NCBI GenBank assembly: GCA_026770705.1
Contig: JANJGN010000052.1
Coordinates: forward strand, 496,001 to 560,000
Length of the DNA stretch: 64,000 bases
From: Isurus oxyrinchus
Lineage: Eukaryota
Direction of reading: 5' to 3'
In this document: positions 1 through 64,000 of the stretch, piece after piece
How the letters are laid out: each line of letters starts with the position of its first letter
Numbering within the stretch: position 1 is the first letter of the stretch
Position numbers and translations under genes: made by a program
Notes under the pieces: model-generated
The model's database searches: none
What the model was told of the DNA's origin: nothing
What the model saw: only the letters and a program-made list of their open reading frames with translations

Positions 1-267
1 AGACTTCGAGACAGGATTAGAGAGATCGATGGGAGTGGATAACCTGATAACATTGATGGACACAGTCAATATATTTAATCATTGATATTAAAGTGAGTAT
101 TAGAGGTTGCTTTAGGACTGAACTGGAAGCTATCACCAGGTTATTGAGAATCAGACAGTGTGTTATAATAAGCTGTGTTTTGTGCTAATATGTAAATGTC
201 ACAGTTTGTGTTATTTCCCACTGAGTGTTGAATGTGAATTGTTGAGTAATTATAACACAGCACTTAC

Positions 268-636
268 CAGAAACGTGAAGCTGGGTTACAGGGTAATAGT
301 TATGGCTCGGACCATTGTCAAATTCTATTCTGAAAAAATAAGGTCCTGCATCTTCCCGTCTGATGTTGTTTATAATCAGGGAACAGTCGCCATCTTTCAG
401 GTCTCCAGATAGCCGGGTCCGATGGCGGAACCGTGGTAACTCGTGACTGTGATCCTTGGAGTGAAAGGCAATGGGAGCCCAGGGAATCTGTTTCTCATTA
501 TTAAACCAGACTCCACCTCGCGGTTGGTTTTCCAGACACGATGGATAACTGTAATGACATGGAATCTGTACACACGAACCTTCCTGCGCTGTCACCTCTC
601 GTGGAGTGTCACCTTTCCACTCTTGTGACAGTCCAA
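268..636 (-). CDS. Siglec-type V-set Ig exon (gene A, second V)
   Basis: 369 nt; acceptor ctctccccag, donor gtaagt. Has GSCVQIPC (B-strand Cys pair), GDCSL, and DAGPYFFRIE with the sialic-acid-binding Arg position. Confidence 0.9.
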
Positions 637-3600
637 CTGGGGAGAGAAATATCAATATTTATCTCTGGATGGTTTGTGGATCCACTGAACCCAATACTTA
701 CAGATGAGGCTGAATTGGGGGGATGGTCAATACTGAGGAGAATGGCAACAAATTATTTTGGCAGGAAGAATAGAAAAAACAGGATATTATTTAAATGGAG
801 AGAGGCTGCAGAATGCAGTACAGAGGGATCTGGGTGTCCTTGTACATGAATCACAGAAAGTCAGCATTCAGGAACACCACGGAATGAGGAAGGCAAGTGG
901 AATGTTGGCCTTTATTGCAAAGGGATGGAGTATAAAAGGAGGGAAGTCTTGCAACAGCTGCACAGGGCGTTAGTGAGATTGTAACAGGATCATTGTGTAC
1001 AGGCAGTTCAGAGAAGCTTCACTGGGCTGATTGCTGGGATTAAAGGGTTTGTCCTGTGAGGAAATGTTGAGCAGGTTGGGCCTGTATCCATTGGAGTTTA
1101 GAAGAATGAGGGGTGACCTTATTGAAACATATCCGATTCCGAGGGGGCTTGACAGGGTGGATGCTGGGAGGATGTTTCCCCCTCGTGGGGGAATCTAGAA
1201 CCAGGGAGCACAGTTTCGGAATGAGGGCTCTCCCATTTAAGACTGAGATGAGGAGGAATTTCCTCTCTCAGAGGGGCGCTAGCCTGTGGAATTCTCTTCC
1301 CCAGAGAGCAGTGGAGGCTGGGCCATTGAATAGACACAAGGCTGAGCGAGGCATGTTTTTGATCGACAAGGGAGTCAAGGGTTTGTGTCAGGCAGGAAAA
1401 TGGAGTTAAGGCCACAACCAGATCAGTGAGAGCAGGCTCGAGGGGCCGAATGGCCTGCTCCTGTCCCTATTTCTTATGTTCCTACATTCTTACCTTCTTA
1501 AAATATTAAAGCTGCAGAATAAACATGCAAGTGACTGACCCGCTCGACCCACCTTCCATCTGGGGGTCCCATGGGGAGGACCCTTCCTGAGCCAGATCCA
1601 CCAGCCAACATGGTCTGGATCCGAGCACAGGAGACACGGGGGGGAGTGACTAACAGGCTCCTTGTGACAGGCCCCGTCTGTCCAATGGCTGGCTTTCAGC
1701 TGCCAAGGCCAGAGTGGTCCTTGCTAAAACCGGCTCAGGACAGGCCAGGACCCCTGTGCAGACCCCCTCCAGCGCTGCAGCCTCTGTACAAATCCCTCAT
1801 GCGCTTGTGGAGAGACACAAACAAGGCTGCACATTACCGAGGAGAATCCCCTCTACGGACTAAGGGGCTGACTCATCACCTTAAACTCAGCAAATGAGGA
1901 GGCTCTCGCTCGGTATCGGGGCTTGGCATTCGCTCAGTAAAAATAATCAAATTACATTTTGGTCAGAAATCTAAGGAGGTTGTACATTCCCTCAAAAATA
2001 AGACTCGATCTGGGGTCGAGGGTCAAAGGGCTACAACTTATATTTACACAACAACTTTAACATGACAAATCACCCCAAGGTGCTACACAGGAGCGTCATA
2101 AAACAAAGTATGTCACCCAGACACGTGTAGATATTAGCGACAGCTGACCAGAAGAGGTCGGTGTTATGGAGAATCTTAAAAGGGGGATGAAATGGATAGT
2201 GAGAGAGAGAGAGATAGAGATAGAGAGAGAGAGAGATAGAGAGAGTGAGAGAGAGTGATGGAGAGGGGTTGAGGCCGGGTATTACAGAGCTCGGGCCCCA
2301 GGCAGCTGAAGGCATGGCCGCCGATGTTGTAGTGATGGGATCGGGGGATGGTAAAGAGGCTGGAATTGGATGAGCAACAGAGACCTCAGAGGGTTGGAGG
2401 GGCTGGAGGAGGTTACAGAGAGAAGGAAGGTTGTAGTGATTGGAGGAGGTTACAGAGATAAGGAGGGTTGTAGAGGCTGGAAAATTTAAGAGAGATTGGG
2501 AGAGTGTAGGGTATGGAGGAGTTCGCAGAGCTAGGGAGGGTTGTAGTGGCTGGAGGAGGTTGCAGAGATTGGTAGGTTTTTTGTGCAGGATGATTTTACA
2601 GATATAGGGAAGCAGCAGAGGCTTGAAGAGGTTACAGAGAATGAGATGGTTGTAGGTACTGGAGGAGGACGAGGAGATTACGGAGATAGTGAGGAAACAA
2701 AGATGAAAATTGTGACAGTGAGACTTTGCTTGACCAGGAGCCAGTCTCGGTCATCGAGCAGAGCGGGTGATAAGGGAACGGGACTTGGTGTGAGTAAGGA
2801 CGTGGTCAGCAGTTTTGGATGGCCTCAAGTTTATGGAGTGTAGAGCGTGTGTTGGAACAGTCGAGTCTGGAGGTAATGAAGGCGTGGATGAGGGTTTCAG
2901 CAGCAGATGAGCTGAGACAGGGTGAAGTCTTGTGATGTTACGGAGGTGGAAATAGACGGTGTTAGTGAGGGCGCAGATATGAGGCCGGAAGCTCATCTCA
3001 GGATCAAATGGGACAACAAAGCTGTGAACAGATTGGCTTCAATCTCAGAGACCTGTCAGGGAGAGGAATGGAGTTGGTAGCGAGGGAACAGAGTTTGGAG
3101 CGGGGAATGAAGACAATGGCTTCAGTCTTTCCAATATTTAATTGGAGGGAATTTCTGCCCATCCAGTACAGGATGTCGGATAAGCAGCCTGATAATTTAG
3201 CAGCAGTGGAGGAGTCGAGAGAGGTGGTGGTGAGGTACAGCTGGGCATCCTCAGGGGACAGGTGAAAACTAACACTGTTCAGATGATGCTGCAAAGCCAT
3301 TGCAAGTGATTCTCTGGCTACGATGAGATGGATAAGAATGGAGCCAGGGGAGAGCAGTCCCACCCAGCTGGACGACAGTGGACAGGTGTTGGAGGAGGAT
3401 GGTGTGGTCGAGCGTGTCAAAGGCTGCAGACAGATCGAGAAGGACGAGGAGGGAAAGTTGACCTTTGTCACAGTCACACAGGATGCCATTTGTGACCTTG
3501 ATAAGAGCTGTTTCAGCACAGTGGCTGGGGTGGGAACCTGATTGGAGGGATTCAAACATGGAGTTCCGGGAAAGATGGGAACGGATTCGGGAGATGGAAA

Positions 3601-6600
3601 CACGTTCAAGGACTTTGGAGGGGAAAGAGAGGCTGGAGATGGGACGGGGGTTTACACAGACAGTGTGAGGGGTGGAAGGTGTAGTGGGGAGGAGACACTT
3701 CACTCAGGGGGGAGGTGTCATCACCCCTCAGCTCGGTTTATGTTACAGCTATGATGTGGATTCAATCACACACAATAATCTAATGGATCTGGGAGCAGAA
3801 ATAGACAAATCATTAAAAATAGTGACGCTGGTTAACACGGCCAAAAAACAAGCAAATCAAACACTATTATTTCCCATTGAGTGTTGAATGTGAATTGTTG
3901 AGTAATTATAACACAGCACTTACCAGAAACGTGAAGCTGGGTTACAGGATAGTAGCTGTAACTATTTCTGCTGTCAAATTCTATCCTGAAATAATAATAT
4001 CCTGCATCTTCCCGTCTGATGTTGTTTATAATCAGGGAACAGTCGCCATCTTTCAGTTCTCCAGACAGCCGTGTCCGATGGTGGAACCGTGCTAACTCGC
4101 GATTGTGATCCTTGGAGTGAAAAGCTATGGTCCCTCTAGACCTTGTATTCCATGTATTCCTTGTGTACCATTTCACGTACCAGATTCCGACACGTGCTCT
4201 CCCTACTACACGTGCTGGATAACTGTAGTTACATGCAATCTGTACACACGAACCTTCCTGCGCTGTCACCTCTCGTGGAGTTTCACCTTTCCACTCTTGT
4301 GACAGTCCAACTGGGGAGAGAAATATTAATATTTAACTCTGGATGGTTTGTAGATCCACTAGACTCGATATCCACCCCCTCCTTCACGGGGTCAGGGTGG
4401 CTGCAGTGTGGACCATCTACAGGACACACAGGGATCTCCCCAATGTTTCACAATGGATAGAAGAGAATCCTGGACACAAAAGCGGAAATATTCATGCTAC
4501 ATTGGCTCATGGTCCTCAGGACCCTGTTTGTGTACAAACCTGCTCTGCAACAGAACTGAAGTTGGGGACAATGCATTTGGAATTCCACTGTCCAGGGCAT
4601 TGGGTTAACTTGCTAAGTTTGTTTTAAATCTAACATCTATTTTTGGTCTGTTGCCTTAAAGGAAGTGTAACTGGGAGTCAGGTTAATTAGGAATTTTAGG
4701 AGTTATTATAGCAGTCATTGTAGTCTTATGTATGTGCTTGAAATCTTTTATTTTGATGACAAATATTTTAATTTATTGTTTTAAATCTCTAAATGTCTTG
4801 ATGGAGTTATTGCTTCTGAATTCAGTGCACAATCATAACAAATACAAATTGCAAAATCATTATGATAGTGTGACCAAGTTTCTCTCATGGACTTGGTCTG
4901 CCTGGCACACATCACCTGCCAAGTGATAACACTGTTGTAATATGCCTTTCAGGGACAGCAGCATGACATCACTCGAGGGGAAGTGTGTCATGTGATTTTT
5001 AGGAACTGCGGTTGGCTTAAGTAAGTTCGATGTGTATTTGTGTGCGTTAGGCATAAGGTCTATCTTTACGTTCAAGTTTAGTTTGTATTTCTGTATTTGG
5101 GTGTTGAGAAAAGGGGGAACTTGACGTAAAAAGAAGCCAGCATTCCATTGAGGTTTTATGTCTGTTGAAGGGAAGTCAAAACAAATACAAGGTGTAAGAA
5201 ACTATGCTGTTGCCTAGCAACAGTGATCCAGAGGGAAAGACCCACAGAGACCGAGAAAAACAGAAAAGTACTTTCAGTTCTGTTGAAAGGAGTTGCCAGG
5301 AGAAGCAGCAAAGGAGCGGGACAGATAGTCAGTCCCAAAGTAAAGAAGAAGCCAAAACCATCGAGTGGAACAGGAGAAAGGGCCCAAGAAAACCTTCTAG
5401 TCAAATCTGGAAAAGGCCCTGTTAAGTGAAGTTAAGAGTGAGGAGCGGACAAAGGCTTCAAGCTTAAAGGAAGAAGCAGCAGGACACAGACCTAAAGCAA
5501 AATAGGCTTGTGAGAAGCCAGAAGATCCTAGGAGACACCACTGGTTGGTGACTCATTACTACGGCCATGTGAAGCCATGGTGTTCCATTGACACGGCTGA
5601 GCATTGGAGAGACAGGGCGTGGAAGGAAGGCTGAATGCACGTGGCAATCCAGGGGGCAGGAACATGGGAAGGAGAGTTTGAAATAGTGAAAGTGGTCACT
5701 TGTGGAAGGTGTCTGAGTGAAAGTGTCATGTTGGAGAAGATTCCAAAGTGAGTTCTTGGAGAGTGGAGATTGGAAACTCTCATATGAAAGAAGCTTTTCA
5801 GTGAGACTGGTTGGCTCACAGTGTAACAAGCGTCTGGGGACAGATGAGACATAGAATTTGTTTCAAGTGGGCTCTGCCACTTGCTTTCAGAATGTTGTGT
5901 CCCTGACCACAGGTCGTCTATTGGTTTACACGGACTGTGTACTTAGTGTGAACATGAGAATATAAGATAGTTATCGTAATTTGTGTTCTACTTATGTATC
6001 TGTAAAGGTATAGGTCTGGGTGAAGGAGTAATGTCATATAGTTTGTCTTTCCTAGTTTAATAAATGTTTTATTCTTTTGTTAGAAGTTCATCAGATGACT
6101 CCTGTGACTGTTCAGTAGCCGCACTCCACATTCCTAAATAAAAAATAAAAGTTAGGACCTATCAAGCTGAGCTCCACCCTGGGATCTGACTTGCCCAGTA
6201 GTAACATCAGCTGGGATGATAACACCATCCAGTCCAAGTTTCACTTTGGCCTGTGAGCAGAACACAGTTCACACAGTTTGGCTGCAGGTGTCTCCCAGCT
6301 TTCTATCCTTGTATATCTGTTCTCATGTCCCTGTTCTAAATAACTGAACCCACAATGTATTTACCCAATTCCGTATCAGTGGCTTTAACCTCATCCCAGA
6401 TCCTGTAGGAGAAGGAAGGTCAAAGGAATATTGTCAGAATGTCCACAAAATTCCCCAGTTTAAACTGGGATGTAGCTGACCGACTATCTGAATTCAGAAT
6501 GTTTAAACAGTGTACAGAGCTCTGGTTTCCTGATTCAGGTATGACTGAACCAGACGAGCAAGCCATAAAAATTCACCTCGCGATTGGGAATGAAGGTCTA

Positions 6601-9041
6601 CACAGGCTGAACACATCAGGATTAACAGCAGAAGAGCGAAAGGATCCCCAATAGATACGGACGATATTGGAAGACAGGTTCAGAATCAGGTGAAACTCCA
6701 TATTCATCAACTAGAGTTTATGTCATTTCATCAGCCTACACAATCCATAGACCACTTCATCAGCCGATGTAGAGAAAAGGGTACGCACTGTGATTTCAAA
6801 CACAGAGCCTGCAGACAGAGTTGTTGAGTTGGTGATTACATCCACTCCCATGGAAGCCTTCCAGAAAGATCTGCTAGATAAGACCAAAACCTATAGCATT
6901 GAAGAGCTACTCAAGGATGGACATAAATACGAAGTGATCCTCGCAGGTCAACGAAGCTTACAGGTCCTCAGTACAACATCAATTGTTGACACACTCACTA
7001 GAACATCCAAACCTAGTGAGACGTGTGGAAGGTGTGGCCTTCTGCAGGCACCAAGGAAATGCCCAGCTTTCCACCAATCCTGCAAGGCTTGTGGCAGAAA
7101 GGGCCATTGACAGCGGCAGGGCACGAGAGCAAAGGCTGATGCAGCTACAAAGAGCCGTGCGCTGATCCAATCAAACCCTGCACAACGGGGAACCTTCAAG
7201 CAATAAGAATGACCATCCGCTATCCCATCAGGAACATATACATGTGGTGACTGACAAACCAGGAAATGGCGATGATGTACACGACGAGACTAGGAGCGGT
7301 GATCGATATTCCACCTCTCACACATATCCTGACGTGGCTTGCCAATAAATTGTGGATTGTGGTCTTTATTGATCTCTCTGGGCACATCAAATTAACTGAA
7401 AATGTTCCCATAGGGGTGGGAATTTTCTGGCCCCACCCACTTCCATGATTGTCCGGTCCGGCCGAAAGCCAATGGATTTATGTCTGTCCCAGTCTCAGAA
7501 ACTATCCCATCAGCTCAGTTCATGACATAACATTGAAATATGCAGAAAGATTCAACAATATTGGCAGGTTCAAGGGAGCGGCAACATTACACCTGCAGGA
7601 GAATGCAAGTCTGTCAGACTCCTTGCATTAAAATTAATACAATCCAACTTTGCCACGCTATCTTGAGCCTTAAATGGCCAATAATTTCTATGCCTTCCAG
7701 TTTCATTTGCTCTCTCTTCTAATTTTGGCCGTGCATCTCTCTCTGTTGAACCTCCTCTCGGGATCCGATCCCCTGCCATATTAGTTTAAAGCCTCCTCAG
7801 TTGCATCAAGGGTGTAATGTCAATTGAAACCAGGGACAACATCGAAGAATGACAATCCCACAGATCAATGTGAGCAATTAAAGAAACCTCCAGACAATTT
7901 TGCCACCACAAGATCTCGATATAACAGCAGATTACCTCTACGCTTTAGAGACTCAAATATTCAACAGATCTATACACATATAATTGTCAAGAAATATGAA
8001 AATGATACCAGGAACCTCTTGTTCCCTGTCCTTCTCAAAGATCCATCCCTGCAGCAGGAGCCTGAAGAGTTACTGATGTGGGGCTTAATTTATCGGATTG
8101 TAGAATGATCCGGAAATGAAGGATGCCATTTGGCCCATCGAGCCTGTGCTGGGCCTTTGAAAGATCTGTCCAATTAGTCCCACTCTAACCTCTGCTCTCT
8201 CCTCCACAGCCCTGCAAAATGTCCCCTTCAAGTATTTATCTAGTTCCCCTTCTGAAAGTTCCTGTTGAATCTGCTTCCACCGGCCTTTCAGGCAGTGAGT
8301 CAATGGTCTCTCTCTGAGCTGCAAAGTGCTAATGTTCTGAGAACTTTAAACTCTGCAGCAGATCAGAGACAATCATGATAACTCAGAATATTTGACAGCT
8401 TTACACACGGACAGCTTTACCTTCCTTCTCTCTATCAGTTATCTTGCTCCCTTATTGAAGTTTCTAGCAAGGTGAGAATGGACAGGAAGAGTGACACTGA
8501 ACAGCCTGTCTATTCTAGGAGCTGCTGTGTTGTCTTCATGGGAATTTCTGACAAAATCAGCAAAAGACACAAAATTTCAGGGCATTGTTATCCGAGTCCC
8601 AGCATCAGGATAGACCTCAACCCCCAGTTGGTATTCCTGATTCTCTATTCAGCCGATCGCTTCCCAGTCACTGGCTGAACTACACTGACTCCCAGTCCAG
8701 CAATGACTCAAATTTCAAATTCTCATCATCGAGTTCTTACCCCACCATCGCCCCTCTACACTCTCTATCTGTGTAACCTCCTCCAACCCTAAAACCCTCT
8801 GAGATCTCTGCTCTCCTCCAATTCTGCTGTCAGACAGGGAGTCAGTGTATATCAGTGAGCACAGGGGTGATGGATGAATGGGACTTGGTGTCAGTTTGTA
8901 CACTGGCTCACTGCTGAATCGGTTCCCAATCACACTCAATAAGAATGATTTTTTACAAAGACTATTAGCCATAAAACTGTCCGAGCTGACGACGTTATTA
9001 CCTTCGAGAAGTGACAGGAGGAAGTAGGATTTCCCGATCAT
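268..9041 (-). CDS. Siglec-like gene A (partial, continues past left edge): leader 9002-9041, V-set 3924-4310, V-set 268-636
   Basis: GT-AG flanked phase-1 exons splice in frame to MIGKSYFLLSLLE-VGLSQEWKG...; both V exons are open and carry Siglec hallmarks. Confidence 0.7.
700..1490 (+). mobile_element. CR1-like LINE, 3' fragment
   Basis: Degenerate RT C-terminal peptides (QRDLGVLVHES, ESRTREHS..FKTEMRRNFLSQR..WNSLP) and 3' tail ggctcgaggggccgaatggcct. Confidence 0.85.
2030..3680 (-). mobile_element. L2-like LINE fragment
   Basis: RT peptides RPISSLSF..SKVLER, ETALIKVTN, LLVLLDLSAAFDTLDH, LQLNIGKTE; frameshifted. Confidence 0.8.
2390..2690 (+). repeat. Degenerate ~37-bp minisatellite (ggaggaggttacagagatagggagggttgtaggggct) inside the L2-like 3' region
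   Basis: Several diverged tandem units visible. Confidence 0.7.
3924..4310 (-). CDS. Siglec-type V-set Ig exon (gene A, first V, divergent)
   Basis: 387 nt, open, intact AG/GT; GSCVQIAC..GIWYVKWYTRNTWNTRSRGT..GDCSL..DAGYYYFRIEF. Confidence 0.9.
4530..6224. mobile_element. Probable LTR-like insertion in gene A leader-V intron
   Basis: Homology to paralogous introns breaks at ~4529. The block is non-coding, has AATAAA near 6060/6140 and ends ...aaca. No TSD found. Confidence 0.35.
6439..7955 (+). mobile_element. Degenerate Gypsy/Ty3 internal region (gag with Cys/His knuckles, pol remnants)
   Basis: MSTKFPSLNWD..FKQCTELWF..AIGNEGL; CGRCG..CPAFHQSCKACGRKGH; stops and frameshifts. Confidence 0.75.
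9002..9041 (-). CDS. Signal-peptide exon of gene A (whole exon 9002-9083)
   Basis: MIGKSYFLLSLLE+G|gtaata, phase 1 matching the V exon; acceptor ctctttcag. Confidence 0.8.
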
Positions 9042-9491
9042 TGTCCACTCCCAGATATTTCATAAGCTTCTGACTCTCAAACTCTGAAAGAGAAAGGAGT
9101 TAATGAGACCTCACCTCTTGTCCGACAGCTCTCAAGAGATCAGAACTGTTTTTGGACAATGTCTTTACAGAGTAATTTGATTCTCTGTGGGATGATAGGT
9201 GCTCTGCAGAGAGTTACAAGGCTTTAAGAAAGAAAAACATTAAAGGATTTGCATTTCTATAGCACCTTTCACCACCTCAAGACGTCCCAAAGCTCATGTC
9301 TCTGCACTTCCCTCATCCCTTGAGCTAGAAAGATGTTCTGTACAACAGACTTGAGTCTCACACCCAGATCTCAATAACCAGTAGAAATCTTTCAAAGGCA
9401 TCAATCATTGGAATCTGTCTTTATAAAGTCACAACATCAACAAAGGACGGTGTTGGTCGTGGAAGTGAATTCCAATTGTTCCGTTACTTAC

Positions 9492-9635
9492 CCAGGACCT
9501 GTCCGACTGCTCGCCTGGGGAGGAACTGCCCACACGCTCTGCTTGGGCTGAATGACCTCTTCCTGTGCTGCCCCCTCTGTGTGTTTAATTAGAAAGGGTG
9601 GATGTGTCTCTGTGAGACAAAATGAGGAAGTGGGT
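9492..9635 (-). promoter_or_regulatory. Putative non-coding exon 1 / promoter of gene A with ETS (PU.1-like) site GAGGAAGTG at 9624-9632
   Basis: Strong donor GG|gtaagt; the module recurs upstream of every leader exon in the cluster. Confidence 0.55.
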
Positions 9636-9854
9636 AATCAGTGAGAAGATCGAGGATGTTTTGTGCTCTCAGCAAAACGTTTACCATGTGTGATCTGTCA
9701 GCTCATATTTGGGCAGCTGTAGTCATGAAGCTTCTCCATTGGCTCCGTGGGATTAGACTCCTCCCCCTCACCACAGAGGCTGAAACTCAGGCGATAAGAG
9801 TCCCCAATACAGGTCTCGGGCCGTATGATACATTTCAACGACCCCTGTTATCAT

Positions 9855-10875
9855 TACGGAGGGAGTGCTGCACTGTCAGCGGGACTCTACTGTGGGAGTG
9901 CTGCACTGTGGGAGGGTCAGTAATGTGGGAGTGCTGCACTATCAGAGGGTCAGTAATGGGAGAGTGCTGCACTGTCAGAGGGTCAGTAGTGAGGGCGTGC
10001 TGCACTGTCAGAGGGTCAGTAATGTGGGAGTGCTGCACTGTCAGAGGGTCAGTAATGAGGGAGTGCTGCACGGTCAGAGGTTCAGTACTGAGGGAGTGCT
10101 GCACTGTCAGAGGGTCAGTAATGTGGGAGTGCTGAACTGTCGGCGGGTCTGTATTGAGTGAGTTCCGCACAGTCAGAGGGTCAGTATTGAGGGGGTGCCG
10201 GACTGTGGGAGGGTTAGTACTGAGGTAGAGCCGAGTGTGAGAAGATATCCTTTCATGGCAAAGTTTAACTGGAATTTATTTAAACAGAATTCTTGTACTG
10301 TGTGTTATTGCAAAAGAAAGGATTTGAGGAACTAAGTCTTGTTCCCGTAAGCCTAAAAATAATTTTCACCGATTCAATGATTTAGCATTGAAACCTCCCT
10401 CTTTGGGCACCAGTCTTGATTGAATCAACTCGAACAGCACCGTGGGAGGGTGAGTACTGAGGGAGTGCTGCACTGTGGGAGGGTGAGTACTGAGAGAGGG
10501 CTGCGCTGTGGGAGGGTGAGTACTGAGGGAGTGCTGCACTGTCAGAGAGTCTGTACTGAGGGAGTGCTGCACTGTCAGAAGGTGTGTACCGTGGGAGTGC
10601 TGAACTGTCGGAAGGTCAGTAGTGAGGGAGGGATACAGTGTCAGAGGATCAGTACTGAGGGAGTGCTGCACTGTGGGTGGATGAGTACTGAGGGAGTGCT
10701 GCACTGTCAGATTGTCAGCCATGAGGGTGTGCTGCACTGTCAGAAGGTCAGTTCTGACAGGGTGCTGCACTTGAAAAGGGTCAATAATGAGGTAGTGCAG
10801 CACTGTCAGAGGGACAGTAATGAGGGAGCGCTGCACTGACCGAGGGTCAGGATTGAGGAAACGCTGCACTGTCAG
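9855..10875 (+). repeat. Two arrays of 33-bp minisatellite (cagtactgagggagtgctgcactgtcagagggt)
   Basis: 11-aa periodic ORFs; arrays at about 9855-10235 and 10435-10875. Confidence 0.9.
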
Positions 10876-11574
10876 TTCTGTGCGTGGTCTGCAATGTCCT
10901 AAGTGCATTCTAGGCACAGCCCAAGATTCCGCCTGATGTCTGTGTAACAACAACATCATGTACATGTCGAGAATAATTCTCACTGTGTTGGTGCAGCAAG
11001 ACAGTTTTGGAATGGCACCACCACTGGCAGGAGTGTGCAGCTGCAATGTGACGTGTTTACATTGAAAATTTCCATTATAAAGATGGCCACAGGAATTCAT
11101 CTGACTGGAAAAAGTGACAACATGAAATAATGTCTTTGAGCCAAGAATCTGGCAGCAAAATAAGAATTTTAATCCATAAGTATCTACAGAAAAGGCTGAA
11201 CATTTTAATCACTTGTGTTAATCAATGTAATTTTATTCATAACCCAAATGCTTCTTACAATCTATCGCAGCATGAAAAAGGTGCAGCATTCAGAAAGCAC
11301 ATTCCAATCAGAGAACAGAGTTTAGCAATGTCACATTTCTGTTCATTCCTATTTGACCATGTTGGCTGCACACAGCCAGACAATGCCGTGGTTATGATGT
11401 GTCCACACAGCAGGACTGGGGAGCACCAGGTATAAGGAAAAGTTTCAGCTTGCTGAGGAGAAGAAGGAGAATCTCTCGTTCCAGGTTTCTCTCCGTACAT
11501 TAAGAAGCAGGCATGCCGATGTTTCATTGCACTCTGTCTGCTGATGGGAGTCCGCTTGGAAATTGCTGTTTGTG

Positions 11575-12195
11575 CTGATGGAAAGAATAAGCTTTTCATA
11601 AATCGAGGGATTGAGTACAAACACAGGGAGGTTATGCTGAACATTTATAAAGCTCTGGTTAGGTCACAGCTAGAGTATTGTGTCCAGTTCTGGTCTCCTC
11701 ACTTTGGGAAGGAAGTGAGGGTCCTTGAGAGGGTGGGGAGGAGATTGAGCAGAATGGGTCCAGGGATGAGGGATTTTAGCTACAAGGTTGGGTTGGAGAA
11801 GCTGGGGTTGTTCTCCTTGGAGCAAAGGAGATTGAGGGGGGATCTGATCGAGGTGTACAAGATGATGATGGGTTTAGATACGGTAGACAAAGAGAAGCTG
11901 TTGCCATTAGCTGATGGGACAAGGACTGGGGGACACAGATTGAAGGTTGTGGGCAGTGGGGGGATGTGAGGAGGAACTTTTTTACACAGCGAGTGGTAAT
12001 GAGCAGGAACTCGCTGCCTGCGAGGATGGTGGAAGTGGAGACGATGAACGATTTCAAACAGAAATTGGTTGGACACTTGGAAATAAACATGCAGGGATAC
12101 GGGGATAGAGCGGGGGAATGGGACTGAGTGGATTGCTCTACACAGAGACAGCATAGACTTAATGGGCTGAATGGTCTCCTACTGTGCTGGAATGC
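11575..12195 (+). mobile_element. CR1-like LINE 3' fragment (inverted copy at ~50280-50885)
   Basis: YKALVRSQLEYCVQFWSP..LFSLEQRRLRGDLIEVYK. Confidence 0.85.
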
Positions 12196-12310
12196 CTCTC
12201 TGATACGAAGGTGATTCTAACCAGGACACTGACCAGTTTCATTACAACTTAACACAACATCACACGTTATTTGTCCGCACTGACTGACCAGATTGTTGCT
12301 GTACAAAGCT

Positions 12311-12450
12311 TCAAACAGTCTGTCGACTTCCTTTCACTGTTTGTCTCTCCCAGACACAGACTCCAGTGATAGTGATAACCACAGCCACAAGGAATATCAC
12401 AGCTCGTATTCCCAGGATCAGGATCACATGCAGAATCTCTCCTCCACTGT
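12311..12450 (-). pseudogene. TM/terminal exon with intramembrane Arg (gene B)
   Basis: Phase-1 acceptor ttctctag; SGGEILHVILILGIRAVIFLVAVVITITGVCVWERQTVKGSRQTV*. Confidence 0.75.
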
Positions 12451-15400
12451 CTAGAGAACACACAGAAAGAAATCATCACTGACTCTCCGCTTTCAATCTC
12501 TCACTCTGGCTGAACAATCAAGCTTCATATCACTGCAACATTTGCTGTAATATTGACCCATCCACTGGGATTCAATGTGGAACGAATGTTTTCATTGTAA
12601 ACACTCTAAGAGTGGACAATCGGAACTTTCCCCTTAGCGTGGAACATTGGTGAGAATGGATCATTGTGCTGTTGGACTCCCTGTCCAATGTTTCTCTCCA
12701 TCGCTGTGTACAGGATTGTGCTGTAGAAAATTCTGGAAACGTTTAGTGCAGGGTGGAAATCCATCTCGGACGCGTTTGCGAATCGGGCAGAATCGAGATG
12801 GACTCCCCCACGGACTTACACCCCCCGCTTAATAAACAGTTCCAATCTTTACCCAGAGAGAGGGGAGAATGTGGAACTCACTCCCACAGGGAGTGGTTGA
12901 GGTGAACAGTATCGATGTATTTAAGGGGCAGGAGGGTCGGTAACCAGAGGGACACAGATTGACCAACTGGAGGGGGAGATGAGGAGAATTTGTTTTGACA
13001 GAGCGAGTTGTTGTGATCTGGAAGGTGCTGCCTGAAAGGGCGGTGGAAGCAGATTCAATAGGAACTTTCAAAAGGGAAATTGGATAAACACTTGAAGGAG
13101 GAAGATGGGGTAAAGTGGAGTGGTGGTTAGTGGATCTGATTGGATAGAACATTGAAAGACCTGGCACAGCCTCAATGGGCTGAATGGCCTCCTCCTGTGC
13201 TGTATCATTCTCCGCTTCCATGATCTCTCCCCCAGTCAGTAACCATTCCAGATCCCTCTTGAAGGCGACAGAGAAACAGGAACTACCACACCCACTGACA
13301 GCACATTCTCAAGGATCCCTACTCTCTGGGAAAAGATGAACTCCCCAACATCCAGCCTATTCCTGCTTCCCAGAGAGTGTGAACCCTTCAGGGAGGCACT
13401 GAGGAAGTTTTCAATAAAATGAATTATCAAATCTATCATTTGAGAAATAATTTAATTCTGATGAACTCACAGCTTGTGTAGCAAACTGGGAAGTGGAGTT
13501 GCTTGAAAAGCTGGGAAACACAAGGATTAAGTGCTACAATGCCACCACTGGTGGGAGACTGTAACTACAGTGTGACGTTTACATAGGCAGTCATCATTAT
13601 AAACAGGGGCATTGGACATACTGGGAAATATGTGCACTGGAAAGGTGAGTAAATGATGTAAGATTTTCACCAGCAGGAATTCTCTAACTAAACCTCTCCA
13701 CCTCTCTCTTACTCTCAGATACACAAACAAAATCACACAGAATCAGATAAGGAGGAGTTGGGGCCGGTGATTGTTCGAAGGGTTAGCTTTCAGGAAGCTT
13801 CTTAAAGGGAGAGAGAGAGTTGGAGAGGCAGAGAGTATCTGTGAGTGTCTCTATGCATCTGAGTGTCTGTAATAGACTTTGTAATTTCCATATTCTTCCA
13901 TAAACATGATTGGGAACACAAATCCCAGAATCCAGGCCAACTCTCCAGTGCAGTACTCAGGTAAGCCACAGGGGAGTGTGTGCTAGTGTGTTTGTTCGTG
14001 AGTGTGTCTTTGTAATTGCTCATACATGTGTGTCTGCACGTGTCTATTTAGTTCTGTATATTTGTGTGTGTTTGTGTAGTGTTTGAATCTGAGAGAGATG
14101 TTGATGTCTGTGTACACTCACGTTCCACACTGATGGTTATGAACCCCTCCACTGCTCCATGTTCATTCTCTGCCACACACTGATAGTCTCCAGTGTCCCG
14201 ATATGTAATGGGAGGAATCACCAACCACAGCTCATTGTTGGAACTTGTTCTGTTCATTTGGACATTAAGATGTCAGGGCAGGAATCAAGAAGCCCGTTCG
14301 CAGGATTACCAACAGAAAGTGAACCACAATTTATACTTAATGGGAAGACGCTATAGGAATGCACATCCTTCTTTTGTCAAATTGTTAGACATTTAAAAAG
14401 CATTAGGTAGACTAATGGGAGTGGATAACCTGATAACATTGATGGACACAGTGAATACATTTAATCATTGATATTAAAGTGAGTATTAGAGGTTGCTTTA
14501 GGACTGAACTGGAAGCTATCACCAGGTTATTGAGAATCAGATAGCAAGTTATAATAAGCTGCGTTTTGTGTTAATATGTAAACGTCACAGTTTGTGTTAT
14601 CTCCCATTGAGTGTTGAATGTGAATTGTTGAGTAATTATAACACAGCACTTACCAGAAACGTGAAGCTGGGTTACAGGATAATAGTTGTATCTATTCCTG
14701 CTGTCAAATTCTATTCTGAAAAAATAAGGTCCTGCATCTTCCCGTCTGATGTTGTTTATAATCAGGGAACAGTCGCCATCTTTCAGGTCTCCAGACAGCC
14801 GGGTCCGATGGTGGAATCTTTGATCCCTGTGACTGTGACCTTCGGAATGAAAGGCTATAGACCATTTCGGCTGTGGGTTCCCATCTATTCCTTTCAAGCA
14901 GATTCCGACACGTGATCTCCCTATGAAATTTGATAAGTAACTGTAATGACATGGAATCTGTACACACGAACCATCCTGCGCTGTCACCTCTCGTGAAGTG
15001 TCGCCTTTTCAATCTTGTGACAGTCCAAATATGGAGAGAAATGTCAATATTTAACTCTGGAAGGTTTGTAGATCCACTAGACTCGATATCCACCCCCTCC
15101 ATCACTGGGGCACAGTGGCTGCTGTGTGGACCATCTACAGGACACACAAGGAACTCCCCAAGGTTTCACAATGGAGGGAAGAGAATCCTGGACACAGGAG
15201 TGGACAAGTTCATTCTACATTGGCTCATGGTCCTCAGGACCCTGTTTAGTGAAGCCAGTCTTCCACCCAACACAGTGTCTACAAGATACACAGGGAAACT
15301 GTGTAAACATCTCATCTCTCTACACTGACTGGTTTGAGCTTCAGTTTAACTTTCAGTATTTTTAAATTTCCATATTGTGGTTGCTATGGTGAAACTGTGC

Positions 15401-15771
15401 AGGAAGTGCGAGGGCTGGACTCTCTGTCTATTCTCACTGCAGCTGTGATGTGGTCGTGGTGATTCTCAGTAAAATGAAACCCTCTGATCTCCTCCATCCC
15501 CGAGGTTTAGCGAGTGAATTCCAGAGCTCAGGCCCCAGGCAGCTGAAGGCCCGGCCGCCAGTATTGGAGTGATGGGAATCGAGGGATGGTCAAGAGGCCG
15601 GAATTGGAGTAACACAGAGATCTGGGAAGTTGTTTGGGTGAGTTGCAGGAGGTTACAGAGATAAAGAGATAAGAATGATCTTTTACAAAGACTGTTAAAC
15701 ATAAATCTGTCCGAGCTGACGATGATATTACCTTGGAGAAGTTACAGGAGGAAGTAAGATTTCACGATCAT
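12311..15771 (-). pseudogene. Siglec-like pseudogene B (activating type): leader 15732-15771, V 14654-15028, truncated C2 14122-14274, TM exon 12311-12450
   Basis: In-frame TAA in the leader; V acceptor AG>AT; TGA at 15009-15011; conserved Trp>Cys; first C2 exon and half of the second deleted. Confidence 0.85.
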
Positions 15772-16221
15772 TGTCCACTCCCAGATATTCCATCCACTTC
15801 TCACTCTCAAACTGTGAAAGAGAAAGGAGTTAATGAGACCTCACCTCTTGTCCGACAGCTCTCGAGAGATCAGAACTGCTTTTAGACAATGTCTTCACAG
15901 ACTAATTTGATTCTCTGTGGGATGATAGGTGCTCTGCAGAGAGTTACAAGTGTTTAAGTAAGACAAACAATGATTGATTTGCATTTCTATAGCACCTTTC
16001 ACTATCTCAGGACATCCCAAAGCTCATGTCTCTGCACTTCCCTCATCCTTTGAGCTAGAAAGATGTTCTGTACAACAGACTTGAGTCTCACACCCAGAAT
16101 TCAATAATCAGTAAAAATCTTTCAAAGGCATCAATCATTGGAATCTGTCTTTATAAAGTCACAACATCAACAAAGGACGGTGTTGGTGGTGGAAGTGAAT
16201 TCCAATCGTTCCGTTACTTAC

Positions 16222-16365
16222 CCAGGACCTGTCCGACTGCTCGCCTGGGGAGGAACTGCCCACACGTTCTGCTTGGGCTGAATGACCTCTTCCTGTGCTG
16301 CTCCCTATTTGTGTTTAATTAAAAAGGGTGCATGTGTCACTGTGAGTCAAAATGAGGAAGTGCTT
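16222..16365 (-). promoter_or_regulatory. Exon 1 / promoter module of gene B (TGAGTCA 16343-16349, GAGGAAGTG 16354-16362)
   Basis: Paralog of 9492-9635, with AP-1 and ETS consensus matches. Confidence 0.5.
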
Positions 16366-16469
16366 GGTACCAAGTGAGAAAGCAACTCTTTGCCTCGCAC
16401 TGTTAGAAAACTGTTAACCCTTTGCGTGCCAATAATGTGGTTGAAGGGCCATCGACTGTTCATATGCAA

Positions 16470-17445
16470 CAAGCTCGAGGGTTTGAATGGGCCTCCTCCT
16501 GTTCCTGTGTAACAGGCTCGAGGGGTCTAAATGTGCCTCCTCCTGTTCCAGTGTGACATGATTGTGTGGCTGATTAAGCCTCCCCCTGTTCCTGTGTAAC
16601 AGTCTTTGGCAGGGCTGAATGTGCCTCCTCCTGTTCCTGTGTAACAGGCTCAAGGGGACAGAATGGGCCTCCTCCTGTTCCTGTGTAACAGGCTCGAGGG
16701 AACAGAATGGGCCTCCTCCTTTTCCTGTGTAACAGGCACGAGGGACTGAATGGGTTTCCTATTCCTGTGGAAGTGGGTTGAGAGACTGAATGTCCTCTTC
16801 CTGTTCCTGGGTAACAGGCTTGAGGAGCTGAGACTCTCTCCTGTTCCTGTGGAAGGGTGTTGAGGGACTGAATGTCCTTTTCCTGTTCCTGTATAATAGG
16901 CTCAAGAGGCTGATGGGCTTTCTCCTGTCCTCATGTAACAGGCTTGAGTGGCTGAATGGTCTTCCTCCTGTTCCTGTGTAACAGGCTTGAGGGAATGAAT
17001 GGGCCTCCTCCTGTTCCTGTGTAACAAGCTCGAGGGGGCTGAATGGGCCTCCTCCTGTACCTGTGTAACAGGCTCGAGGGAATGAATGGGCCTCCTCCTG
17101 TTCCTGTGTAACAGGTTCGAGGGGGCTGAATGGCCTCCTGCTGTTCCTGTGTAACAGGATCAAGAGGCTGAATGGGCCTCTTCCTGTTCCTGTGTAACAG
17201 GTTCGAGGGGGCTGAATGGGCCTCCTCCTGTTCCTGTGTAACAAGCTTGAGGGGCTGAATGGCCTCCTCCTGTTCCTGTGTAACAGGCTCGAGGGGGCTG
17301 AATGGGCCTCCTCCTGTTCCTGTGTAACAGGCTCGAGGGGCTGAATGTGCCTCCTCCTGTTCCTGTGTAACAGGCTCGAGGGGGCTGAATGGCCTCCTGC
17401 TGTTCCTGTGTAACAGGATCAAGAGGCTGAATGTCCTCCTGTCAT
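16470..17445 (+). repeat. ~43-bp minisatellite (aggctcgaggggctgaatgggcctcctcctgttcctgtgtaac)
   Basis: About 20 tandem units; the unit resembles the CR1 3' tail at ~1434-1470. Confidence 0.9.
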
Positions 17446-17449
17446 TAAA

Positions 17450-17660
17450 AATAAATACTGCAGATGCTGTAAATCTGAAATAAAAACAGAAAATGCTGCA
17501 TTAACTCAGCAGGTCTGGTAGCAGCTGTGGAGAGAGAAACAGACTTCTTGCTTATAGACTCTGAAGAAGGGTCATAAGGACACAAAATGCTAATTCTGTT
17601 TATCTCTGCACAGATGCTGCCAGACCTACTCAGTTTCTCCAGCATTTTCTGTTTTTGTAT
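17450..17660. mobile_element. Short foldback (inverted-repeat) element; relatives at 47060-47260 and a half copy at 28525-28660
   Basis: aaaacagaaaatgctg..ctcagcaggtctgg is mirrored by ccagacctactcag..cagcattttctgttttt. Confidence 0.65.
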
Positions 17661-18778
17661 CAGGTGCCCTCTTGTTCCTGTGTAGCAGGTTCGAGGGGGC
17701 TGAATGACCTCCTCCTGTTCCGAGTCAATGGGCAGTCAAAGAATGTCTGATTTTGGACCTCAAACCCAATTCTGTCCTCAGGACATTGACAGATGGAGAG
17801 ACCAGTTACAGGTTAATGCCGGAGGATTATTTATTTTCCCAATCTTTTATCCAAGTATCTCATCAAACACAGAGCAGAACCAGGATCAAGGATGTTGGTC
17901 TCTGTGATCTGTAACACATCGCACAGTCCACCCATCCACTCAGCCTTCAGGATGGATGCTTATTGTACTCTCCAAGTGTGAAAGACTAAAATGATGGTTT
18001 ATTTTGCAGCTATATCTCATTCTGTTGTCAAAGCTGTCTCATCCATCCATGACATATTGAAGAAGGTAAACCTGCAACCAATTTTTCACATCATAATTTC
18101 CTATGTTCATTGGCAACATCAATGTAAACATGTCACGCTGAAATGATGTCCTGCCACCAGTGGTGGCACTGTAGCACATCTGTTATCCTCTGAGCTGCAG
18201 AGAATTTCTCAAATCTCCAATCAAATTGTTTCCCTGTTTCCGGGATTGCTGATGGTTTTGCTCTTTAACGATGAAGTGTGAAATCCAAATATATATCTGA
18301 AAATACATTTGACTACAAAATGCTGAGTAAATTTTACCAATCTCTTCTGCTCCAATTATCCACCGATCCTGCATTCCCTGAAGTCTACACTGGCTGATGA
18401 ATATTCTGTAAACACTGACAGACAGGAAGGTGAATAACAGAATGAAAATTAACTCATAATCAAGGACACGGGATTGAATTTGTCCGTTCTGTCCTGGTAC
18501 ATCATCGAACGATATCTAAAGACATTTACAATCAGATTGGAGAGAAGGATGTTTCCAACAGTGAGGGACAATTCTGAAGGAGGATGTTCGAATTGAAACC
18601 GACAGACAATCATCCTGGATAGATCATTCCAAAGAAATTCCATCACATTGTAACAAGAGGTTTAAATCCATTTCCTGGGAGTGAGTTCCTGTGGATATTA
18701 GGAAGGTAAATTGGAGTTTTGAATGATTCTCCCGTTCTGTATTCTCCCCACACTGTGTGTGTCTCATTCTTGCTCAGT

Positions 18779-18895
18779 TTATAAATTCCCATAAACAGAA
18801 TCCTTGGCAAAATCACAGTTTGCGTAAAGATCATCATCTGTATCAGGATTGACTCCGCGGTTAGATTTCATTTCCAGATCCTTCTCAATTTTCTT
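18779..18895 (-). CDS. Terminal cytoplasmic exon with ITIM
   Basis: Acceptor tttctattacag; KKIEKDLEMKSNRGVNPDTDDDLYANCDFAKDSVYGNL*. SVYGNL fits (I/V/L/S)xYxx(L/V). AATAAA at 17830-17835 (minus). Confidence 0.8.
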   Translation of the reverse strand, partial: KKIEKDLEMKSNRGVNPDTDDDLYANCDFAKDSVYGNL

Positions 18896-21800
18896 CTGTA
18901 ATAGAAACAGAAATGATCAGAGTGACAATCAGAGTGATCAGTGTTTAGTATTATTGATCCAAATCGAAAATTCCACCCACAATACATACATTAATTATTG
19001 ACACTGAACAGGGTTTGATTATTGATACTGAACGGGGTTTGATTATTGATTCTGAAGAGGGTTTGATTATTGATACTGAACAGGGTTTGATTATTGATAC
19101 TGAATGGAGTTTGATTATTGATTCTGAACGGGGTTTGATTATTTATTCTGAACGGGGTTTGATTATTGATACTGAACGGGGTTTGATTATTGATACTGAA
19201 CGGGGTTTGATTATTGATTCTGAACGGTGTTTGATTATTGATTCTGAACGGGGTTTGATTATTGATACTGAACGGGGTTTGATTATTGATTCTGAACGGG
19301 TTTTGATTATTGATTCTGAACAGTGTTGGGTGTGAGTTTGGTTGGGTTTAAGAGTGACTGTATATAACATTGCAGATACAGGACTGGAGCAGCCATATCA
19401 ATAACCAGGCTACTGGAGCAGCTGAGAGGCTGGGGATCCTGTGGTGTGTGACTCACCTGATTCCTCAAAGCCCAACCACGCTCACAGTTTTCATAAACAG
19501 GACCTCGATATTCATCAACACGGTGGTTCGATTTGATTCCTGCTTTCCCCTCGCCTCTCTTCTGTAATAGAGATGGAAATGGACAGAGTGACAATCAACA
19601 TGATGTGTATTCGGTGTTGGGTTTGATTATTGGGGAGAGAGTTCCAGATTTCCACTCCCCTTTGTGTGAAGAAGTGCTTCCTGACATCACCCCTGAATGG
19701 CCTGGCTCCAATCTGAAGTTCCGGCCCCCTTGTTCTGGACTCCACCCGACCCCCACCACCCACCCCCACCCGAGGGAATAGCTTCTCTCTATCGACCCTA
19801 TCGAGTGTTTAATCAGTTTGAACCCCTCAATTAGATCCCTCCTTAATCTTCTAGACCCGAGGGAATATAATCGTAGACTGTGTGTAACCTGTCTGCATAA
19901 TTTAACCAGAAAGATGTTCTGTACAACAGACTTGAGTCTCACACCCAGATCTCAATAATCAGTAGAAATCTTTCAAAGGCATCAATCATTGGAATCTGTC
20001 TTTATAAAGTCACAACATCAACAAAGGATGGTGTTGGTGGTGGAAATGAATTCCAATCGTTCCATTACTTACCCAGGACCTGTCTGACTGCTTGCCTGGG
20101 GAGGAACTGCCCATACGCTCTGCTTGGGCTGAATGACCTCTTCCTGTGCTGCTCCCTCTGTGTATTTAATGAGAAAGGGTTGATGTGTCTCTGTGAGTCA
20201 AATCAGAAATTGGGGAACAATTCTGAAAACCCTTTCATTGAAACGTAGGGCCTTAGTGTTGTGTTGTAAACAAACTGTTAACCCTTTGTGTCCTGACTCT
20301 GTGACGTGATTCCTGTGTAAAGCTGAGCAGTCGTTGAGCGAGTTTCAATTCACTGCTCACTCCAGGTGTTGAGGTGGATCTTCTGAAGGAGCAGATGTTG
20401 CTCAGCGCTCCTTAAAAATGTGAGATACTGAACATTGTGTCAGAGGACGAGAGAGAGAATGAGAAGGAGAGCATTATTGAAGATTCGAGAGAGAGTGATT
20501 GAGGGAAAGAATGAGAAGGAGAGCATTCGTGGAGATAAGAGCCACAGAGAATGAGAGAGAGAATGAGAAGGAGAGAATTAGTGGAGATTGGAGAGAGAGT
20601 GAATGAGAGAAAGAATGAGAAGGAGAGCATTAGTGGAGATTGGAGAGAGAGTGAATGAGAGAGAGAATGAGAAGGCCAGCATTAGTGGAGATAAGAGAGA
20701 GTGAATGAATCATGGAAAATGGAAAGAGATTGCATTCACTAACAAAAGAAAGGTTTTCATTTATATAGCACCTTTCACATCCTCATTAGGTCACAAGGTA
20801 TCTTATGGTCCGGGTCAACACTGCCTGTTACAGGACTGAGTTGTGAAACATTGAGTGTTGGATGAAATGTTAATCAGTGAGTGAACATCAAAGCTCTTCA
20901 GGGGCTGTGAAGGGTTTTGGGTTGTGAAAGGTGCTATAGAAATGCAAGTTCTTTCTATAAGGAGAGAAGGTTGAAGAAAACATTTTCGAAAACAACCAAT
21001 TAAACCTTCACACTTACTTTCTCACACACTTGAAGATGAAGAATCCACTCAGTCCAACACTCAAACAGATTCCAGCTCCAAGCAATCCTGCTTTCCATTC
21101 ATTGGAATCTCGCCCTGTAAAATCAGCCAATGAATGACTCCGGTACAGTTTGAGAATGGTTCCCTATGTACATGTAGTAATTCTGAACTTGTGAAGTGAT
21201 ATTGTCTATGCATGAAAGGTCTATACAAATAACATTTATCTATGTAATATTTATTGATAATATCCATGTACATGCAGGTTTCTATAAGGAGGATTCACAT
21301 ATAACAGAGGTGCCAAGCTGCTGAGGTGACACACAGGATTACATACATTCCAAACAGCGGAAACAACATGCTATAGACAGAGCAAAGCGATCCCACAACC
21401 AACGATTCAGATCTAAGCTCTGCAGTCCTGCCACATCCAGTCATGAATGGTGATGGACAATTAAAGATCTAACAGGAGGAGGATGTTCCACAAATATCCC
21501 CATCCTTAATGATGCGGGAGCTCAGCACATCAGTGCAAACGACAAGGCTGAAGCATTGGCAACCATGTTCAGCCAGAAGTGCTGAGTGGATGATCCATCT
21601 CGGCCTCCTCCAGAGGGTCCCAGCATCACAGATGTCAGCTTTCAGACAATTCGATTGACTCCACGTGACATCAGCAATCAGCTGATGATACTGGATACAG
21701 CAAAGGCTCTTGGTCCTGGCAACATCCTGGCAACAGGAAATAATGTGGCTACAAGAGCGGGTCAGAGGCTGGGAACTCTGTGGTGAGTAATTCAACTCCT

Positions 21801-24800
21801 GACCACCCAAAGCCTGTCCACCATCGGACAAGGCACAAGTCAGGAGTGTGATGGAATAATCTCCAATTGCCTGAATAAGTGCAGCTCCAACAACACTCAA
21901 GAAGCTCGACACCGTCCAGGAGCAGCTTGTTTGATCGACAGCCCATCCACCAGCATAAACATTCATACCCTCCACCACTGGCACACAATGGCAGCAGTGT
22001 GTGCACCATCTACAAGATGCACTGCAGCAACTCACCAAGGCTCCTTCGACAGCACCTTCCAAACTCTTAACCTCTTCCACTGAGACAGTTCCAAGTCAGT
22101 GAGGTGTGTGATTTGGAAGCGAACTTGAGGTGTTGGTGTGCCCTGGGACTTGGAACTATATCGGACGTTCCTTCACCATCACTGGGACAAAATCCTGGAA
22201 CTCCCTCCCTAACAGCACTGTGGGTGTGCGTACACCACATGGACTGCAGTGGTTAAAGAAGGCAGCTCACCACCACCTTCTCAAGGGGCAGTTACAGATG
22301 CGCAATAATTTCTGGTCTTATCAACAATGCCCACATCCCATGAGCTAATAACAAGAGAACATTCAATTCTGTGTAACTCACGTTCCACAGTGATGTTATA
22401 AATCCCTCCACTGCTCCATGTTCATTCTCTGCCACACACTGATAGTCTCCAGTGTCCCTGGATGTAATGTGAGGAATCACCAACCACAGCTCATTGTTGG
22501 AACTTGTTCTGTTCATTGGGACATTAAGATGTCGCCACGTCAGGTTAGAAGCTGGGAAGCTCTCGACAGAGCAGATTAACACTGTAGAATTCCCCTCAAT
22601 TATATTGATTGATGAAGCGTTAATCATATCAAGAGAATTAATTGAGAGATTCTGTGGTGTGTCTGAAAACAAATAAAGATCAGTTACTTACATTGACTGT
22701 GAAACACTTTGAGAGACACTGAGAATGTGAAAGGTGTGACATCAATGTAGGTTCCTTCACCACAAAGCACTTAATTCAGGCAGACACTTCAGTTCAGTAC
22801 TGAGGGAGTGCTGTACTGTTGGAGGGTCAGTACTGATGGAGTGCTGCACTGTTGGAGGGTCAGTACTGAGGGAGAGCTGCCCCCTTGGAGCGTGAGTACT
22901 GATGACCTGCTGCATTGTTGGAGGGCAGGTACTGTGAAAGCTGCACTGCCGCATAGTCAGTATTGAGCAAGTACTTCACTGTCAGAGAATAGTACTGAGG
23001 GAGTGCTGAACTGTTGGAGGATCAGTACTGAGGGAGTGCTGCACTGTCGGAGGATCAGTACTGATGGACTGGTGCACTGTCGGAGGATCAGTACTGAGGG
23101 AGTGCTGCACTGTCGGAGGGTCAGTACTGATGGAGTGGTGCACTGTCAGAGGGTCAGTACTGAGGGAGTGGTGAACTGTCGGAGGGTCAGTACTGAGGGA
23201 TTGCTGCACTGTTGGAGGGTCAGTACTAGAGGAGTGTTGCACTGTTGGAGGGCCAGTACTGAGGGAGTGCTGCACTTTCGGAGGGTCAGTAATTAGGGAG
23301 CTCTGCACTGTTGGAGGGTCAGTACTGAGGGAGTGCCGCAGTGTCGGAGGGTCAGTACTGAGGGAGTGCTGCACTGTCGGAGGGTTAGTACTGAGGGAGT
23401 GCTGCACTGTCGGAGCGACAGTAATTAAGAAGCTCTGCACTGTTGGAGGGTGATAAGGCCATAAGACCACAAGACGTCAGAGCAGAAGGAGGCCATTCGG
23501 CCAATCAACTCTGCTCCGCCATTCAATGATACCATGGCTGATCTGACAATCCTCAACTCCACTTTCCTGCCTTTTCCCCATAGCCTTTGATTCCCTGACT
23601 GATTAAAAAACTGTGTCTCTCAGCCTTGAAGATAATTAATGACCCAGCCTCTGCAGCTCTCTGTAGTAAATAATTCCACACATTCACTACCCTCTGAGAG
23701 AAGAAACTCCTCATCTCTGTCTTAAATGGGTGACCCCTTACTCTGAGATTATGCCCTCTGGTCCTAGACTCTCCCACAAGGGGAAACAACCTCTCAGCAT
23801 CTACCCTGTCAAGCACCCTAAGAATCTTATATGTTTCAATAAGGTCAGCTCTCATTCTCCTAAACTCCAATGAGTACAGGCCCATCCTACTCAACCTCTC
23901 CTCATATGAAAATCCCTCCATTACTGGGATCAACCTAGTGAACCTTCTCTGGACTGCCTCCAATGCCAGTACATCTTTCCTTAGATAAGGGAACCAAAAC
24001 TGCGCACAGTATTCTAGGTGTGGTCTAACTAGTGCCATGCATAGTTTTAGCAAGACTTCCCTATTTTTATACTCCATTCCTTTTGAAATAAAGGCCAACA
24101 TTCCACCTGCCTTCCCTATTAACTGTTGAACTTGTATGTTATCTTTCTGATGACCCCCAAATTCCTCTATGCTTCAGCTTTCCAATGTCTTTCTCCATTG
24201 AAATAATATTCAGCTCCTCTATACATCCTGCCACAGTGCAGCAGCTCACATTTTCCCACATTATATTCCATCTGCCAAGTTGATGCCCACTCACTGAACC
24301 TGTCTATGTCCCTCTGTAGACTCTTCGTGACACCCTCACCGCTTGCCTTCCCATCTATTTTTGTGTCATCCACAAACTTGGTGATAGTACATTAAATTCC
24401 CTCATCCAAGTCATTAATTATATATTGTAAATAATTGTGGCCCCAGTACTGATCCCTGTGGCAATCCACAGGTTGCCATCCTGAAAATGCCCCCCTTATC
24501 CCAACTCTCTGACTTCAATTAGTTCGCCGATCCTCTATCCATGCTAATATACTGCCCCCAACACCATGGGCTCTTATCTTATTAAGTAGCCTTATATGTG
24601 GTACTTTACTGAATGCCTTTTGGAAATCCAAACATATTACATCTACTGGTTCCCCTTTATCTATCCTGTTTGTTACCTCCTCAAAGAATTCTAATAAATT
24701 TGTCATGCATGATTTCCCCTTCATGAAGCCTGTGTGTGATTAAATTATGCATTTCTAAATAGTCTGCTATTACATCCTTTATAATGGACTCTAACATGTT

Positions 24801-27800
24801 CCCAATGACAGATGTTAAGCTCACTGGCCTATAGTTACCTGTTTGTTGTCTCCCTCCCTTTTTGAATATGGGTGTTACATTGGCAGATTTCGAATCCTCT
24901 GGGACTTTCCCAGAATCTAAGGATTCTTGGAAGATTAAAACCAGTACATCCACTATCTCTGCATCTACTTCCTTTAATATCTTAAGATGCAACCTATCAG
25001 GTCCAGGGGACCTATCAGCCTTGAGACCCATGAGTTTCCCTAGTATTATTCTCTAGTAATAGTTATTGTATTTATTTCCTCTCCCCACCCCCCTTTTGCC
25101 CCTTGATTATTTAGTATTTTTGGAATGCTATTAGTGTGTTCTACCGTGAAGACTGATGCAAAGTATTTATTCAACTCCTCTGTCATTTCCTGGTTCCTCA
25201 TTATTATTTCCCCAGCCTAGTTCTCTAAGGGGCCCATGTTCACTTTGGTCTCTCTCTCCCTTTTTATATATTTAAAGAAGCTTTTACTGTCCTTTATTTA
25301 TTTTTTGGTCATCTTCTGTTGGTTTTTAAAACGTTCCCAATCCTAATCCTCTGGCTTACCACTAATATTTGTTGTGCTGCATGTTTTTTCTTTCAATTTG
25401 ACACACACCTTAACTTCTTTGGGTAACCCAGGTTGGTTTATTCTCTTCCTACAATCCTTCTTCCTCACTGGGATATATCTTTGTTGTGAGTCATGAGCTA
25501 TTTTCTTAAACATCTGCTATTGTTCATCCACCATCTTTTCTGCTAAACCCCTTTCCCAGTCCACTCCAGAAAACCCTGTCCTTATTCCTTTGTAATTACA
25601 CTTATTTAAGTCCAGCACAGTTGTTTCCGACCCAGGTTTCTCAGTCTCAGAGGGAATGCTAAATTCTACCATGTTATGGTCACTGTTTTCCAGGGGATCA
25701 TTTATTCTGAGATCATGTATGAAACCTGCCTCATTACACATTACCAGATCCAAAATAGCCTGATCCCTGGTTAGATCCACGACATATTATTCCAGGAAAC
25801 TGTCTTGAATACACTCTATGAATTCTTGCTCATGGCTACCTCTGCCAATTGGGTTTTCCCAATCTACATGAAGATTAATGTACTGCCTTTTTTACATGCC
25901 CTCATTATCTCATGATTTATTCTCTGTCCTACAGCCGAGCTACAGTCATGGGGCTGATAGACCACTCCCACCAGTTCCTTCTTCTCCTTGTTATTCATTA
26001 CCTCGAGCCATATGGATTCTATACCCTCCGATCCAAGATCATTTCTTGCTTTCGTACTTATTCCATCTCCTATTAACAAAGCTACCCCACCACCTTTCCT
26101 TCCTGCCTGTCTTTTTGAAAAGTCACATACCCCTGAATATTTATTTCAAAGCTTTGATCTCCTTGAAACCATGTCTCCATAATGGCTATAAGATCAAACC
26201 CATTAACCTCTATTTGTGCCTTTAATTCATTTATGTTGTTCCAAATACTATGTGCATTTAAGTCAAGAGCCATTAATTTTGTCTTTTTATCATTTTCCTC
26301 CCTCTGACACTATTTGCTGATGTATTTTAATGTTTGGACACTGTGTACCCACCTGTCACACACTAGGTATCATCACCAAAACAGCTATCCTGCAATGCTG
26401 ACAAATCCTTTTGCTTTGTAAGCCTACATATACCCTCTCCAGAACACTCTCCCCATCTATTTAGTTTAAAGGCAATACTGAGGGAGAGCAGCACTGTCAA
26501 AGGGTCATTACTGAGGGAGTGTTGCACAGTTGGAAGCTCTGGAACAAGGGACTGCAGCATTATCTGAGGGTCAGTCGGGAGGGAGGTATTCAATGTTGGA
26601 TTGTAAGTTCTGAGGGAGCGCTGCAGAGTTGGAGGTTCAGTAGTGAAGGAGTGCTGCACTGTCAGAGGGTCAGTACTGAGGGAGTGCTGCACTGTCAGAG
26701 GGACAGGACTGAGGGAGTGCTGCACTGTTAGAGGGTCAGTACTGAGGGAGTGCTGCACTGTCAGAGGGTCAGTACTGAGGGAGTGCTGCACTGTCGGAGG
26801 GTCAGTTCTGAGGGAGTGCTGCACTGTCAGAGGGTCAGTACTGAGGGAGTGCTGCACTGTCGCAGGGTCATTATTGAGAGAGTGCTGTGATGTCGGAGGA
26901 TCAGTACTGAGGGAGTGCAACACTGTTGGAGAGTCAGTACTGAGTGAGTACTGCACTGTTGGAGGGTCAGTACTAAGGGAGAGCTGCACTGTCAGTGGGT
27001 CAGTACTGAGGGAGTGCTGCACTGTCGGAGGGTCAGTACTGAGGGCGTGCTGCACTGTCAGAGAGTCAGTACTGAGGGAGTGCTGCACTGTCAGAGGGTC
27101 AGTACTGAGGGCGTGCTGCACTGTCAGAGAGTCAGTACTGAGGCAGTGCTGCACTGTCAGAGGGTCAGTACTGAGGGAGTGCTGCACTGTCAGAGGGTCA
27201 GTACTGTGGGAGTGCTGCACTGTCGGAGGGTCAGTACTGAGGGAGTGCTGCACTGTCAGAGGGTCAGTACTGAGGGAGTGCTGCACTGTCAGAGGGTCAG
27301 TACTGAGGGAGTGCTGCACTGTCAGAGGGTCAGTACTGAGGGAGAGCTGCCCTGTCAGAGTGTCAGTACTGAGGGAGTGCTATACTGTCATAGTGTCAGT
27401 AATGAGGGAGTGCTGTACTGTCAGAGGCTCAGTACTGAGGGAGTGCTGCACTGTCAGAGGGTCAGTACTGAGGGAGTGCTGCCCTGTCAGAGGGTGAGTA
27501 CTGAGGGAGTGCTGCACTGTCAGAGGGTCAGTACTGAGGGAGTGCTGCCCTGTCAGAGGGTCAGTACTGAGTGAGTGCTGCACTGTCGGAGGGTGAGTAC
27601 TGAGGGAGTGCTGCACTGTCAGAGGGTCAGTACTGAGTGAGTGCTGCCCTGTCAGAGGGTCAGTACAGAGGGAGTGCCGCACTGTCAGAGGGTCAGTACT
27701 GAGGGAGTGCTGCACTGTCAGAGGGTCAGTACTGAGTGAGTGCTGCACTGTCAGGGCGTGAGTACATTGCGATTCCTGCTCTGCTCTATCGGTCTCCTGG

Positions 27801-30800
27801 CTGGAAATAAAAGCCGCTGTGTTACTGTTCAGAAACTGTTATTAATTGTGTTCTGGTCACTATTTTCCCTGAAAAACAGATTCTCTGATTGTCATCAAAA
27901 TACCTTTCTATGGATCCTGCTGTACATTATCTACACTGTTCCAGCTAATGTAGAATGAAGGGTGTCTATACTTACATTGCACAGTTAGTACGAGGGTCCG
28001 CTCCGATGAAACAGATGGATATCTCACTCTGCAGCTGAGAGTGTGTCCGTGGTGTTTGAGTGATGGGGTCAGGGTCAGAACAGAAGTATAGGTCAGAGAG
28101 ACACCATGCTGAGTTACAGTGTTTGAGACTGATCCAGGTACGTCAGTGGGAGTGTCCCAGGTTAAGACAGGTGCTGCTGTTCCATTGCACGTTGTGTTGA
28201 AGGTGCAGCTTACATCCACACGCTTTCCAGCAATAATTTCAGCAGGGAATATCGTGGGTTTATCTGTGAAATCTAACAGACAGAGAATGGATCCTTTTAG
28301 ACAAATATAACGTGAAGCATCAGTTCAAATAGAAATCACAGTCCCACACGAGAAAGCATTTTTACAAGGATGATATCAGATCTGAGAGGTTACAATGATC
28401 AGGAAAGATTTTCTTGCTCTTTGGCAGTAGTGTTTCTGTCTCTCAGCTTAATACACGTTCACTCCGAGACATGTGAATTGAGAACACTGGATGAGAGAAG
28501 AGGCTCAGACCAGAGATTGGAGTTAAAAGCAGAATACTGCGGATGCTGGAAATCTGAAACCAAAACAAAAATTGCTGGAAAGACTCAGCAGGTCTGACAG
28601 TATCAGTGGAGAGGAAGACAGGGTTAACGTTTCGAGTCCGTATGACTCTTCATCAGACCAGAGGTTTGAGTTCACTGGCTTCTCATTTCCTCAGTGATCT
28701 GGGTGATTTATCACCTTGTGGTTTGTTGGATCTTGCTGTGCACAAACTGCCTGCTGTGTTTTACATCTGTGACTACAATTCAGGAATAATTTCATTGGCT
28801 GTGAAGGGATTTGGATCCTCCTGAGGTGGTAAATTGCGCTGCAGAAATGCACATCTTTCTTTTATCGATAAGTCAGACTTTTAAACAGGACAGGAGAGAT
28901 TGATGGGAGTGGATAACCTGATAATACAGTTAATGCTTTTCATCATTGATATTAAAGTGAGTATTAGAGGTTGCTTTAGGACTGAACTGGAAGCTATCAC
29001 CAGGTTATTGAGAATCAGACAGTGTGTTATAATAAGCTGCGTTTTGTGTTAATATGTAAACATCACAGTTTGTGTTATTTCCCATTGAGTGTTGAATGTG
29101 AATTGTTGAGTAATTATAACACAGCACTTACCAGAAACGTGAAGCTGGGTTACAGGGTAATAGTTATAGCTCGGACCATTGTCAAATTCTATCCTGAAAA
29201 AATAAGGTCCCGCATCTTCCCGTCTGATGTTGTTTATAATCAGGGAACAGTCGCCATCTTTCAGGTCTCCAGACAGCCAGGTCCGATGGTGGAACCGTGG
29301 TAACTCGTGACTGTGATCCTTGGAGTGAAAGGCAATGGGAGCCCAGGGAATCTGTTTCTCGTTATTAAACCAGACTCCACCTCGCGGTTGGTTTTCCAAA
29401 TGTGATGGATAACTGTAATGACATGGAATCTGTACACACGAACCTTCCTGCGCTGTCACCTCTCGTGGAGTGTCACCTTTCCACTCTTGTGACAGTCCAA
29501 CTGGGGAGAGAAATATCAATATTTAACTCTGGATGGTTTGTGGATCCACTAGACTCGATATCCACTCCCTCCATCACTGGGGCACAGTGGCTGCAGTGTG
29601 GAACTTCTACAGGACACACAAGGAACTCCCCAAGGTTTCACAATGGATAGAAGAGAATCCTGGACACAGGAGTGGACAAGTTCATTCTACATTGGCTCAT
29701 GGTCCTCAGGACCCTGTTTAGTGAAGCCAGTGAGACAGTGTCACTGTGCCTTGTATTATAATGCTCCTGTGTAGCCCCTTGGATTGTTTTTTTTTACAGT
29801 TAAGGCACTATGTAAATATAATCTATTGCTCTATGCTCATCTGGACCATTTGAATTCTTAAGTTCAAGTGGCCTGGTGACAGCTTCATGTTCAGTCCAAA
29901 TGCAGCCTCTAATTATCACTTTAATGTCAATGATTAAATGTGACCCAACACAGTGTCTACAAGACGCACCAATTGAGATCCATTCAGTGCTGATTTACAA
30001 GACAGGACAATGGATTAGGAGCCCTCAGAACTCCCTCCATTATCACCGTCATGAATCACTAATTAGCCTAACATTCCTGTCTGCTCTTCAACACAGCTGA
30101 TTGGCTAATCTGATTCAATCTGATTGGTGCACTTTGGACCTTCATGTTCTGAGGAATCTCTTTGGATCCTCATTGTTTAAGGAATCTCATTGGATCCTCA
30201 TTGTCTAAGGGATTATTTCTGATCCAAACCCCATATTGTTGTATTGTTGATTCCGATGCAGCATTGTAGACTGACTTGTCCCCAAGCTCAGCACTGACCC
30301 TACTCCAGCAGACACTGTGAAACACACTAACAAAGCGCCTCTAGCCTGAGCTCTGCATGTGTCGAGAGAAAGACAAATATACAAACTGAATATTGACACC
30401 TTTACACACGGACAGCTTTACCTTCCTTCTCTCTTTCAGTTATCTTGCTCCCTTATTGAAGTATCTAGCAAGGTGAGAATGGACAGGAAGTGTGACACTG
30501 AACAGCCTGTCTATTCTAGGAGCTGCTGTGCTGTCTTCATGGGAAATTCTGAATAAAATCAGCAAAAGACACATTTCAGGATATTGCTATCAGACACCTA
30601 ACATAGGGAGAGACTTCATCCTCCAGTTTTTATCCCTGATTTTCTACTCAACCTTTTACCACCCTTCCCCCCATCCACACTGACTTACATAGGCTCCCAG
30701 TCAAGCAGTGCCTCCATTTTAAGATTCTCATGCTCAATTCCCAATCCCCCCAACCCCCTCTCCAGTCCCGACCTCTGTAACCTCATCCAGCCCCTTCAAC

Positions 30801-31046
30801 CCTCTGAGATCTCTGCTCTCCTCCAATTCTGCTGTCAGACAGGGAGTCAGTGTATATCAGTGAGCACAGGGGTGATGGGTCATTGGGACTTGGTGTCAGT
30901 TTGTACACTGGGTGACTGCTAAATCGGTTCCCAATCACACTCAATAAGAATGATCTTTTACAAAGACTATTAACCATAAATCTGCCCGAGCTGACAATGA
31001 TATTACCTTGGAGAAGTGACAGGAGGAAGTAAGATTTACCGATCAT
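18779..31046 (-). CDS. Siglec-like gene C, inhibitory architecture (L, V, C2, C2, TM, tail exons with ITIM); 1-nt frameshift in second C2, possibly a pseudogene
   Basis: Exons 31007-31046, 29132-29500, 27976-28272, 22382-22662, 21018-21114, 19457-19561, 18779-18895, all with AG/GT boundaries. Confidence 0.75.
18990..19325 (+). repeat. 24-bp intronic minisatellite (gattattgatactgaacggggttt)
   Basis: About 13-14 tandem units; 8-aa periodic ORFs. Confidence 0.9.
19457..19561 (-). CDS. Cytoplasmic exon with YEN motif
   Basis: Acceptor ctctattacag; KRGEGKAGIKSNHRVDEYRGPVYENCERGWALRNQ|gtgagt, phase 0-0; homologous to the terminal exon. Confidence 0.65.
19905..20300 (-). other. Extra copy of the exon 1 / promoter module inside gene C (donor after 20073)
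   Basis: Near-identical to 9325-9620 and 16060-16350. Confidence 0.75.
20445..20710. repeat. GA-rich ~48-bp tandem repeat
   Basis: gagaatgagaaggagagcattagtggagattggagagagagt units. Confidence 0.7.
21018..21114 (-). CDS. Uncharged transmembrane exon (gene C)
   Basis: ttttacag|..RDSNEWKAGLLGAGICLSVGLSGFFIFKCVR-K|gtaagt, phase 1 to 2. Confidence 0.8.
21340..22345 (+). mobile_element. Internally deleted LINE (same family as 53765-54838)
   Basis: Matches the TNIPILNDGGAQH..DK.EA region of the RT-bearing copy. Confidence 0.65.
22382..22662 (-). CDS. Second C2/I-type Ig exon of gene C (281 nt, frameshifted at 3' end)
   Basis: EGNSTVLICSVESFPASNLTW..DTGDYQCVAENEHG; one base shorter than paralog 48033-48314. 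Confidence 0.85.
22790..23450 (+). repeat. 33-bp minisatellite array
   Basis: Same unit as 32895-35098. Confidence 0.9.
23460..26470 (-). mobile_element. CR1-like LINE, long degenerate ORF2 (endonuclease + RT)
   Basis: LNAHSI..DLIAIMETW, SDHNMV, GNYRPVSLTSV, LDFQKAFSKVPH, LVRPHLEYC. Confidence 0.9.
26475..27765 (+). repeat. 33-bp minisatellite array
   Basis: About 35 tandem units. Confidence 0.95.
27976..28272 (-). CDS. First C2-set Ig exon of gene C
   Basis: 297 nt, phase 1-1; DFTDKPTIF..VSCTFNTTCNGTAAPVLTW..LTPSLKHHGHTLSCRV, with the extra Cys typical of Siglec domain 2. Confidence 0.9.
29132..29500 (-). CDS. Siglec-type V-set exon of gene C
   Basis: 369 nt open, intact splice sites, YFFRIE Arg retained. 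Confidence 0.9.
31007..31046 (-). CDS. Signal-peptide exon of gene C
   Basis: MIGKSYFLLSLLQ+G|gtaata. Confidence 0.8.
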
Positions 31047-31496
31047 TGTCCACTCCCAGATATTTCCTCAGCTTCTAACTCTGAAGTTCTGAAAGAGAAA
31101 GGAGTTAATGAGACTTCACCTCTTGTCTGAATGCTCTCGAGAGATCAGAACTGCTTTTAGACAATGTCTTCACAGATTAATTTGATTCTCTGTGGGATGA
31201 TAGGTGTTCTGCAGAGAGTTACAAGGCTTTAAGAAAGAAAAACATTGAAGGACTTGCATTTCTATAGCACCTTTCAACACCTCAGGATGTCCCAAAGCTC
31301 ATGTCCTTGCACTTCCCTCATCCCTTGAGCTAGAAAGATGTTCTGTACAACAGACTTGAGTCTCACACCCTGATCTCAATAATCAGTAGAAATCTTTCAA
31401 AGGCATCAATCATTGGAATCTGTCTTTATAAAGTCACAACATCAACAAAGGACGGTGTTGGTGGTGGAAGTGAATTCCAATTGTTCCGTTACTTAC

Positions 31497-31640
31497 CCAG
31501 GACCTGTCCGACTGCTCGCCTGGGGAGGAACTGCCCACACGCTCTGCTTGGGCTGAATGACCTCTTCCTGTGCTGCTCCTCTGTGTGTTTAATTAGAAAG
31601 GGTTGATGTGTCACTGTGAGACAAAATGTGGTAGTGGTCA
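31497..31640 (-). promoter_or_regulatory. Exon 1 / promoter module of gene C (ETS site altered to tgtggtagtg)
   Basis: Paralogous module with donor gtaagt. Confidence 0.5.
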
Positions 31641-31869
31641 CTTTGTGAGAATGCAGCTGATGTTTTGAGTTTTTGAAGCTGTTAACCCTTTGCGTTCTGG
31701 ACTTGTGATGATAATTCTGCTCAAAAGTGGAAAGTCATTGAATTTCTGCTGTGTGTCATTGTGTTTCAAACCCTCTCTCTCTCTCTGAGTGAGAAGGTCG
31801 TCTGTTCGAGATTCATTTGGCAAAATTCAGACTGACAAACCAGACCGGCACTCGGTGTCAGGACTGAGA

Positions 31870-32190
31870 GTCCTGCACTGTCAGAGGGTCATTCCTGAGG
31901 GCGTGCTACACTGTTGGAGGATCAGTACTGAAGCAGTGCTGCACTGTCAGAGGCTCAGTATTGTGGGAGTGCTGCACGGCCAGAGGGTCAGTACTGAGGG
32001 AGTGCTGCACTGTCAGAGGGTCAGTACTAAGGGAGTGCTGCACTGTTGGAGGGTCAGTACTGAGGGAGTGCCGCACTGTTGGAGGATCAGTACTGAGGGA
32101 GTGCTGCACTGTTGGAGTATCAGTACTGAGTGCTGCACTGTCAGAGGGTCAGTACTGAGGGAGTGCTGCACTATTGGAGAATCAGTAAAC
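31870..32190 (+). repeat. 33-bp minisatellite array
   Basis: Same unit. Confidence 0.85.
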
Positions 32191-32894
32191 TGTTGCTGAA
32201 AAGGAACTTTCTTCATCATATCACAGAATCACACAGAATAGCAGGAGGCCATTCATGCCATCTTGGCTGTGCTAGCTCTTTAAAAGAAGCACACAGTTGG
32301 TTTCAATCCACCTCTCTTCCCCCATCGTCCTTCAAATTCTTCCTGTTGCAGATTGAATCCAAATTCATGAATATAAATCCCCTCAGACGGGAGTAACCAT
32401 CACTGAGCAGGCAGGTTAGGTTTGATTGTACACAGCGAGTTGCTGTGATCTGGAAGGTGCTGCCTGAAAGGGCGGTGGAAGCAGATTCAATAGGATCTTT
32501 CAAAATACTTGCAGAGTGTGAGAGAATGGGAGATTGGGATCAATTGGATATCTGTCCCAGGAGACCAGGACAGGGACAATGGGCTGAGTGGCCCCTTTCT
32601 GTGCTGTTTGATTCTGTGGTTTTCTAATATTTATCTGCGCTGCAGATCAGAGACAAACAGGAAACAATAAACTTCTGACCTTTCCACACAGGCTGAATTG
32701 TCATCTCTTTATTTTCAGCCAGTTTGCTTAATTCTTGTGGTTTGGTGGTGAAACTGTGCAGCAAGTGTGAGTGTTGGGTTGTAGATCTGTCTATTCTGAC
32801 TGCTGCTGTGCTCATGGTGACTTCTCAATTACATGAGAGTCTCTGAGATCCTCCACACCCAAGGATTAAGGAGAGACTTCCAAAGATTCAGGAC

Positions 32895-35098
32895 CCTGTA
32901 CTGAAGAGGTGCTGCACTGTCAGAGGGTCAGTACTGAGGGAGTGCTGCACTGTCAGAGGGTCAGTACTGAGGGAGTGCTGCACTGTCAGAGGGTCAGTAC
33001 TGAGGGAGTGCTGCACTGTCAGAGGGTCAGTACTGAGGGAGTGCTGCACTGTCAGAGGGTCAGTACTGAGGGAGTGCTGCACTGTCAGAGGGTCAGTACT
33101 GAGGGAGTGCTGCACTGTCAGAGGGTCAGTACTGAGGGAGTGCTGCACTGTCAGAGGGTCAGTACTGAGGGAGTGCTGCACTGTCAGAGGGTCAGTACTG
33201 AGGGAGTGCTGCACTGTCAGAGGGTCAGTACTGAAGCAATGCTGCACTGTCAGAGGGTCAGTATTGAGGGAGTGCTGCACTGTCAGAGGGTCAGTATTGA
33301 GGGAGTGCTGCACTGTCAGAGAGTCAGTACTGAGGGAGTGCTGCACTGTCAGAGGGTCAGTACTGAAGCAATGCTGCACTGTCAGAGGGTCAGTACTGAA
33401 GAGGTGCTGCACTGTAAGAGGGTCAGTACTGAGGGAGTGCTGCACTGTCAGAGGGTCAGTACTGAGGGAGTGCTGCACTGTCAGAGGGTCAGTACTGAGG
33501 GAGTGCTGCACTGTCAGAGGGTCAGTACTGAAGCAATGCTGCACTGTCAGAGTGTCAGTACTGAGGGAGTGCTGCACTGTCAGAGGATCAGTACTGAGGG
33601 AGTGCTGCACTGTAAGAGGGTCAGTTCTGAAGCAATGCTGCACTGTCAGAGGGTCAGTACTGAGGGAGTGCTGCACTGTGGGAGGGTCAGTACTGAGTGA
33701 GTGCTGCACTGTCAGAGGGTCAGTACTGAAGCAATGCTGCACTGTCAGAGGGTCAGTACTGAGGGAGTGCTGCACTGTCAGAGGGTCAGTATTGAGGGAG
33801 TGCTGCACTGTCAGAGAGTCAGTACTGAGGGAGTGCTGCACTGTAAGAGGGTCAGTACTGAAGAGGTGCTGCACTCTAAGAGGGTCAGTACTGAGGGAGT
33901 GCTGCACTGTCAGAGGGTCAGTACTGAGGGAGTGCTGCACTGTCAGAGGGTCAGTACTGAGGGAGTGCTGCACTGTAAGAGGGTCAGTACTGAGGGAGTG
34001 CTGCACTGTCAGAGGGTCAGTACTGAGGGAGTGCTGCACTGTCAGAGGGTCAGTACTGAGGGAGTGCTGCACTGTCAGAGGGTCAGTATTGAGGGAGTGC
34101 TGCACTGTCAGAGAGTCAGTACTGAAGAGGTGCTGCACTGTAAGAGGTTCAGTACTGAAGCAATGCTGCACTGTCAGAGGGTCAGTACTGAGGGAGTGCT
34201 GCACTGTGGGAGGGTCAGTACTGAGCGAGTGCTGCACTGTCATAGGGTCAGTACTGAGTGAGTGCTGCACTTTCAGAGGGTCAGTACTGAGAGAGTGCTG
34301 CACTGTCAGAGGGTCAATGCTGAGGGAGTGCTGCACTGTGGGAGAGTCAGTACTGAGGGAGTGCTGCACTGTCGGAGGGTCAGTACTGAGGCAGAGCTGC
34401 ACTGTCAGAGGGTCAGTACTGAGGGAGTGCTGCACTGTCAGAGGGTCAGTACTGAGGGAGTGCTGCACTGTAAGAGGGTCAGTACTGAAGCAATGCTGCA
34501 CTGTCAGAGGGTCAGTACTGAGGGAGTGCTGCACTGTAAGAGGGTCAGTACTGAAGCAATGCTGCACTGTCAGAGGGTCAGTACTGAGGGAGTGCTGCAT
34601 TGTCAGAGGGTCAGTACTGAGGGAGTGCTGCACTGTCAGAGGGTCAGTACTGAGGGAGTGCTGCACTGTCAGAGGGTCAGTACTGAGGCAATGCTGCACT
34701 GTCAGAGGGTCAGTATTGAGGGATTGATGCACTGTCATAGGGTCAGTACTGAGGGAGTGCTGAACTGTCATATGGTCAGTACTGAGTGAGTGCTGCACTG
34801 TCAGAGTTTCAGTACTGAGAGGGTGCTGCACTGTCAGAGGGTCAATGCTGAGGGAGTGCTGCACTGTGGGAGAGTCAGTACTGAGGGAGTGCTGCACTGT
34901 CGGAGGGTCAGTACTGAGGCAGAACTGCACTGTCAGAGAGACAGTACTGAGGGAGTGCTGCACTGCCAGAAGTTCAGTACTGAGGGAATGCTGCATTATC
35001 GGTGGGTCAGTACTGAGGGAGTGCTGCACTGTCAGAGGGTCAGTACTGAGGAAGTGTTGCACTGTCAGAGGGTCAGTACTGAGGGAGTGCTGCACTGT
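32895..35098 (+). repeat. Largest 33-bp minisatellite array (~2.2 kb, about 66 units)
   Basis: Homogeneous units; source of the spurious 735-aa and 487-aa ORFs. Confidence 0.97.
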
Positions 35099-35104
35099 GA
35101 ATTA

Positions 35105-37670
35105 TTGGAATCTGTCTTTATAAAGTCACAACATCAACAAAGGACGGTGTTGGTGGTGGAAGTGAATTCCAATCGTTCCGTTACTTACCCAGGACCTGTC
35201 CGACTGCTCGCCTGGGGAGGAACTGCCCACACACTCTGCTTGGGCTGAATGACCTCTTCCTGTGCTGCTCCCTCTGTGTATTTAATGAGAAAGGGTGGAT
35301 GTGTCACTGTGAGACAAAGTGGGAGGTGGTTGCTGTCAAAGTATGAAAGCAAACTGTTAAACCTTGGAGTGCCAAGGCTGTGTCCGAATGTGACTAACCT
35401 TTTTCCCATGTAACAGGCTCGAGGGGCTGAATGGCCTGCTCTTGTTCCTGTGTAATGGGATTGAGTGGGCTGAATGGGCCCCTCATGTTCATGTGTAACA
35501 GGCTCAAGGGGTTGAACGGCCTCCTCCTTTTCTTTTCTTACAAGCTCGAGAGGCTGAATGGGCCTCCTCCTGTTCCTGTGTCATAGGCTCGATGGGCTGA
35601 ATGGGCCTCCTCCTGTTCCTGTGTCACAGGCTCGATGGGCTGAATGGGCCTCCTCCTGTTCCTGTGTCACAGGCTTGAGGGGGCTGAATGGGCCTCCTCC
35701 TGTTCCTGCGTAACAGGCTCGAGGGGGCTGAATGGGCCTCCTCCTGTTACTGTGTAACAGGCTCAAGGGGCTGAATGGGCCTCCTCCTGTTCCTGTGTAA
35801 CAGGCTCGAGGGGGCTGAGTGGGCCTCCTCCTGTTGCTGTGTAACAGGCTCAAGGGGCTGAATGGGCCTCCTCCTGTTCCTGTGTAACAGGCTCAAAGGG
35901 CTGAATGGCCTCCTCCTTTCTTCTGTGTAACAGACTCGAGGCGGCTGAATGGGCCTCCTCCTGTTACTGTGTAACAGGCTCAAGAGGCTGAATGGGCCTC
36001 CTCCTGTTCCTGTGTAACAGGCTTGAGGGGCTGAATGGGCCTCCTCCTGTTCCTGTGTAACAGGCTCAAAGGGCTGAATGGCCTCCTCCTTTCTTCTGTG
36101 TAACAGACTCGAGGCGGCTGAATGGGCCTCCTCCTGTTACTGTGTAACAGGCTCAAGGGGCTGATTGGGCCTCCTCCTTTCTTCTGTGTAACAGACTCGA
36201 GGCGGCTGAATGGGCGTCCTCCTGTTCCTGTGTAACAGGCTCGAGGAGCTGAATGGGCCTCCTCCTGTTCCTGTGTAACAGGCTCGAGGAGCTGAATGGG
36301 CCTCCTACTGTTGCTGTGTAACAGGCTCGAGGAGCTGAATGGGCCTCCTCCTTTCTTCTGTGTAAATGGCCAGTCCAAAGGATGTGTTTGATGCTGGGGT
36401 TAATGGCCTCCAACACAATCCTGTCCTCACATGATTAACTTAGTTAGTGACTGGTTACTGGTTAATGCAGGAGGACTATTTATTTTCCCAATCTTTTATC
36501 CATGTGTCTGGTTAGGATCTTTTCATCAAACACAGAGCAGAACCAGGATCGAGGATGTTGGTGTTTGAAATCTGTAACACATCGCACAGTCCGCCCATTC
36601 ACTCAGCCTTCAGGATGGAGGCTAATTGTTCTTTCAAAAACTGAAAGACTGAAATGGTTGTAAGTTGTAGCTTTAGCTCATTCTGTTGTCCAAGCTGTTT
36701 CAGCCATCCAGGATACAGTGAAAAACGTACATTTGCAAGCAACTTTTCACATCATAGCTCCCTCTGTTCACAATGACATTGGCAACATCAATGTAAACAT
36801 GTCACGCTGTAATGACATCCTCCCACCAGTGCTGACACCGTAGCACACCTGTTTTCCTCTGTGTTGTCGGAAGTCTACCAATTCTCCAATCAAATTGTTT
36901 CCCTTTCCCAGGCTGCGATTAGTTTAATATTAAACAATAACTCATAAAATACACATGTTCTCTGAACATATGTTTGACTGCAAAATGGTGAATAATTTAT
37001 AGGGATTTGCTCTGGTCCAATTATCCACTGATCCTGCATTTCCTGAAGTCTACACTGGCTGGTGAATATTCTGTAAACACTGACAGACAGGAAGGTGAAT
37101 AACAGAATGAAAATTAACTCATAATCACGGACACGGTATTGAATTTGTCCGTTATGTCCTGGTACATCATCGAACGATATCTAAAGACATTTACAATCAG
37201 AATGGAGAGAAGGATGTTTCCAACAGTGAGGGACAATTCTGAAGGAGGATGTTCGAATTGAAACCCACAGACAATCATCCTGGATAGATCATTCCAAAGA
37301 AATTCCATCAGATTGTAACAAGAGGTTTAAATCTATTTCCTGGGAGTGAGTTCCTGTGGATATTAGGAAGGTAAATTGGAGTTTTGAATGATTCTCCCGT
37401 TCTGTATTCTCCCCACACTGTGTGTGTCTCATTCTTGCTCAGTTTATAAATTCCCATAAACAGAATCCTTGGCAAAATCACAGTTTGCGTAAAGATCATC
37501 ATCTGTATCAGGATTGACTCCGCGGTTAGATTTCATTTCCAGATCCTTCTCATCTTTCTTCTGTAATAGAAACAGAAATGATCAGAGTGACAATCAGAGT
37601 GATCAGTGTTTAGTATTATTGATCCAAATCGAAAATTCCACCCACAATACATACATTAATTATTGATACT
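35105..37670 (-). other. Direct duplicate of ~16135-18995 (exon 1 module, 43-bp array 35400-36370, 3' UTR, ITIM exon)
   Basis: Same order of elements and near-identical ORFs (18449/37114, 18643/37308). Confidence 0.85.
37444..37560 (-). pseudogene. Orphan ITIM terminal exon
   Basis: KKDEKDLEMKSNRGVNPDTDDDLYANCDFAKDSVYGNL*; no upstream minus-strand receptor exons remain in the window. Confidence 0.75.
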
Positions 37671-40600
37671 GTTGGATGCTGCTCACGAGTTTGTTGGGAC
37701 TTATGGATCCAGGCTTGTTTTGGAGAGGCTGAGTAGGTACAATAGACAGAGTAGATCAGCAGACAGTTCTTAGATGAAACACATTCTGCTTATTTACAAA
37801 GGAACTCAGCAGCTACACTTGTGTGCTTTCAACTCAAAGCCTGTCTCCGCATTACAGGCTCTAACTAAAGGTGACCGACTACTGAGGTACCTGCGCCACT
37901 CGGCTGTTGGACACTGATATAAGAGTTAAACAGGGACTTCTATTAGTGAAAACCCAAGGTCAGCAGAATTCTCCAGGTGAACCTTGTGCACCATGGGGCT
38001 GACATCAGCAGAACTCTCCAGAAAGGCATTGAAGATCACGAGGGATTAACTCGAGAAGAGACATAAAGAGATGCTGAGGGTAAAGAGATAAGGTAAAGGC
38101 AAACAGCACCAGGCTAGAACGAGATAAACAGCTCTTGCTTGGGTAAGGAGCAGATATGTACCTGGGACTGGGAACATCTGCTTATTATGTGATTATGTAC
38201 TGACAAGATTTGAATTTAAATAACCCAATGTGTACGTGACTAACTCTGTGAACAAAAAAGATGGTTTCCCTGTAATGGGTAGAGTTCTGTTTTTAGCCAG
38301 GCCTGAAGTTGATTCTGAGAACACACCACAACACTGAGCTCATGTTATCTTCCATTGTAACCTTCTTCTTAAAGGTACATCACACATCAGATTACCACCA
38401 CCCTCCCCCTTTACTCAGAAACACATTTTACACTTACTTTTACCATTTTCTCAAAGTATCAGATGATTTACACAGATCAGTAATTTACAAATTCAGTCTT
38501 TCTGGGGGGTTTCCTTATGCGTCTGGAACGTCTCAGATCCACAGCTTCAGATGCTTTGTCAGGAGTCTCCTTTTCTGATGTTGTCCCAACACCAGCTTCT
38601 TCGGTGGACACCTGCAAACCTGTTTCCTCAACTCTTGCAGGTACAACGGACCCTTCAGACACATCTGTTCTCAGCTGAGTTCTTTCAACAGGAGACATAG
38701 ACGCAGCCGTGAAGACTGGTGGGGTTGTTTCTTGGTACTTTGTTTCTCTCCTCCTTATATGACCCACATGTCTCCATATGACTCGGTCTTCCACTTTCAC
38801 ATGGTGAGAAAGAGTTCCAATCGCTGCATTTATTTCACCCGGTGACCACTTTGGCCGTTCTCTAAAATCCTTCACATATACCGTCTCTCCTACGGTCAGC
38901 TTCCTGTCATGGCTATGCCAGTCATGTCCAGTTTCCTGTCTTCCTGGCCTCCTTTCCACCTTCCCGCTGACATTTAACATGACTGATGTTGCAAATGTGA
39001 CGTGAGAAAAAACTTTTTCACACAACTAAGTTCTGGGCCTGGAATGCACGGCCTGGACGTGTTGTGGAGGCAGGTTCAATCGAGGCATTCAGGAGGGCAT
39101 TAGATGGTTATTTGGATAGAGAAAAGGTGCAGGGGCATGGGGAAAGGCAGGGCAATGACACTAGGTCATGATGCTCATTTGGAGAGCTGGGATAGACACG
39201 ATGGGCTGAATGGCCTCCTGCTGTGCCATTAAGACTCTGTGATCCTGCAGAGGAGACTCTGAAAGGCAAACCGGTTTATTGATACAACCCTTTGTGTGTA
39301 TTAATTGTGACAAACTTCTGGGAGGCCTTCTCGAACTCCAATTGTTGATAAGCATGGCTCATATCAGCTCCGTGTAGGCCGTTCCAGTCAATTCTTGTCA
39401 TCTCCACAAACACTTTGGCCAGGCTCAGGTCCAGGGACTATTGGTGCTGCCCATTCTGAGGACAGCACAGATTGTATCCCTCCCAGTTTCTAGAACCTGC
39501 CCAATTCAGCATCTGCCTTTTCCCACATTGCATAAGGTACTGGCCGTGCCTTCATAAATCAGAGGGATAGAGTCTGGATCCACATGAATTTTTGCTTGCA
39601 GCCCCTGGATCTCCCCGAGTTCATCTTGGAAAACTGAGATGTATTTTTGTAGTAGCTCAGGTAGCCCACTGGCTCTCAGTTGGAAGATCTCAGACCAATC
39701 CAGCTTAATATCTTTCAGCCAGTTTCGTCCAAGGAGGCTTGGTCCCTCACCAGCTCCCATCATCAAGGGTCATTTTACTGATTGACTTCCATACTGTATA
39801 ATAACCCTGCTTATGTCTTTGGCTTGAATGTCTTCTCCCGTGTAAGTTTTCAATTAGTCATCTGTTTCTTCCAAATTTAATTGACTTTCCCCATGATTCC
39901 AGTATTTGAAAGTATGCTCACCAATTAGCGTAATGTTAGCTCCTGTGTCCACCCCCATTCTGAGAGCTCTATCATTCACCCTCACTGTTACATAGATTGG
40001 CTCTGTTCTTCCTACCTTTAAATTATACAATGAATAACTATCTGAATCTGTTACTTCAGGCTCTTCAATGTTATGGATCTCACAGGGTTTTCTCTCTTGA
40101 TTGAAACTCTGCCTGATTCTATCCTTGCAATCTCTCATGGGCTCTCTGTTTCGATGACAGTAAAAACAATGGATTTTTTTAAAGTTCCATTCACTACGAG
40201 GTTGTCTGCTTCACCTCTGTTCCCATTATTCCATGTTTTCTCTGCTAAGTCATTCCTTTTTATTTGCTGCTAGTGGTGGAGGTTTCCCGTTTCTCATCAG
40301 AGCTGTACATTTTCCCGCACTTCTTGGCTGAGGCTCCTCACCCAACATGAGGACGGTGACATTTTGCACTCTCCATATGTTTTTCGAGTCCCTCACTGCT
40401 CTTTCCATAGCCAGCACTATTCCCAGCGCCTTCTGAATATCCAAATCTGTTTCAGACAGTAATCTCTTCTGAATCGCATCTTCATTTATACTGCACACCA
40501 GTCGATCTCTCAGCATATCATTTATAGATTTACCAAACTCACAATGTCCTATTAACTGTTTCAGACTTTCCACATAACATGCAGCTGCCTCCCCTGGGAC

Positions 40601-41050
40601 TCTATTTCTTGAGTTAAATTTGGACCGTTGCATCGTTACCGAGGGCTGGGGCTGGGAAGGAATCTTCACAAGGTTCACTATATCATCTAAACTTTTTGAA
40701 TCCATGGCACCGGGTGACATTAAAGTTCGCATCAATCCCTAAGTCTTACTCCCACACGTGGATAAGAGGGTCGCTCGCCTCTTCTCCTCCCCATCAATGT
40801 CATTCACTTGGAAAAAGAACGCGAGGAGTTCACCATAATGAGACCAATCGCCCACCGTTGGGTCGAAAGGATCAACTCTTCCAAACTGCAGCATTCTTCG
40901 AGAGGGCTGCCTCGGTTATTAGGATGGAAATTATATTTATAATCACTGCGTGAGGCACAGCCCGATTTCAGTTCCCTTGCTCTCATTCCTTGATTTTTCT
41001 TCCTTGTTTTTCACCTCATCACCAGTTTATTCAACCCTTGTCACTACTTT
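37670..41050 (-). mobile_element. Degenerate Gypsy/Ty3 LTR retrotransposon (gag, protease, RT start, integrase tail, PPT, probable 3' LTR ~37670-38398)
   Basis: HCEFG..MLRDRLVCSI; protease VDTGA; PSLLGRNWL; VGETVYVKDF..KW; purine tract at ~38400-38412. Confidence 0.85.
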
Positions 41051-41054
41051 AGTT

Positions 41055-41360
41055 TGCACTCCCTCGGTACTGAGCCTGCGACAGTGCAGCATTCCCTGGG
41101 TACGGACCCTCCGACTGTGCAGTGGTCCCTTAGTCATGAGCCCCTGATAGTGCAGCAGCCCCTAGGTACTGATGCTCGAAAAGTGTAGCGCTCCCTCAGC
41201 ATTGACCATCTGACAGTGCAGCACTCCTTCAGCACTGGCACACCCAGAGTGCAACACTCGCAGTACAGACCCTCTGACAGTGCAGCACTAAGTCAGTGCT
41301 GACCGTCCAACAGTGCAACACTCCCTCAGTACTGACTCTCCAACTGTGCAGGACTCTCAG
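41055..41360 (-). repeat. 33-bp minisatellite array (diverged)
   Basis: Reverse-orientation units. Confidence 0.8.
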
Positions 41361-41589
41361 TCCTGACACCGAGTGCCGGTCTGGTTTGCCAGCCTGAATT
41401 TTGCCAAATGAATTTCGAACTGACGACCTTCTCACTCAGAGAGAGAGAGGGTTCGAAATCCAGTGTCCCACAGGAGAATTCCTGGTCAATGACTTTCCGC
41501 TTTTGAGCAGAAATATCATCACAAGTCCAGAACGCAAAGGGTTAACAGCTTCAAAAAACTCAAAACACGAGCTGTTCTGTCACTTTGAT

Positions 41590-41732
41590 GCAACTTCCTC
41601 ATTTTGTCTCACAGTGACACATCAACCCTTTCTCATTAAATACACAGAGGGAGCAGCACAGGAAGAGGTCATTCAGCCCAAGCAGAGCGTGTGGGCAGTT
41701 CCTCCCCAGGCGAGCAGTCGGACAGGTCCTGG
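41590..41732 (+). promoter_or_regulatory. Exon 1 / promoter of gene F with ETS site ACTTCCTC at 41593-41600
   Basis: Donor GT at 41733; inverted paralog of the other modules. Confidence 0.55.
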
Positions 41733-42182
41733 GTAAGTAACGGAACGATTGGAATTCACTTCCACCACCAACACCGTCCTTTGTTGATGTTGTGACTTTA
41801 TAAAGACAGATTCCAATGATTGATGCCTTTGAAAGATTTCTACTGATTATTGAGATCTGGGTGTGAGGCTCAAGTCTGTTGTACAGAACATCTTTCTAGC
41901 TCAAGGGATGATGGAAGAGCAGGGACATGAGCTTTGGGACATCCTGAGGTGGTGAAAGGCGATATAGAAATGCAAGTCCTTCATTGATTTATTTTTTTAA
42001 AGCTTTTTAACTCTCTGCAGAGCACCTGTCATCCCACAGAGAACCAAATTAGTCTCAGAGGACATTGTCTAAAAGCAGTTCTGATCTCTCGAGAGCTGTC
42101 GGACAAGAGGTGAGGTCTCATTAACTCCTTTCTCTTTCAGAGTTTGAGAGTCAGAAGCTAAAGGAATATCTGGGAGTGGACA

Positions 42183-45100
42183 ATAATTGGGAAATATTAC
42201 TGCCTCCTGTCACTTCTCCAAGGTAATATCATCGTCAGCTCAGACAGATTTATGGTTAATAGTCTTCGTAAAAGATCATTCTTATTGAGCTGTGATTCGG
42301 AACCAATTCAGCAGTGAGCCAGTGCACAAACTCACACCAAGTCCCATTCACCCATCACCCCTGTGCTCCCTGATATACACTGACTCCCTGTCTGACAGCA
42401 GAATTGGGGGAGTGCAGAGATCACAGAGGGTTGTAGGTTTGAGTAGGTTACAGAGACAGGGAGTGGAGCGGAGTGATGGAGGGATTGGAAATCAAGTGTG
42501 AAAATAATCACATCGAGGTGTTGTTGGACTGGGAGCCAGTGTAGGTCAGCGAGTGACTTGTGGGGTCGGGGTGGGTGTGTGCGGAGGTGAAAGCTTGAGT
42601 GGAAAATTGGACACAAAATTCAGGGGATGAAGTCTATCTTGTGGCTAGGACTCTGACAGCAATGGCCTGAAATTAGTGTCTTTTGCTGATTTTAGTCAGA
42701 ATTTCCCATGAAGACAACACAGCAGCTCCTAGAATAGACAGGCTGTTCAGTGTCACACTTCCTGTCCATTCTCACCTTGCTAGATACTTCAATAAGGGAG
42801 CAAGATAACTGAAAGAGAGAAGGAAGGTAAAGCTGTCCGTGTGTAAAGGTGTCAATATTCAGTTTGTATATTTGTCTTTCTCTCGACACATGCAGAGCTC
42901 AGGCTAGAGGCGCTTTGTTAGTGTGTTTCACAGTGTCTGCTGGAGTAGGGTCAGTGCTGAGCTTGGGGACAAGTCAGTCTACAATGCTGCATCGGAATCA
43001 ACAATACAACAATATGGGGTTTGGATCAGAAATAATCCCTTAGACAATGAGGATCCAGGGTTAAATATTGATATTTCTCTCCACAGTTGGACTGTCACAA
43101 GAGTGGAAAGGTGAAACTCCACGAGAGGTGACAGCGCAGGAAGGTTCGTGTGTACAGATTCCATGTCATTACAGTTATCCATCGTGTCTGGAAAACCAAC
43201 AACGAGGTGGAGTCTGGTTTAATAATGAGGAACAGATTCCCTGGGCTCCCATTGCCTTTCACTCCAAGGATCACAGTCACGAGTTACCACGATTCCACCA
43301 TCGGACCCGGCTGTCTGGAGACCTGAAAGATGGCGACTGTTCCCTGATTATAAACAACATCAGACGGGAAGATGCAGGACCTTATTTTTTCAGAATAGAA
43401 TTTGACAATGGTCCGAGCCATAACTATTACCCTGTAACCCAGCTTCACGTTTCTGGTAAGTGCTGTGTTATAATTCCTCAACAATTCACATTCAACACTC
43501 AATGGGAAATAACACAAACTGTGACGTTTACACATTAACACAAAATACAGTTTATTATAACACACTGTCTGATTCTCAATAACCGGGTGATAACTTCCAG
43601 TTCAGTCCTAAAGCAACCTCTAATACTCACTTTAATATCAATGATTAAATGTATTGACTGTGTCCATCAATGTTATCAGGTTATCCACTCCCATTAGTCT
43701 CCCTAATGCTTTTTAAAAGTCTAACAATTTGACAAAAGAAGGATGTGCATTCCTATAGCGCCTTACACCACCTGAGCAAACTTCAAATCACTTCACAGAC
43801 AATGAAGAAATTCTTGAAGTATAGTCACTGTCTAACGTGGCAGTGAGTTTGTGCACAGGAAGATCCCACAGAGAGCAATGGGATCAGTGACCCAGATCTC
43901 TGAGAGAATGATGAGCCAGGGTTCCATGAGCTGTGGGCTGCTCCATCACCCACACCCCAGTGTTGGCAATTCAAGGGTCTGGGAGTGAAAGTGTATTCAG
44001 CTCAGTGACACATTCCTCACCAAGTTTGAAAATAGGAAAGTTGCTGCTGATTGTTGTTACCTCTCAGTTCCCATCTCATCCTTGGAAACCTGCTTTCAAA
44101 ATACAAAACCAAGTCTCACATTTCCATAGCGCCTTTCACCACCTCAGGACGATCCTAAATCAATTCACAGTCAATGAAGTGATTCTTGAAGCACACATTC
44201 TCCCCACTCTCTGGGTAAAGAACTTTCTCCTGAATTCCCCATTGGATTTATTAGTGAGGATCTTATATTGTCAGCCTCTGGTTTTGTTCATTGTGAGGAG
44301 TGGAAACACTCTCTCCATGTCTACTCGATCAAAACCTTTCATTACTTCAAAGGTCAAATGAGGTCACCCCCTCAGCCTTCTCTGTTCAAGAGAACAGAGA
44401 CCCAGCCTGTTCATCCTCTCCTGATAGGTAAAGCCTCACATTGCTGAGATCATCCTTGTGAAGCTTTTTACCACCCTCTCCAGTGTCTCCATATCCTTTT
44501 CCAAATGCTGAGTCTGTTCTCCCCGAGCTGTGAGCTGTTCCTCCACCCTCACCCAGTCTGGTCAAATCAAGGGTCACTGAGTGAGAGTGTATTAATCTGA
44601 GTGACAGAGATTCAACAAGTGTAAAAATAGACAATTCTTTAATGATCATTGTAACCTCTCAGTTCTGATATCATCCTTGTAAAAGTGCTTTCTCGTGTGG
44701 GACTGTGATTTCTATTTGAACTGATGCTTCACGTTATATTTCTCTAAAAGGATCCATTCTCTGTGTGTTTGATTTCACAGATAAACCCACGATATTCCCT
44801 GCTGAAATTATTGCAGGAAAGCGTGTGGATGTAAGCTGCACCTTCAACACAATGTGCAATGGAACAGCAGCACCTGTCTTAACCTGGGACACTCCCACTG
44901 ACGTACCTGGATCAGTCTCAAACACTGTAACTCAGCATGGTGTCACTCTGACCTATACTTCTGTTCTGACCCTGATCCCATCACTCAAACACCACGGACA
45001 CACTCTCAGCTGCAGAGTGAGATATCCATCTGTTTCATCGGAGCGGACCCTCGTACTAACTGTGCTATGTAAGTACAAACACCCTTCAATCTACATTAGT

Positions 45101-48100
45101 TGGAATAGTATCAAATGTGCACAGCAAGCTCCCACATACTGCACTTTGTTTATAAACAAACCATTGGTATTTAACTGGTAAAAAGTGAGCCCTGACAGGC
45201 AGTACATCCTTACTACTGACTCTCCGATAGTGCATCATGGACTCATAGACTCATAGACACTTACAGGACAGAAGGAGGCCATTTAGCCCATCATGTCCAT
45301 GCTGGTCAGCAACTCCCTCCCCAAGTGCATCACCTCATATTTTTCCAGGTTGAATTCCATTTGCGTCGTGATCATTTCCCCTTTATATAAGTCCAATTCA
45401 TTTATATACACCACAAACAGCAAGTGCCCCAGCACTTTGCCCTGTGGAACCCCACTGGAAACAGACATCCAGTCACAGAAACATCCCTCCACCATCACCC
45501 TCTGCTTCCTGCCTCAGCCAATATTGGATCCAACGTGCCACTTTGCCTTGGATCCCATGGGCTCTTACTTTCTTGGCCTCTCTGCCAAGAGGCACCTTAT
45601 CAAAAGCCTTCCTCAGCCCATGTCGACCACATCAAAGGCATTACTCTCATCAACACTCCTGGTTACTTCCTCAAAAGATTTGATCAGGTTTGTCAAACAT
45701 GACCTTCCCTTAACAAATCCATGCTGAATATCCCAGATTAATCCTTGTCTCTCCCAGTGCAGATTCATTCTGTCCTTCAGAATTCTTACTAGTAACTTCC
45801 CCACCACCGAGGTTAGACTGACTGGCCTGTAATTTCCTGATCTATCCCTTCCTCCCTTTTTTAATAATGGGACAACATGAGCCATCCTCCAGTCCTCTGG
45901 CACCTCACCTGTGGCCAGAGAGGATTTGAAAATTACTGCCAGGGCCCCTGATATCTCTTCCCTTGCCTCCCTCAACAGCTTTGGATTCATCTCATCCGGG
46001 CTTGTGGATTTATCCACTTTTCAGGCCGTTAAATCCACTAGTACCTCCTCTCTCTGTGTTAATTTCCTCTCATATTTCACTGTCCTCCACCCTGATGTTA
46101 TACCTGCATCATCCTTTTCCATTGTGAAGACTGATGCAAAGTATTCATTGAGGACTGTACCCACGTCTTCCAGGTCCACACACACATTACCTCGATGGTC
46201 CCTAATCGGCCCCACTCTTTCCCGAGTTATTCTGCTGCTCTTTACATATTTAAAAAACCCCTCTGGGTTTTGCTTTATTCTACCCACCAGTGCTTTCTCA
46301 TGCACTCTCTTATCTTTCCTAATGTCCTTTTTCAATTCCCCTCTGCACTATTTATACTCCTCTAGGGACTCTGCTGTATTGAGCCCTCAGTATCTGCCAT
46401 AAGCTTCTCTTTTTTCTCAATCCTAACCTTTATGTTCCTTGTCTTCCAGGGTTCTCCAGACTTGGTCTCCCTCTTTGTCTTTACAGGAAGATATCTGCTC
46501 TGTACTCTCGCTATTCCCTCCTTGAATGCCTCCCACTGCTCTGACACAGTTTTATCTGCAAAGAGCTTCTCCCAGTCCACTTGGGCCCAATCATATCTCA
46601 TCTTAGTAAAATTAGCCTTTCCCCAGTTTAGAATTTTTATTCCCAGCACAAACTTATCCTTCTCCATAACTGTCCTAAATCCAATTGAGTTACAGTCACC
46701 ATCTCCCCTACTGATACGCTTTCCAACTTCCCCGGCGCTTTTCCATATATTAGGTCCAGAACTGTCCCCTCCCTTGTTGAGCTTTCTATGCACAGGCTAA
46801 AAATCTTCTCCTGGATGCAACTTCAGAATTTTTCTCCCTCCCTACCTTGCTCACTAAAGCTGTCCCAATTAATATTTAGGTAGTTAAAATCCCTGAGTAT
46901 TACTGCTTTATTATTCTTACACATCTCTGAAATGTGATCACATGTTGGATTGTCCATCTCTCCCTGACTGTTTGTTGGTTTTATATCTTGAGTCTATGAG
47001 TTCACTGGTTGAGTAAACTCGAATTGCACTCCTTCATATACACTTGTTAGTTGATAAAAACAAAAAAACTGCGGATGCTGGAAATCCAAAACAAAAACAG
47101 AATTACCTGGAAAAACTCAGCAGGTCTGGCAGCATCGGCGGAGAAGAAAAGTGTTGACGTTTCGATTCCTCATGACCTCAGTTCTGTCGAAGGGTCATGA
47201 GGACTCGAAACATCAACTCTTTTCTTCTCCCCCGATGCTGCCAGACCTGTTGAGTTATTCTTAGCTGATGCTCGCTATCAATAACCAAGAGAGACCTACA
47301 TTAGAACAAGCTGATTATTTATTGTAACAGAGGGCAGAGCACTAAATCCTTGCATGCTCCCACAGCCACCTCCAGCTCTAGACTTACAGTTAACCAGTGG
47401 CCCACACTGTCCAGTGATTGGTCAGTACTGTCACATGGTTTATCCACTTGTATTCTCTTAAAGGTACCTGGCACTCCACATTATCACAGGAGGCCTATAG
47501 TACACACATAACAGCGTGTTTGCCTCCTCAGCACTGACCCTTCTACAGTGCAGCACTCCCTCATTACTGTCTCTCTAATAGTGTAATGATCCCTCAGTAG
47601 TGCTCCTCCAACATTGCACTGGTCAATCAGAACTGACGCTCTGACTGTGCAGTTTTACCTCAGCAGTAACCCTCCTACAGTGCAGCGCTCCCTCAGGACT
47701 GACCCTCTGACAGTGCAGCACTCCCTCAGTACTGAACCTCTGGCAGTGCAGCACTCCCTCAGTACTGACTCTCTGACAGTGCAGCACTCCCTCAGTACTG
47801 ACCCTCTAACAGTGCAGCACTCCCTCAGTACTGACTCTCTGACAGTGCAGCACTCCCTCAGTACTGACCCTCTGACAGTGCAGCACGCCCTCAATACTGA
47901 ACTGAAGTGTCTGCCTGGATTATGGGCTATGTGGAGAAAGAACCTACATTGACATCACACCTTTCACATTCTCAGTGTCTTTCAAAGTGCTTCACAGTCA
48001 GTCTAAGTTAACTGATCTGTATTTGTTTTTAGACGCACCACGGAATCTCTCAATTACTTCTCCAGATATGATTAACGCTTCATCAATCAGTATAATTGAG

Positions 48101-50204
48101 TGGAATTCTGCAGTGATAATCTGCTCTGTCGAGAGCTCCCCAGCTTCTAACCTGCTGTGGCGACATCTTAATGTCCCAATGAACAGAACAAGTTCCAACA
48201 ATGAGCTGTGGTTGGTGATTCCTCACGTTACATCCAGGGATACTGGAGAATATCAGTGTGTGGCAGAGAATGAACATGGAGCAGTGGAGGGATTCATAAC
48301 CATCACTGTGGAATGTGAGTTACACAGACTTTAATATTTCTCTCATCTCCGAACACATATACTCAGATGCTCTCCCACGCACACACACACACAAGCACTC
48401 ACAAATGTACAAACCCTAAGTGCATGCACACACACAATCCCACACTCATGAGCACACAGAAAGACACACTCACACACAAACACAGTAGTACACACTTCCC
48501 TGTGAGTTACCTGACCTCCCTCAGTACTGCACTGGAGAGTTCTCCTGGATTCCGGGATATGTGTTCCCATTCATATTTATCGAAGAATATCCAAATTACA
48601 AAGTCTATTCCAGAAACTCACATGCACAAAGATTCCAACAGATACTCCCCACTTCTCCGTGTCTCTCTCTCCTCCTTTAAGAAGCTTCCTAATCCCGAAC
48701 TCTTGCCTGTCCTTACTCCTCCTTATAATGCCCTGTGTCAAATTTTTTGTGTATCTGAGAGAAAGGGAGAGATAAGGAAGTTTAGGAAGGGATTTCCTGT
48801 TAGTGAAGAGCTTACTTCTTTTTCTCACCTTTCCAGTGTTCAGTTTTGCCATCATGTCCAATGACCCTGTTTATAATGGGGGCATCCTATGTAAACGTCA
48901 CACTGTCTTTACATCCTCCTACCAGTGGTGGCACTGTGGTGCTTAAGCTTGCACCTCCCAGCTTTTCAGCCAACTTCACTTCACAATTTGCTACACATGC
49001 TGTAAGGTCATCAAAATTAACATATATCAAATGGTAGATTTGATAATACAGTTTATTGAAAGGTTCATCCGCGCTCTGGGAAGGGTTTACACTCTCCAGG
49101 AAGCAAAAATAGGCTGGATGTTGGAGAGTTCATCTTTTCCCAGAGAGTAGGGATCCTCGGGAATGTGCTGTCAGTGGGTGTGGTGGTTGCTGTCTCTCTG
49201 TTGCCTTCAAGAGGGATCTGGAGTGGTTACTAACTGGGGGAGAGATCATGGAAGCGGAGAATGGTACAGCACAGGAGGAGGCCATTCAGCCCATTGAGCC
49301 TGTGCCAGGTCTTTCAATGTTCTATCCAATCAGATCCACTAACCACCACTCCACTTTGCCCCCATCTTCTTCCTTCAAGTGTTTATCCAATTTCCCTTTT
49401 GAAAGTTCCTATTGAATCTGCTTCCACTGCCCTTTCAGGCAGCACCTTCCAGATCACAACAACTCGCTCTGTCAAAACAAATTCTCCTCATCTCCCCCTC
49501 CGGTTCGTCAATCTGTGTCCCTCTGGTTACCGACCCTCCTGCCCCTTAAATACATCGATACTGTTCACCTCAACCACTCCCTGTGGGAGCGAGTTCCACA
49601 TTCTCCCCTTTCTCTGGGTAAAGATTGGAACTGTTTATTAAGTGGGGCGTGTAAGTCCGTGGGGGAGTCCATCTCGATCCTGCCCGATTCGCACACGCGT
49701 CCGAGATGGATTTCCACCCTGCACTAAACGTTTCCAGAATTTTCAACAGCACAATCCTGTACACAGCGATGGAGAGAAACATTGGACAGGGAGTCCAACA
49801 GCACAATGATCCATTCTCACCAATGTTCCACGCTAAGGGGAAAGTTCCGATTGTCCACTCTTAGAGTGTTTACAATGAAAACATTCATTCCACATTGAAT
49901 CCCAGTGGATGGGTCAATATTACAGCAAATGTTGCAATGATATGAAGCTTGATTGTTCAGCCAGAGTGAGAGATTGAAAGCGGAGAGTCAGTGATGATTT
50001 CTTTCTGTGTGTTCTCTAGACAGTGGAGGAGAGATTCTGCATGTGATCCTGATCCTGGGAATACGAGCTGTGATATTCCTTGTGGCTGTGGTTATCACTA
50101 TCTTCTGGAGTCTGTGTCTGGGAGAGACAAACAGTGAAAGGAAGTCGACAGACTGTTTGAAGCTTTGTACAGCAACAATCTGGTCAGTCAGTGCGGACAA
50201 ATAA
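42183..50204 (+). CDS. Siglec-like gene F, activating architecture (L, V, C2, C2, Arg-TM, Tyr-free tail); start codon is ATA, possibly a pseudogene
   Basis: Exons 42183-42222, 43087-43455, 44781-45068, 48033-48314, 50020-50204 splice into one open frame; AATAAA at 51239-51244. Confidence 0.75.
43087..43455 (+). CDS. Siglec-type V-set exon of gene F
   Basis: 369 nt open; 6 aa differences from the gene C V exon. Confidence 0.9.
44781..45068 (+). CDS. First C2-set exon of gene F
   Basis: 288 nt using acceptor tttcacag; DKPTIFP..SCRVRYPSVSSERTLVLTVL|gtaagt. Confidence 0.85.
45240..46980 (-). mobile_element. CR1-like LINE, internally deleted
   Basis: GNYRPVSLTSVVGKLL, QHGFVKGRSCLTNL, SGVPQG. 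Confidence 0.85.
47525..47900 (-). repeat. 33-bp minisatellite array
   Basis: Same relative position upstream of the second C2 exon as 22790-23450. Confidence 0.85.
48033..48314 (+). CDS. Second C2/I-type Ig exon of gene F
   Basis: 282 nt, phase 1-1; ICSVESSPASNLLW..DTGEYQCVAENEHG. Confidence 0.9.
50020..50204 (+). CDS. TM/terminal exon with intramembrane Arg (gene F)
   Basis: SGGEILHVILILGIRAVIFLVAVVITIFWSLCLGETNSERKSTDCLKLCTATIWSVSADK*. Confidence 0.8.
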
Positions 50205-51589
50205 CGTGTGATGTTGGGTTAAGTTGTAATGAAACTGGTCAGTGTCCTGGTTAGAATCACCTTCGTATCAGAGAGGCATTCCAGCACAGTAGGAGCCCAT
50301 TCAGCCCATTGAGTCCATGCTGTCTCTGTGTAGAGCAATCCACTCAGTCCCATTTCCCCCTCTCTATCCCCGTATCTCTGCAAGTTTATTTCCCCTCAAG
50401 TGTCCAACCAATTTCTGTTTGATATCGTTCATCGTCTCCACTTCCACCATCCTCGTAGGCAGCGAGTTCCAGCTCATTACCACTTGCTGTGTAAAAAAGT
50501 TCCTCCTCACATCCCCCCTCTGCCCAAAACCTTCAATCTGTGTCCCCCAGTCCTTGTACCATCAGCTAATGGCAACAGCTTCTCTTTGTCTGCCTTATCT
50601 AAACCCATCATCATCTTGTACACCTCGATCAGATCCCCCCTCAATCTCCTTTGCTCCAAGGAGAACAACCCCAGCTTCTCCAACCCAACCTTGTAGCTAA
50701 AATCCCTCATCCCTGGACCCATTCTGCTCAATCTCCTCCCCACCCTCTCAAGGACCCTCACTTCCTTCCCAAAGTGAGGAGACCAGAACTGGACACAATA
50801 CTCTAGTTGTCACCTAACCAGAGCTTTATAAATGTTCAGCATAACCTCCCTGTGTTTGTACTCAATCCCTCGATTTATGAAAAGCTTATTCTTTCCATCA
50901 GCACAAACAGCAATTTCCAAGCGGACTCCCATCAGCAGACAGAGTGCAATGAAACATCGGCATGCCTGCTTCTTAATGTACGGAGAGAAACCTGGAACGA
51001 GAGATTCTCCTTCTTCTCCTCAGCAAGCTGAAACTTTTCCTTATACCTGGTGCTCCCCAGTCCTGCTGTGTGGACACATCATAACAACGGCATTGTCTGG
51101 CTGTGTGCAGCCAACATGGTCGAATAGGAATGAACAGAAATGTGACGTTGCTAAACTCTGTTCTCTGATTGGAATGTGCTTTCTGAATGCTGCACCTTTT
51201 TCATGCTGCGATAGATTGTAAGAAGCATTTGGGTTATGAATAAAATTACATTGATTAACACAAGTGATTAAAATGCTCAGCCTGTTCTGTAGCTATTTAT
51301 AGATTAAAATTCTTATTTTGCTGCCAAATTCTTGGCTCAAAGACATTACTTCATGTTGTCACGTTTTCCAATCAGATGAATTCCTGTGCCCATCTTTATA
51401 ATAGAAATTTCCAAAGTAAACATGTCACATTGCAGCTGCACACACTCCTGCCAGTGGGTGGTGCGATATGAAGGCTGCCTTGCTGCTCAGAAACAGCGAG
51501 AAATATTCCTGTTTTTGCATGAACTTCATGTTAGCATGAAACACAGGCATCAGATGCAATTTTGTACAATTTGTACAATGTTCTTTAGA

Positions 51590-51970
51590 CAGCACAGCAC
51601 TCCCTCTGTTCAAACCCTCCAACAGTGCAGCACTCCCTCAGTTCAAACCCTCCGACATTGCAGCTCTACCTCAGTTCAAACCCTCCGACAGTGCAGCACT
51701 CCCTCAGTTCAAACCCTCCGATAGTGCAGCACTCCCTCAGTTCAAACCCTCTGACAGTGCAGCACTCCCTCAGTTCAAACCCTCCGACAGTGCAGCACTC
51801 CCTAAGTACTGAACCTCCGACAGTGCTGCACTCCCTCAGTACTGACCCTCCGACAGTGCAGCACTCCCTCGGTACTGAACCTCCGACAGTGCTGCACTCC
51901 CTCAGTTCAGACCCTCTGACAGTGCAGCACTCCCTCAGTACTGATCCTCCAACAGTGCTGCACTACCTCA
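51590..51970 (-). repeat. 33-bp minisatellite array
   Basis: Variant units containing ttcaaac. Confidence 0.85.
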
Positions 51971-52124
51971 CTAATTAGTGACTGGAAGGTTTATGTTCAT
52001 TTATCTTTATTTTCCATTCCTATTGAGCAATGGAGCTCCTGATTTGCCACCTTTCTGTACCTCGTCCAATGCTTCTGTTATCAGGACTTCCACATCGATG
52101 TGAAAGAGCCATGATGATAGCAGA

Positions 52125-55100
52125 CAGTCGCACAATGGGAATGGCACTAGGCCAGTGATCCAGAGGCCCAGGTGAATGCTTTGGAGGTAAGGGTTCAAAT
52201 CCCACCACGGCAGCTGCAGGAATTTAGATTCGATTAATCAATAAATTTAATTGATTGATACATTTTTTTCTTATTCATTTCAGGGATGTTGGTGTTGCTG
52301 ACTAGGCCAGTATTTGTTGCCCATCCCCAATTGCCTTTGAGAACATATGGATATCTGAGTTAGGATCAGGAGTAGGTCACTCAGCCCCTCGAACCTGCTC
52401 CGCCATTCAGTAAGATCATGGCTGATCTGATTGTCACCTCAACCTCACATTCCTGTCTACCCCCAATGACCTTTCATCCCCTTGTTAATCAAGAATCTAT
52501 CTAGCTCTGCCTTAAAAATATTCAAAGACCCTGTTTCCACTGCCTTTTGAGGCAGAGTGTTCCAAAGACTTACTACCCTCTGAGAGAAAACATTTCGCCT
52601 CATCTCTATCTTAAATGAGCGACCCCTTATTTTTAAACCATGACCGCCTAGTTCTAGATTCTCACACAAGAGGGAACATCCTCTCCATATCCACCCTGTC
52701 AAGACTCCCCTGGATCTTAAAAGTTTTAATTAAGTTGCCTCTTACTCTTCTAAACTCCAGTGGATACAAGCCTAACCTGTCCAACCTGACCTCATAAGAC
52801 AACCCGACCAATCCTGGTATTAGTCTAGTAAACCTTCTCTGAACTGCTTCTAATGCATTTACATCTTTCTTTAAGTAAGGTGACCTTACTGTACAGAGTA
52901 CTCCAGATGTGGTCTCACCAGTGCCCTGTACAACTGAACGTAACCTCCCTACTTTTCTATTCAATTCCCCCACAGTAAATTCTAACATCCCATTAGCTTT
53001 CCGATTGACCTGCTGTATCTGCAAACCAGCCTTTTGTGATTCATGCACGAGGACACCCAGATCCCTCTGCATCTCAGAGCTCTACCATTTTAGTTACCTT
53101 TTAGATAATAATCTTCCTTCTTGTTCCTTCTGACAAAATGAACAATTTCACATGCGCCCACATTATACACCATTTGTCAGATCTTTGCCCACTCACTTAA
53201 CCTATCGATGTCACTTTCTAACCACCTTACATCCTCTTCACAATTTACTTTCCAACCTATCTTTGTGTCAGCAGCTCATTTAGCCGCCATTCCTGGGCAG
53301 TCCAGGTGCTTCTCCACCGAGGTTCAAATGAGCACAGTTTATATATTTTTTACTCTCAGTTACAACGTAATGGTATTAGTTAGACAAAGGCCACAGCACA
53401 ATGACCCTCCAGTGGGCTGATAATTGTGTTCTTGTACAGTAATTACAGGGCAGAGACTGGCTATTGTCCTTTAGAGACAGCAAAGAATCTATGTTTGTTC
53501 GCTACAAAAGGTTTCCGGAGGCTGACTGGATGTGGTTCAAGGCCATCGGAGGGTGTGAAATAACCTTCCCCATTTCTTGATTGAGTCACCCTGTGTCCTT
53601 GTGTGTGTGTCTCCCATTTCCTCATTGCAAATTTACAGCTGAGCCCTTTGTACAGGTTTTTAGCTTTCACGTAAGGATGTGATTGTCTGTGTACGCTTTG
53701 TCACCCTAGCTGCTGGTCCTGGCTGGCTCTTTAAAATAAATCCAAATTTTCTGCACCTTCAATGAGATTCTCTCTTGTTGGAGCTGGTCATTGCCTGGCA
53801 CTTGTGTGGCATGAATGTTACTTGTCACCTGTCAGCCCAAGCCTGGATGTTGTCCAGGTCTTGCTGCATTTGGACATAACTTGCTTCAGTATCTGAGGAG
53901 TCGTGAATGATGCTGAACATTGTGCAATCATCAGCAAACATCCCCACTTCTGACCTTATGATGGAAGGAAGGACATTGATGAAGCAGCTGAAGATGGTTG
54001 AGCCTAGGACACTACCCTGAGTAACTCCTGCAGTGATGTCCTGGAACTGAGATGATTGACCCCCAATAATCACAACCATCGTCCTTTGTGCTGGGTATGA
54101 CTCCAAGCAGCAGAGAGTTTTCCCCTGATTCCCATTGACTCCAGTTTTGCTCGGGCTCCTTGTTTTGCCACATTCAGTCAAATGCTGCCTTGATGTCAAG
54201 GGCAGTCCCTCTCACCTCTGGAGTTCAGCTCATTTGTGCATGTTTGAACCAAGGCTGTAATGAGGGCAGGAGCTGAATGATCCTGGTGGAACACAAACTG
54301 AGCGTCAGTGAGCAGGTTCTTGCTAAGCAGGTGCTGCTTGCAAGCGCTGTTGATGACCCCTTCCATCACTGTAGTAATGATCAAGAATAGACTGCTGGGG
54401 AATTGGCTGGGTTGGATTTGTCCTGCTTTTTGTGTACAGGACGTATCCCATAGCCGGGTAGTTGCCAGTGTTGCAGCTGTACTAGAAAATTCCAGAAAAG
54501 CTTGGCTAGGGGCGCAGCAAGTTCTGGAGCACAAGTCTTCAGTACTATTGCCAGAATATTGTCAGGGCCTGGTGCCTTTGCAATATCCAGTGCCTTCAGC
54601 CCTTTCTTGATGTCACGTGGAATTAATCGAATTGGCTAAAGAAAGGCATCTGTGATGCTGGGGACCTCCGGAGGAGGCCGAGATGGATCACCCACTCAGC
54701 ACTTCTGGCTGAAGATTGTTGTGCATGCTTCAGTCTTGTCTTTTGCACCGATGTGCTGGGCTCCTCCATCATTGAGGATGGGGATATTTGTGGAGCCTCC
54801 TCCTCCAGTGAGTTGTTTAATTGTCCACGACTGGATGTGACATCTGGAATGCGAAGCTAGTTTCAGTAATGGTGACCATGAAACTAAGGCCAATTGTTGC
54901 AAAAACCCATCTGGGTCACTAATGCCCTTTGGGGAAGGAAACCTGCCGTCCTTACCCATTCTGGCCTACGTGTGACTCCTGACCCACAGCAATGTGGTTG
55001 ACTCTTAACTGGCCCCTGAAATGGCCGAGCAAGCCACTGAGTTATATCAAAACCCGCCACAGACCAGTCAAACCAGGTGAACTGCAGCACTTCGAAAAGG

Positions 55101-55175
55101 CAGCTCAGCACCCCCTTCTCAAGGGGTCAGTCAGGAACAGGTAACAAACGCTGTCCACATCCCGTGAAAGAATTT
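52125..55175. mobile_element. Nested TE block: tRNA-derived SINE (+, head 52125-52260, tail 54840-55175) split by a LINE (-, 52262-52345 and 53765-54838) containing a CR1 (-, 52340-53290)
   Basis: B-box ggttcaaatccc in the SINE head; RT motifs GVTQGSVLG and MFADDC; CR1 LEAVQRRFTRLIPG. Confidence 0.65.
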
Positions 55176-56669
55176 TGGTAAAAAGGTAGCCGTGTATCAC
55201 CACCCACGGCCAGCGCCAACCCCCCCACCCCTACCTGATTGCACCAGTTTCAGATTACACCAGGTCAATGAACGGATAGAAACTCAAACCAATGAGATGA
55301 GCACAGAGAAGGATCAAGCCAGAGAGAGTTGGTGGGAAGAATTGGGAAAGCAACAAAAAAGGCAGAGCGGACACTAACACTATAACAAAGTAAAGACCAG
55401 AGGAGGAAGGAAGCAAGTGCGAAGAGGAATTGAGAGTAGAGCTGGTAGGCTGCTTGTCGAAGCCAAGGAACCTCCATAGGTCACACCCACAGTGCTGTTG
55501 GGGAGGGAGATACATGATTTTGACCCAGGATCATCAAGTTTTGCACTGGCAGAGCCTTTAAAGAAAAGGGACCTTCACTACCCGTGTCCCCCGCCCAACA
55601 AAGCTGTTGACATGCCGAGTCCACCTGTACAGGCAACCTCCAGACAGTTGACTACAAAGGCCATTGCAGCTGCTGAATATGACTTCCAGTTTCAAAACCT
55701 TCATGAATACAAGGATGGGGGATTCAGCAGGAATATTCCTGCACATCCTGTGGCAGATCCTGTAAATAAAAGGGACCTTCACTCACTCCTCAAAGCTGCT
55801 GACCTGCTGATTCACATCTACAGGCAACCTCCAAACAGTCGACTAGAGAAGACAATGCAGCTGCTGAATGTGACTCCTAGTTTCAAACCCTTCACTCTGG
55901 AAAGAAGGAATCCAGAGCAATGGGCCTCACTATGATACTTGACAGAAACTGATTTTAACTCTCATGTCTAAGTATTATTTTTCCTTTGCTTACATTTTAA
56001 TCCCTGCACCTGATGGCTTTATCGCTTCAACTTAAATAACTTTCAGCAGGAGCCAGGTTCAAATTGAATGGACAAGCTGGCTTGGGAGGCCAAAAGGCCT
56101 ACTCCTGCTTCTGTTTATTTATGTTGGTGTTGTTATGTAGTGGAACTAGAGAGGTTATAGCAGTTATGAGAGCATTAAGCAAACAGCAGCAAGAATTGAA
56201 CACCTACGTCGTGGTTTATGAAAAGGTTTTCAACCTGGTCAACTGGTAAAATCTGTTGAAAGTGGGCTATCATGGCGTGTGCCCTTTGTGAGATATTTGT
56301 AACAAAGTTCACGATGTCGGAACAGCTTGCATTGAACAAAGCTGATTTTTACCCCGAACTTCAGAGGAAGGGGGGACAATTGTTCCCTGGTGTGGGGGGC
56401 ATGGTGGTGGGGGAGAGACAAGTAGCCTGAAATACCAAGCCAGACACTTTGCGAAGACAAAAGTTGTTTATTCATTTTTTTTTACAAATCATCATCTTTA
56501 CAATTAAAGTCCCGACAAGATAATGGTGAATCATGAACACATTGTCGGGGTGAATCTGTGCCCGGGAGCATAAAGCAGCAAAATCAGGAACCCGCTTTAC
56601 ATCTCTCTGAATTTTAACTATCATTAACCCCAGTAACATCCATTCAAATGACTTAGTCATAAGATTCCT

Positions 56670-57060
56670 CACACATTCACTTGCACACTCACACACCCAC
56701 ACCCACACAGACACACTGACACACTCACTCATTCACATTGACACACACTGACAGTCACACACACCCACACAGACACACTGACACACTCACTCATTCACAT
56801 TGACACGCACTGACACAGTCACACACACCCACACAGACACACTGACACACTCACTCATTCACATTGACACACACTGACAGTCACACACACCCACACAGAC
56901 ACACTGACACACTCACTCATTCACATTGACACACACTGACAGTCACACACACCCACACAGACACACTGACACACTCACTCATTCACATTGACACACACAT
57001 ATTGACAGTCACACACACACACACACACACACACTCATAAAGACAGACACAAACACAGTC
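56670..57060. repeat. CA-rich ~60-bp tandem repeat
   Basis: acacccacacagacacactgacacactcactcattcacattgacacacactgacagtcac, about 5 copies. Confidence 0.85.
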
Positions 57061-57363
57061 ACGTGAGGTGAATAGTGTCGATGTATTTAAGGGGAAGCTG
57101 GATAAACACACGAGGGAGAAATGAATAGAAGGATATGGTGATGGGGTGAGATGGAGAAGGGGTGGGCGGAGACTCGTGTGGAGCAGAAACACCAGCCGGG
57201 AGCAGATGGGCCGAATGGCTTCTTTCCCTGCTGTAAAACGCAGGTAAAGTTTCAGTTGGAATTAATGAACAGGGCCTGTGTGAAATAGATTGCTAAGCAG
57301 TAGATAAGGAGGGGAGAGGCTGTGGCATGGTGCAGGATGACCTTGCATGAATGAGGCCAGGGT

Positions 57364-57480
57364 CTAAAATATGCAGCAGATACCACAAGTCTCATTTGGT
57401 TCTCTCCAATTACAGCAGTTACAGCAGAATCTGCAGTGCCGCTGTCTGCTCATTCTGTTCTGGCGCTGCAGCAAGGAGCC
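57364..57480 (-). CDS. HAMP: Hepcidin exon 3 (mature peptide)
   Basis: Acceptor cttttccag; 38 codons + TAG; eight cysteines. Confidence 0.93.
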   Translation of the reverse strand, partial: GSLLQRQNRMSRQRHCRFCCNCCNWREPNETCGICCIF

Positions 57481-60400
57481 CTGGAAAAGCAGGAGGACAA
57501 TAGGTGAGAACATTCCGGAAAGAAAGAAGGCATCATTTCAATCAGGCGCGTCATTGGAAGGAGGATGGCGCATTTCTATAGCGCCTTTCCCCTCCTCAGG
57601 ATGGCCCAAAGTGTTCCACAGCTGAAGGAAGGACTTTTTCTGAAGTGAGCTCACCGCTGTAATGTAGGAAACGCAGCAGGCAATTCACGCACAGCAAGAT
57701 CCCACAAACAGAAATGTGATAATGGCCCCGATTTTCAGTTTTTTACCAATGTCAGTTGAGGGATAAATGTTTGCCCCAGGAAAGTGGACATAACTCCACC
57801 CCATCCAGCCCCCACCACCCCCTCCACACATACCCCCCAACTCCTGACGCACTTCATTTAAATTGTGGCCATGGAATCCTCTACATCCATCTGAGAGGGC
57901 AGATGTTGTCTCAGTTTAACATCTCATCTGAAAGACAGCGCCTTCAACAGTGCAGCACCCCCTCAGTACTGACCCTCCGACTGTGCAGCACTCCCTCAGT
58001 ACTGACCGTCTGACAATGCAGCACCCCCTCAGTACTGACCCTCCAACAGTGCAGCACTCCCTCAGTACTGGCCGTCTGACAATGCAGCACCCCCTCAGTA
58101 CTGACCCTCCGACTGTGCAGTCCCCCGCCGGTACTGATCCTCTGACAGTGCAGCACTCCAAGACTGACCGTCTGACAATGCAGCACCCCCTCAGTACTGA
58201 CCCTCCGACTGTCCTGCCCCCCCGCCGGTACTGACCCTCCGACAGCTCGGTAATTTCTCAATTATGCCTGGTGGTCCTTTTAACTCAGAGCTGAGAGTTG
58301 CAGAGAATCGAGCACACATCCTGAACTGACACTTGCAGTGCAAGTACTGGGAGCGCGCTGGTCATTATCATGCTGCTGTCTGTGGGATCTTACTGTGCGC
58401 CAATGGCTGATTCTTTTCCCACAGTACATCAGTGACCTCACATGAAAGAAAAAAAGCACTTGATTGTCTGCGAAACACTTTGGGACGTCCTGATGTGTTG
58501 GAAGGCGCTAGAGAAATGCAAGTCCTCTTTGTCTTTCACTCGATCCTCTAAGGTGTCTGTTGATTAACCAGCCTCTCGGTGTATGATGTAGGCCTGGTTA
58601 TAAACAGTTAGAAGGATCAAATATCAAAAGTGCTTTGGCTGACAGTCAAACCGATTGTGCATTCGGAGAGATTAGATATGGTCTGCACACAATGACTCCA
58701 GTCTCTGGCACTGACTGCCGCCTGGGGTCTCCCTTCCACATAACACTCACAACTTGCATTTACACAGCGCCTCTGACATTGCAAAATGTCCCAGCCCACA
58801 TTACCGGAGCGTAAATCAGAGAGAAGTCTAACACTGAGTCACATATGGAGATATTAGGGTTAGGTGACCAAAAGCTTGGTCAAAGATGTCAGTTTTTAAG
58901 GAGCGTCTTAAAGGAGAGAGAGAGAGAGAGAGAGAGAGGCAGAGAGGTTAAGGGAGGGTATTCCGGAGCTCAGGGCCCCAGGCAGCTGAAGGCACGGCCA
59001 CCAATGGTGGAGCGATGGGAATCAGGGGGACCCGGGAGATGCAGTAATGTCAGAGATTTTGGAGGAACATCGGGACCGGAGGAGGTGTTCTCCTGCTCCA
59101 TATCTCTCTCTCTCTTCCTCTCATCCACTCCTCCTCTCCCTGTCTCTCTCTCTCCTACTCTTCCGCTCAATTGCCCTCTCTCCCAATCTTTCTCTCCTCT
59201 CTCCCTTTTCCTGTCTCTCTCCCTCTCTCTCCCCTGTCTCCTTCTCCCACTCTGTATCTCTCCCTCTCTCTCACACTATTTTTGTACCTTTCGCTCACTC
59301 TGTAACTCTCCCTTTCTTGTTAATTTCTCTCTCTTGGACAATCTCTCTTCCCTTTTCACTTTCCCTCACTCTGCATCTCTTTAATTTCTCCCTCTGTCAC
59401 TCTCTCCCACCTATGTTCTTTCCCTTTCACCCCTCCCCGTCCCACTCTCTGTCTCTCTCTTCCAATCCCTCCCTCCCCCATTCCATCCCTCTCTCCGACT
59501 CTCGACTCCCAGCCTCTCTTTAACCCACTCCCAGGCTGGATCAGTCTCCCTCTCACTATTCCCGGCGTGGGTTACATTTAAAATTCCTGTGGGGATATGT
59601 TCACTTCCTTGGAATTGCCTCTTCCCAGCTTTGCAAAAAAAGAGGTGGGGGGGGCTCGATTTCAAACATGCCTCCTGAGTATAACCGAGACAGACTGCCA
59701 CTGAAATCAGCTTGAAATCAGAAAACTTTCTGTGGAAGAAACGAGCAGGGAGAAACCTTAAAATAAGGAATGAATTTCCACCTACCGTGTCCGGGGAATC
59801 CACAGATTTCTCAATCGTCGAAGAACCTAAAGCAGTGTCAACCTGCAAAAAGAAAGAATTTATCAGGGAGAAAGTGAGAGGAGGATTGAGGGAGAGGGAG
59901 AGAGAGAGAGAGAGGTACAGGAGAGAGAGGGGGAGGAAGACAGACTTGCATTTCCCTAACGCCTTTCACCACATCCCAAAGCATTTCACAGCCACTGAAG
60001 GATGTTTTTGAAGTGCACTCACACTGTAGGAAATGTGGCAGCTGATTTGTGCACAGCAAGATCCCACAAATAGCAATGTGATCATGGCCTAGATCATCTG
60101 TTTTTGGTGATGTTGGTTGAGGGATAAATATTGGTCCCAGGACACCGGGGAGAACACCCCCTGCTCTTCCTCCAAATAGTGGCTGTGGGATCTTTCACAC
60201 CCGCCCGAGAGGGCAGACGGGGGACTCGGTTTAATGTCTCATTCAACATTGTTGCGCTCCCTCAGTACTAACCCTTTGACACTGCAGCACTCCCTTAGTA
60301 TTAACCCTTCGATAGTGCTGCGCTCCCTCAGTACTGTCCCTCCGTCAGTGCAGCTCTATTTCAGTACTAACCCTTCGACACAGCAGCACTCCCTCAGTAC

Positions 60401-61771
60401 TAACCCTTCGATAGTGCTGCACTCCCACAGTATTGTCCCTCCGTCAGTGCAGCGCTCCCTCAGTACTGACCCTCCGACACAGCAGCACTCCCTCAGTACT
60501 GACCTCCGACAGTATAGCACTCACTCAGTACTGTCCCTCCAATAGTGCAACACTTCCACACTACTGACCCTCTGACAGTGCAGCACTCCCTCAGCACGGA
60601 GTGTTGACCGACGTTATGGGACTGAATTCCCTGGAGTGAGACTCAGACCAGAGATTTAGGTAGGGTTGTTCCGGCTGGAGGAGGTTACAGAGATAGGGAG
60701 GGTTGTAGAGGCTGTAGGAGGTAACAGAGATAGGGAGGGTTCTAGAGGCTGTAGGAGGTGACAGAGATAGGGAAGGTTGTAGGGGCTGTAGGAGGTTACA
60801 GAGATAGGGAGGTGAGTAGGGGCTGTAGGAGGTTAATGAGATGGGGGGGGTTGTGGGGGCTGGAGGAGGTTACAGAGGTAAGGAGGGTTGTAGAGGCTGG
60901 AGGAGGTTACCAAAATAGATACTGCTGTAGGGGCCACAGTAGGTTACAGAGATAGGGAGAGTTATAGTGTGGAGAGGACGTTATAGAGTTCATGAGCATT
61001 GTAGGGGCTGGAGGAGGTTACAGTGATTCTGAGGGTCGTGGGGCCTGGAGGAGGTTACAGAGATAGGGAGGGTTGTAGGGTCTGGAGGAGGTTACAGAGA
61101 TAGGGAGGGTTGTAGGGTCTAGAGGAGGTTACAGTGATCATGAGGGTTGTGGGGCCTGGGGGAGGTTACAGAGATAGGGAGGTTTATAGGGGCTGGAGGA
61201 GGTTACAGAGATAGGGAGGGTTGTAGGGGCTGGAGGAGGTTACGGAGATAGGGAGTGTTGTAGGGGCTGGAGGAGGTAACAGAGATAGGGACAGTTGTAG
61301 GGGCTGGAGGAAGTTACAGAGATGGGGATTGTTGTAGGGACTGGAGGAGGTTACAGATATAGGGAGGGTTGTAGCGGCTGGAGGAGGTTACAGAGATAGG
61401 GAGGGTTGTAGGGGCTGGAGGAGTTTACAGAGATAGGGAGGGTTGTACGGGCTGGAGGAGGTTACAGAGATAGGGAGTCGCTGAGGAGGGATTGAAAACA
61501 AGAATGAGAATTTCAGGGGAAATGACAGAAGGAAATGATGTTAAATTCATAGAGGGCGACAATATTAAAGGCACGAACATAATAATATCAAACTGCGGAA
61601 GTGACCAGTCTATCTGGGTGGTAGATGTAGAGTCATGTGCAAGAAACACCTCACCCAGAGGGACATCTCTTAGCTTACCCTCGACAAGGAGAAGAAGTGA
61701 CTCAGCTGCAGGGAGAGCAGCAAAGTCAGAGTGAACAAGACAAGTCGCCATTTCATCTGGGAGCTTCCCAT
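57364..61771 (-). CDS. HAMP: Hepcidin precursor, 3 exons: 61679-61771, 59786-59842, 57364-57480 (88 aa)
   Basis: MGSSQMKWRLVLFTLTLLLSLQLSHFFSLSR|VDTALGSSTIEKSVDSPDT|GSLLQRQNRMSRQRHCRFCCNCCNWREPNETCGICCIF*. Signal peptide, RxxR site, 8-Cys C-xx-CC-x-CC..CG-x-CC pattern, and phase-0 GT-AG introns. Confidence 0.9.
57560..58245 (-). mobile_element. Deu-domain-type SINE with internal 33-bp array (57945-58245)
   Basis: Minus strand reads ..gctgtctttcagatgagatgttaaactgagac..ctgccctctc, continuous with the repeat unit. Confidence 0.6.
59786..59842 (-). CDS. HAMP: Hepcidin exon 2 (pro-region)
   Basis: ttctttttgcag acceptor, ACG|gtaggt donor, 57 nt, phase 0-0. Confidence 0.75.
59935..60650 (-). mobile_element. 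Deu-domain-type SINE with internal 33-bp array (60245-60600)
   Basis: Same family as 57560-58245. Confidence 0.6.
60665..61480 (+). repeat. 37-bp minisatellite (ggaggaggttacagagatagggagggttgtaggggct) in hepcidin intron 1
   Basis: About 20 tandem units. Confidence 0.9.
61679..61771 (-). CDS. HAMP: Hepcidin exon 1 (signal peptide; alternative in-frame ATG at 61756)
   Basis: Hydrophobic leader, AGG|gtaagc donor, TATA box ~70 nt upstream. Confidence 0.85.
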
Positions 61772-61842
61772 CTCTGCCTGTCTCTTCTGATCTTCTGGCT
61801 CTGCTTTGATGCTTTGGTTTGTAACTAGAGGAGCTTCCTGCT

Positions 61843-62055
61843 CTTATACCTGAAACACTTGAAGGGGACAGCCGCGGGTGGGTAGCTGTGTGGTATCACA
61901 CCCATTTCTGGATATTGCAGTGTCGATGTTCCCTGTCCCACTGGCCTGGGACCAGCAGTAAGGTCACTGGGACATTGACTGTCTGGCGCCGAGAACTATC
62001 AGTCCCTCCGCAACGCCCTTCACCTTGTGCAAATATGTGTTCATATTGATGCAAC
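61843..62055 (-). promoter_or_regulatory. Hepcidin proximal promoter: TATAAG 61843-61848, imperfect STAT-like site ~61905-61915, GGCGCC 61985-61990 abutting Smad box, C/EBP-like sites 62025-62032 and 62047-62054
   Basis: Motif matches read directly from sequence; same element classes as known HAMP promoters. Confidence 0.6.
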
Positions 62056-62434
62056 ACAACATAGCAAAAACAGAGGGGCTGGTTCTTATGTCGGCAAATC
62101 AGGTGAAGCGCACGCCCCCTAACCCCTTACTCCTCTCATTGCTACACTTACTATTTTACAAATTGTGTGCGTTGCTTTTATTTTGGACAAGGGGCCTCGA
62201 GGGGGAACTGATTTACGCTGAGGTTTAAGGGTTAACAGCCATGTCATGTGTTGATCGGTCAGTGTTTACCATGTGGAGACTGTCTGTCACCAGCTTTGTT
62301 CATGGTTTATCCAGGAACATTGAAGGGCATGAACGTTCTTGCTTTGTATGGAACAAGTTACCAACTGGGTTCAGTCATCGACTCAGACTCACATCAACAT
62401 AAACTGGCTTCTGACAGGTAAGTTTCTATTACAT

Positions 62435-63050
62435 GAGGGTAGGAGGAGGCCATTTGGCCCCTCGAGCCTGCTCCACCATTCAATGAGATCATGGCTGATC
62501 TGCAAACTAGCCCCATATGGCTTTGTCCCATCTCCTTTAATACCTTTGGATAACAAAAATCTATCAGTCTCACAGGTTTAAAATGAACAACTTGATCGTG
62601 CATCAGTTTCAGTTTGGGGAAGACCGTTCCAAATTTCTCCCACCCTTTGTACTTCCTAATTTCACTCCTGAAAGGTCAGCCTCTCCTTTTTAGGCTCTGA
62701 CCCCGAGTCCCAGACTCCCCCCAACCAGGGGAAATGGTTTCTCTTTATCGCCCCCGATCTGTTCCCCTTAATATCATGCAAACTTTCATCAAATCTCCTG
62801 CTTAACATTCTAACTTCCAGGGAATACAAGCCGAGTTTGTGTTTAATCTCTCCTTGTGATTTAACCCTTGGAGTCCCGGTCTCATTCTGGTAAACTGACA
62901 CTGCTCTCCCTCCGAGGTCAGTATATCCTTCCTAAGGTGTGGGGCCCAGAATGTCTCACAGTGACTCCAGGTGTGGTCTAGCCAGGGCTTTATGTAGACT
63001 GAAGCATGACCTCTGCCCCCTTATATTCTAATCCGTGAGATAGAAAGGGC
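62435..63050 (-). mobile_element. CR1-like LINE 3' fragment
   Basis: LGLYSLE, HGLEYKGAEVMLQ remnants and the characteristic 3' tail. Confidence 0.7.
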
Positions 63051-63644
63051 AGAGTTCCAGAATTGTTGTGTTTATTCGACAACAGAATAACAGAGGAAGG
63101 TTTCCTCTCTGCCCTCTTCAGCCCCACTGGGAAGGTCAGGATGAGAAGGTTGGGCTGGGTCCCCTGTACTGGACACTCGCTGAATCTTCCAATGATAGTT
63201 CTGGGCTGGATTTCAAAACGCATAGACAAGGATTCAGTGTTCCATCACATTCTGCCTTTGTCTCTTTTCCTCTCGTTCTCTTTCTCTACCATCCTCTCTC
63301 TCTATCTATCTATCTTTCTCCTCATTCTCTCCTGCTTCATCTCTATCACTTTCTTTCTACTTCTTTGTGTGTCTCTGTCTGTCTCTCTCTCTCACTCTTT
63401 CTTTCCTTGTCCTTATCTCTTTCAGTGTCTCCCTCTTTCTCTCTCTCTCTCTCTCTCTCTAAATGTGCCCCTCTCTAACAGTTTGGCCCAGTACTCTTAT
63501 TTCCCTGTTTTACTGGTGTTCCATTTGAAGGTATACAAGACCAGATCAGACCAGAATGTTTATTTTCCAGTGTTTACTGTGTTTTTTTCATTCTGGGTGT
63601 CTCTCGACTCTGTCTGTCCCTCTCTGTCCTTTTATTTCATTCTT

Positions 63645-63990
63645 TCATGTGATGTGGACATCACTGCCTAGGCCAGCATTTATTGCCCAACCCTAATTGC
63701 TCTTGTTCAGAGGCCACTTTTTAAAAGTCAACCACATTGCTGTGGGTCTGGAGTCACATGTAGGCCAGACCAGGTAAGGACAGCAGATTTCCCTCCCTAA
63801 AGGGCATTTGTGACCCAAATACAAGAATCAGCAATGGTTTCCTGGTCATCATCGGACTTTTAATTCCAGGTTTTTACTGAGTTCAAATTCCACCAACTGC
63901 TGTGGTGGGATTCTAACCAGGGTCCCAGGAGCATTACACTGGGTCTCTGGATTACTGGTCCAGTGAAAATACCATCAGGCCAACACCTCC
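63645..63990 (-). mobile_element. tRNA-derived SINE (HE1-like)
   Basis: Minus strand has A-box tggcctgatgg and B-box ggttagaatccc; the body matches 54900-55170. Confidence 0.65.
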
Positions 63991-64000
63991 CCACTCTTCC

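Follow-up and report, generated by a model that had tools for sequence, protein, structure and literature searches.

Paired Siglecs are regarded as a primate answer to sialic-acid-cloaked pathogens. In the closest described system, SIGLEC5 and SIGLEC14 are linked genes with near-identical ectodomains whose 5' parts have been homogenised by gene conversion, and Siglec-14 itself is a V-C2-C2 protein with an arginine in its membrane span (PMC4042635, PMC13358205). This pair, like SIGLEC11/SIGLEC16, combines a partner bearing an ITIM with one that has a basic span and a short tail. The CEACAM pairs of Xenopus are a further example of paired Ig receptors (PMC5112662), and a study of teleost Siglecs reported that inhibitory CD33-related Siglecs are lacking in fish genomes (PMC7226832). 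Our literature search found no paper describing a shark Siglec-like family or its pairing.

We analysed a window of 64,000 nucleotides from Isurus oxyrinchus (contig JANJGN010000052.1, positions 496,001 to 560,000). It is likely, in our judgement, that this window covers part of a large cluster of Siglec-type receptor genes specific to elasmobranchs and holds an inhibitory gene (C) and an activating gene (F) with ectodomains matched by gene conversion, both copies being disabled. The two genes share with SIGLEC5/SIGLEC14 and SIGLEC11/SIGLEC16 the division into an ITIM partner and a basic-span, short-tail partner, but differ from SIGLEC5/SIGLEC14 in their head-to-head orientation, in the defects of both copies, in V domains that belong to a separate clade and in an inhibitory tail that carries YxN-YxN-ITIM in place of an ITIM and an ITIM-like motif. 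With KIR, LILR, PILR and CEACAM1/3 they have in common a shared ectodomain, the opposition of ITIM to charged membrane span or ITAM, and rapid birth and death with pseudogenes; those receptors are nonetheless built from other Ig domain families, whereas the shark ligand domain is of the Siglec type. MAG/Siglec-4, sialoadhesin, CD22 and Siglec-15 resemble the shark genes in V-set fold, essential arginine and the cysteine pattern of V and first C2 domains, and differ from them in domain number and tails. The paired architecture in sharks is new to the literature and is seen here in damaged copies.

Siglec identity of the V domain

Sequence searches and folding were carried out exon by exon, and both sequence and predicted fold identify the V domain as a Siglec V-set that has kept the key arginine. 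The best 17 sequence matches among solved structures are all Siglecs (Siglec-5 at 1e-14) and Pfam assigns both V-set and Ig_CD22. For the structural model (pLDDT 92.5) the top Foldseek matches listed are all Siglec V domains with TM scores of 0.80-0.90, the first non-Siglec appearing at rank 47 with 0.72; MAG and sialoadhesin are among the best matches in both sequence and fold. The strand F arginine is essential for binding of the sialic-acid carboxylate in Siglecs. In the sequence comparison, the R of the shark FFRIE motif aligns with that of FFRVE in Siglec-5, and this residue (R102) occurs in each of the window's five V exons, that of pseudogene D included, and is nearly invariant across 32 homologues. 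Among the homologues C84 is invariant and C21 and C26 are nearly so, an N-terminal tryptophan is conserved in these homologues and in the five window exons, and the first C2 (C2a) exon carries three cysteines, a match in number to the Siglec pattern, in which V has three (an intrasheet pair and one interdomain Cys) and the first C2 has three. The Siglec assignment made in an earlier, sequence-only reading of this DNA is thus borne out.

We consider it quite unlikely that the fold and arginine were retained for a ligand other than host sialic acid, such as a protein or a pathogen. Several mammalian Siglecs do bind non-sialylated ligands (PMC13358205), and variation among the five V exons is concentrated in the C-C' region, which could equally reflect another ligand. 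Against this, the arginine, the tryptophan and the three-cysteine pattern are all conserved across the five exons and the 32 homologues, and among the listed structural matches the nearest are Siglec V domains with bound ligand.

In the V phylogeny, 29 elasmobranch rows form a clade of their own (98/97), apart from marmot Siglec-12 and turtle rows and from bony-fish and shark MAG-like rows, in an unrooted tree with few named references, which does not by itself place the shark V domains among the CD33-related Siglecs. The MAG-like protein of the shark Heptranchias falls outside the clade that holds C and F. This separate clade argues that pairing arose independently of the primate pairs. The sequence-only reading had offered an independently evolved or a very ancient system; of these, independent origin fits the sequence relations better.

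Opposite signalling ends on a shared ectodomain

The divergent orientation of C and F had been recognised before, with promoters placed about 10 kb apart; the leader exons are separated by 11.1 kb (Table 1). Nucleotide identity between the two is 96.2% in V, 98.6% in C2a and 94% in the second C2 (C2b), and the exon borders are phase-1 AG/GT. The earlier amino acid counts were reproduced, with 6 differences in V, 4 in C2a (the junction codon counted) and 12 in C2b. Homology between the genes ends about 29 nt past C2b. As first described, the signalling ends are unrelated.

In gene C, three tail exons follow an uncharged membrane exon. The motifs YEN, YAN and SVYGNL lie where they had been placed, but the first cytoplasmic exon (20157-20073) had been missed. 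The tail carries EYRG, VYEN, LYAN and a single C-terminal ITIM, SVYGNL, which matches the pattern [SIVL]xYxx[ILV] and is the protein's final motif; its -2 residue is S, A or P among homologues. The CD33-related layout of a membrane-proximal ITIM followed by a distal ITIM-like motif is absent from this tail. Gene F has an arginine in the middle of its membrane span (motif LILGIRAVIFLV, located as first described) and a tail without tyrosine. Homology comparison within the window found no Arg membrane exon inside gene C and no C-type tail exons downstream of gene F. The extra cysteine of the F V exon (PSC) is typical of a V domain located behind another V.

Table 1 Receptor exons in the window
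Feature	Position	Strand	Remarks
Gene C leader exon (MIGKSYFLLSLLQ, phase-1 donor)	31007..31046	-	Identical to N-terminus of shark homologues P0003 and P0016
Gene C V-set exon, Siglec type, FFRIE Arg	29132..29500	-	Pfam V-set and Ig_CD22; 96.2% to F V exon
Gene C C2a exon (first C2), three Cys	27976..28263	-	Pfam C2-set_2; 98.6% to F
Gene C C2b exon (second C2), 1-nt deletion near 22395	22382..22662	-	Frame shifted 13 nt before donor
Gene C membrane exon, uncharged, phase-2 end at 21018	21018..21114	-	97% over 30 aa to Carcharodon P0016
Gene C cytoplasmic exon (GSSTGRGH...SDRSW)	20073..20157	-	Matches P0016 and P0007 tails; AG/GT borders
Gene C cytoplasmic exon, tyrosines EYRG and VYEN	19457..19561	-	Comparable exon in Chiloscyllium P0007
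Gene C last exon: LYAN, C-terminal ITIM SVYGNL, stop	18779..18895	-	
Gene F leader-like exon, ATA for ATG, no in-frame ATG	42183..42222	+	5/40 nt differ from C
Gene F V-set exon, Siglec type, extra Cys (PSC)	43087..43455	+	Sequence, Pfam, predicted fold
Gene F C2a exon (first C2)	44781..45068	+	Pfam; 4 aa differences from C
Gene F C2b exon (second C2)	48033..48314	+	End joined to 50020 in X18 contig
Gene F membrane exon, central Arg, short tail	50020..50204	+	One extra base at 50103
Orphan ITIM exon copy (98%)	37444..37560	-	Homology to gene C last exon
Pseudogene D V exon, stop at 15011-15009	14654..15028	-	
Pseudogene D, second Arg membrane exon (98.9% to F)	12267..12450	-	Frame as kept by other sharks
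V exon B, intact, 82% to F; leader 9041-9002	3924..4310	-	
V exon A, 98.1% to F, without own leader	268..636	-	Remainder beyond window

Probable gene conversion

Identity between C and F, taken per 100 nt, is a mosaic of values from 67 to 100%, with a heterogeneity chi-square of 361 (35 df). In one place 400 nt of intron that are 98-100% identical adjoin tracts of 69-70%, and synonymous divergence is 0.094 in V as against 0.013 in C2a. The mosaic points to gene conversion and, at the level of sequence comparison, to homogenisation of the 5' parts of the two genes, in line with the earlier suggestion that conversion keeps the ligand domains alike. A plain and recent inverted duplication with replacement of the 3' end, involving neither ongoing conversion nor selection for a matched pair, seems to us very unlikely. 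Such an event would suit the inverted homology, which begins 0.9 kb upstream of the leader and stops shortly after the last Ig exon, in a cluster that is rich in tandem duplication units. It sits poorly, however, with tracts of 100-400 nt at 0-2% divergence next to others at 25-33%, with the unequal synonymous divergence of V and C2a, and with V relations (A and F closest) that conflict with those of the 3' end (F and D).

These relations also bear on the pairing itself. The V exon of gene F is closer to exon A (98.1%) than to C (96.2%) and groups with both, while the 3' 3.8 kb of F groups with pseudogene D at 88% identity, rising to 98.9% in the membrane exon; the V exon of D itself is only 80% identical. 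Because the F V exon is nearest to exon A and the F 3' part is a paralogue of D, the shared-ectodomain pairing of C and F is not exclusive.

Lesions in both genes

That both copies carry lesions had been noted before and was confirmed. In the assembly, the C2b exon of gene C has its deletion in a short C run; in the shifted frame the membrane exon is read for 17 codons before a stop (ORF 21061-21273), so that C2b cannot read properly into the membrane exon. In gene F the start codon is replaced by ATA (42183-42185) with an in-frame stop 8 codons upstream, the leader differs from that of C by S>Y and F>C in its hydrophobic core, and the extra base alters the short tail relative to copy D and other sharks. 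Contigs from read runs, presumed to be RNA, were compared over 47950-51550, and the extra base was in none of these runs, X5 of the same species included; it may be a variant confined to this haplotype, or else a mistake in the assembly.

As assembled, the pair is probably nonfunctional, and each copy is most likely a young pseudogene, a null allele or a conversion donor. It is unlikely that they are functional, with the lesions representing assembly errors or nulls of one haplotype, or with gene C skipping its symmetric phase 1/1 C2b exon and producing a V-C2-TM-ITIM receptor. That idea draws on the small number of lesions (one or two small ones per gene, with all Ig exons open), on a dN/dS of 0.26-0.37 in V, on the base at 50103 being missing from every compared contig, and on Carcharodon P0016, a V-C2-TM-tail protein of exactly this build that lacks the second C2. 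Yet the leader of F, with 5 of 40 nucleotides changed, both core substitutions and the ATG lost, looks like neutral decay and unlike one isolated error; ATG>ATA is a substitution and as such an unlikely assembly error; conversion by intact paralogues can also lower dN/dS; and the neighbouring D is clearly a pseudogene, which shows decay to be common in the cluster.

Homologues and exon joins in other sharks

The close homologues all come from elasmobranchs, the nearest being in Cetorhinus and Carcharodon, which agrees with the shark origin guessed from the letters. These automatically named proteins share the leader, V, C2, membrane and tail exons of the window genes, with identities that range by exon from 67 to 97%, and include both the ITIM type (P0007 of Chiloscyllium, P0016 of Carcharodon) and the Arg-membrane type (P0006 and P0074 of Scyliorhinus torazame, P0023 of Chiloscyllium); the window genes differ from them as new, damaged members. 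Another tail type, which has LLYxx[IV] and in several models also TEYAQI, occurs in related shark proteins (P0003 and P0018, with TEYAQI in P0012) and is not found in the window.

Both of the proposed joins of Ig exons to membrane and tail exons are thus present in annotated shark proteins, and the join to the Arg exon is also seen in a 674-nt contig of run X18, from a related species, which connects 48313/4 to 50020 across a GT..AG intron. With about 94% identity to F and an additional 1-nt deletion at 50048, this contig probably derives from a paralogue, possibly a transcribed pseudogene. Coverage by X17 and X18 takes in the exons and about 1.2 kb past the Arg exon, leaving the unique intron parts uncovered, and the 3'UTR of gene F likely extends to about 51200. 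X5 spans introns as well and is consequently not RNA evidence.

Proposed system and its significance

We would picture the system as follows. An intact gene C would encode an inhibitory receptor with an arginine-bearing Siglec V domain, two C2 domains, an uncharged span, two YxN tyrosines and a C-terminal ITIM that may recruit SHP-type phosphatases. An intact gene F would present the same ectodomain on a span with a central arginine and a short, tyrosine-less tail, and this arginine could pair with the membrane aspartate of DAP12, FcR-gamma or another ITAM adaptor. Patchy gene conversion among members of the cluster would keep the two ectodomains alike, and other, intact members of the cluster would carry the function. 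Our statements on ligand, adaptor, phosphatase and cell type are inferences, sialic-acid binding being a prediction.

On a wider scale, we lean slightly towards the view that cartilaginous fish independently evolved a large Siglec-type family, in which an Arg membrane exon and two types of ITIM tail have been shuffled as cassettes onto gene-converted ligand domains, with matched activating and inhibitory pairs dating back at least to the split of the shark orders Carcharhiniformes, Orectolobiformes and Lamniformes. If so, evolution would have arrived repeatedly at a sialic-acid sensor with both a brake and an accelerator, in sharks some hundreds of millions of years before the primate examples, and the textbook view of 'fish' as lacking CD33-style inhibitory Siglecs would be overturned. 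Combining ITIM and Arg-membrane partners with gene conversion and a fast turnover by gene birth and death, the family would offer a second, independent system in which to study how pairs evolve; the window, whose own two genes are probably nonfunctional, provides a dissected example that includes the decay of copies.

Remainder of the cluster

Two candidate features were rejected. A leader at 30574, picked up by a scan for ATG and hydrophobicity, proved false, and the true leader of gene C was identified through homologues. A 655-bp segment present in C and absent from F upstream of V was at first taken for a lesion of F; it is intronic and exon-free, with ATCCA microhomology at its ends. A pattern scan of the window found no Ig exons beyond those in Table 1, and a simple scan did not find exons upstream of a hepcidin-like exon.

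C and F do not stand alone: the window contains five V exons in total, together with a second Arg membrane exon and the orphan ITIM exon. The leader of pseudogene D, at 15771, contains a stop and only half of its C2b exon is left (14274-14123). V exon A has no leader of its own and so probably forms, with B, a two-V gene in which A is the second V. The orphan ITIM exon and the segment 37671-35100 are paralogous to the 3' end of C and the C-D spacer, which marks them as the remnant of a further inhibitory gene.

Exon content of the cluster

The paired Siglec-type architecture is genuine and conserved in sharks, and the inhibitory-type gene C and the activating-type gene F of Isurus oxyrinchus belong, as damaged copies, to a larger cluster with gene conversion among its members. 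The sequence-only reading had proposed a head-to-head receptor pair with opposite signalling ends; its exons, counts and signalling ends are confirmed, while its interpretation is supported in part.

The window is repeat-rich and free of N. Used in translated searches, the exons of the earlier reading recover five Siglec-type V exons, two first C2 exons (one in C, one in F) and three second C2 exons (in C, in F and, as a half exon, in pseudogene D), and a pattern scan of the window found no additional Ig exons. Every Ig exon has AG/GT borders and is of phase 1. C and F differ, as previously counted, by 6 amino acids in V, 4 in the first C2 and about 12 in the second C2, and the uncharged membrane exon and YEN/YAN/SVYGNL tail of C versus the Arg-bearing membrane exon and Tyr-free short tail of F are present as read. 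The tail exons named for C were right but the set was incomplete, since one cytoplasmic exon had been overlooked.

Coordinates of features in and around the Siglec-type genes
Feature	Position	Strand	Remark
V exon A	636-268	minus	translated search
V exon B	4310-3924	minus	translated search
V exon D	15028-14654	minus	translated search
V exon C	29500-29132	minus	translated search
V exon F	43087-43455	plus	translated search
Leader of B	9041-9002	minus	intact; single leader shared by A and B
Leader of D	starts 15771		has stop
Leader of C	31046-31007	minus	intact
Leader of F	42183-42222	plus	ATA in place of ATG; 5 of 40 nt differ from C
C membrane exon	21114-21018	minus	uncharged
C cytoplasmic exon	20157-20073	minus	overlooked earlier
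C tail exon	19561-19457	minus	EYRG and VYEN
C last exon	18895-18779	minus	LYAN and C-terminal ITIM SVYGNL
F 3' end	50020-50204	plus	one exon: membrane span with central Arg, short Tyr-free tail
Orphan ITIM-exon copy	37560-37444		between C and F
Retroelement debris	38477-40735 (38.4-40.7 kb)	minus	between C and F; aspartyl-protease motif ORF 39857-40138
Retroelement debris	45283-46800, 23553-25031, 52662-54534		reverse-transcriptase fragments in second intron of F and elsewhere
~300-nt element / exon-copy sites	41603-41897, 31497-31583, 16225-16299, 9495-9569, 35189-35281		true exon 20073-20157
33-nt satellite	22794-23451, 26476-27765, 31857-32172, 32898-35098, 47526-47900, 51588-51970		also near 9850-10875, 57941-58266, 60230-60600
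43-nt repeat	35409-36365		
24-nt repeat	18994-19321		just after C stop

Family identity and occurrence in other elasmobranchs

Searches and folds were run on single exons. Against solved structures, the best 17 sequence matches of the F V exon are all Siglecs, led by Siglec-5 (1e-14) and followed by MAG, Siglec-7, Siglec-8, CD33, Siglec-10 and sialoadhesin, and the FFRIE Arg of F aligns with the FFRVE Arg of Siglec-5. Pfam assigns V-set and CD22-like first Ig domains to V, and C2-set and Ig domains to the remaining exons. The fold model of the V exon (32 homologues, pLDDT 92.5) retrieves Siglec V domains as all of the top matches listed (TM 0.80-0.90), the first non-Siglec appearing at rank 47 with 0.72. 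The V domains thus group with Siglecs, as had been proposed, in both sequence and fold.

Of 1.8 billion representative proteins searched, 31 matched below 1e-30, among them proteins of Scyliorhinus, Carcharodon, Cetorhinus, Mustelus, Chiloscyllium, Hemiscyllium, Stegostoma, Rhincodon, Pristis and Hypanus. In the V-domain tree, 29 elasmobranch rows form a single clade (98/97), to which neither the marmot Siglec-12 and turtle rows nor the MAG-like rows of bony fish and a shark belong. Taken together, tree, sequence and fold results mark the shark family as Siglec-type, without placing it in the CD33-related group. The shark pairing most likely evolved separately from the primate pairs, which was one of the options raised by the sequence-only reading. 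Ligand, adaptor, phosphatase recruitment and cell type we infer by analogy with the behaviour of ITIMs and basic membrane residues in mammals.

According to a study of teleost Siglecs, inhibitory CD33-related Siglecs are absent from fish genomes (PMC7226832), and a recent review discusses Siglec pairing as a feature of mammals (PMC13358205). The shark family, and with it the paired architecture, is undescribed in the literature searched on Siglecs of sharks, elasmobranchs, cartilaginous fish, Chondrichthyes and elephant shark.

Both receptor types occur in annotated proteins of other sharks. Ig exons are joined to C-type membrane and tail exons in P0007 (Chiloscyllium) and P0016 (Carcharodon), and to the Arg membrane exon, with its short tail intact, in P0006 and P0074 (both Scyliorhinus torazame) and P0023 (Chiloscyllium). 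Relatives also have a third tail type, absent from the window, which is marked by LLYxx[IV]; several models add TEYAQI. Separately, P0009 of Pristis pectinata (annotated 'myelin-associated glycoprotein-like'), in the same V clade, carries a tail of its own with a full ITAM-like motif, YQEL-7 residues-YSEL, which would be a third route to an activating form.

Probable gene conversion within the cluster

C and F are homologous in inverted orientation over a stretch that starts 0.9 kb upstream of the leader; the homology reaches 29 nt beyond the second C2 exon and no further. Blocks of 100 aligned nt vary in identity between 67% and 100% (chi-square for heterogeneity 361, 35 df), and a 400-nt intron tract at 98-100% adjoins tracts at 69-70%. 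Synonymous divergence is 0.094 in V and 0.013 in the first C2, with a V dN/dS of 0.26-0.37. These relations are cut across by others: the F V exon shares 98.1% identity with A but 96.2% with C, and the 3' 3.8 kb of F is a paralogue of D at 88% (membrane exon 98.9%), the D V exon being just 80% identical. The D intron directly after V, in turn, matches its counterparts in A, C and F at 94-95% identity. The shared ectodomain and its mosaic identity are in keeping with the paired-receptor reading, but with V nearer to A and the 3' part nearer to D, the pattern fits repeated conversion within the cluster rather than an exclusive C-F pair.

A and F have PSC where C has PSH, the Cys being one of the six C-F differences in V, and among homologues this Cys occurs in 5/6 V domains that follow another V and in 0/17 first or lone ones. 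This distribution makes the F V a 'second V', whose source was probably an A-like exon. In the V tree, A, C and F cluster with the second V of a Cetorhinus protein and B with the first V of that protein. A lacks its own leader, and B and A are probably one gene with two V exons in a row, like Cetorhinus P0003 and models of other sharks. Exon A, the presumed second V, carries the extra Cys, as do second V domains of homologues.

Lesions and splicing

The leader sequence MIGKSYFLLSLLQ, obtained via homologues of other sharks, occurs four times in the window. That of F has lost its ATG, with a stop 8 codons upstream and other in-frame ATGs absent. One base of C is missing near 22395, 13 nt ahead of the donor of the second C2 exon, and the shifted frame, once in the membrane exon, meets a stop after 17 codons. 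Relative to copy D and P0006, P0023 and P0074, the F membrane exon contains an additional base at 50103, which alters the short tail and leaves the membrane span and its Arg unaffected. Lesions in both copies had been noted from sequence, and through the frameshift in C and the missing ATG and altered tail in F both genes are defective as assembled. The C lesion falls in a symmetric exon that is lacking from Carcharodon P0016 (V-C2-TM-tail); skipping of this second C2 exon could in principle restore C.

Contigs of four public runs, possibly RNA, were compared with the 3' part of F (47950-51550). A 674-nt contig from a related species (run X18) links 48313/4 to 50020 across a GT..AG intron, joining the exact end of the second C2 exon to the exact start of the Arg exon. 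Coverage in runs X17 and X18 comprises the exons and ~1.2 kb past the Arg exon and leaves unique intron parts uncovered, and contigs of X17 and X19, a further run, stop no more than 2 nt from the Arg exon start. The predicted join of Ig and Arg exons is thus seen in a related species, but in a contig only ~94% identical to F. This contig has an extra 1-nt deletion at 50048, its match to F begins at 48162, the start point of the D half exon, and its source is likely a paralogue, perhaps a transcribed pseudogene. The extra base at 50103 appears in none of the four runs.

The same-species run X5 is tiny (93 million letters), yet contains half of the words sampled across the 8.2-kb F stretch, intron words among them, and its depth at the Ig exon within 47950-51550 is very high. 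It looks like a targeted or clone-based locus data set, not random DNA or RNA.

Surroundings of the genes

The orphan ITIM exon and the 2.5 kb downstream are 82-86% identical to the C 3' end and the C-D spacer, and by this paralogy the stretch is what remains of a further inhibitory gene, situated between C and F. At 57364-57480 (minus), an eight-Cys peptide exon (CRFCCNCC...CGICC, stop) matches Pfam Hepcidin (E 3e-7, exceeding the curated cut-off) and resembles the terminal exon of a hepcidin-like gene within the Siglec cluster; a simple scan found none of its upstream exons.

An element of ~300 nt containing a copy of the C cytoplasmic exon, AG and GT included, lies ~450-530 nt upstream of every leader. 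Its copies are 96-100% identical, which exceeds coding-exon conservation, and an acceptor-like site stands immediately upstream of the leader exons. The element could be a 5' exon, part of a promoter or a conversion hot spot. The introns and spacers of the cluster also hold a 33-nt satellite, with 67 copies in its largest array.

What the first reader, a model, noticed from the sequence alone, without database searches (positions are those of the whole stretch)
57364..61771. Hidden hepcidin with an expanded, potentially glycosylated loop and atypical N-terminus
Seen: a three-exon gene not recovered by the ORF track. The predicted mature peptide after RQNR is MSRQRHCRFCCNCCNWREPNETCGICCIF. Known: typical hepcidins have about 4 residues between Cys5 and Cys6, and the iron-regulatory forms start DTHFP/QSHL, a segment needed for ferroportin binding. 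Here the loop is 8 residues (NWREPNET) with an N-E-T sequon, the N-terminus is Arg-rich, and two overlapping RxxR sites (RQNR, RMSR) could give 29- or 26-mers. Inference: a divergent, possibly antimicrobial-specialised (HAMP2-like) or glycosylated hepcidin.
Basis: partly seen in the sequence, partly recalled or inferred. Interest (0 to 1): 0.85.

Follow-up and report, generated by a model that had tools for sequence, protein, structure and literature searches.

The report
Long-loop shark hepcidin gene copy
This is a real, intact, correctly spliced three-exon gene for a hepcidin-family peptide lying among Siglec immune-receptor genes; it is a diverged sister of a standard-looking hepcidin made by the same animal, so it probably serves defence or some other role, not iron control, though no function was tested.

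Summary
On the minus strand, exons 61771-61679, 59842-59786 and 57480-57364 join in phase 0 into an 88-residue prepropeptide. Exon 3 alone passes the Pfam Hepcidin model (31.1 bits, cut-off 27). Both introns appear as exact GT..AG joints in public contigs: two runs of one sample of the window's species, and one joint in a run of a second organism. The 8-residue Cys5-Cys6 loop, the NET sequon and the two RxxR sites are all present.

New here: one contig from that sample shares this gene's pro-region up to ...RQNRMS, then reads HLSICMYCCG. That is a canonical hepcidin start with His3 and six residues before Cys1. The long-loop gene is therefore a diverged paralogue, not the lineage's only hepcidin, and RQNR is the likely cleavage site, giving the 29-mer.

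Its core (CRFCCNCC..PN..CGxCCxF) matches sea bass Hamp2, which does not regulate ferroportin. Hamp2 also carries a sequon at the same loop position, so the sequon is not new. Net charge is only about +2.

All transcript contigs differ from this copy at 57347 in the 3'UTR, so expression of this particular copy is unproven. The scan has already reported the same gene type many times elsewhere in this genome. Function and glycosylation remain untested.

The parts
61985..61990 (.). GGCGCC, the same hexamer as the BMP-responsive element of mammalian HAMP promoters, about 170 bp upstream of the inferred transcript start
   Evidence: It is the only GGCGCC in the 64-kb window, where 2.05 are expected. 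Its regulatory role is inferred, not tested.
61842..61848 (-). TATA box (TATAAGA)
   Evidence: Read from the sequence. It lies about 27-33 nt upstream of the 5' end of the spliced contig (record 16).
61772..61815 (-). 5'UTR (minimum extent)
   Evidence: X4 contig record 16 matches 61677-61815 with 0 differences and continues into exon 2. A contig end does not prove a transcript start.
61679..61771 (-). Exon 1 coding part: 31 aa with a hydrophobic signal-peptide core (LVLFTLTLLLSL); the ATG is in a strong Kozak context (GCAGAGATGG)
   Evidence: joint confirmed.
59843..61678 (-). Intron 1 (GT..AG), holding a 33-bp satellite (60257-60594) and a 37-bp satellite (60657-61477)
   Evidence: Joint 59842|61679 in 11 contigs of X1 and 1 of X4; tandem repeats.
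59786..59842 (-). Exon 2: 19 aa of pro-region (VDTALGSSTIEKSVDSPDT)
   Evidence: both flanking joints.
57481..59785 (-). Intron 2 (GT..AG), with a 33-bp satellite (57947-58245). A minor cryptic acceptor at 58593 gives a truncated reading frame.
   Evidence: Joint 57480|59786 in 9 contigs of X1 and 1 of X4. A 1-base variant of it is in X1 and X5. The alternative joint 58593|59786 is in 1 contig. Tandem repeats.
57364..57480 (-). Exon 3 coding part: the end of the pro-region, the cleavage sites, the mature peptide and the stop codon
   Evidence: Pfam Hepcidin 31.1 bits, E 3e-7, residues 5-38 aligned to profile positions 24-53.
57445..57465 (-). Overlapping minimal proprotein-convertase motifs RQNR (57465-57454) and RMSR (57456-57445)
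   Evidence: Read from the sequence. RQNR is favoured because, in the canonical-type paralogue, cleavage there would place His at position 3 (loose end at 57448).
57367..57453 (-). Predicted 29-aa mature peptide with eight Cys
   Evidence: The best solved-structure match is bass hepcidin 1S6W, with the extra residues falling in the loop.
57388..57411 (-). Expanded Cys5-Cys6 loop NWREPNET; the NET sequon is at 57388-57396
   Evidence: alignment: CRFCCNCC----PNmSGCGVCCRF against this peptide. The loop has 8 residues here, 5 in sea bass Hamp1 and Hamp2, and 4 in human hepcidin (established knowledge).
57250..57363 (-). 3'UTR (minimum extent; it probably runs to about 57070, past a weak AATACA at 57087)
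   Evidence: X4 contig record 9 covers 57250-57400 and runs on beyond the laid stretch. Poly(A)-signal scan. At 57347 every transcript contig reads G where this copy has A.

Best explanation
This is one intact copy of a multi-copy, transcribed hepcidin paralogue family in a cartilaginous fish, at the ancestral HAMP-Siglec locus. Shown: the three-exon structure, both splice joints, membership of the Hepcidin family, and a canonical-type hepcidin transcript in the same sample that shares the pro-region. Inferred: exon 1 gives a signal peptide. A furin-like convertase cuts after RQNR and releases a 29-residue peptide. That peptide folds into the four-disulfide hepcidin hairpin, with a turn of 8 residues where other hepcidins have 4-5. 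The six residues before Cys1 changed from the canonical M-S-H-L-S-I to M-S-R-Q-R-H. This removes His3 and the hydrophobic positions 4 and 6 that hepcidin-25 uses to bind ferroportin. The core equals teleost Hamp2, which does not regulate ferroportin. The peptide therefore most likely no longer acts as the iron hormone. It probably acts as a secreted host-defence or otherwise specialised peptide, a shark parallel to teleost Hamp2 that arose by an independent duplication.
For: Pfam Hepcidin passes on exon 3 alone. The 8-Cys pattern is unique in the window and absent from 300 simulations. Exact GT..AG joints for both introns are in many contigs of X1 and one each of X4, and a 1-base variant of the intron-2 joint is in X5. 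In X1, summed depth in the exon bins is about 100 times that in unique-intron bins, as expected for mature mRNA, though the tool warns that depth is a poor measure. The loose end at 57448 in X1 reverse-complements, in frame after ...RQNRMS, to HLSICMYCCG. So a canonical start coexists with an identical upstream pro-region. Sea bass Hamp1 is QSHLSLCRWCCNCCRGNKGCGFCCKF and Hamp2 is HSSPGGCRFCCNCCPNMSGCGVCCRF, and only Hamp1 regulates ferroportin (PMC5665920). The best solved-structure match is the Hamp2-type bass hepcidin 1S6W. Neighbouring exons are Siglec/CD22-like Ig domains, as next to human HAMP (MAG and CD22; established knowledge). No difference other than 57368 (last residue F to Y, in a minority) was listed within the mature-peptide codons of the transcript contigs. 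The family's main product is therefore this peptide.
Against: No functional test exists. Net charge is only about +2 (4 Arg, 2 Glu; residues), so the peptide is no more cationic than iron-regulatory hepcidins. The only GGCGCC in the window lies in this gene's proximal promoter, which would fit iron/BMP control. Cys7 and Phe9 are kept, and the length before Cys1 is kept. Neither RxxR site has the basic P2 residue of classical furin sites, so the mature N-terminus is uncertain. All X1 and X4 contigs read G at 57347 where this copy has A, so this particular copy may be silent or may be another allele. That runs X1-X5 are RNA is the tool's guess; the spliced joints are what support it. The canonical-type paralogue rests on one contig's 35-letter overhang.
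Confidence: 0.6

Rival explanations
1. It is, or still is, an iron-regulatory hepcidin. On this view the long loop and altered N-terminus are tolerated lineage-specific changes, and the peptide still closes ferroportin in this animal.
For: A GGCGCC hexamer like the mammalian BMP-responsive element lies about 170 bp upstream of the start, and it is the only one in 64 kb. The locus is the conserved HAMP-Siglec one. Six residues before Cys1, Cys7 and Phe9 are retained. Cartilaginous fish ferroportin already has the hepcidin-binding Cys326 equivalent, and some species have a second ferroportin (PMC8235187), so a second ligand-receptor pair is conceivable.
Against: A canonical-type start (MSHLSIC...) is present in the same sample, so the hormone role is probably filled by that gene. 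His3 and the hydrophobic residues 4, 6 and 8 are replaced by Arg, Gln, His and Arg. The core matches Hamp2, which does not regulate ferroportin in sea bass (PMC5665920).
Confidence: 0.15
2. This particular copy is a silent or redundant recent duplicate. The transcripts seen would then come from near-identical sister copies, and the copy in this window contributes little or nothing.
For: At 57347 (3'UTR) all 29 X1 contigs and the X4 contig read G, not this copy's A. Intron contigs of X1 differ from this copy by about 1-2% (records 1, 3, 4, 5, 8). Many contigs cross the same joints, which indicates several sequence variants. Earlier notes of this scan report many copies in this genome.
Against: The reading frame, both splice-site pairs, the TATA box and the Kozak context are intact. 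An X4 contig matches the 5'UTR and exon 1 of this copy with 0 differences over 139 nt, and another matches intron 2 (57495-57719) with 0 differences. The RNA may come from a different individual, in which case 57347 is a polymorphism. Contigs also drop rare variants.
Confidence: 0.15
3. The loop is N-glycosylated at Asn of NET, which would make this the first glycosylated hepcidin. This reading does not exclude the best explanation.
For: N-E-T is a valid sequon, x is not Pro, and Thr is the better hydroxy residue. It sits on an enlarged turn that is presumably exposed. By established knowledge, the STT3B form of oligosaccharyltransferase can modify sequons very near a C-terminus after translocation.
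Against: The Asn is only 10 residues from the C-terminus and is flanked by disulfide-bonded Cys. Teleost Hamp2 and bass hepcidin carry NMS at the same position. From my memory, not checked here, native bass hepcidin was isolated at the unglycosylated mass. Nothing was tested here.
Confidence: 0.2

Closest known systems
Teleost Hamp2-type hepcidin (sea bass Hamp2 HSSPGGCRFCCNCCPNMSGCGVCCRF; solved bass hepcidin, PDB 1S6W)
   Same: The core CRFCCNCC is identical. Pro-Asn and a sequon sit in the Cys5-Cys6 loop. The tail is CG[IV]CCxF. Six residues before Cys1 lack the Q/D-S/T-H-L/F motif. It coexists with a canonical hepcidin in the same animal.
   Different: The loop has 8 residues, not 5. The N-terminal segment is Arg-rich (MSRQRH), not Ser/Gly-rich. 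It arose by a separate duplication, since its pro-region is shared with the shark's own canonical-type transcript. Antimicrobial activity and lack of ferroportin control are shown for sea bass Hamp2 (PMC5665920) but are untested here.
Iron-regulatory hepcidin (human hepcidin-25 [25 protein letters not shown]; teleost Hamp1 QSHLSLCRWCC...)
   Same: It matches Pfam family PF06446. It has eight Cys in the same order, a three-exon gene with the mature peptide in exon 3, a convertase site before the peptide, and six residues before Cys1. The locus lies beside Siglec genes, as human HAMP lies beside MAG and CD22. A GGCGCC is present in the proximal promoter.
   Different: His3 and the hydrophobic positions 4, 6 and 8 are replaced. 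The loop is doubled. The cleavage motif is only RxxR. Ferroportin binding is not expected by analogy, and was not tested.
Canonical-type hepcidin of the same animal (partial: ...RQNRMSHLSICMYCCG...)
   Same: At least the last 33 coding bases before the point of divergence are identical, the frame is the same, and the spacing to Cys1 and the CC pair is the same.
   Different: Of the next 10 codons, 7 differ, most at two or three bases. The pattern is a conserved prepro part and a strongly diverged mature part. Only 10 codons of that transcript were seen, so its loop length is unknown.

Membership tests
Hepcidin family (Pfam PF06446) | Profile match above the curated gathering score | tested here: met
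   Exon 3 alone scores 31.1 bits against a cut-off of 27, E 3e-7, with residues 5-38 aligned to profile positions 24-53 of 53.
Hepcidin family (Pfam PF06446) | Eight cysteines arranged C-x2-CC-x-CC-x(4-5)-C-x2-CC | tested here: inconclusive
   All eight Cys are present in the right order, but the Cys5-Cys6 spacing is 8, not 4-5. The profile absorbs this as a 4-residue insertion.
Hepcidin family (Pfam PF06446) | Three-exon gene: signal peptide in exon 1, pro-region in exon 2, mature peptide in exon 3 | tested here: met
   Phase-0 GT..AG introns read from the sequence, and both joints found in contigs.
Hepcidin family (Pfam PF06446) | Proprotein-convertase site directly before the mature peptide | tested here: inconclusive
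   RQNR and RMSR are minimal RxxR motifs without a basic P2 residue. Actual cleavage cannot be tested with these tools.
Hepcidin family (Pfam PF06446) | Four-disulfide beta-hairpin fold | tested here: inconclusive
   A single-sequence AlphaFold2 model (pLDDT 71.8, pTM 0.38) gave two helices and is not trustworthy for a disulfide-held peptide. No alignment could be built from the protein databases.
Hepcidin family (Pfam PF06446) | Conserved locus beside Siglec genes (MAG and CD22 in human) | tested here: met
   Neighbouring exons match V-set (46.4 bits), Ig_CD22 (37.4 bits), C2-set_2 and Ig_3 domains. The human gene order is from established knowledge.
Iron-regulatory hepcidin (hepcidin-25 / Hamp1 type) | N-terminal x-[ST]-H-[FL]-[PS]-[IL]-C segment with His3 (ATCUN motif) and hydrophobic positions 4 and 6 | tested here: not met
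   The 29-mer starts MSRQRHC. A 26-mer cut after RMSR would start QRH, with His3 but only three residues before Cys1.
Iron-regulatory hepcidin (hepcidin-25 / Hamp1 type) | Binds ferroportin and causes its internalisation | not testable with these tools
   No shark ferroportin sequence was available by reference, so no complex prediction was attempted.
Iron-regulatory hepcidin (hepcidin-25 / Hamp1 type) | BMP/SMAD-responsive promoter | tested here: inconclusive
   A single GGCGCC lies at 61985-61990 in the proximal promoter, the only one in the window. A hexamer match is not proof of function.
Teleost Hamp2-type (antimicrobial) hepcidin | Hamp2-like mature core without the Hamp1 N-terminal motif | tested here: met
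   CRFCCNCC, PN in the loop and CG[IV]CCxF are shared with sea bass Hamp2 and 1S6W.
Teleost Hamp2-type (antimicrobial) hepcidin | Orthology with the acanthopterygian hamp2 lineage | tested here: inconclusive
   The pro-region is shared with the same animal's canonical-type transcript. This points to a separate duplication in the shark line or to gene conversion. No tree could be built.
Teleost Hamp2-type (antimicrobial) hepcidin | Antimicrobial activity; induced by infection and not by iron | not testable with these tools
   This needs MIC assays and challenge RNA-seq.
N-glycosylated secreted peptide | Sequon N-x-[ST] with x not Pro, in a secretory protein | tested here: met
   NET is encoded at 57388-57396.
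N-glycosylated secreted peptide | The sequon is actually occupied | not testable with these tools
   This needs mass spectrometry with and without PNGase F.

The most novel reading that the evidence does not exclude
The long-loop gene, copied many times and heavily transcribed, is the animal's main hepcidin-derived product and has a function not known for any hepcidin. Examples would be a glycosylated circulating peptide, or a ligand for the second, Cys326-lacking ferroportin found in some cartilaginous fish. On this reading the split between hormone and defence hepcidin arose independently at the base of the jawed vertebrates.
Probability: 0.2. Interest if true: 0.7.

Novelty: new variant of a known kind. 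Interest (0 to 1): 0.45.

Why it matters
Hepcidin is the master iron hormone of vertebrates, and Nemeth and Ganz (PMC8235187) state that it has no known antecedent before fish. I found no paper in the searchable library that describes any shark, ray or chimaera hepcidin sequence.

A shark that makes both a canonical-type hepcidin and a diverged long-loop form from the same locus would show that the hormone/defence split seen in teleosts (Hamp1 and Hamp2) also arose, separately, in cartilaginous fish. It would also provide a natural test of which parts of hepcidin are needed for ferroportin binding: the N-terminal residues against the hairpin. The doubled loop shows how much the hairpin tip can vary.

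Tried and rejected
- The word-indexed protein search with the exon-3 ORF found no candidate. The exhaustive phmmer search of 1.84 billion representatives found nothing, not even a self-like hit. These collections evidently lack this animal's proteins, so the blanks mean nothing.
- The single-sequence AlphaFold2 model of exon 3 came out helical. I discarded it as unreliable for a disulfide-held peptide and ran no fold search on it.
- The one held supplement of the nurse shark plasma proteome paper, which reports hepcidin in plasma, contains no hepcidin entry.
- The minihepcidin paper (PMC3225996) is not held, so statements about residues F4, I6 and F9 rest on established knowledge.
- I looked for other hepcidin pieces in this window. 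BLAST of the promoter with exon 1, of exon 2 and of exon 3 against the window gave only self-hits, so there is one copy here.
- No complex prediction with ferroportin was attempted, because no shark ferroportin was available by reference.
- No search, fold or look-up was run with the joined 88-residue model; all searches were exon by exon, by reference. The exons were joined only inside a local script to check frame, mass and charge.
- 'More cationic, hence antimicrobial' is rejected as an argument, because net charge is about +2.
Full report
**Observation.** The minus strand of 57364-61771 holds three exons in phase 0.
- Exon 1 coding part is 61771-61679. It gives 31 aa, MGSSQMKWRLVLFTLTLLLSLQLSHFFSLSR, with donor AGG|GTAAGC.
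- Exon 2 is 59842-59786. It gives 19 aa, VDTALGSSTIEKSVDSPDT, with acceptor TTTTGCAG| and donor ACG|GTAGGT.
- Exon 3 is 57480-57367 plus the stop at 57366-57364. It gives 38 aa ending ...RQNRMSRQRHCRFCCNCCNWREPNETCGICCIF, with acceptor TTTTCCAG|.
- The first ATG has a strong Kozak context.
- TATAAGA lies at 61848-61842.
- The eight-cysteine pattern occurs once in the six-frame translation of the 64-kb window. It occurs in none of 300 simulated windows.

**Family.** Exon 3 alone matches Pfam Hepcidin (PF06446) at 31.1 bits, E 3e-7, above the 27-bit gathering score. Its 34 residues align to 30 profile positions, which means a 4-residue insertion. Among solved structures the best match is bass hepcidin 1S6W, although the E-value is only 0.51. 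The alignment CRFCCNCC----PNmSGCGVCCRF puts the extra residues in the Cys5-Cys6 turn.

**Transcription and splicing.** I laid the contigs of four public runs on 57250-61950.
- Both predicted introns appear as exact joints with CT..AC ends on the + strand, which is GT..AG on the minus strand.
- Joint 57480|59786 is in 9 contigs of X1 and 1 of X4. Joint 59842|61679 is in 11 contigs of X1 and 1 of X4.
- A variant of the first joint carries one changed base at 59787, making the last residue of exon 2 Met rather than Thr. It is in X1 and in X5, a run of a second organism.
- X1 and X4 come from one sample.
- That these runs are RNA is the tool's guess. The intron-less joints, and summed depth in X1 exon bins about 100 times that of unique-intron bins, support it. 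The tool warns that depth from contigs is a poor measure.
- An X4 contig matches 61677-61815 without a difference and runs into exon 2. The 5'UTR is therefore at least 44 nt, which fits the TATA box.
- A minor joint, 58593|59786 in 1 contig, uses a cryptic acceptor inside a repeat and would end the frame after nine residues.

**Is it this copy?** This cannot be decided.
- At 57347 in the 3'UTR, all 29 X1 contigs and the X4 contig read G where the window has A.
- X1's intron contigs differ from the window by about 1-2%. Some contigs match perfectly: X4 at 57495-57719, and X1 at 57834-57972 and 60266-60412.
- Many contigs cross the same joints, so several nearly identical copies or alleles are transcribed.
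- Within the mature-peptide codons the only listed difference is 57368, which changes the last residue from F to Y in a minority of contigs. The peptide encoded here is therefore the family's main product.
- Earlier notes of this scan report the same gene type many times in this genome, one copy about 28 kb beyond this window. I did not test those. In this window there is only one copy.

**A canonical sister.** One X1 contig matches the window from 57448 upward and has a 35-letter overhang below it (table 7).
- The 30 letters shown, reverse-complemented, read CAC CTC TCG ATC TGC ATG TAC TGC TGT GGC. Position 57448 is the last base of the Ser codon in ...RQNRMS.
- The contig therefore encodes ...RQNRMS-HLSICMYCCG.
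- After RQNR this gives M-S-H-L-S-I-C. That has His at position 3 and six residues before Cys1, as in human D-T-H-F-P-I-C and sea bass Hamp1 Q-S-H-L-S-L-C (PMC5665920).
- Three conclusions follow. Second, the long-loop gene is a diverged paralogue with the same pro-region. Third, RQNR is the likely convertase site, so the 29-mer is the likelier product.
- Aligned without gaps, the long-loop peptide has R-Q-R-H-C-R-F-C-C-N where the sister has H-L-S-I-C-M-Y-C-C-G. The N-terminal segment is substituted, not shortened.
- Identity upstream followed by 7 changed codons out of 10 is the pattern of conserved prepro and diverged mature peptide. By established knowledge this pattern is common in defence-peptide families.
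- This evidence rests on one contig.

**Function (inferred).**
- Ferroportin binding by hepcidin-25 depends on its first nine residues, notably His3, Phe4, Ile6, Cys7 and Phe9. This is established knowledge; the primary paper was not available.
- Here positions 3, 4, 6 and 8 are Arg, Gln, His and Arg. Cys7 and Phe9 remain.
- The core is that of sea bass Hamp2 (HSSPGGCRFCCNCCPNMSGCGVCCRF). In vivo, Hamp2 does not regulate ferroportin, whereas Hamp1 does (PMC5665920).
- I therefore think loss of the hormone role is more likely than not, and I would call this a functional analogue of Hamp2.
- Three points argue for caution. Net charge is only about +2 (4 Arg, 2 Glu). The only GGCGCC hexamer in the window, the sequence of the mammalian HAMP BMP-responsive element, lies about 170 bp upstream of the start. 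Some cartilaginous fish have a second ferroportin (PMC8235187).

**Glycosylation.** NET is a valid sequon on the enlarged turn. However, Hamp2 and 1S6W have NMS at the same place, so the sequon is not new. The Asn is 10 residues from the C-terminus and lies between disulfide-bonded Cys. Occupancy is untested, and I put it at about 0.2.

**Surroundings.**
- The rest of the window is a cluster of Siglec/CD22-like genes. V-set exons lie at 185-655, 3832-4269, 14571-14987 and 29049-29519 on the minus strand, and at 43068-43538 on the plus strand. C2-set and Ig_3 exons accompany them.
- These have been copied in both orientations at 84-96% identity. One inverted pair spans 3.5 kb (10524-14023 against 51970-48448, 89.8%).
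- Human HAMP lies beside MAG and CD22 (established knowledge), so this is the ancestral locus.

**Literature.** No paper in the searchable library gives a chondrichthyan hepcidin sequence. The nurse shark plasma proteome paper reports hepcidin as a plasma protein without a whale shark orthologue (PMC9207270). Subscription journals are not covered.

**Limits.**
- The protein database searches were blank, which means nothing here.
- The single-sequence structure model was helical and was discarded.
- No search, fold or look-up used the joined 88-residue model. Exons were searched one by one, by reference, and were joined only in a local script for frame, mass and charge.

**Verdict.** This is a real hepcidin-family gene of a diverged, long-loop type. 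It is one copy of a transcribed multi-copy family beside a canonical-type hepcidin. It is probably not the iron hormone, and its function and glycosylation are untested. The scan has already reported this gene type on other DNA of the same genome.

Noticed in passing
window 1-52000 (V-set exons 185-655 -, 3832-4269 -, 14571-14987 -, 29049-29519 -, 43068-43538 +): A cluster of Siglec/CD22-like genes whose V-set exons carry the YFFRIEF motif with the conserved Arg. They are duplicated in direct and inverted orientation at 84-96% identity. One inverted pair spans 3.5 kb (10524-14023 against 51970-48448, 89.8%).
   Followed up: partly
window 26470-27765, 32898-35098, 22794-23451, 10437-10875, 57947-58245, 60257-60594: A 33-bp satellite (consensus about CAGCACTCCCTCAGTACTGACCCTCCGACAGTG) forms arrays of up to 2.2 kb. 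It also sits in both hepcidin introns, and it creates long spurious ORFs on both strands.
   Followed up: no
window 60657-61477: A 37-bp tandem repeat of 22 copies (82% matches) lies inside hepcidin intron 1.
   Followed up: no
window 57250-61950, run X6 (second organism): X6's contigs are unspliced, as DNA would be. They cover the hepcidin introns, exon 1 and exon 2 at word depths of about 500-1600 in a run of only about 4 billion letters, yet exon 3 and the 3'UTR are almost uncovered (depth 3-8). This could mean very many copies in that organism, many of them lacking or differing in exon 3. The library type is unknown.
   Followed up: no
window 58593-59785 (minus strand): One X1 contig joins exon 2 to a cryptic acceptor at 58593 inside intron 2. 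This exonises repeat sequence and would stop the frame after nine codons.
   Followed up: partly
window 59787: A transcript variant in X1 (listed depth higher than that of this copy's own joint) and in X5 has the + strand base A where the window has G. This changes the last codon of exon 2 from ACG (Thr) to ATG (Met), so it is a sister copy or an allele.
   Followed up: no
window 23553-24101, 24681-25031, 45613-46017, 52662-54199: ORFs that look like fragments of reverse-transcriptase-type (LINE-like) retroelements are scattered between the Siglec genes and the hepcidin gene. This is judged by eye only; no family search was run on them.
   Followed up: no
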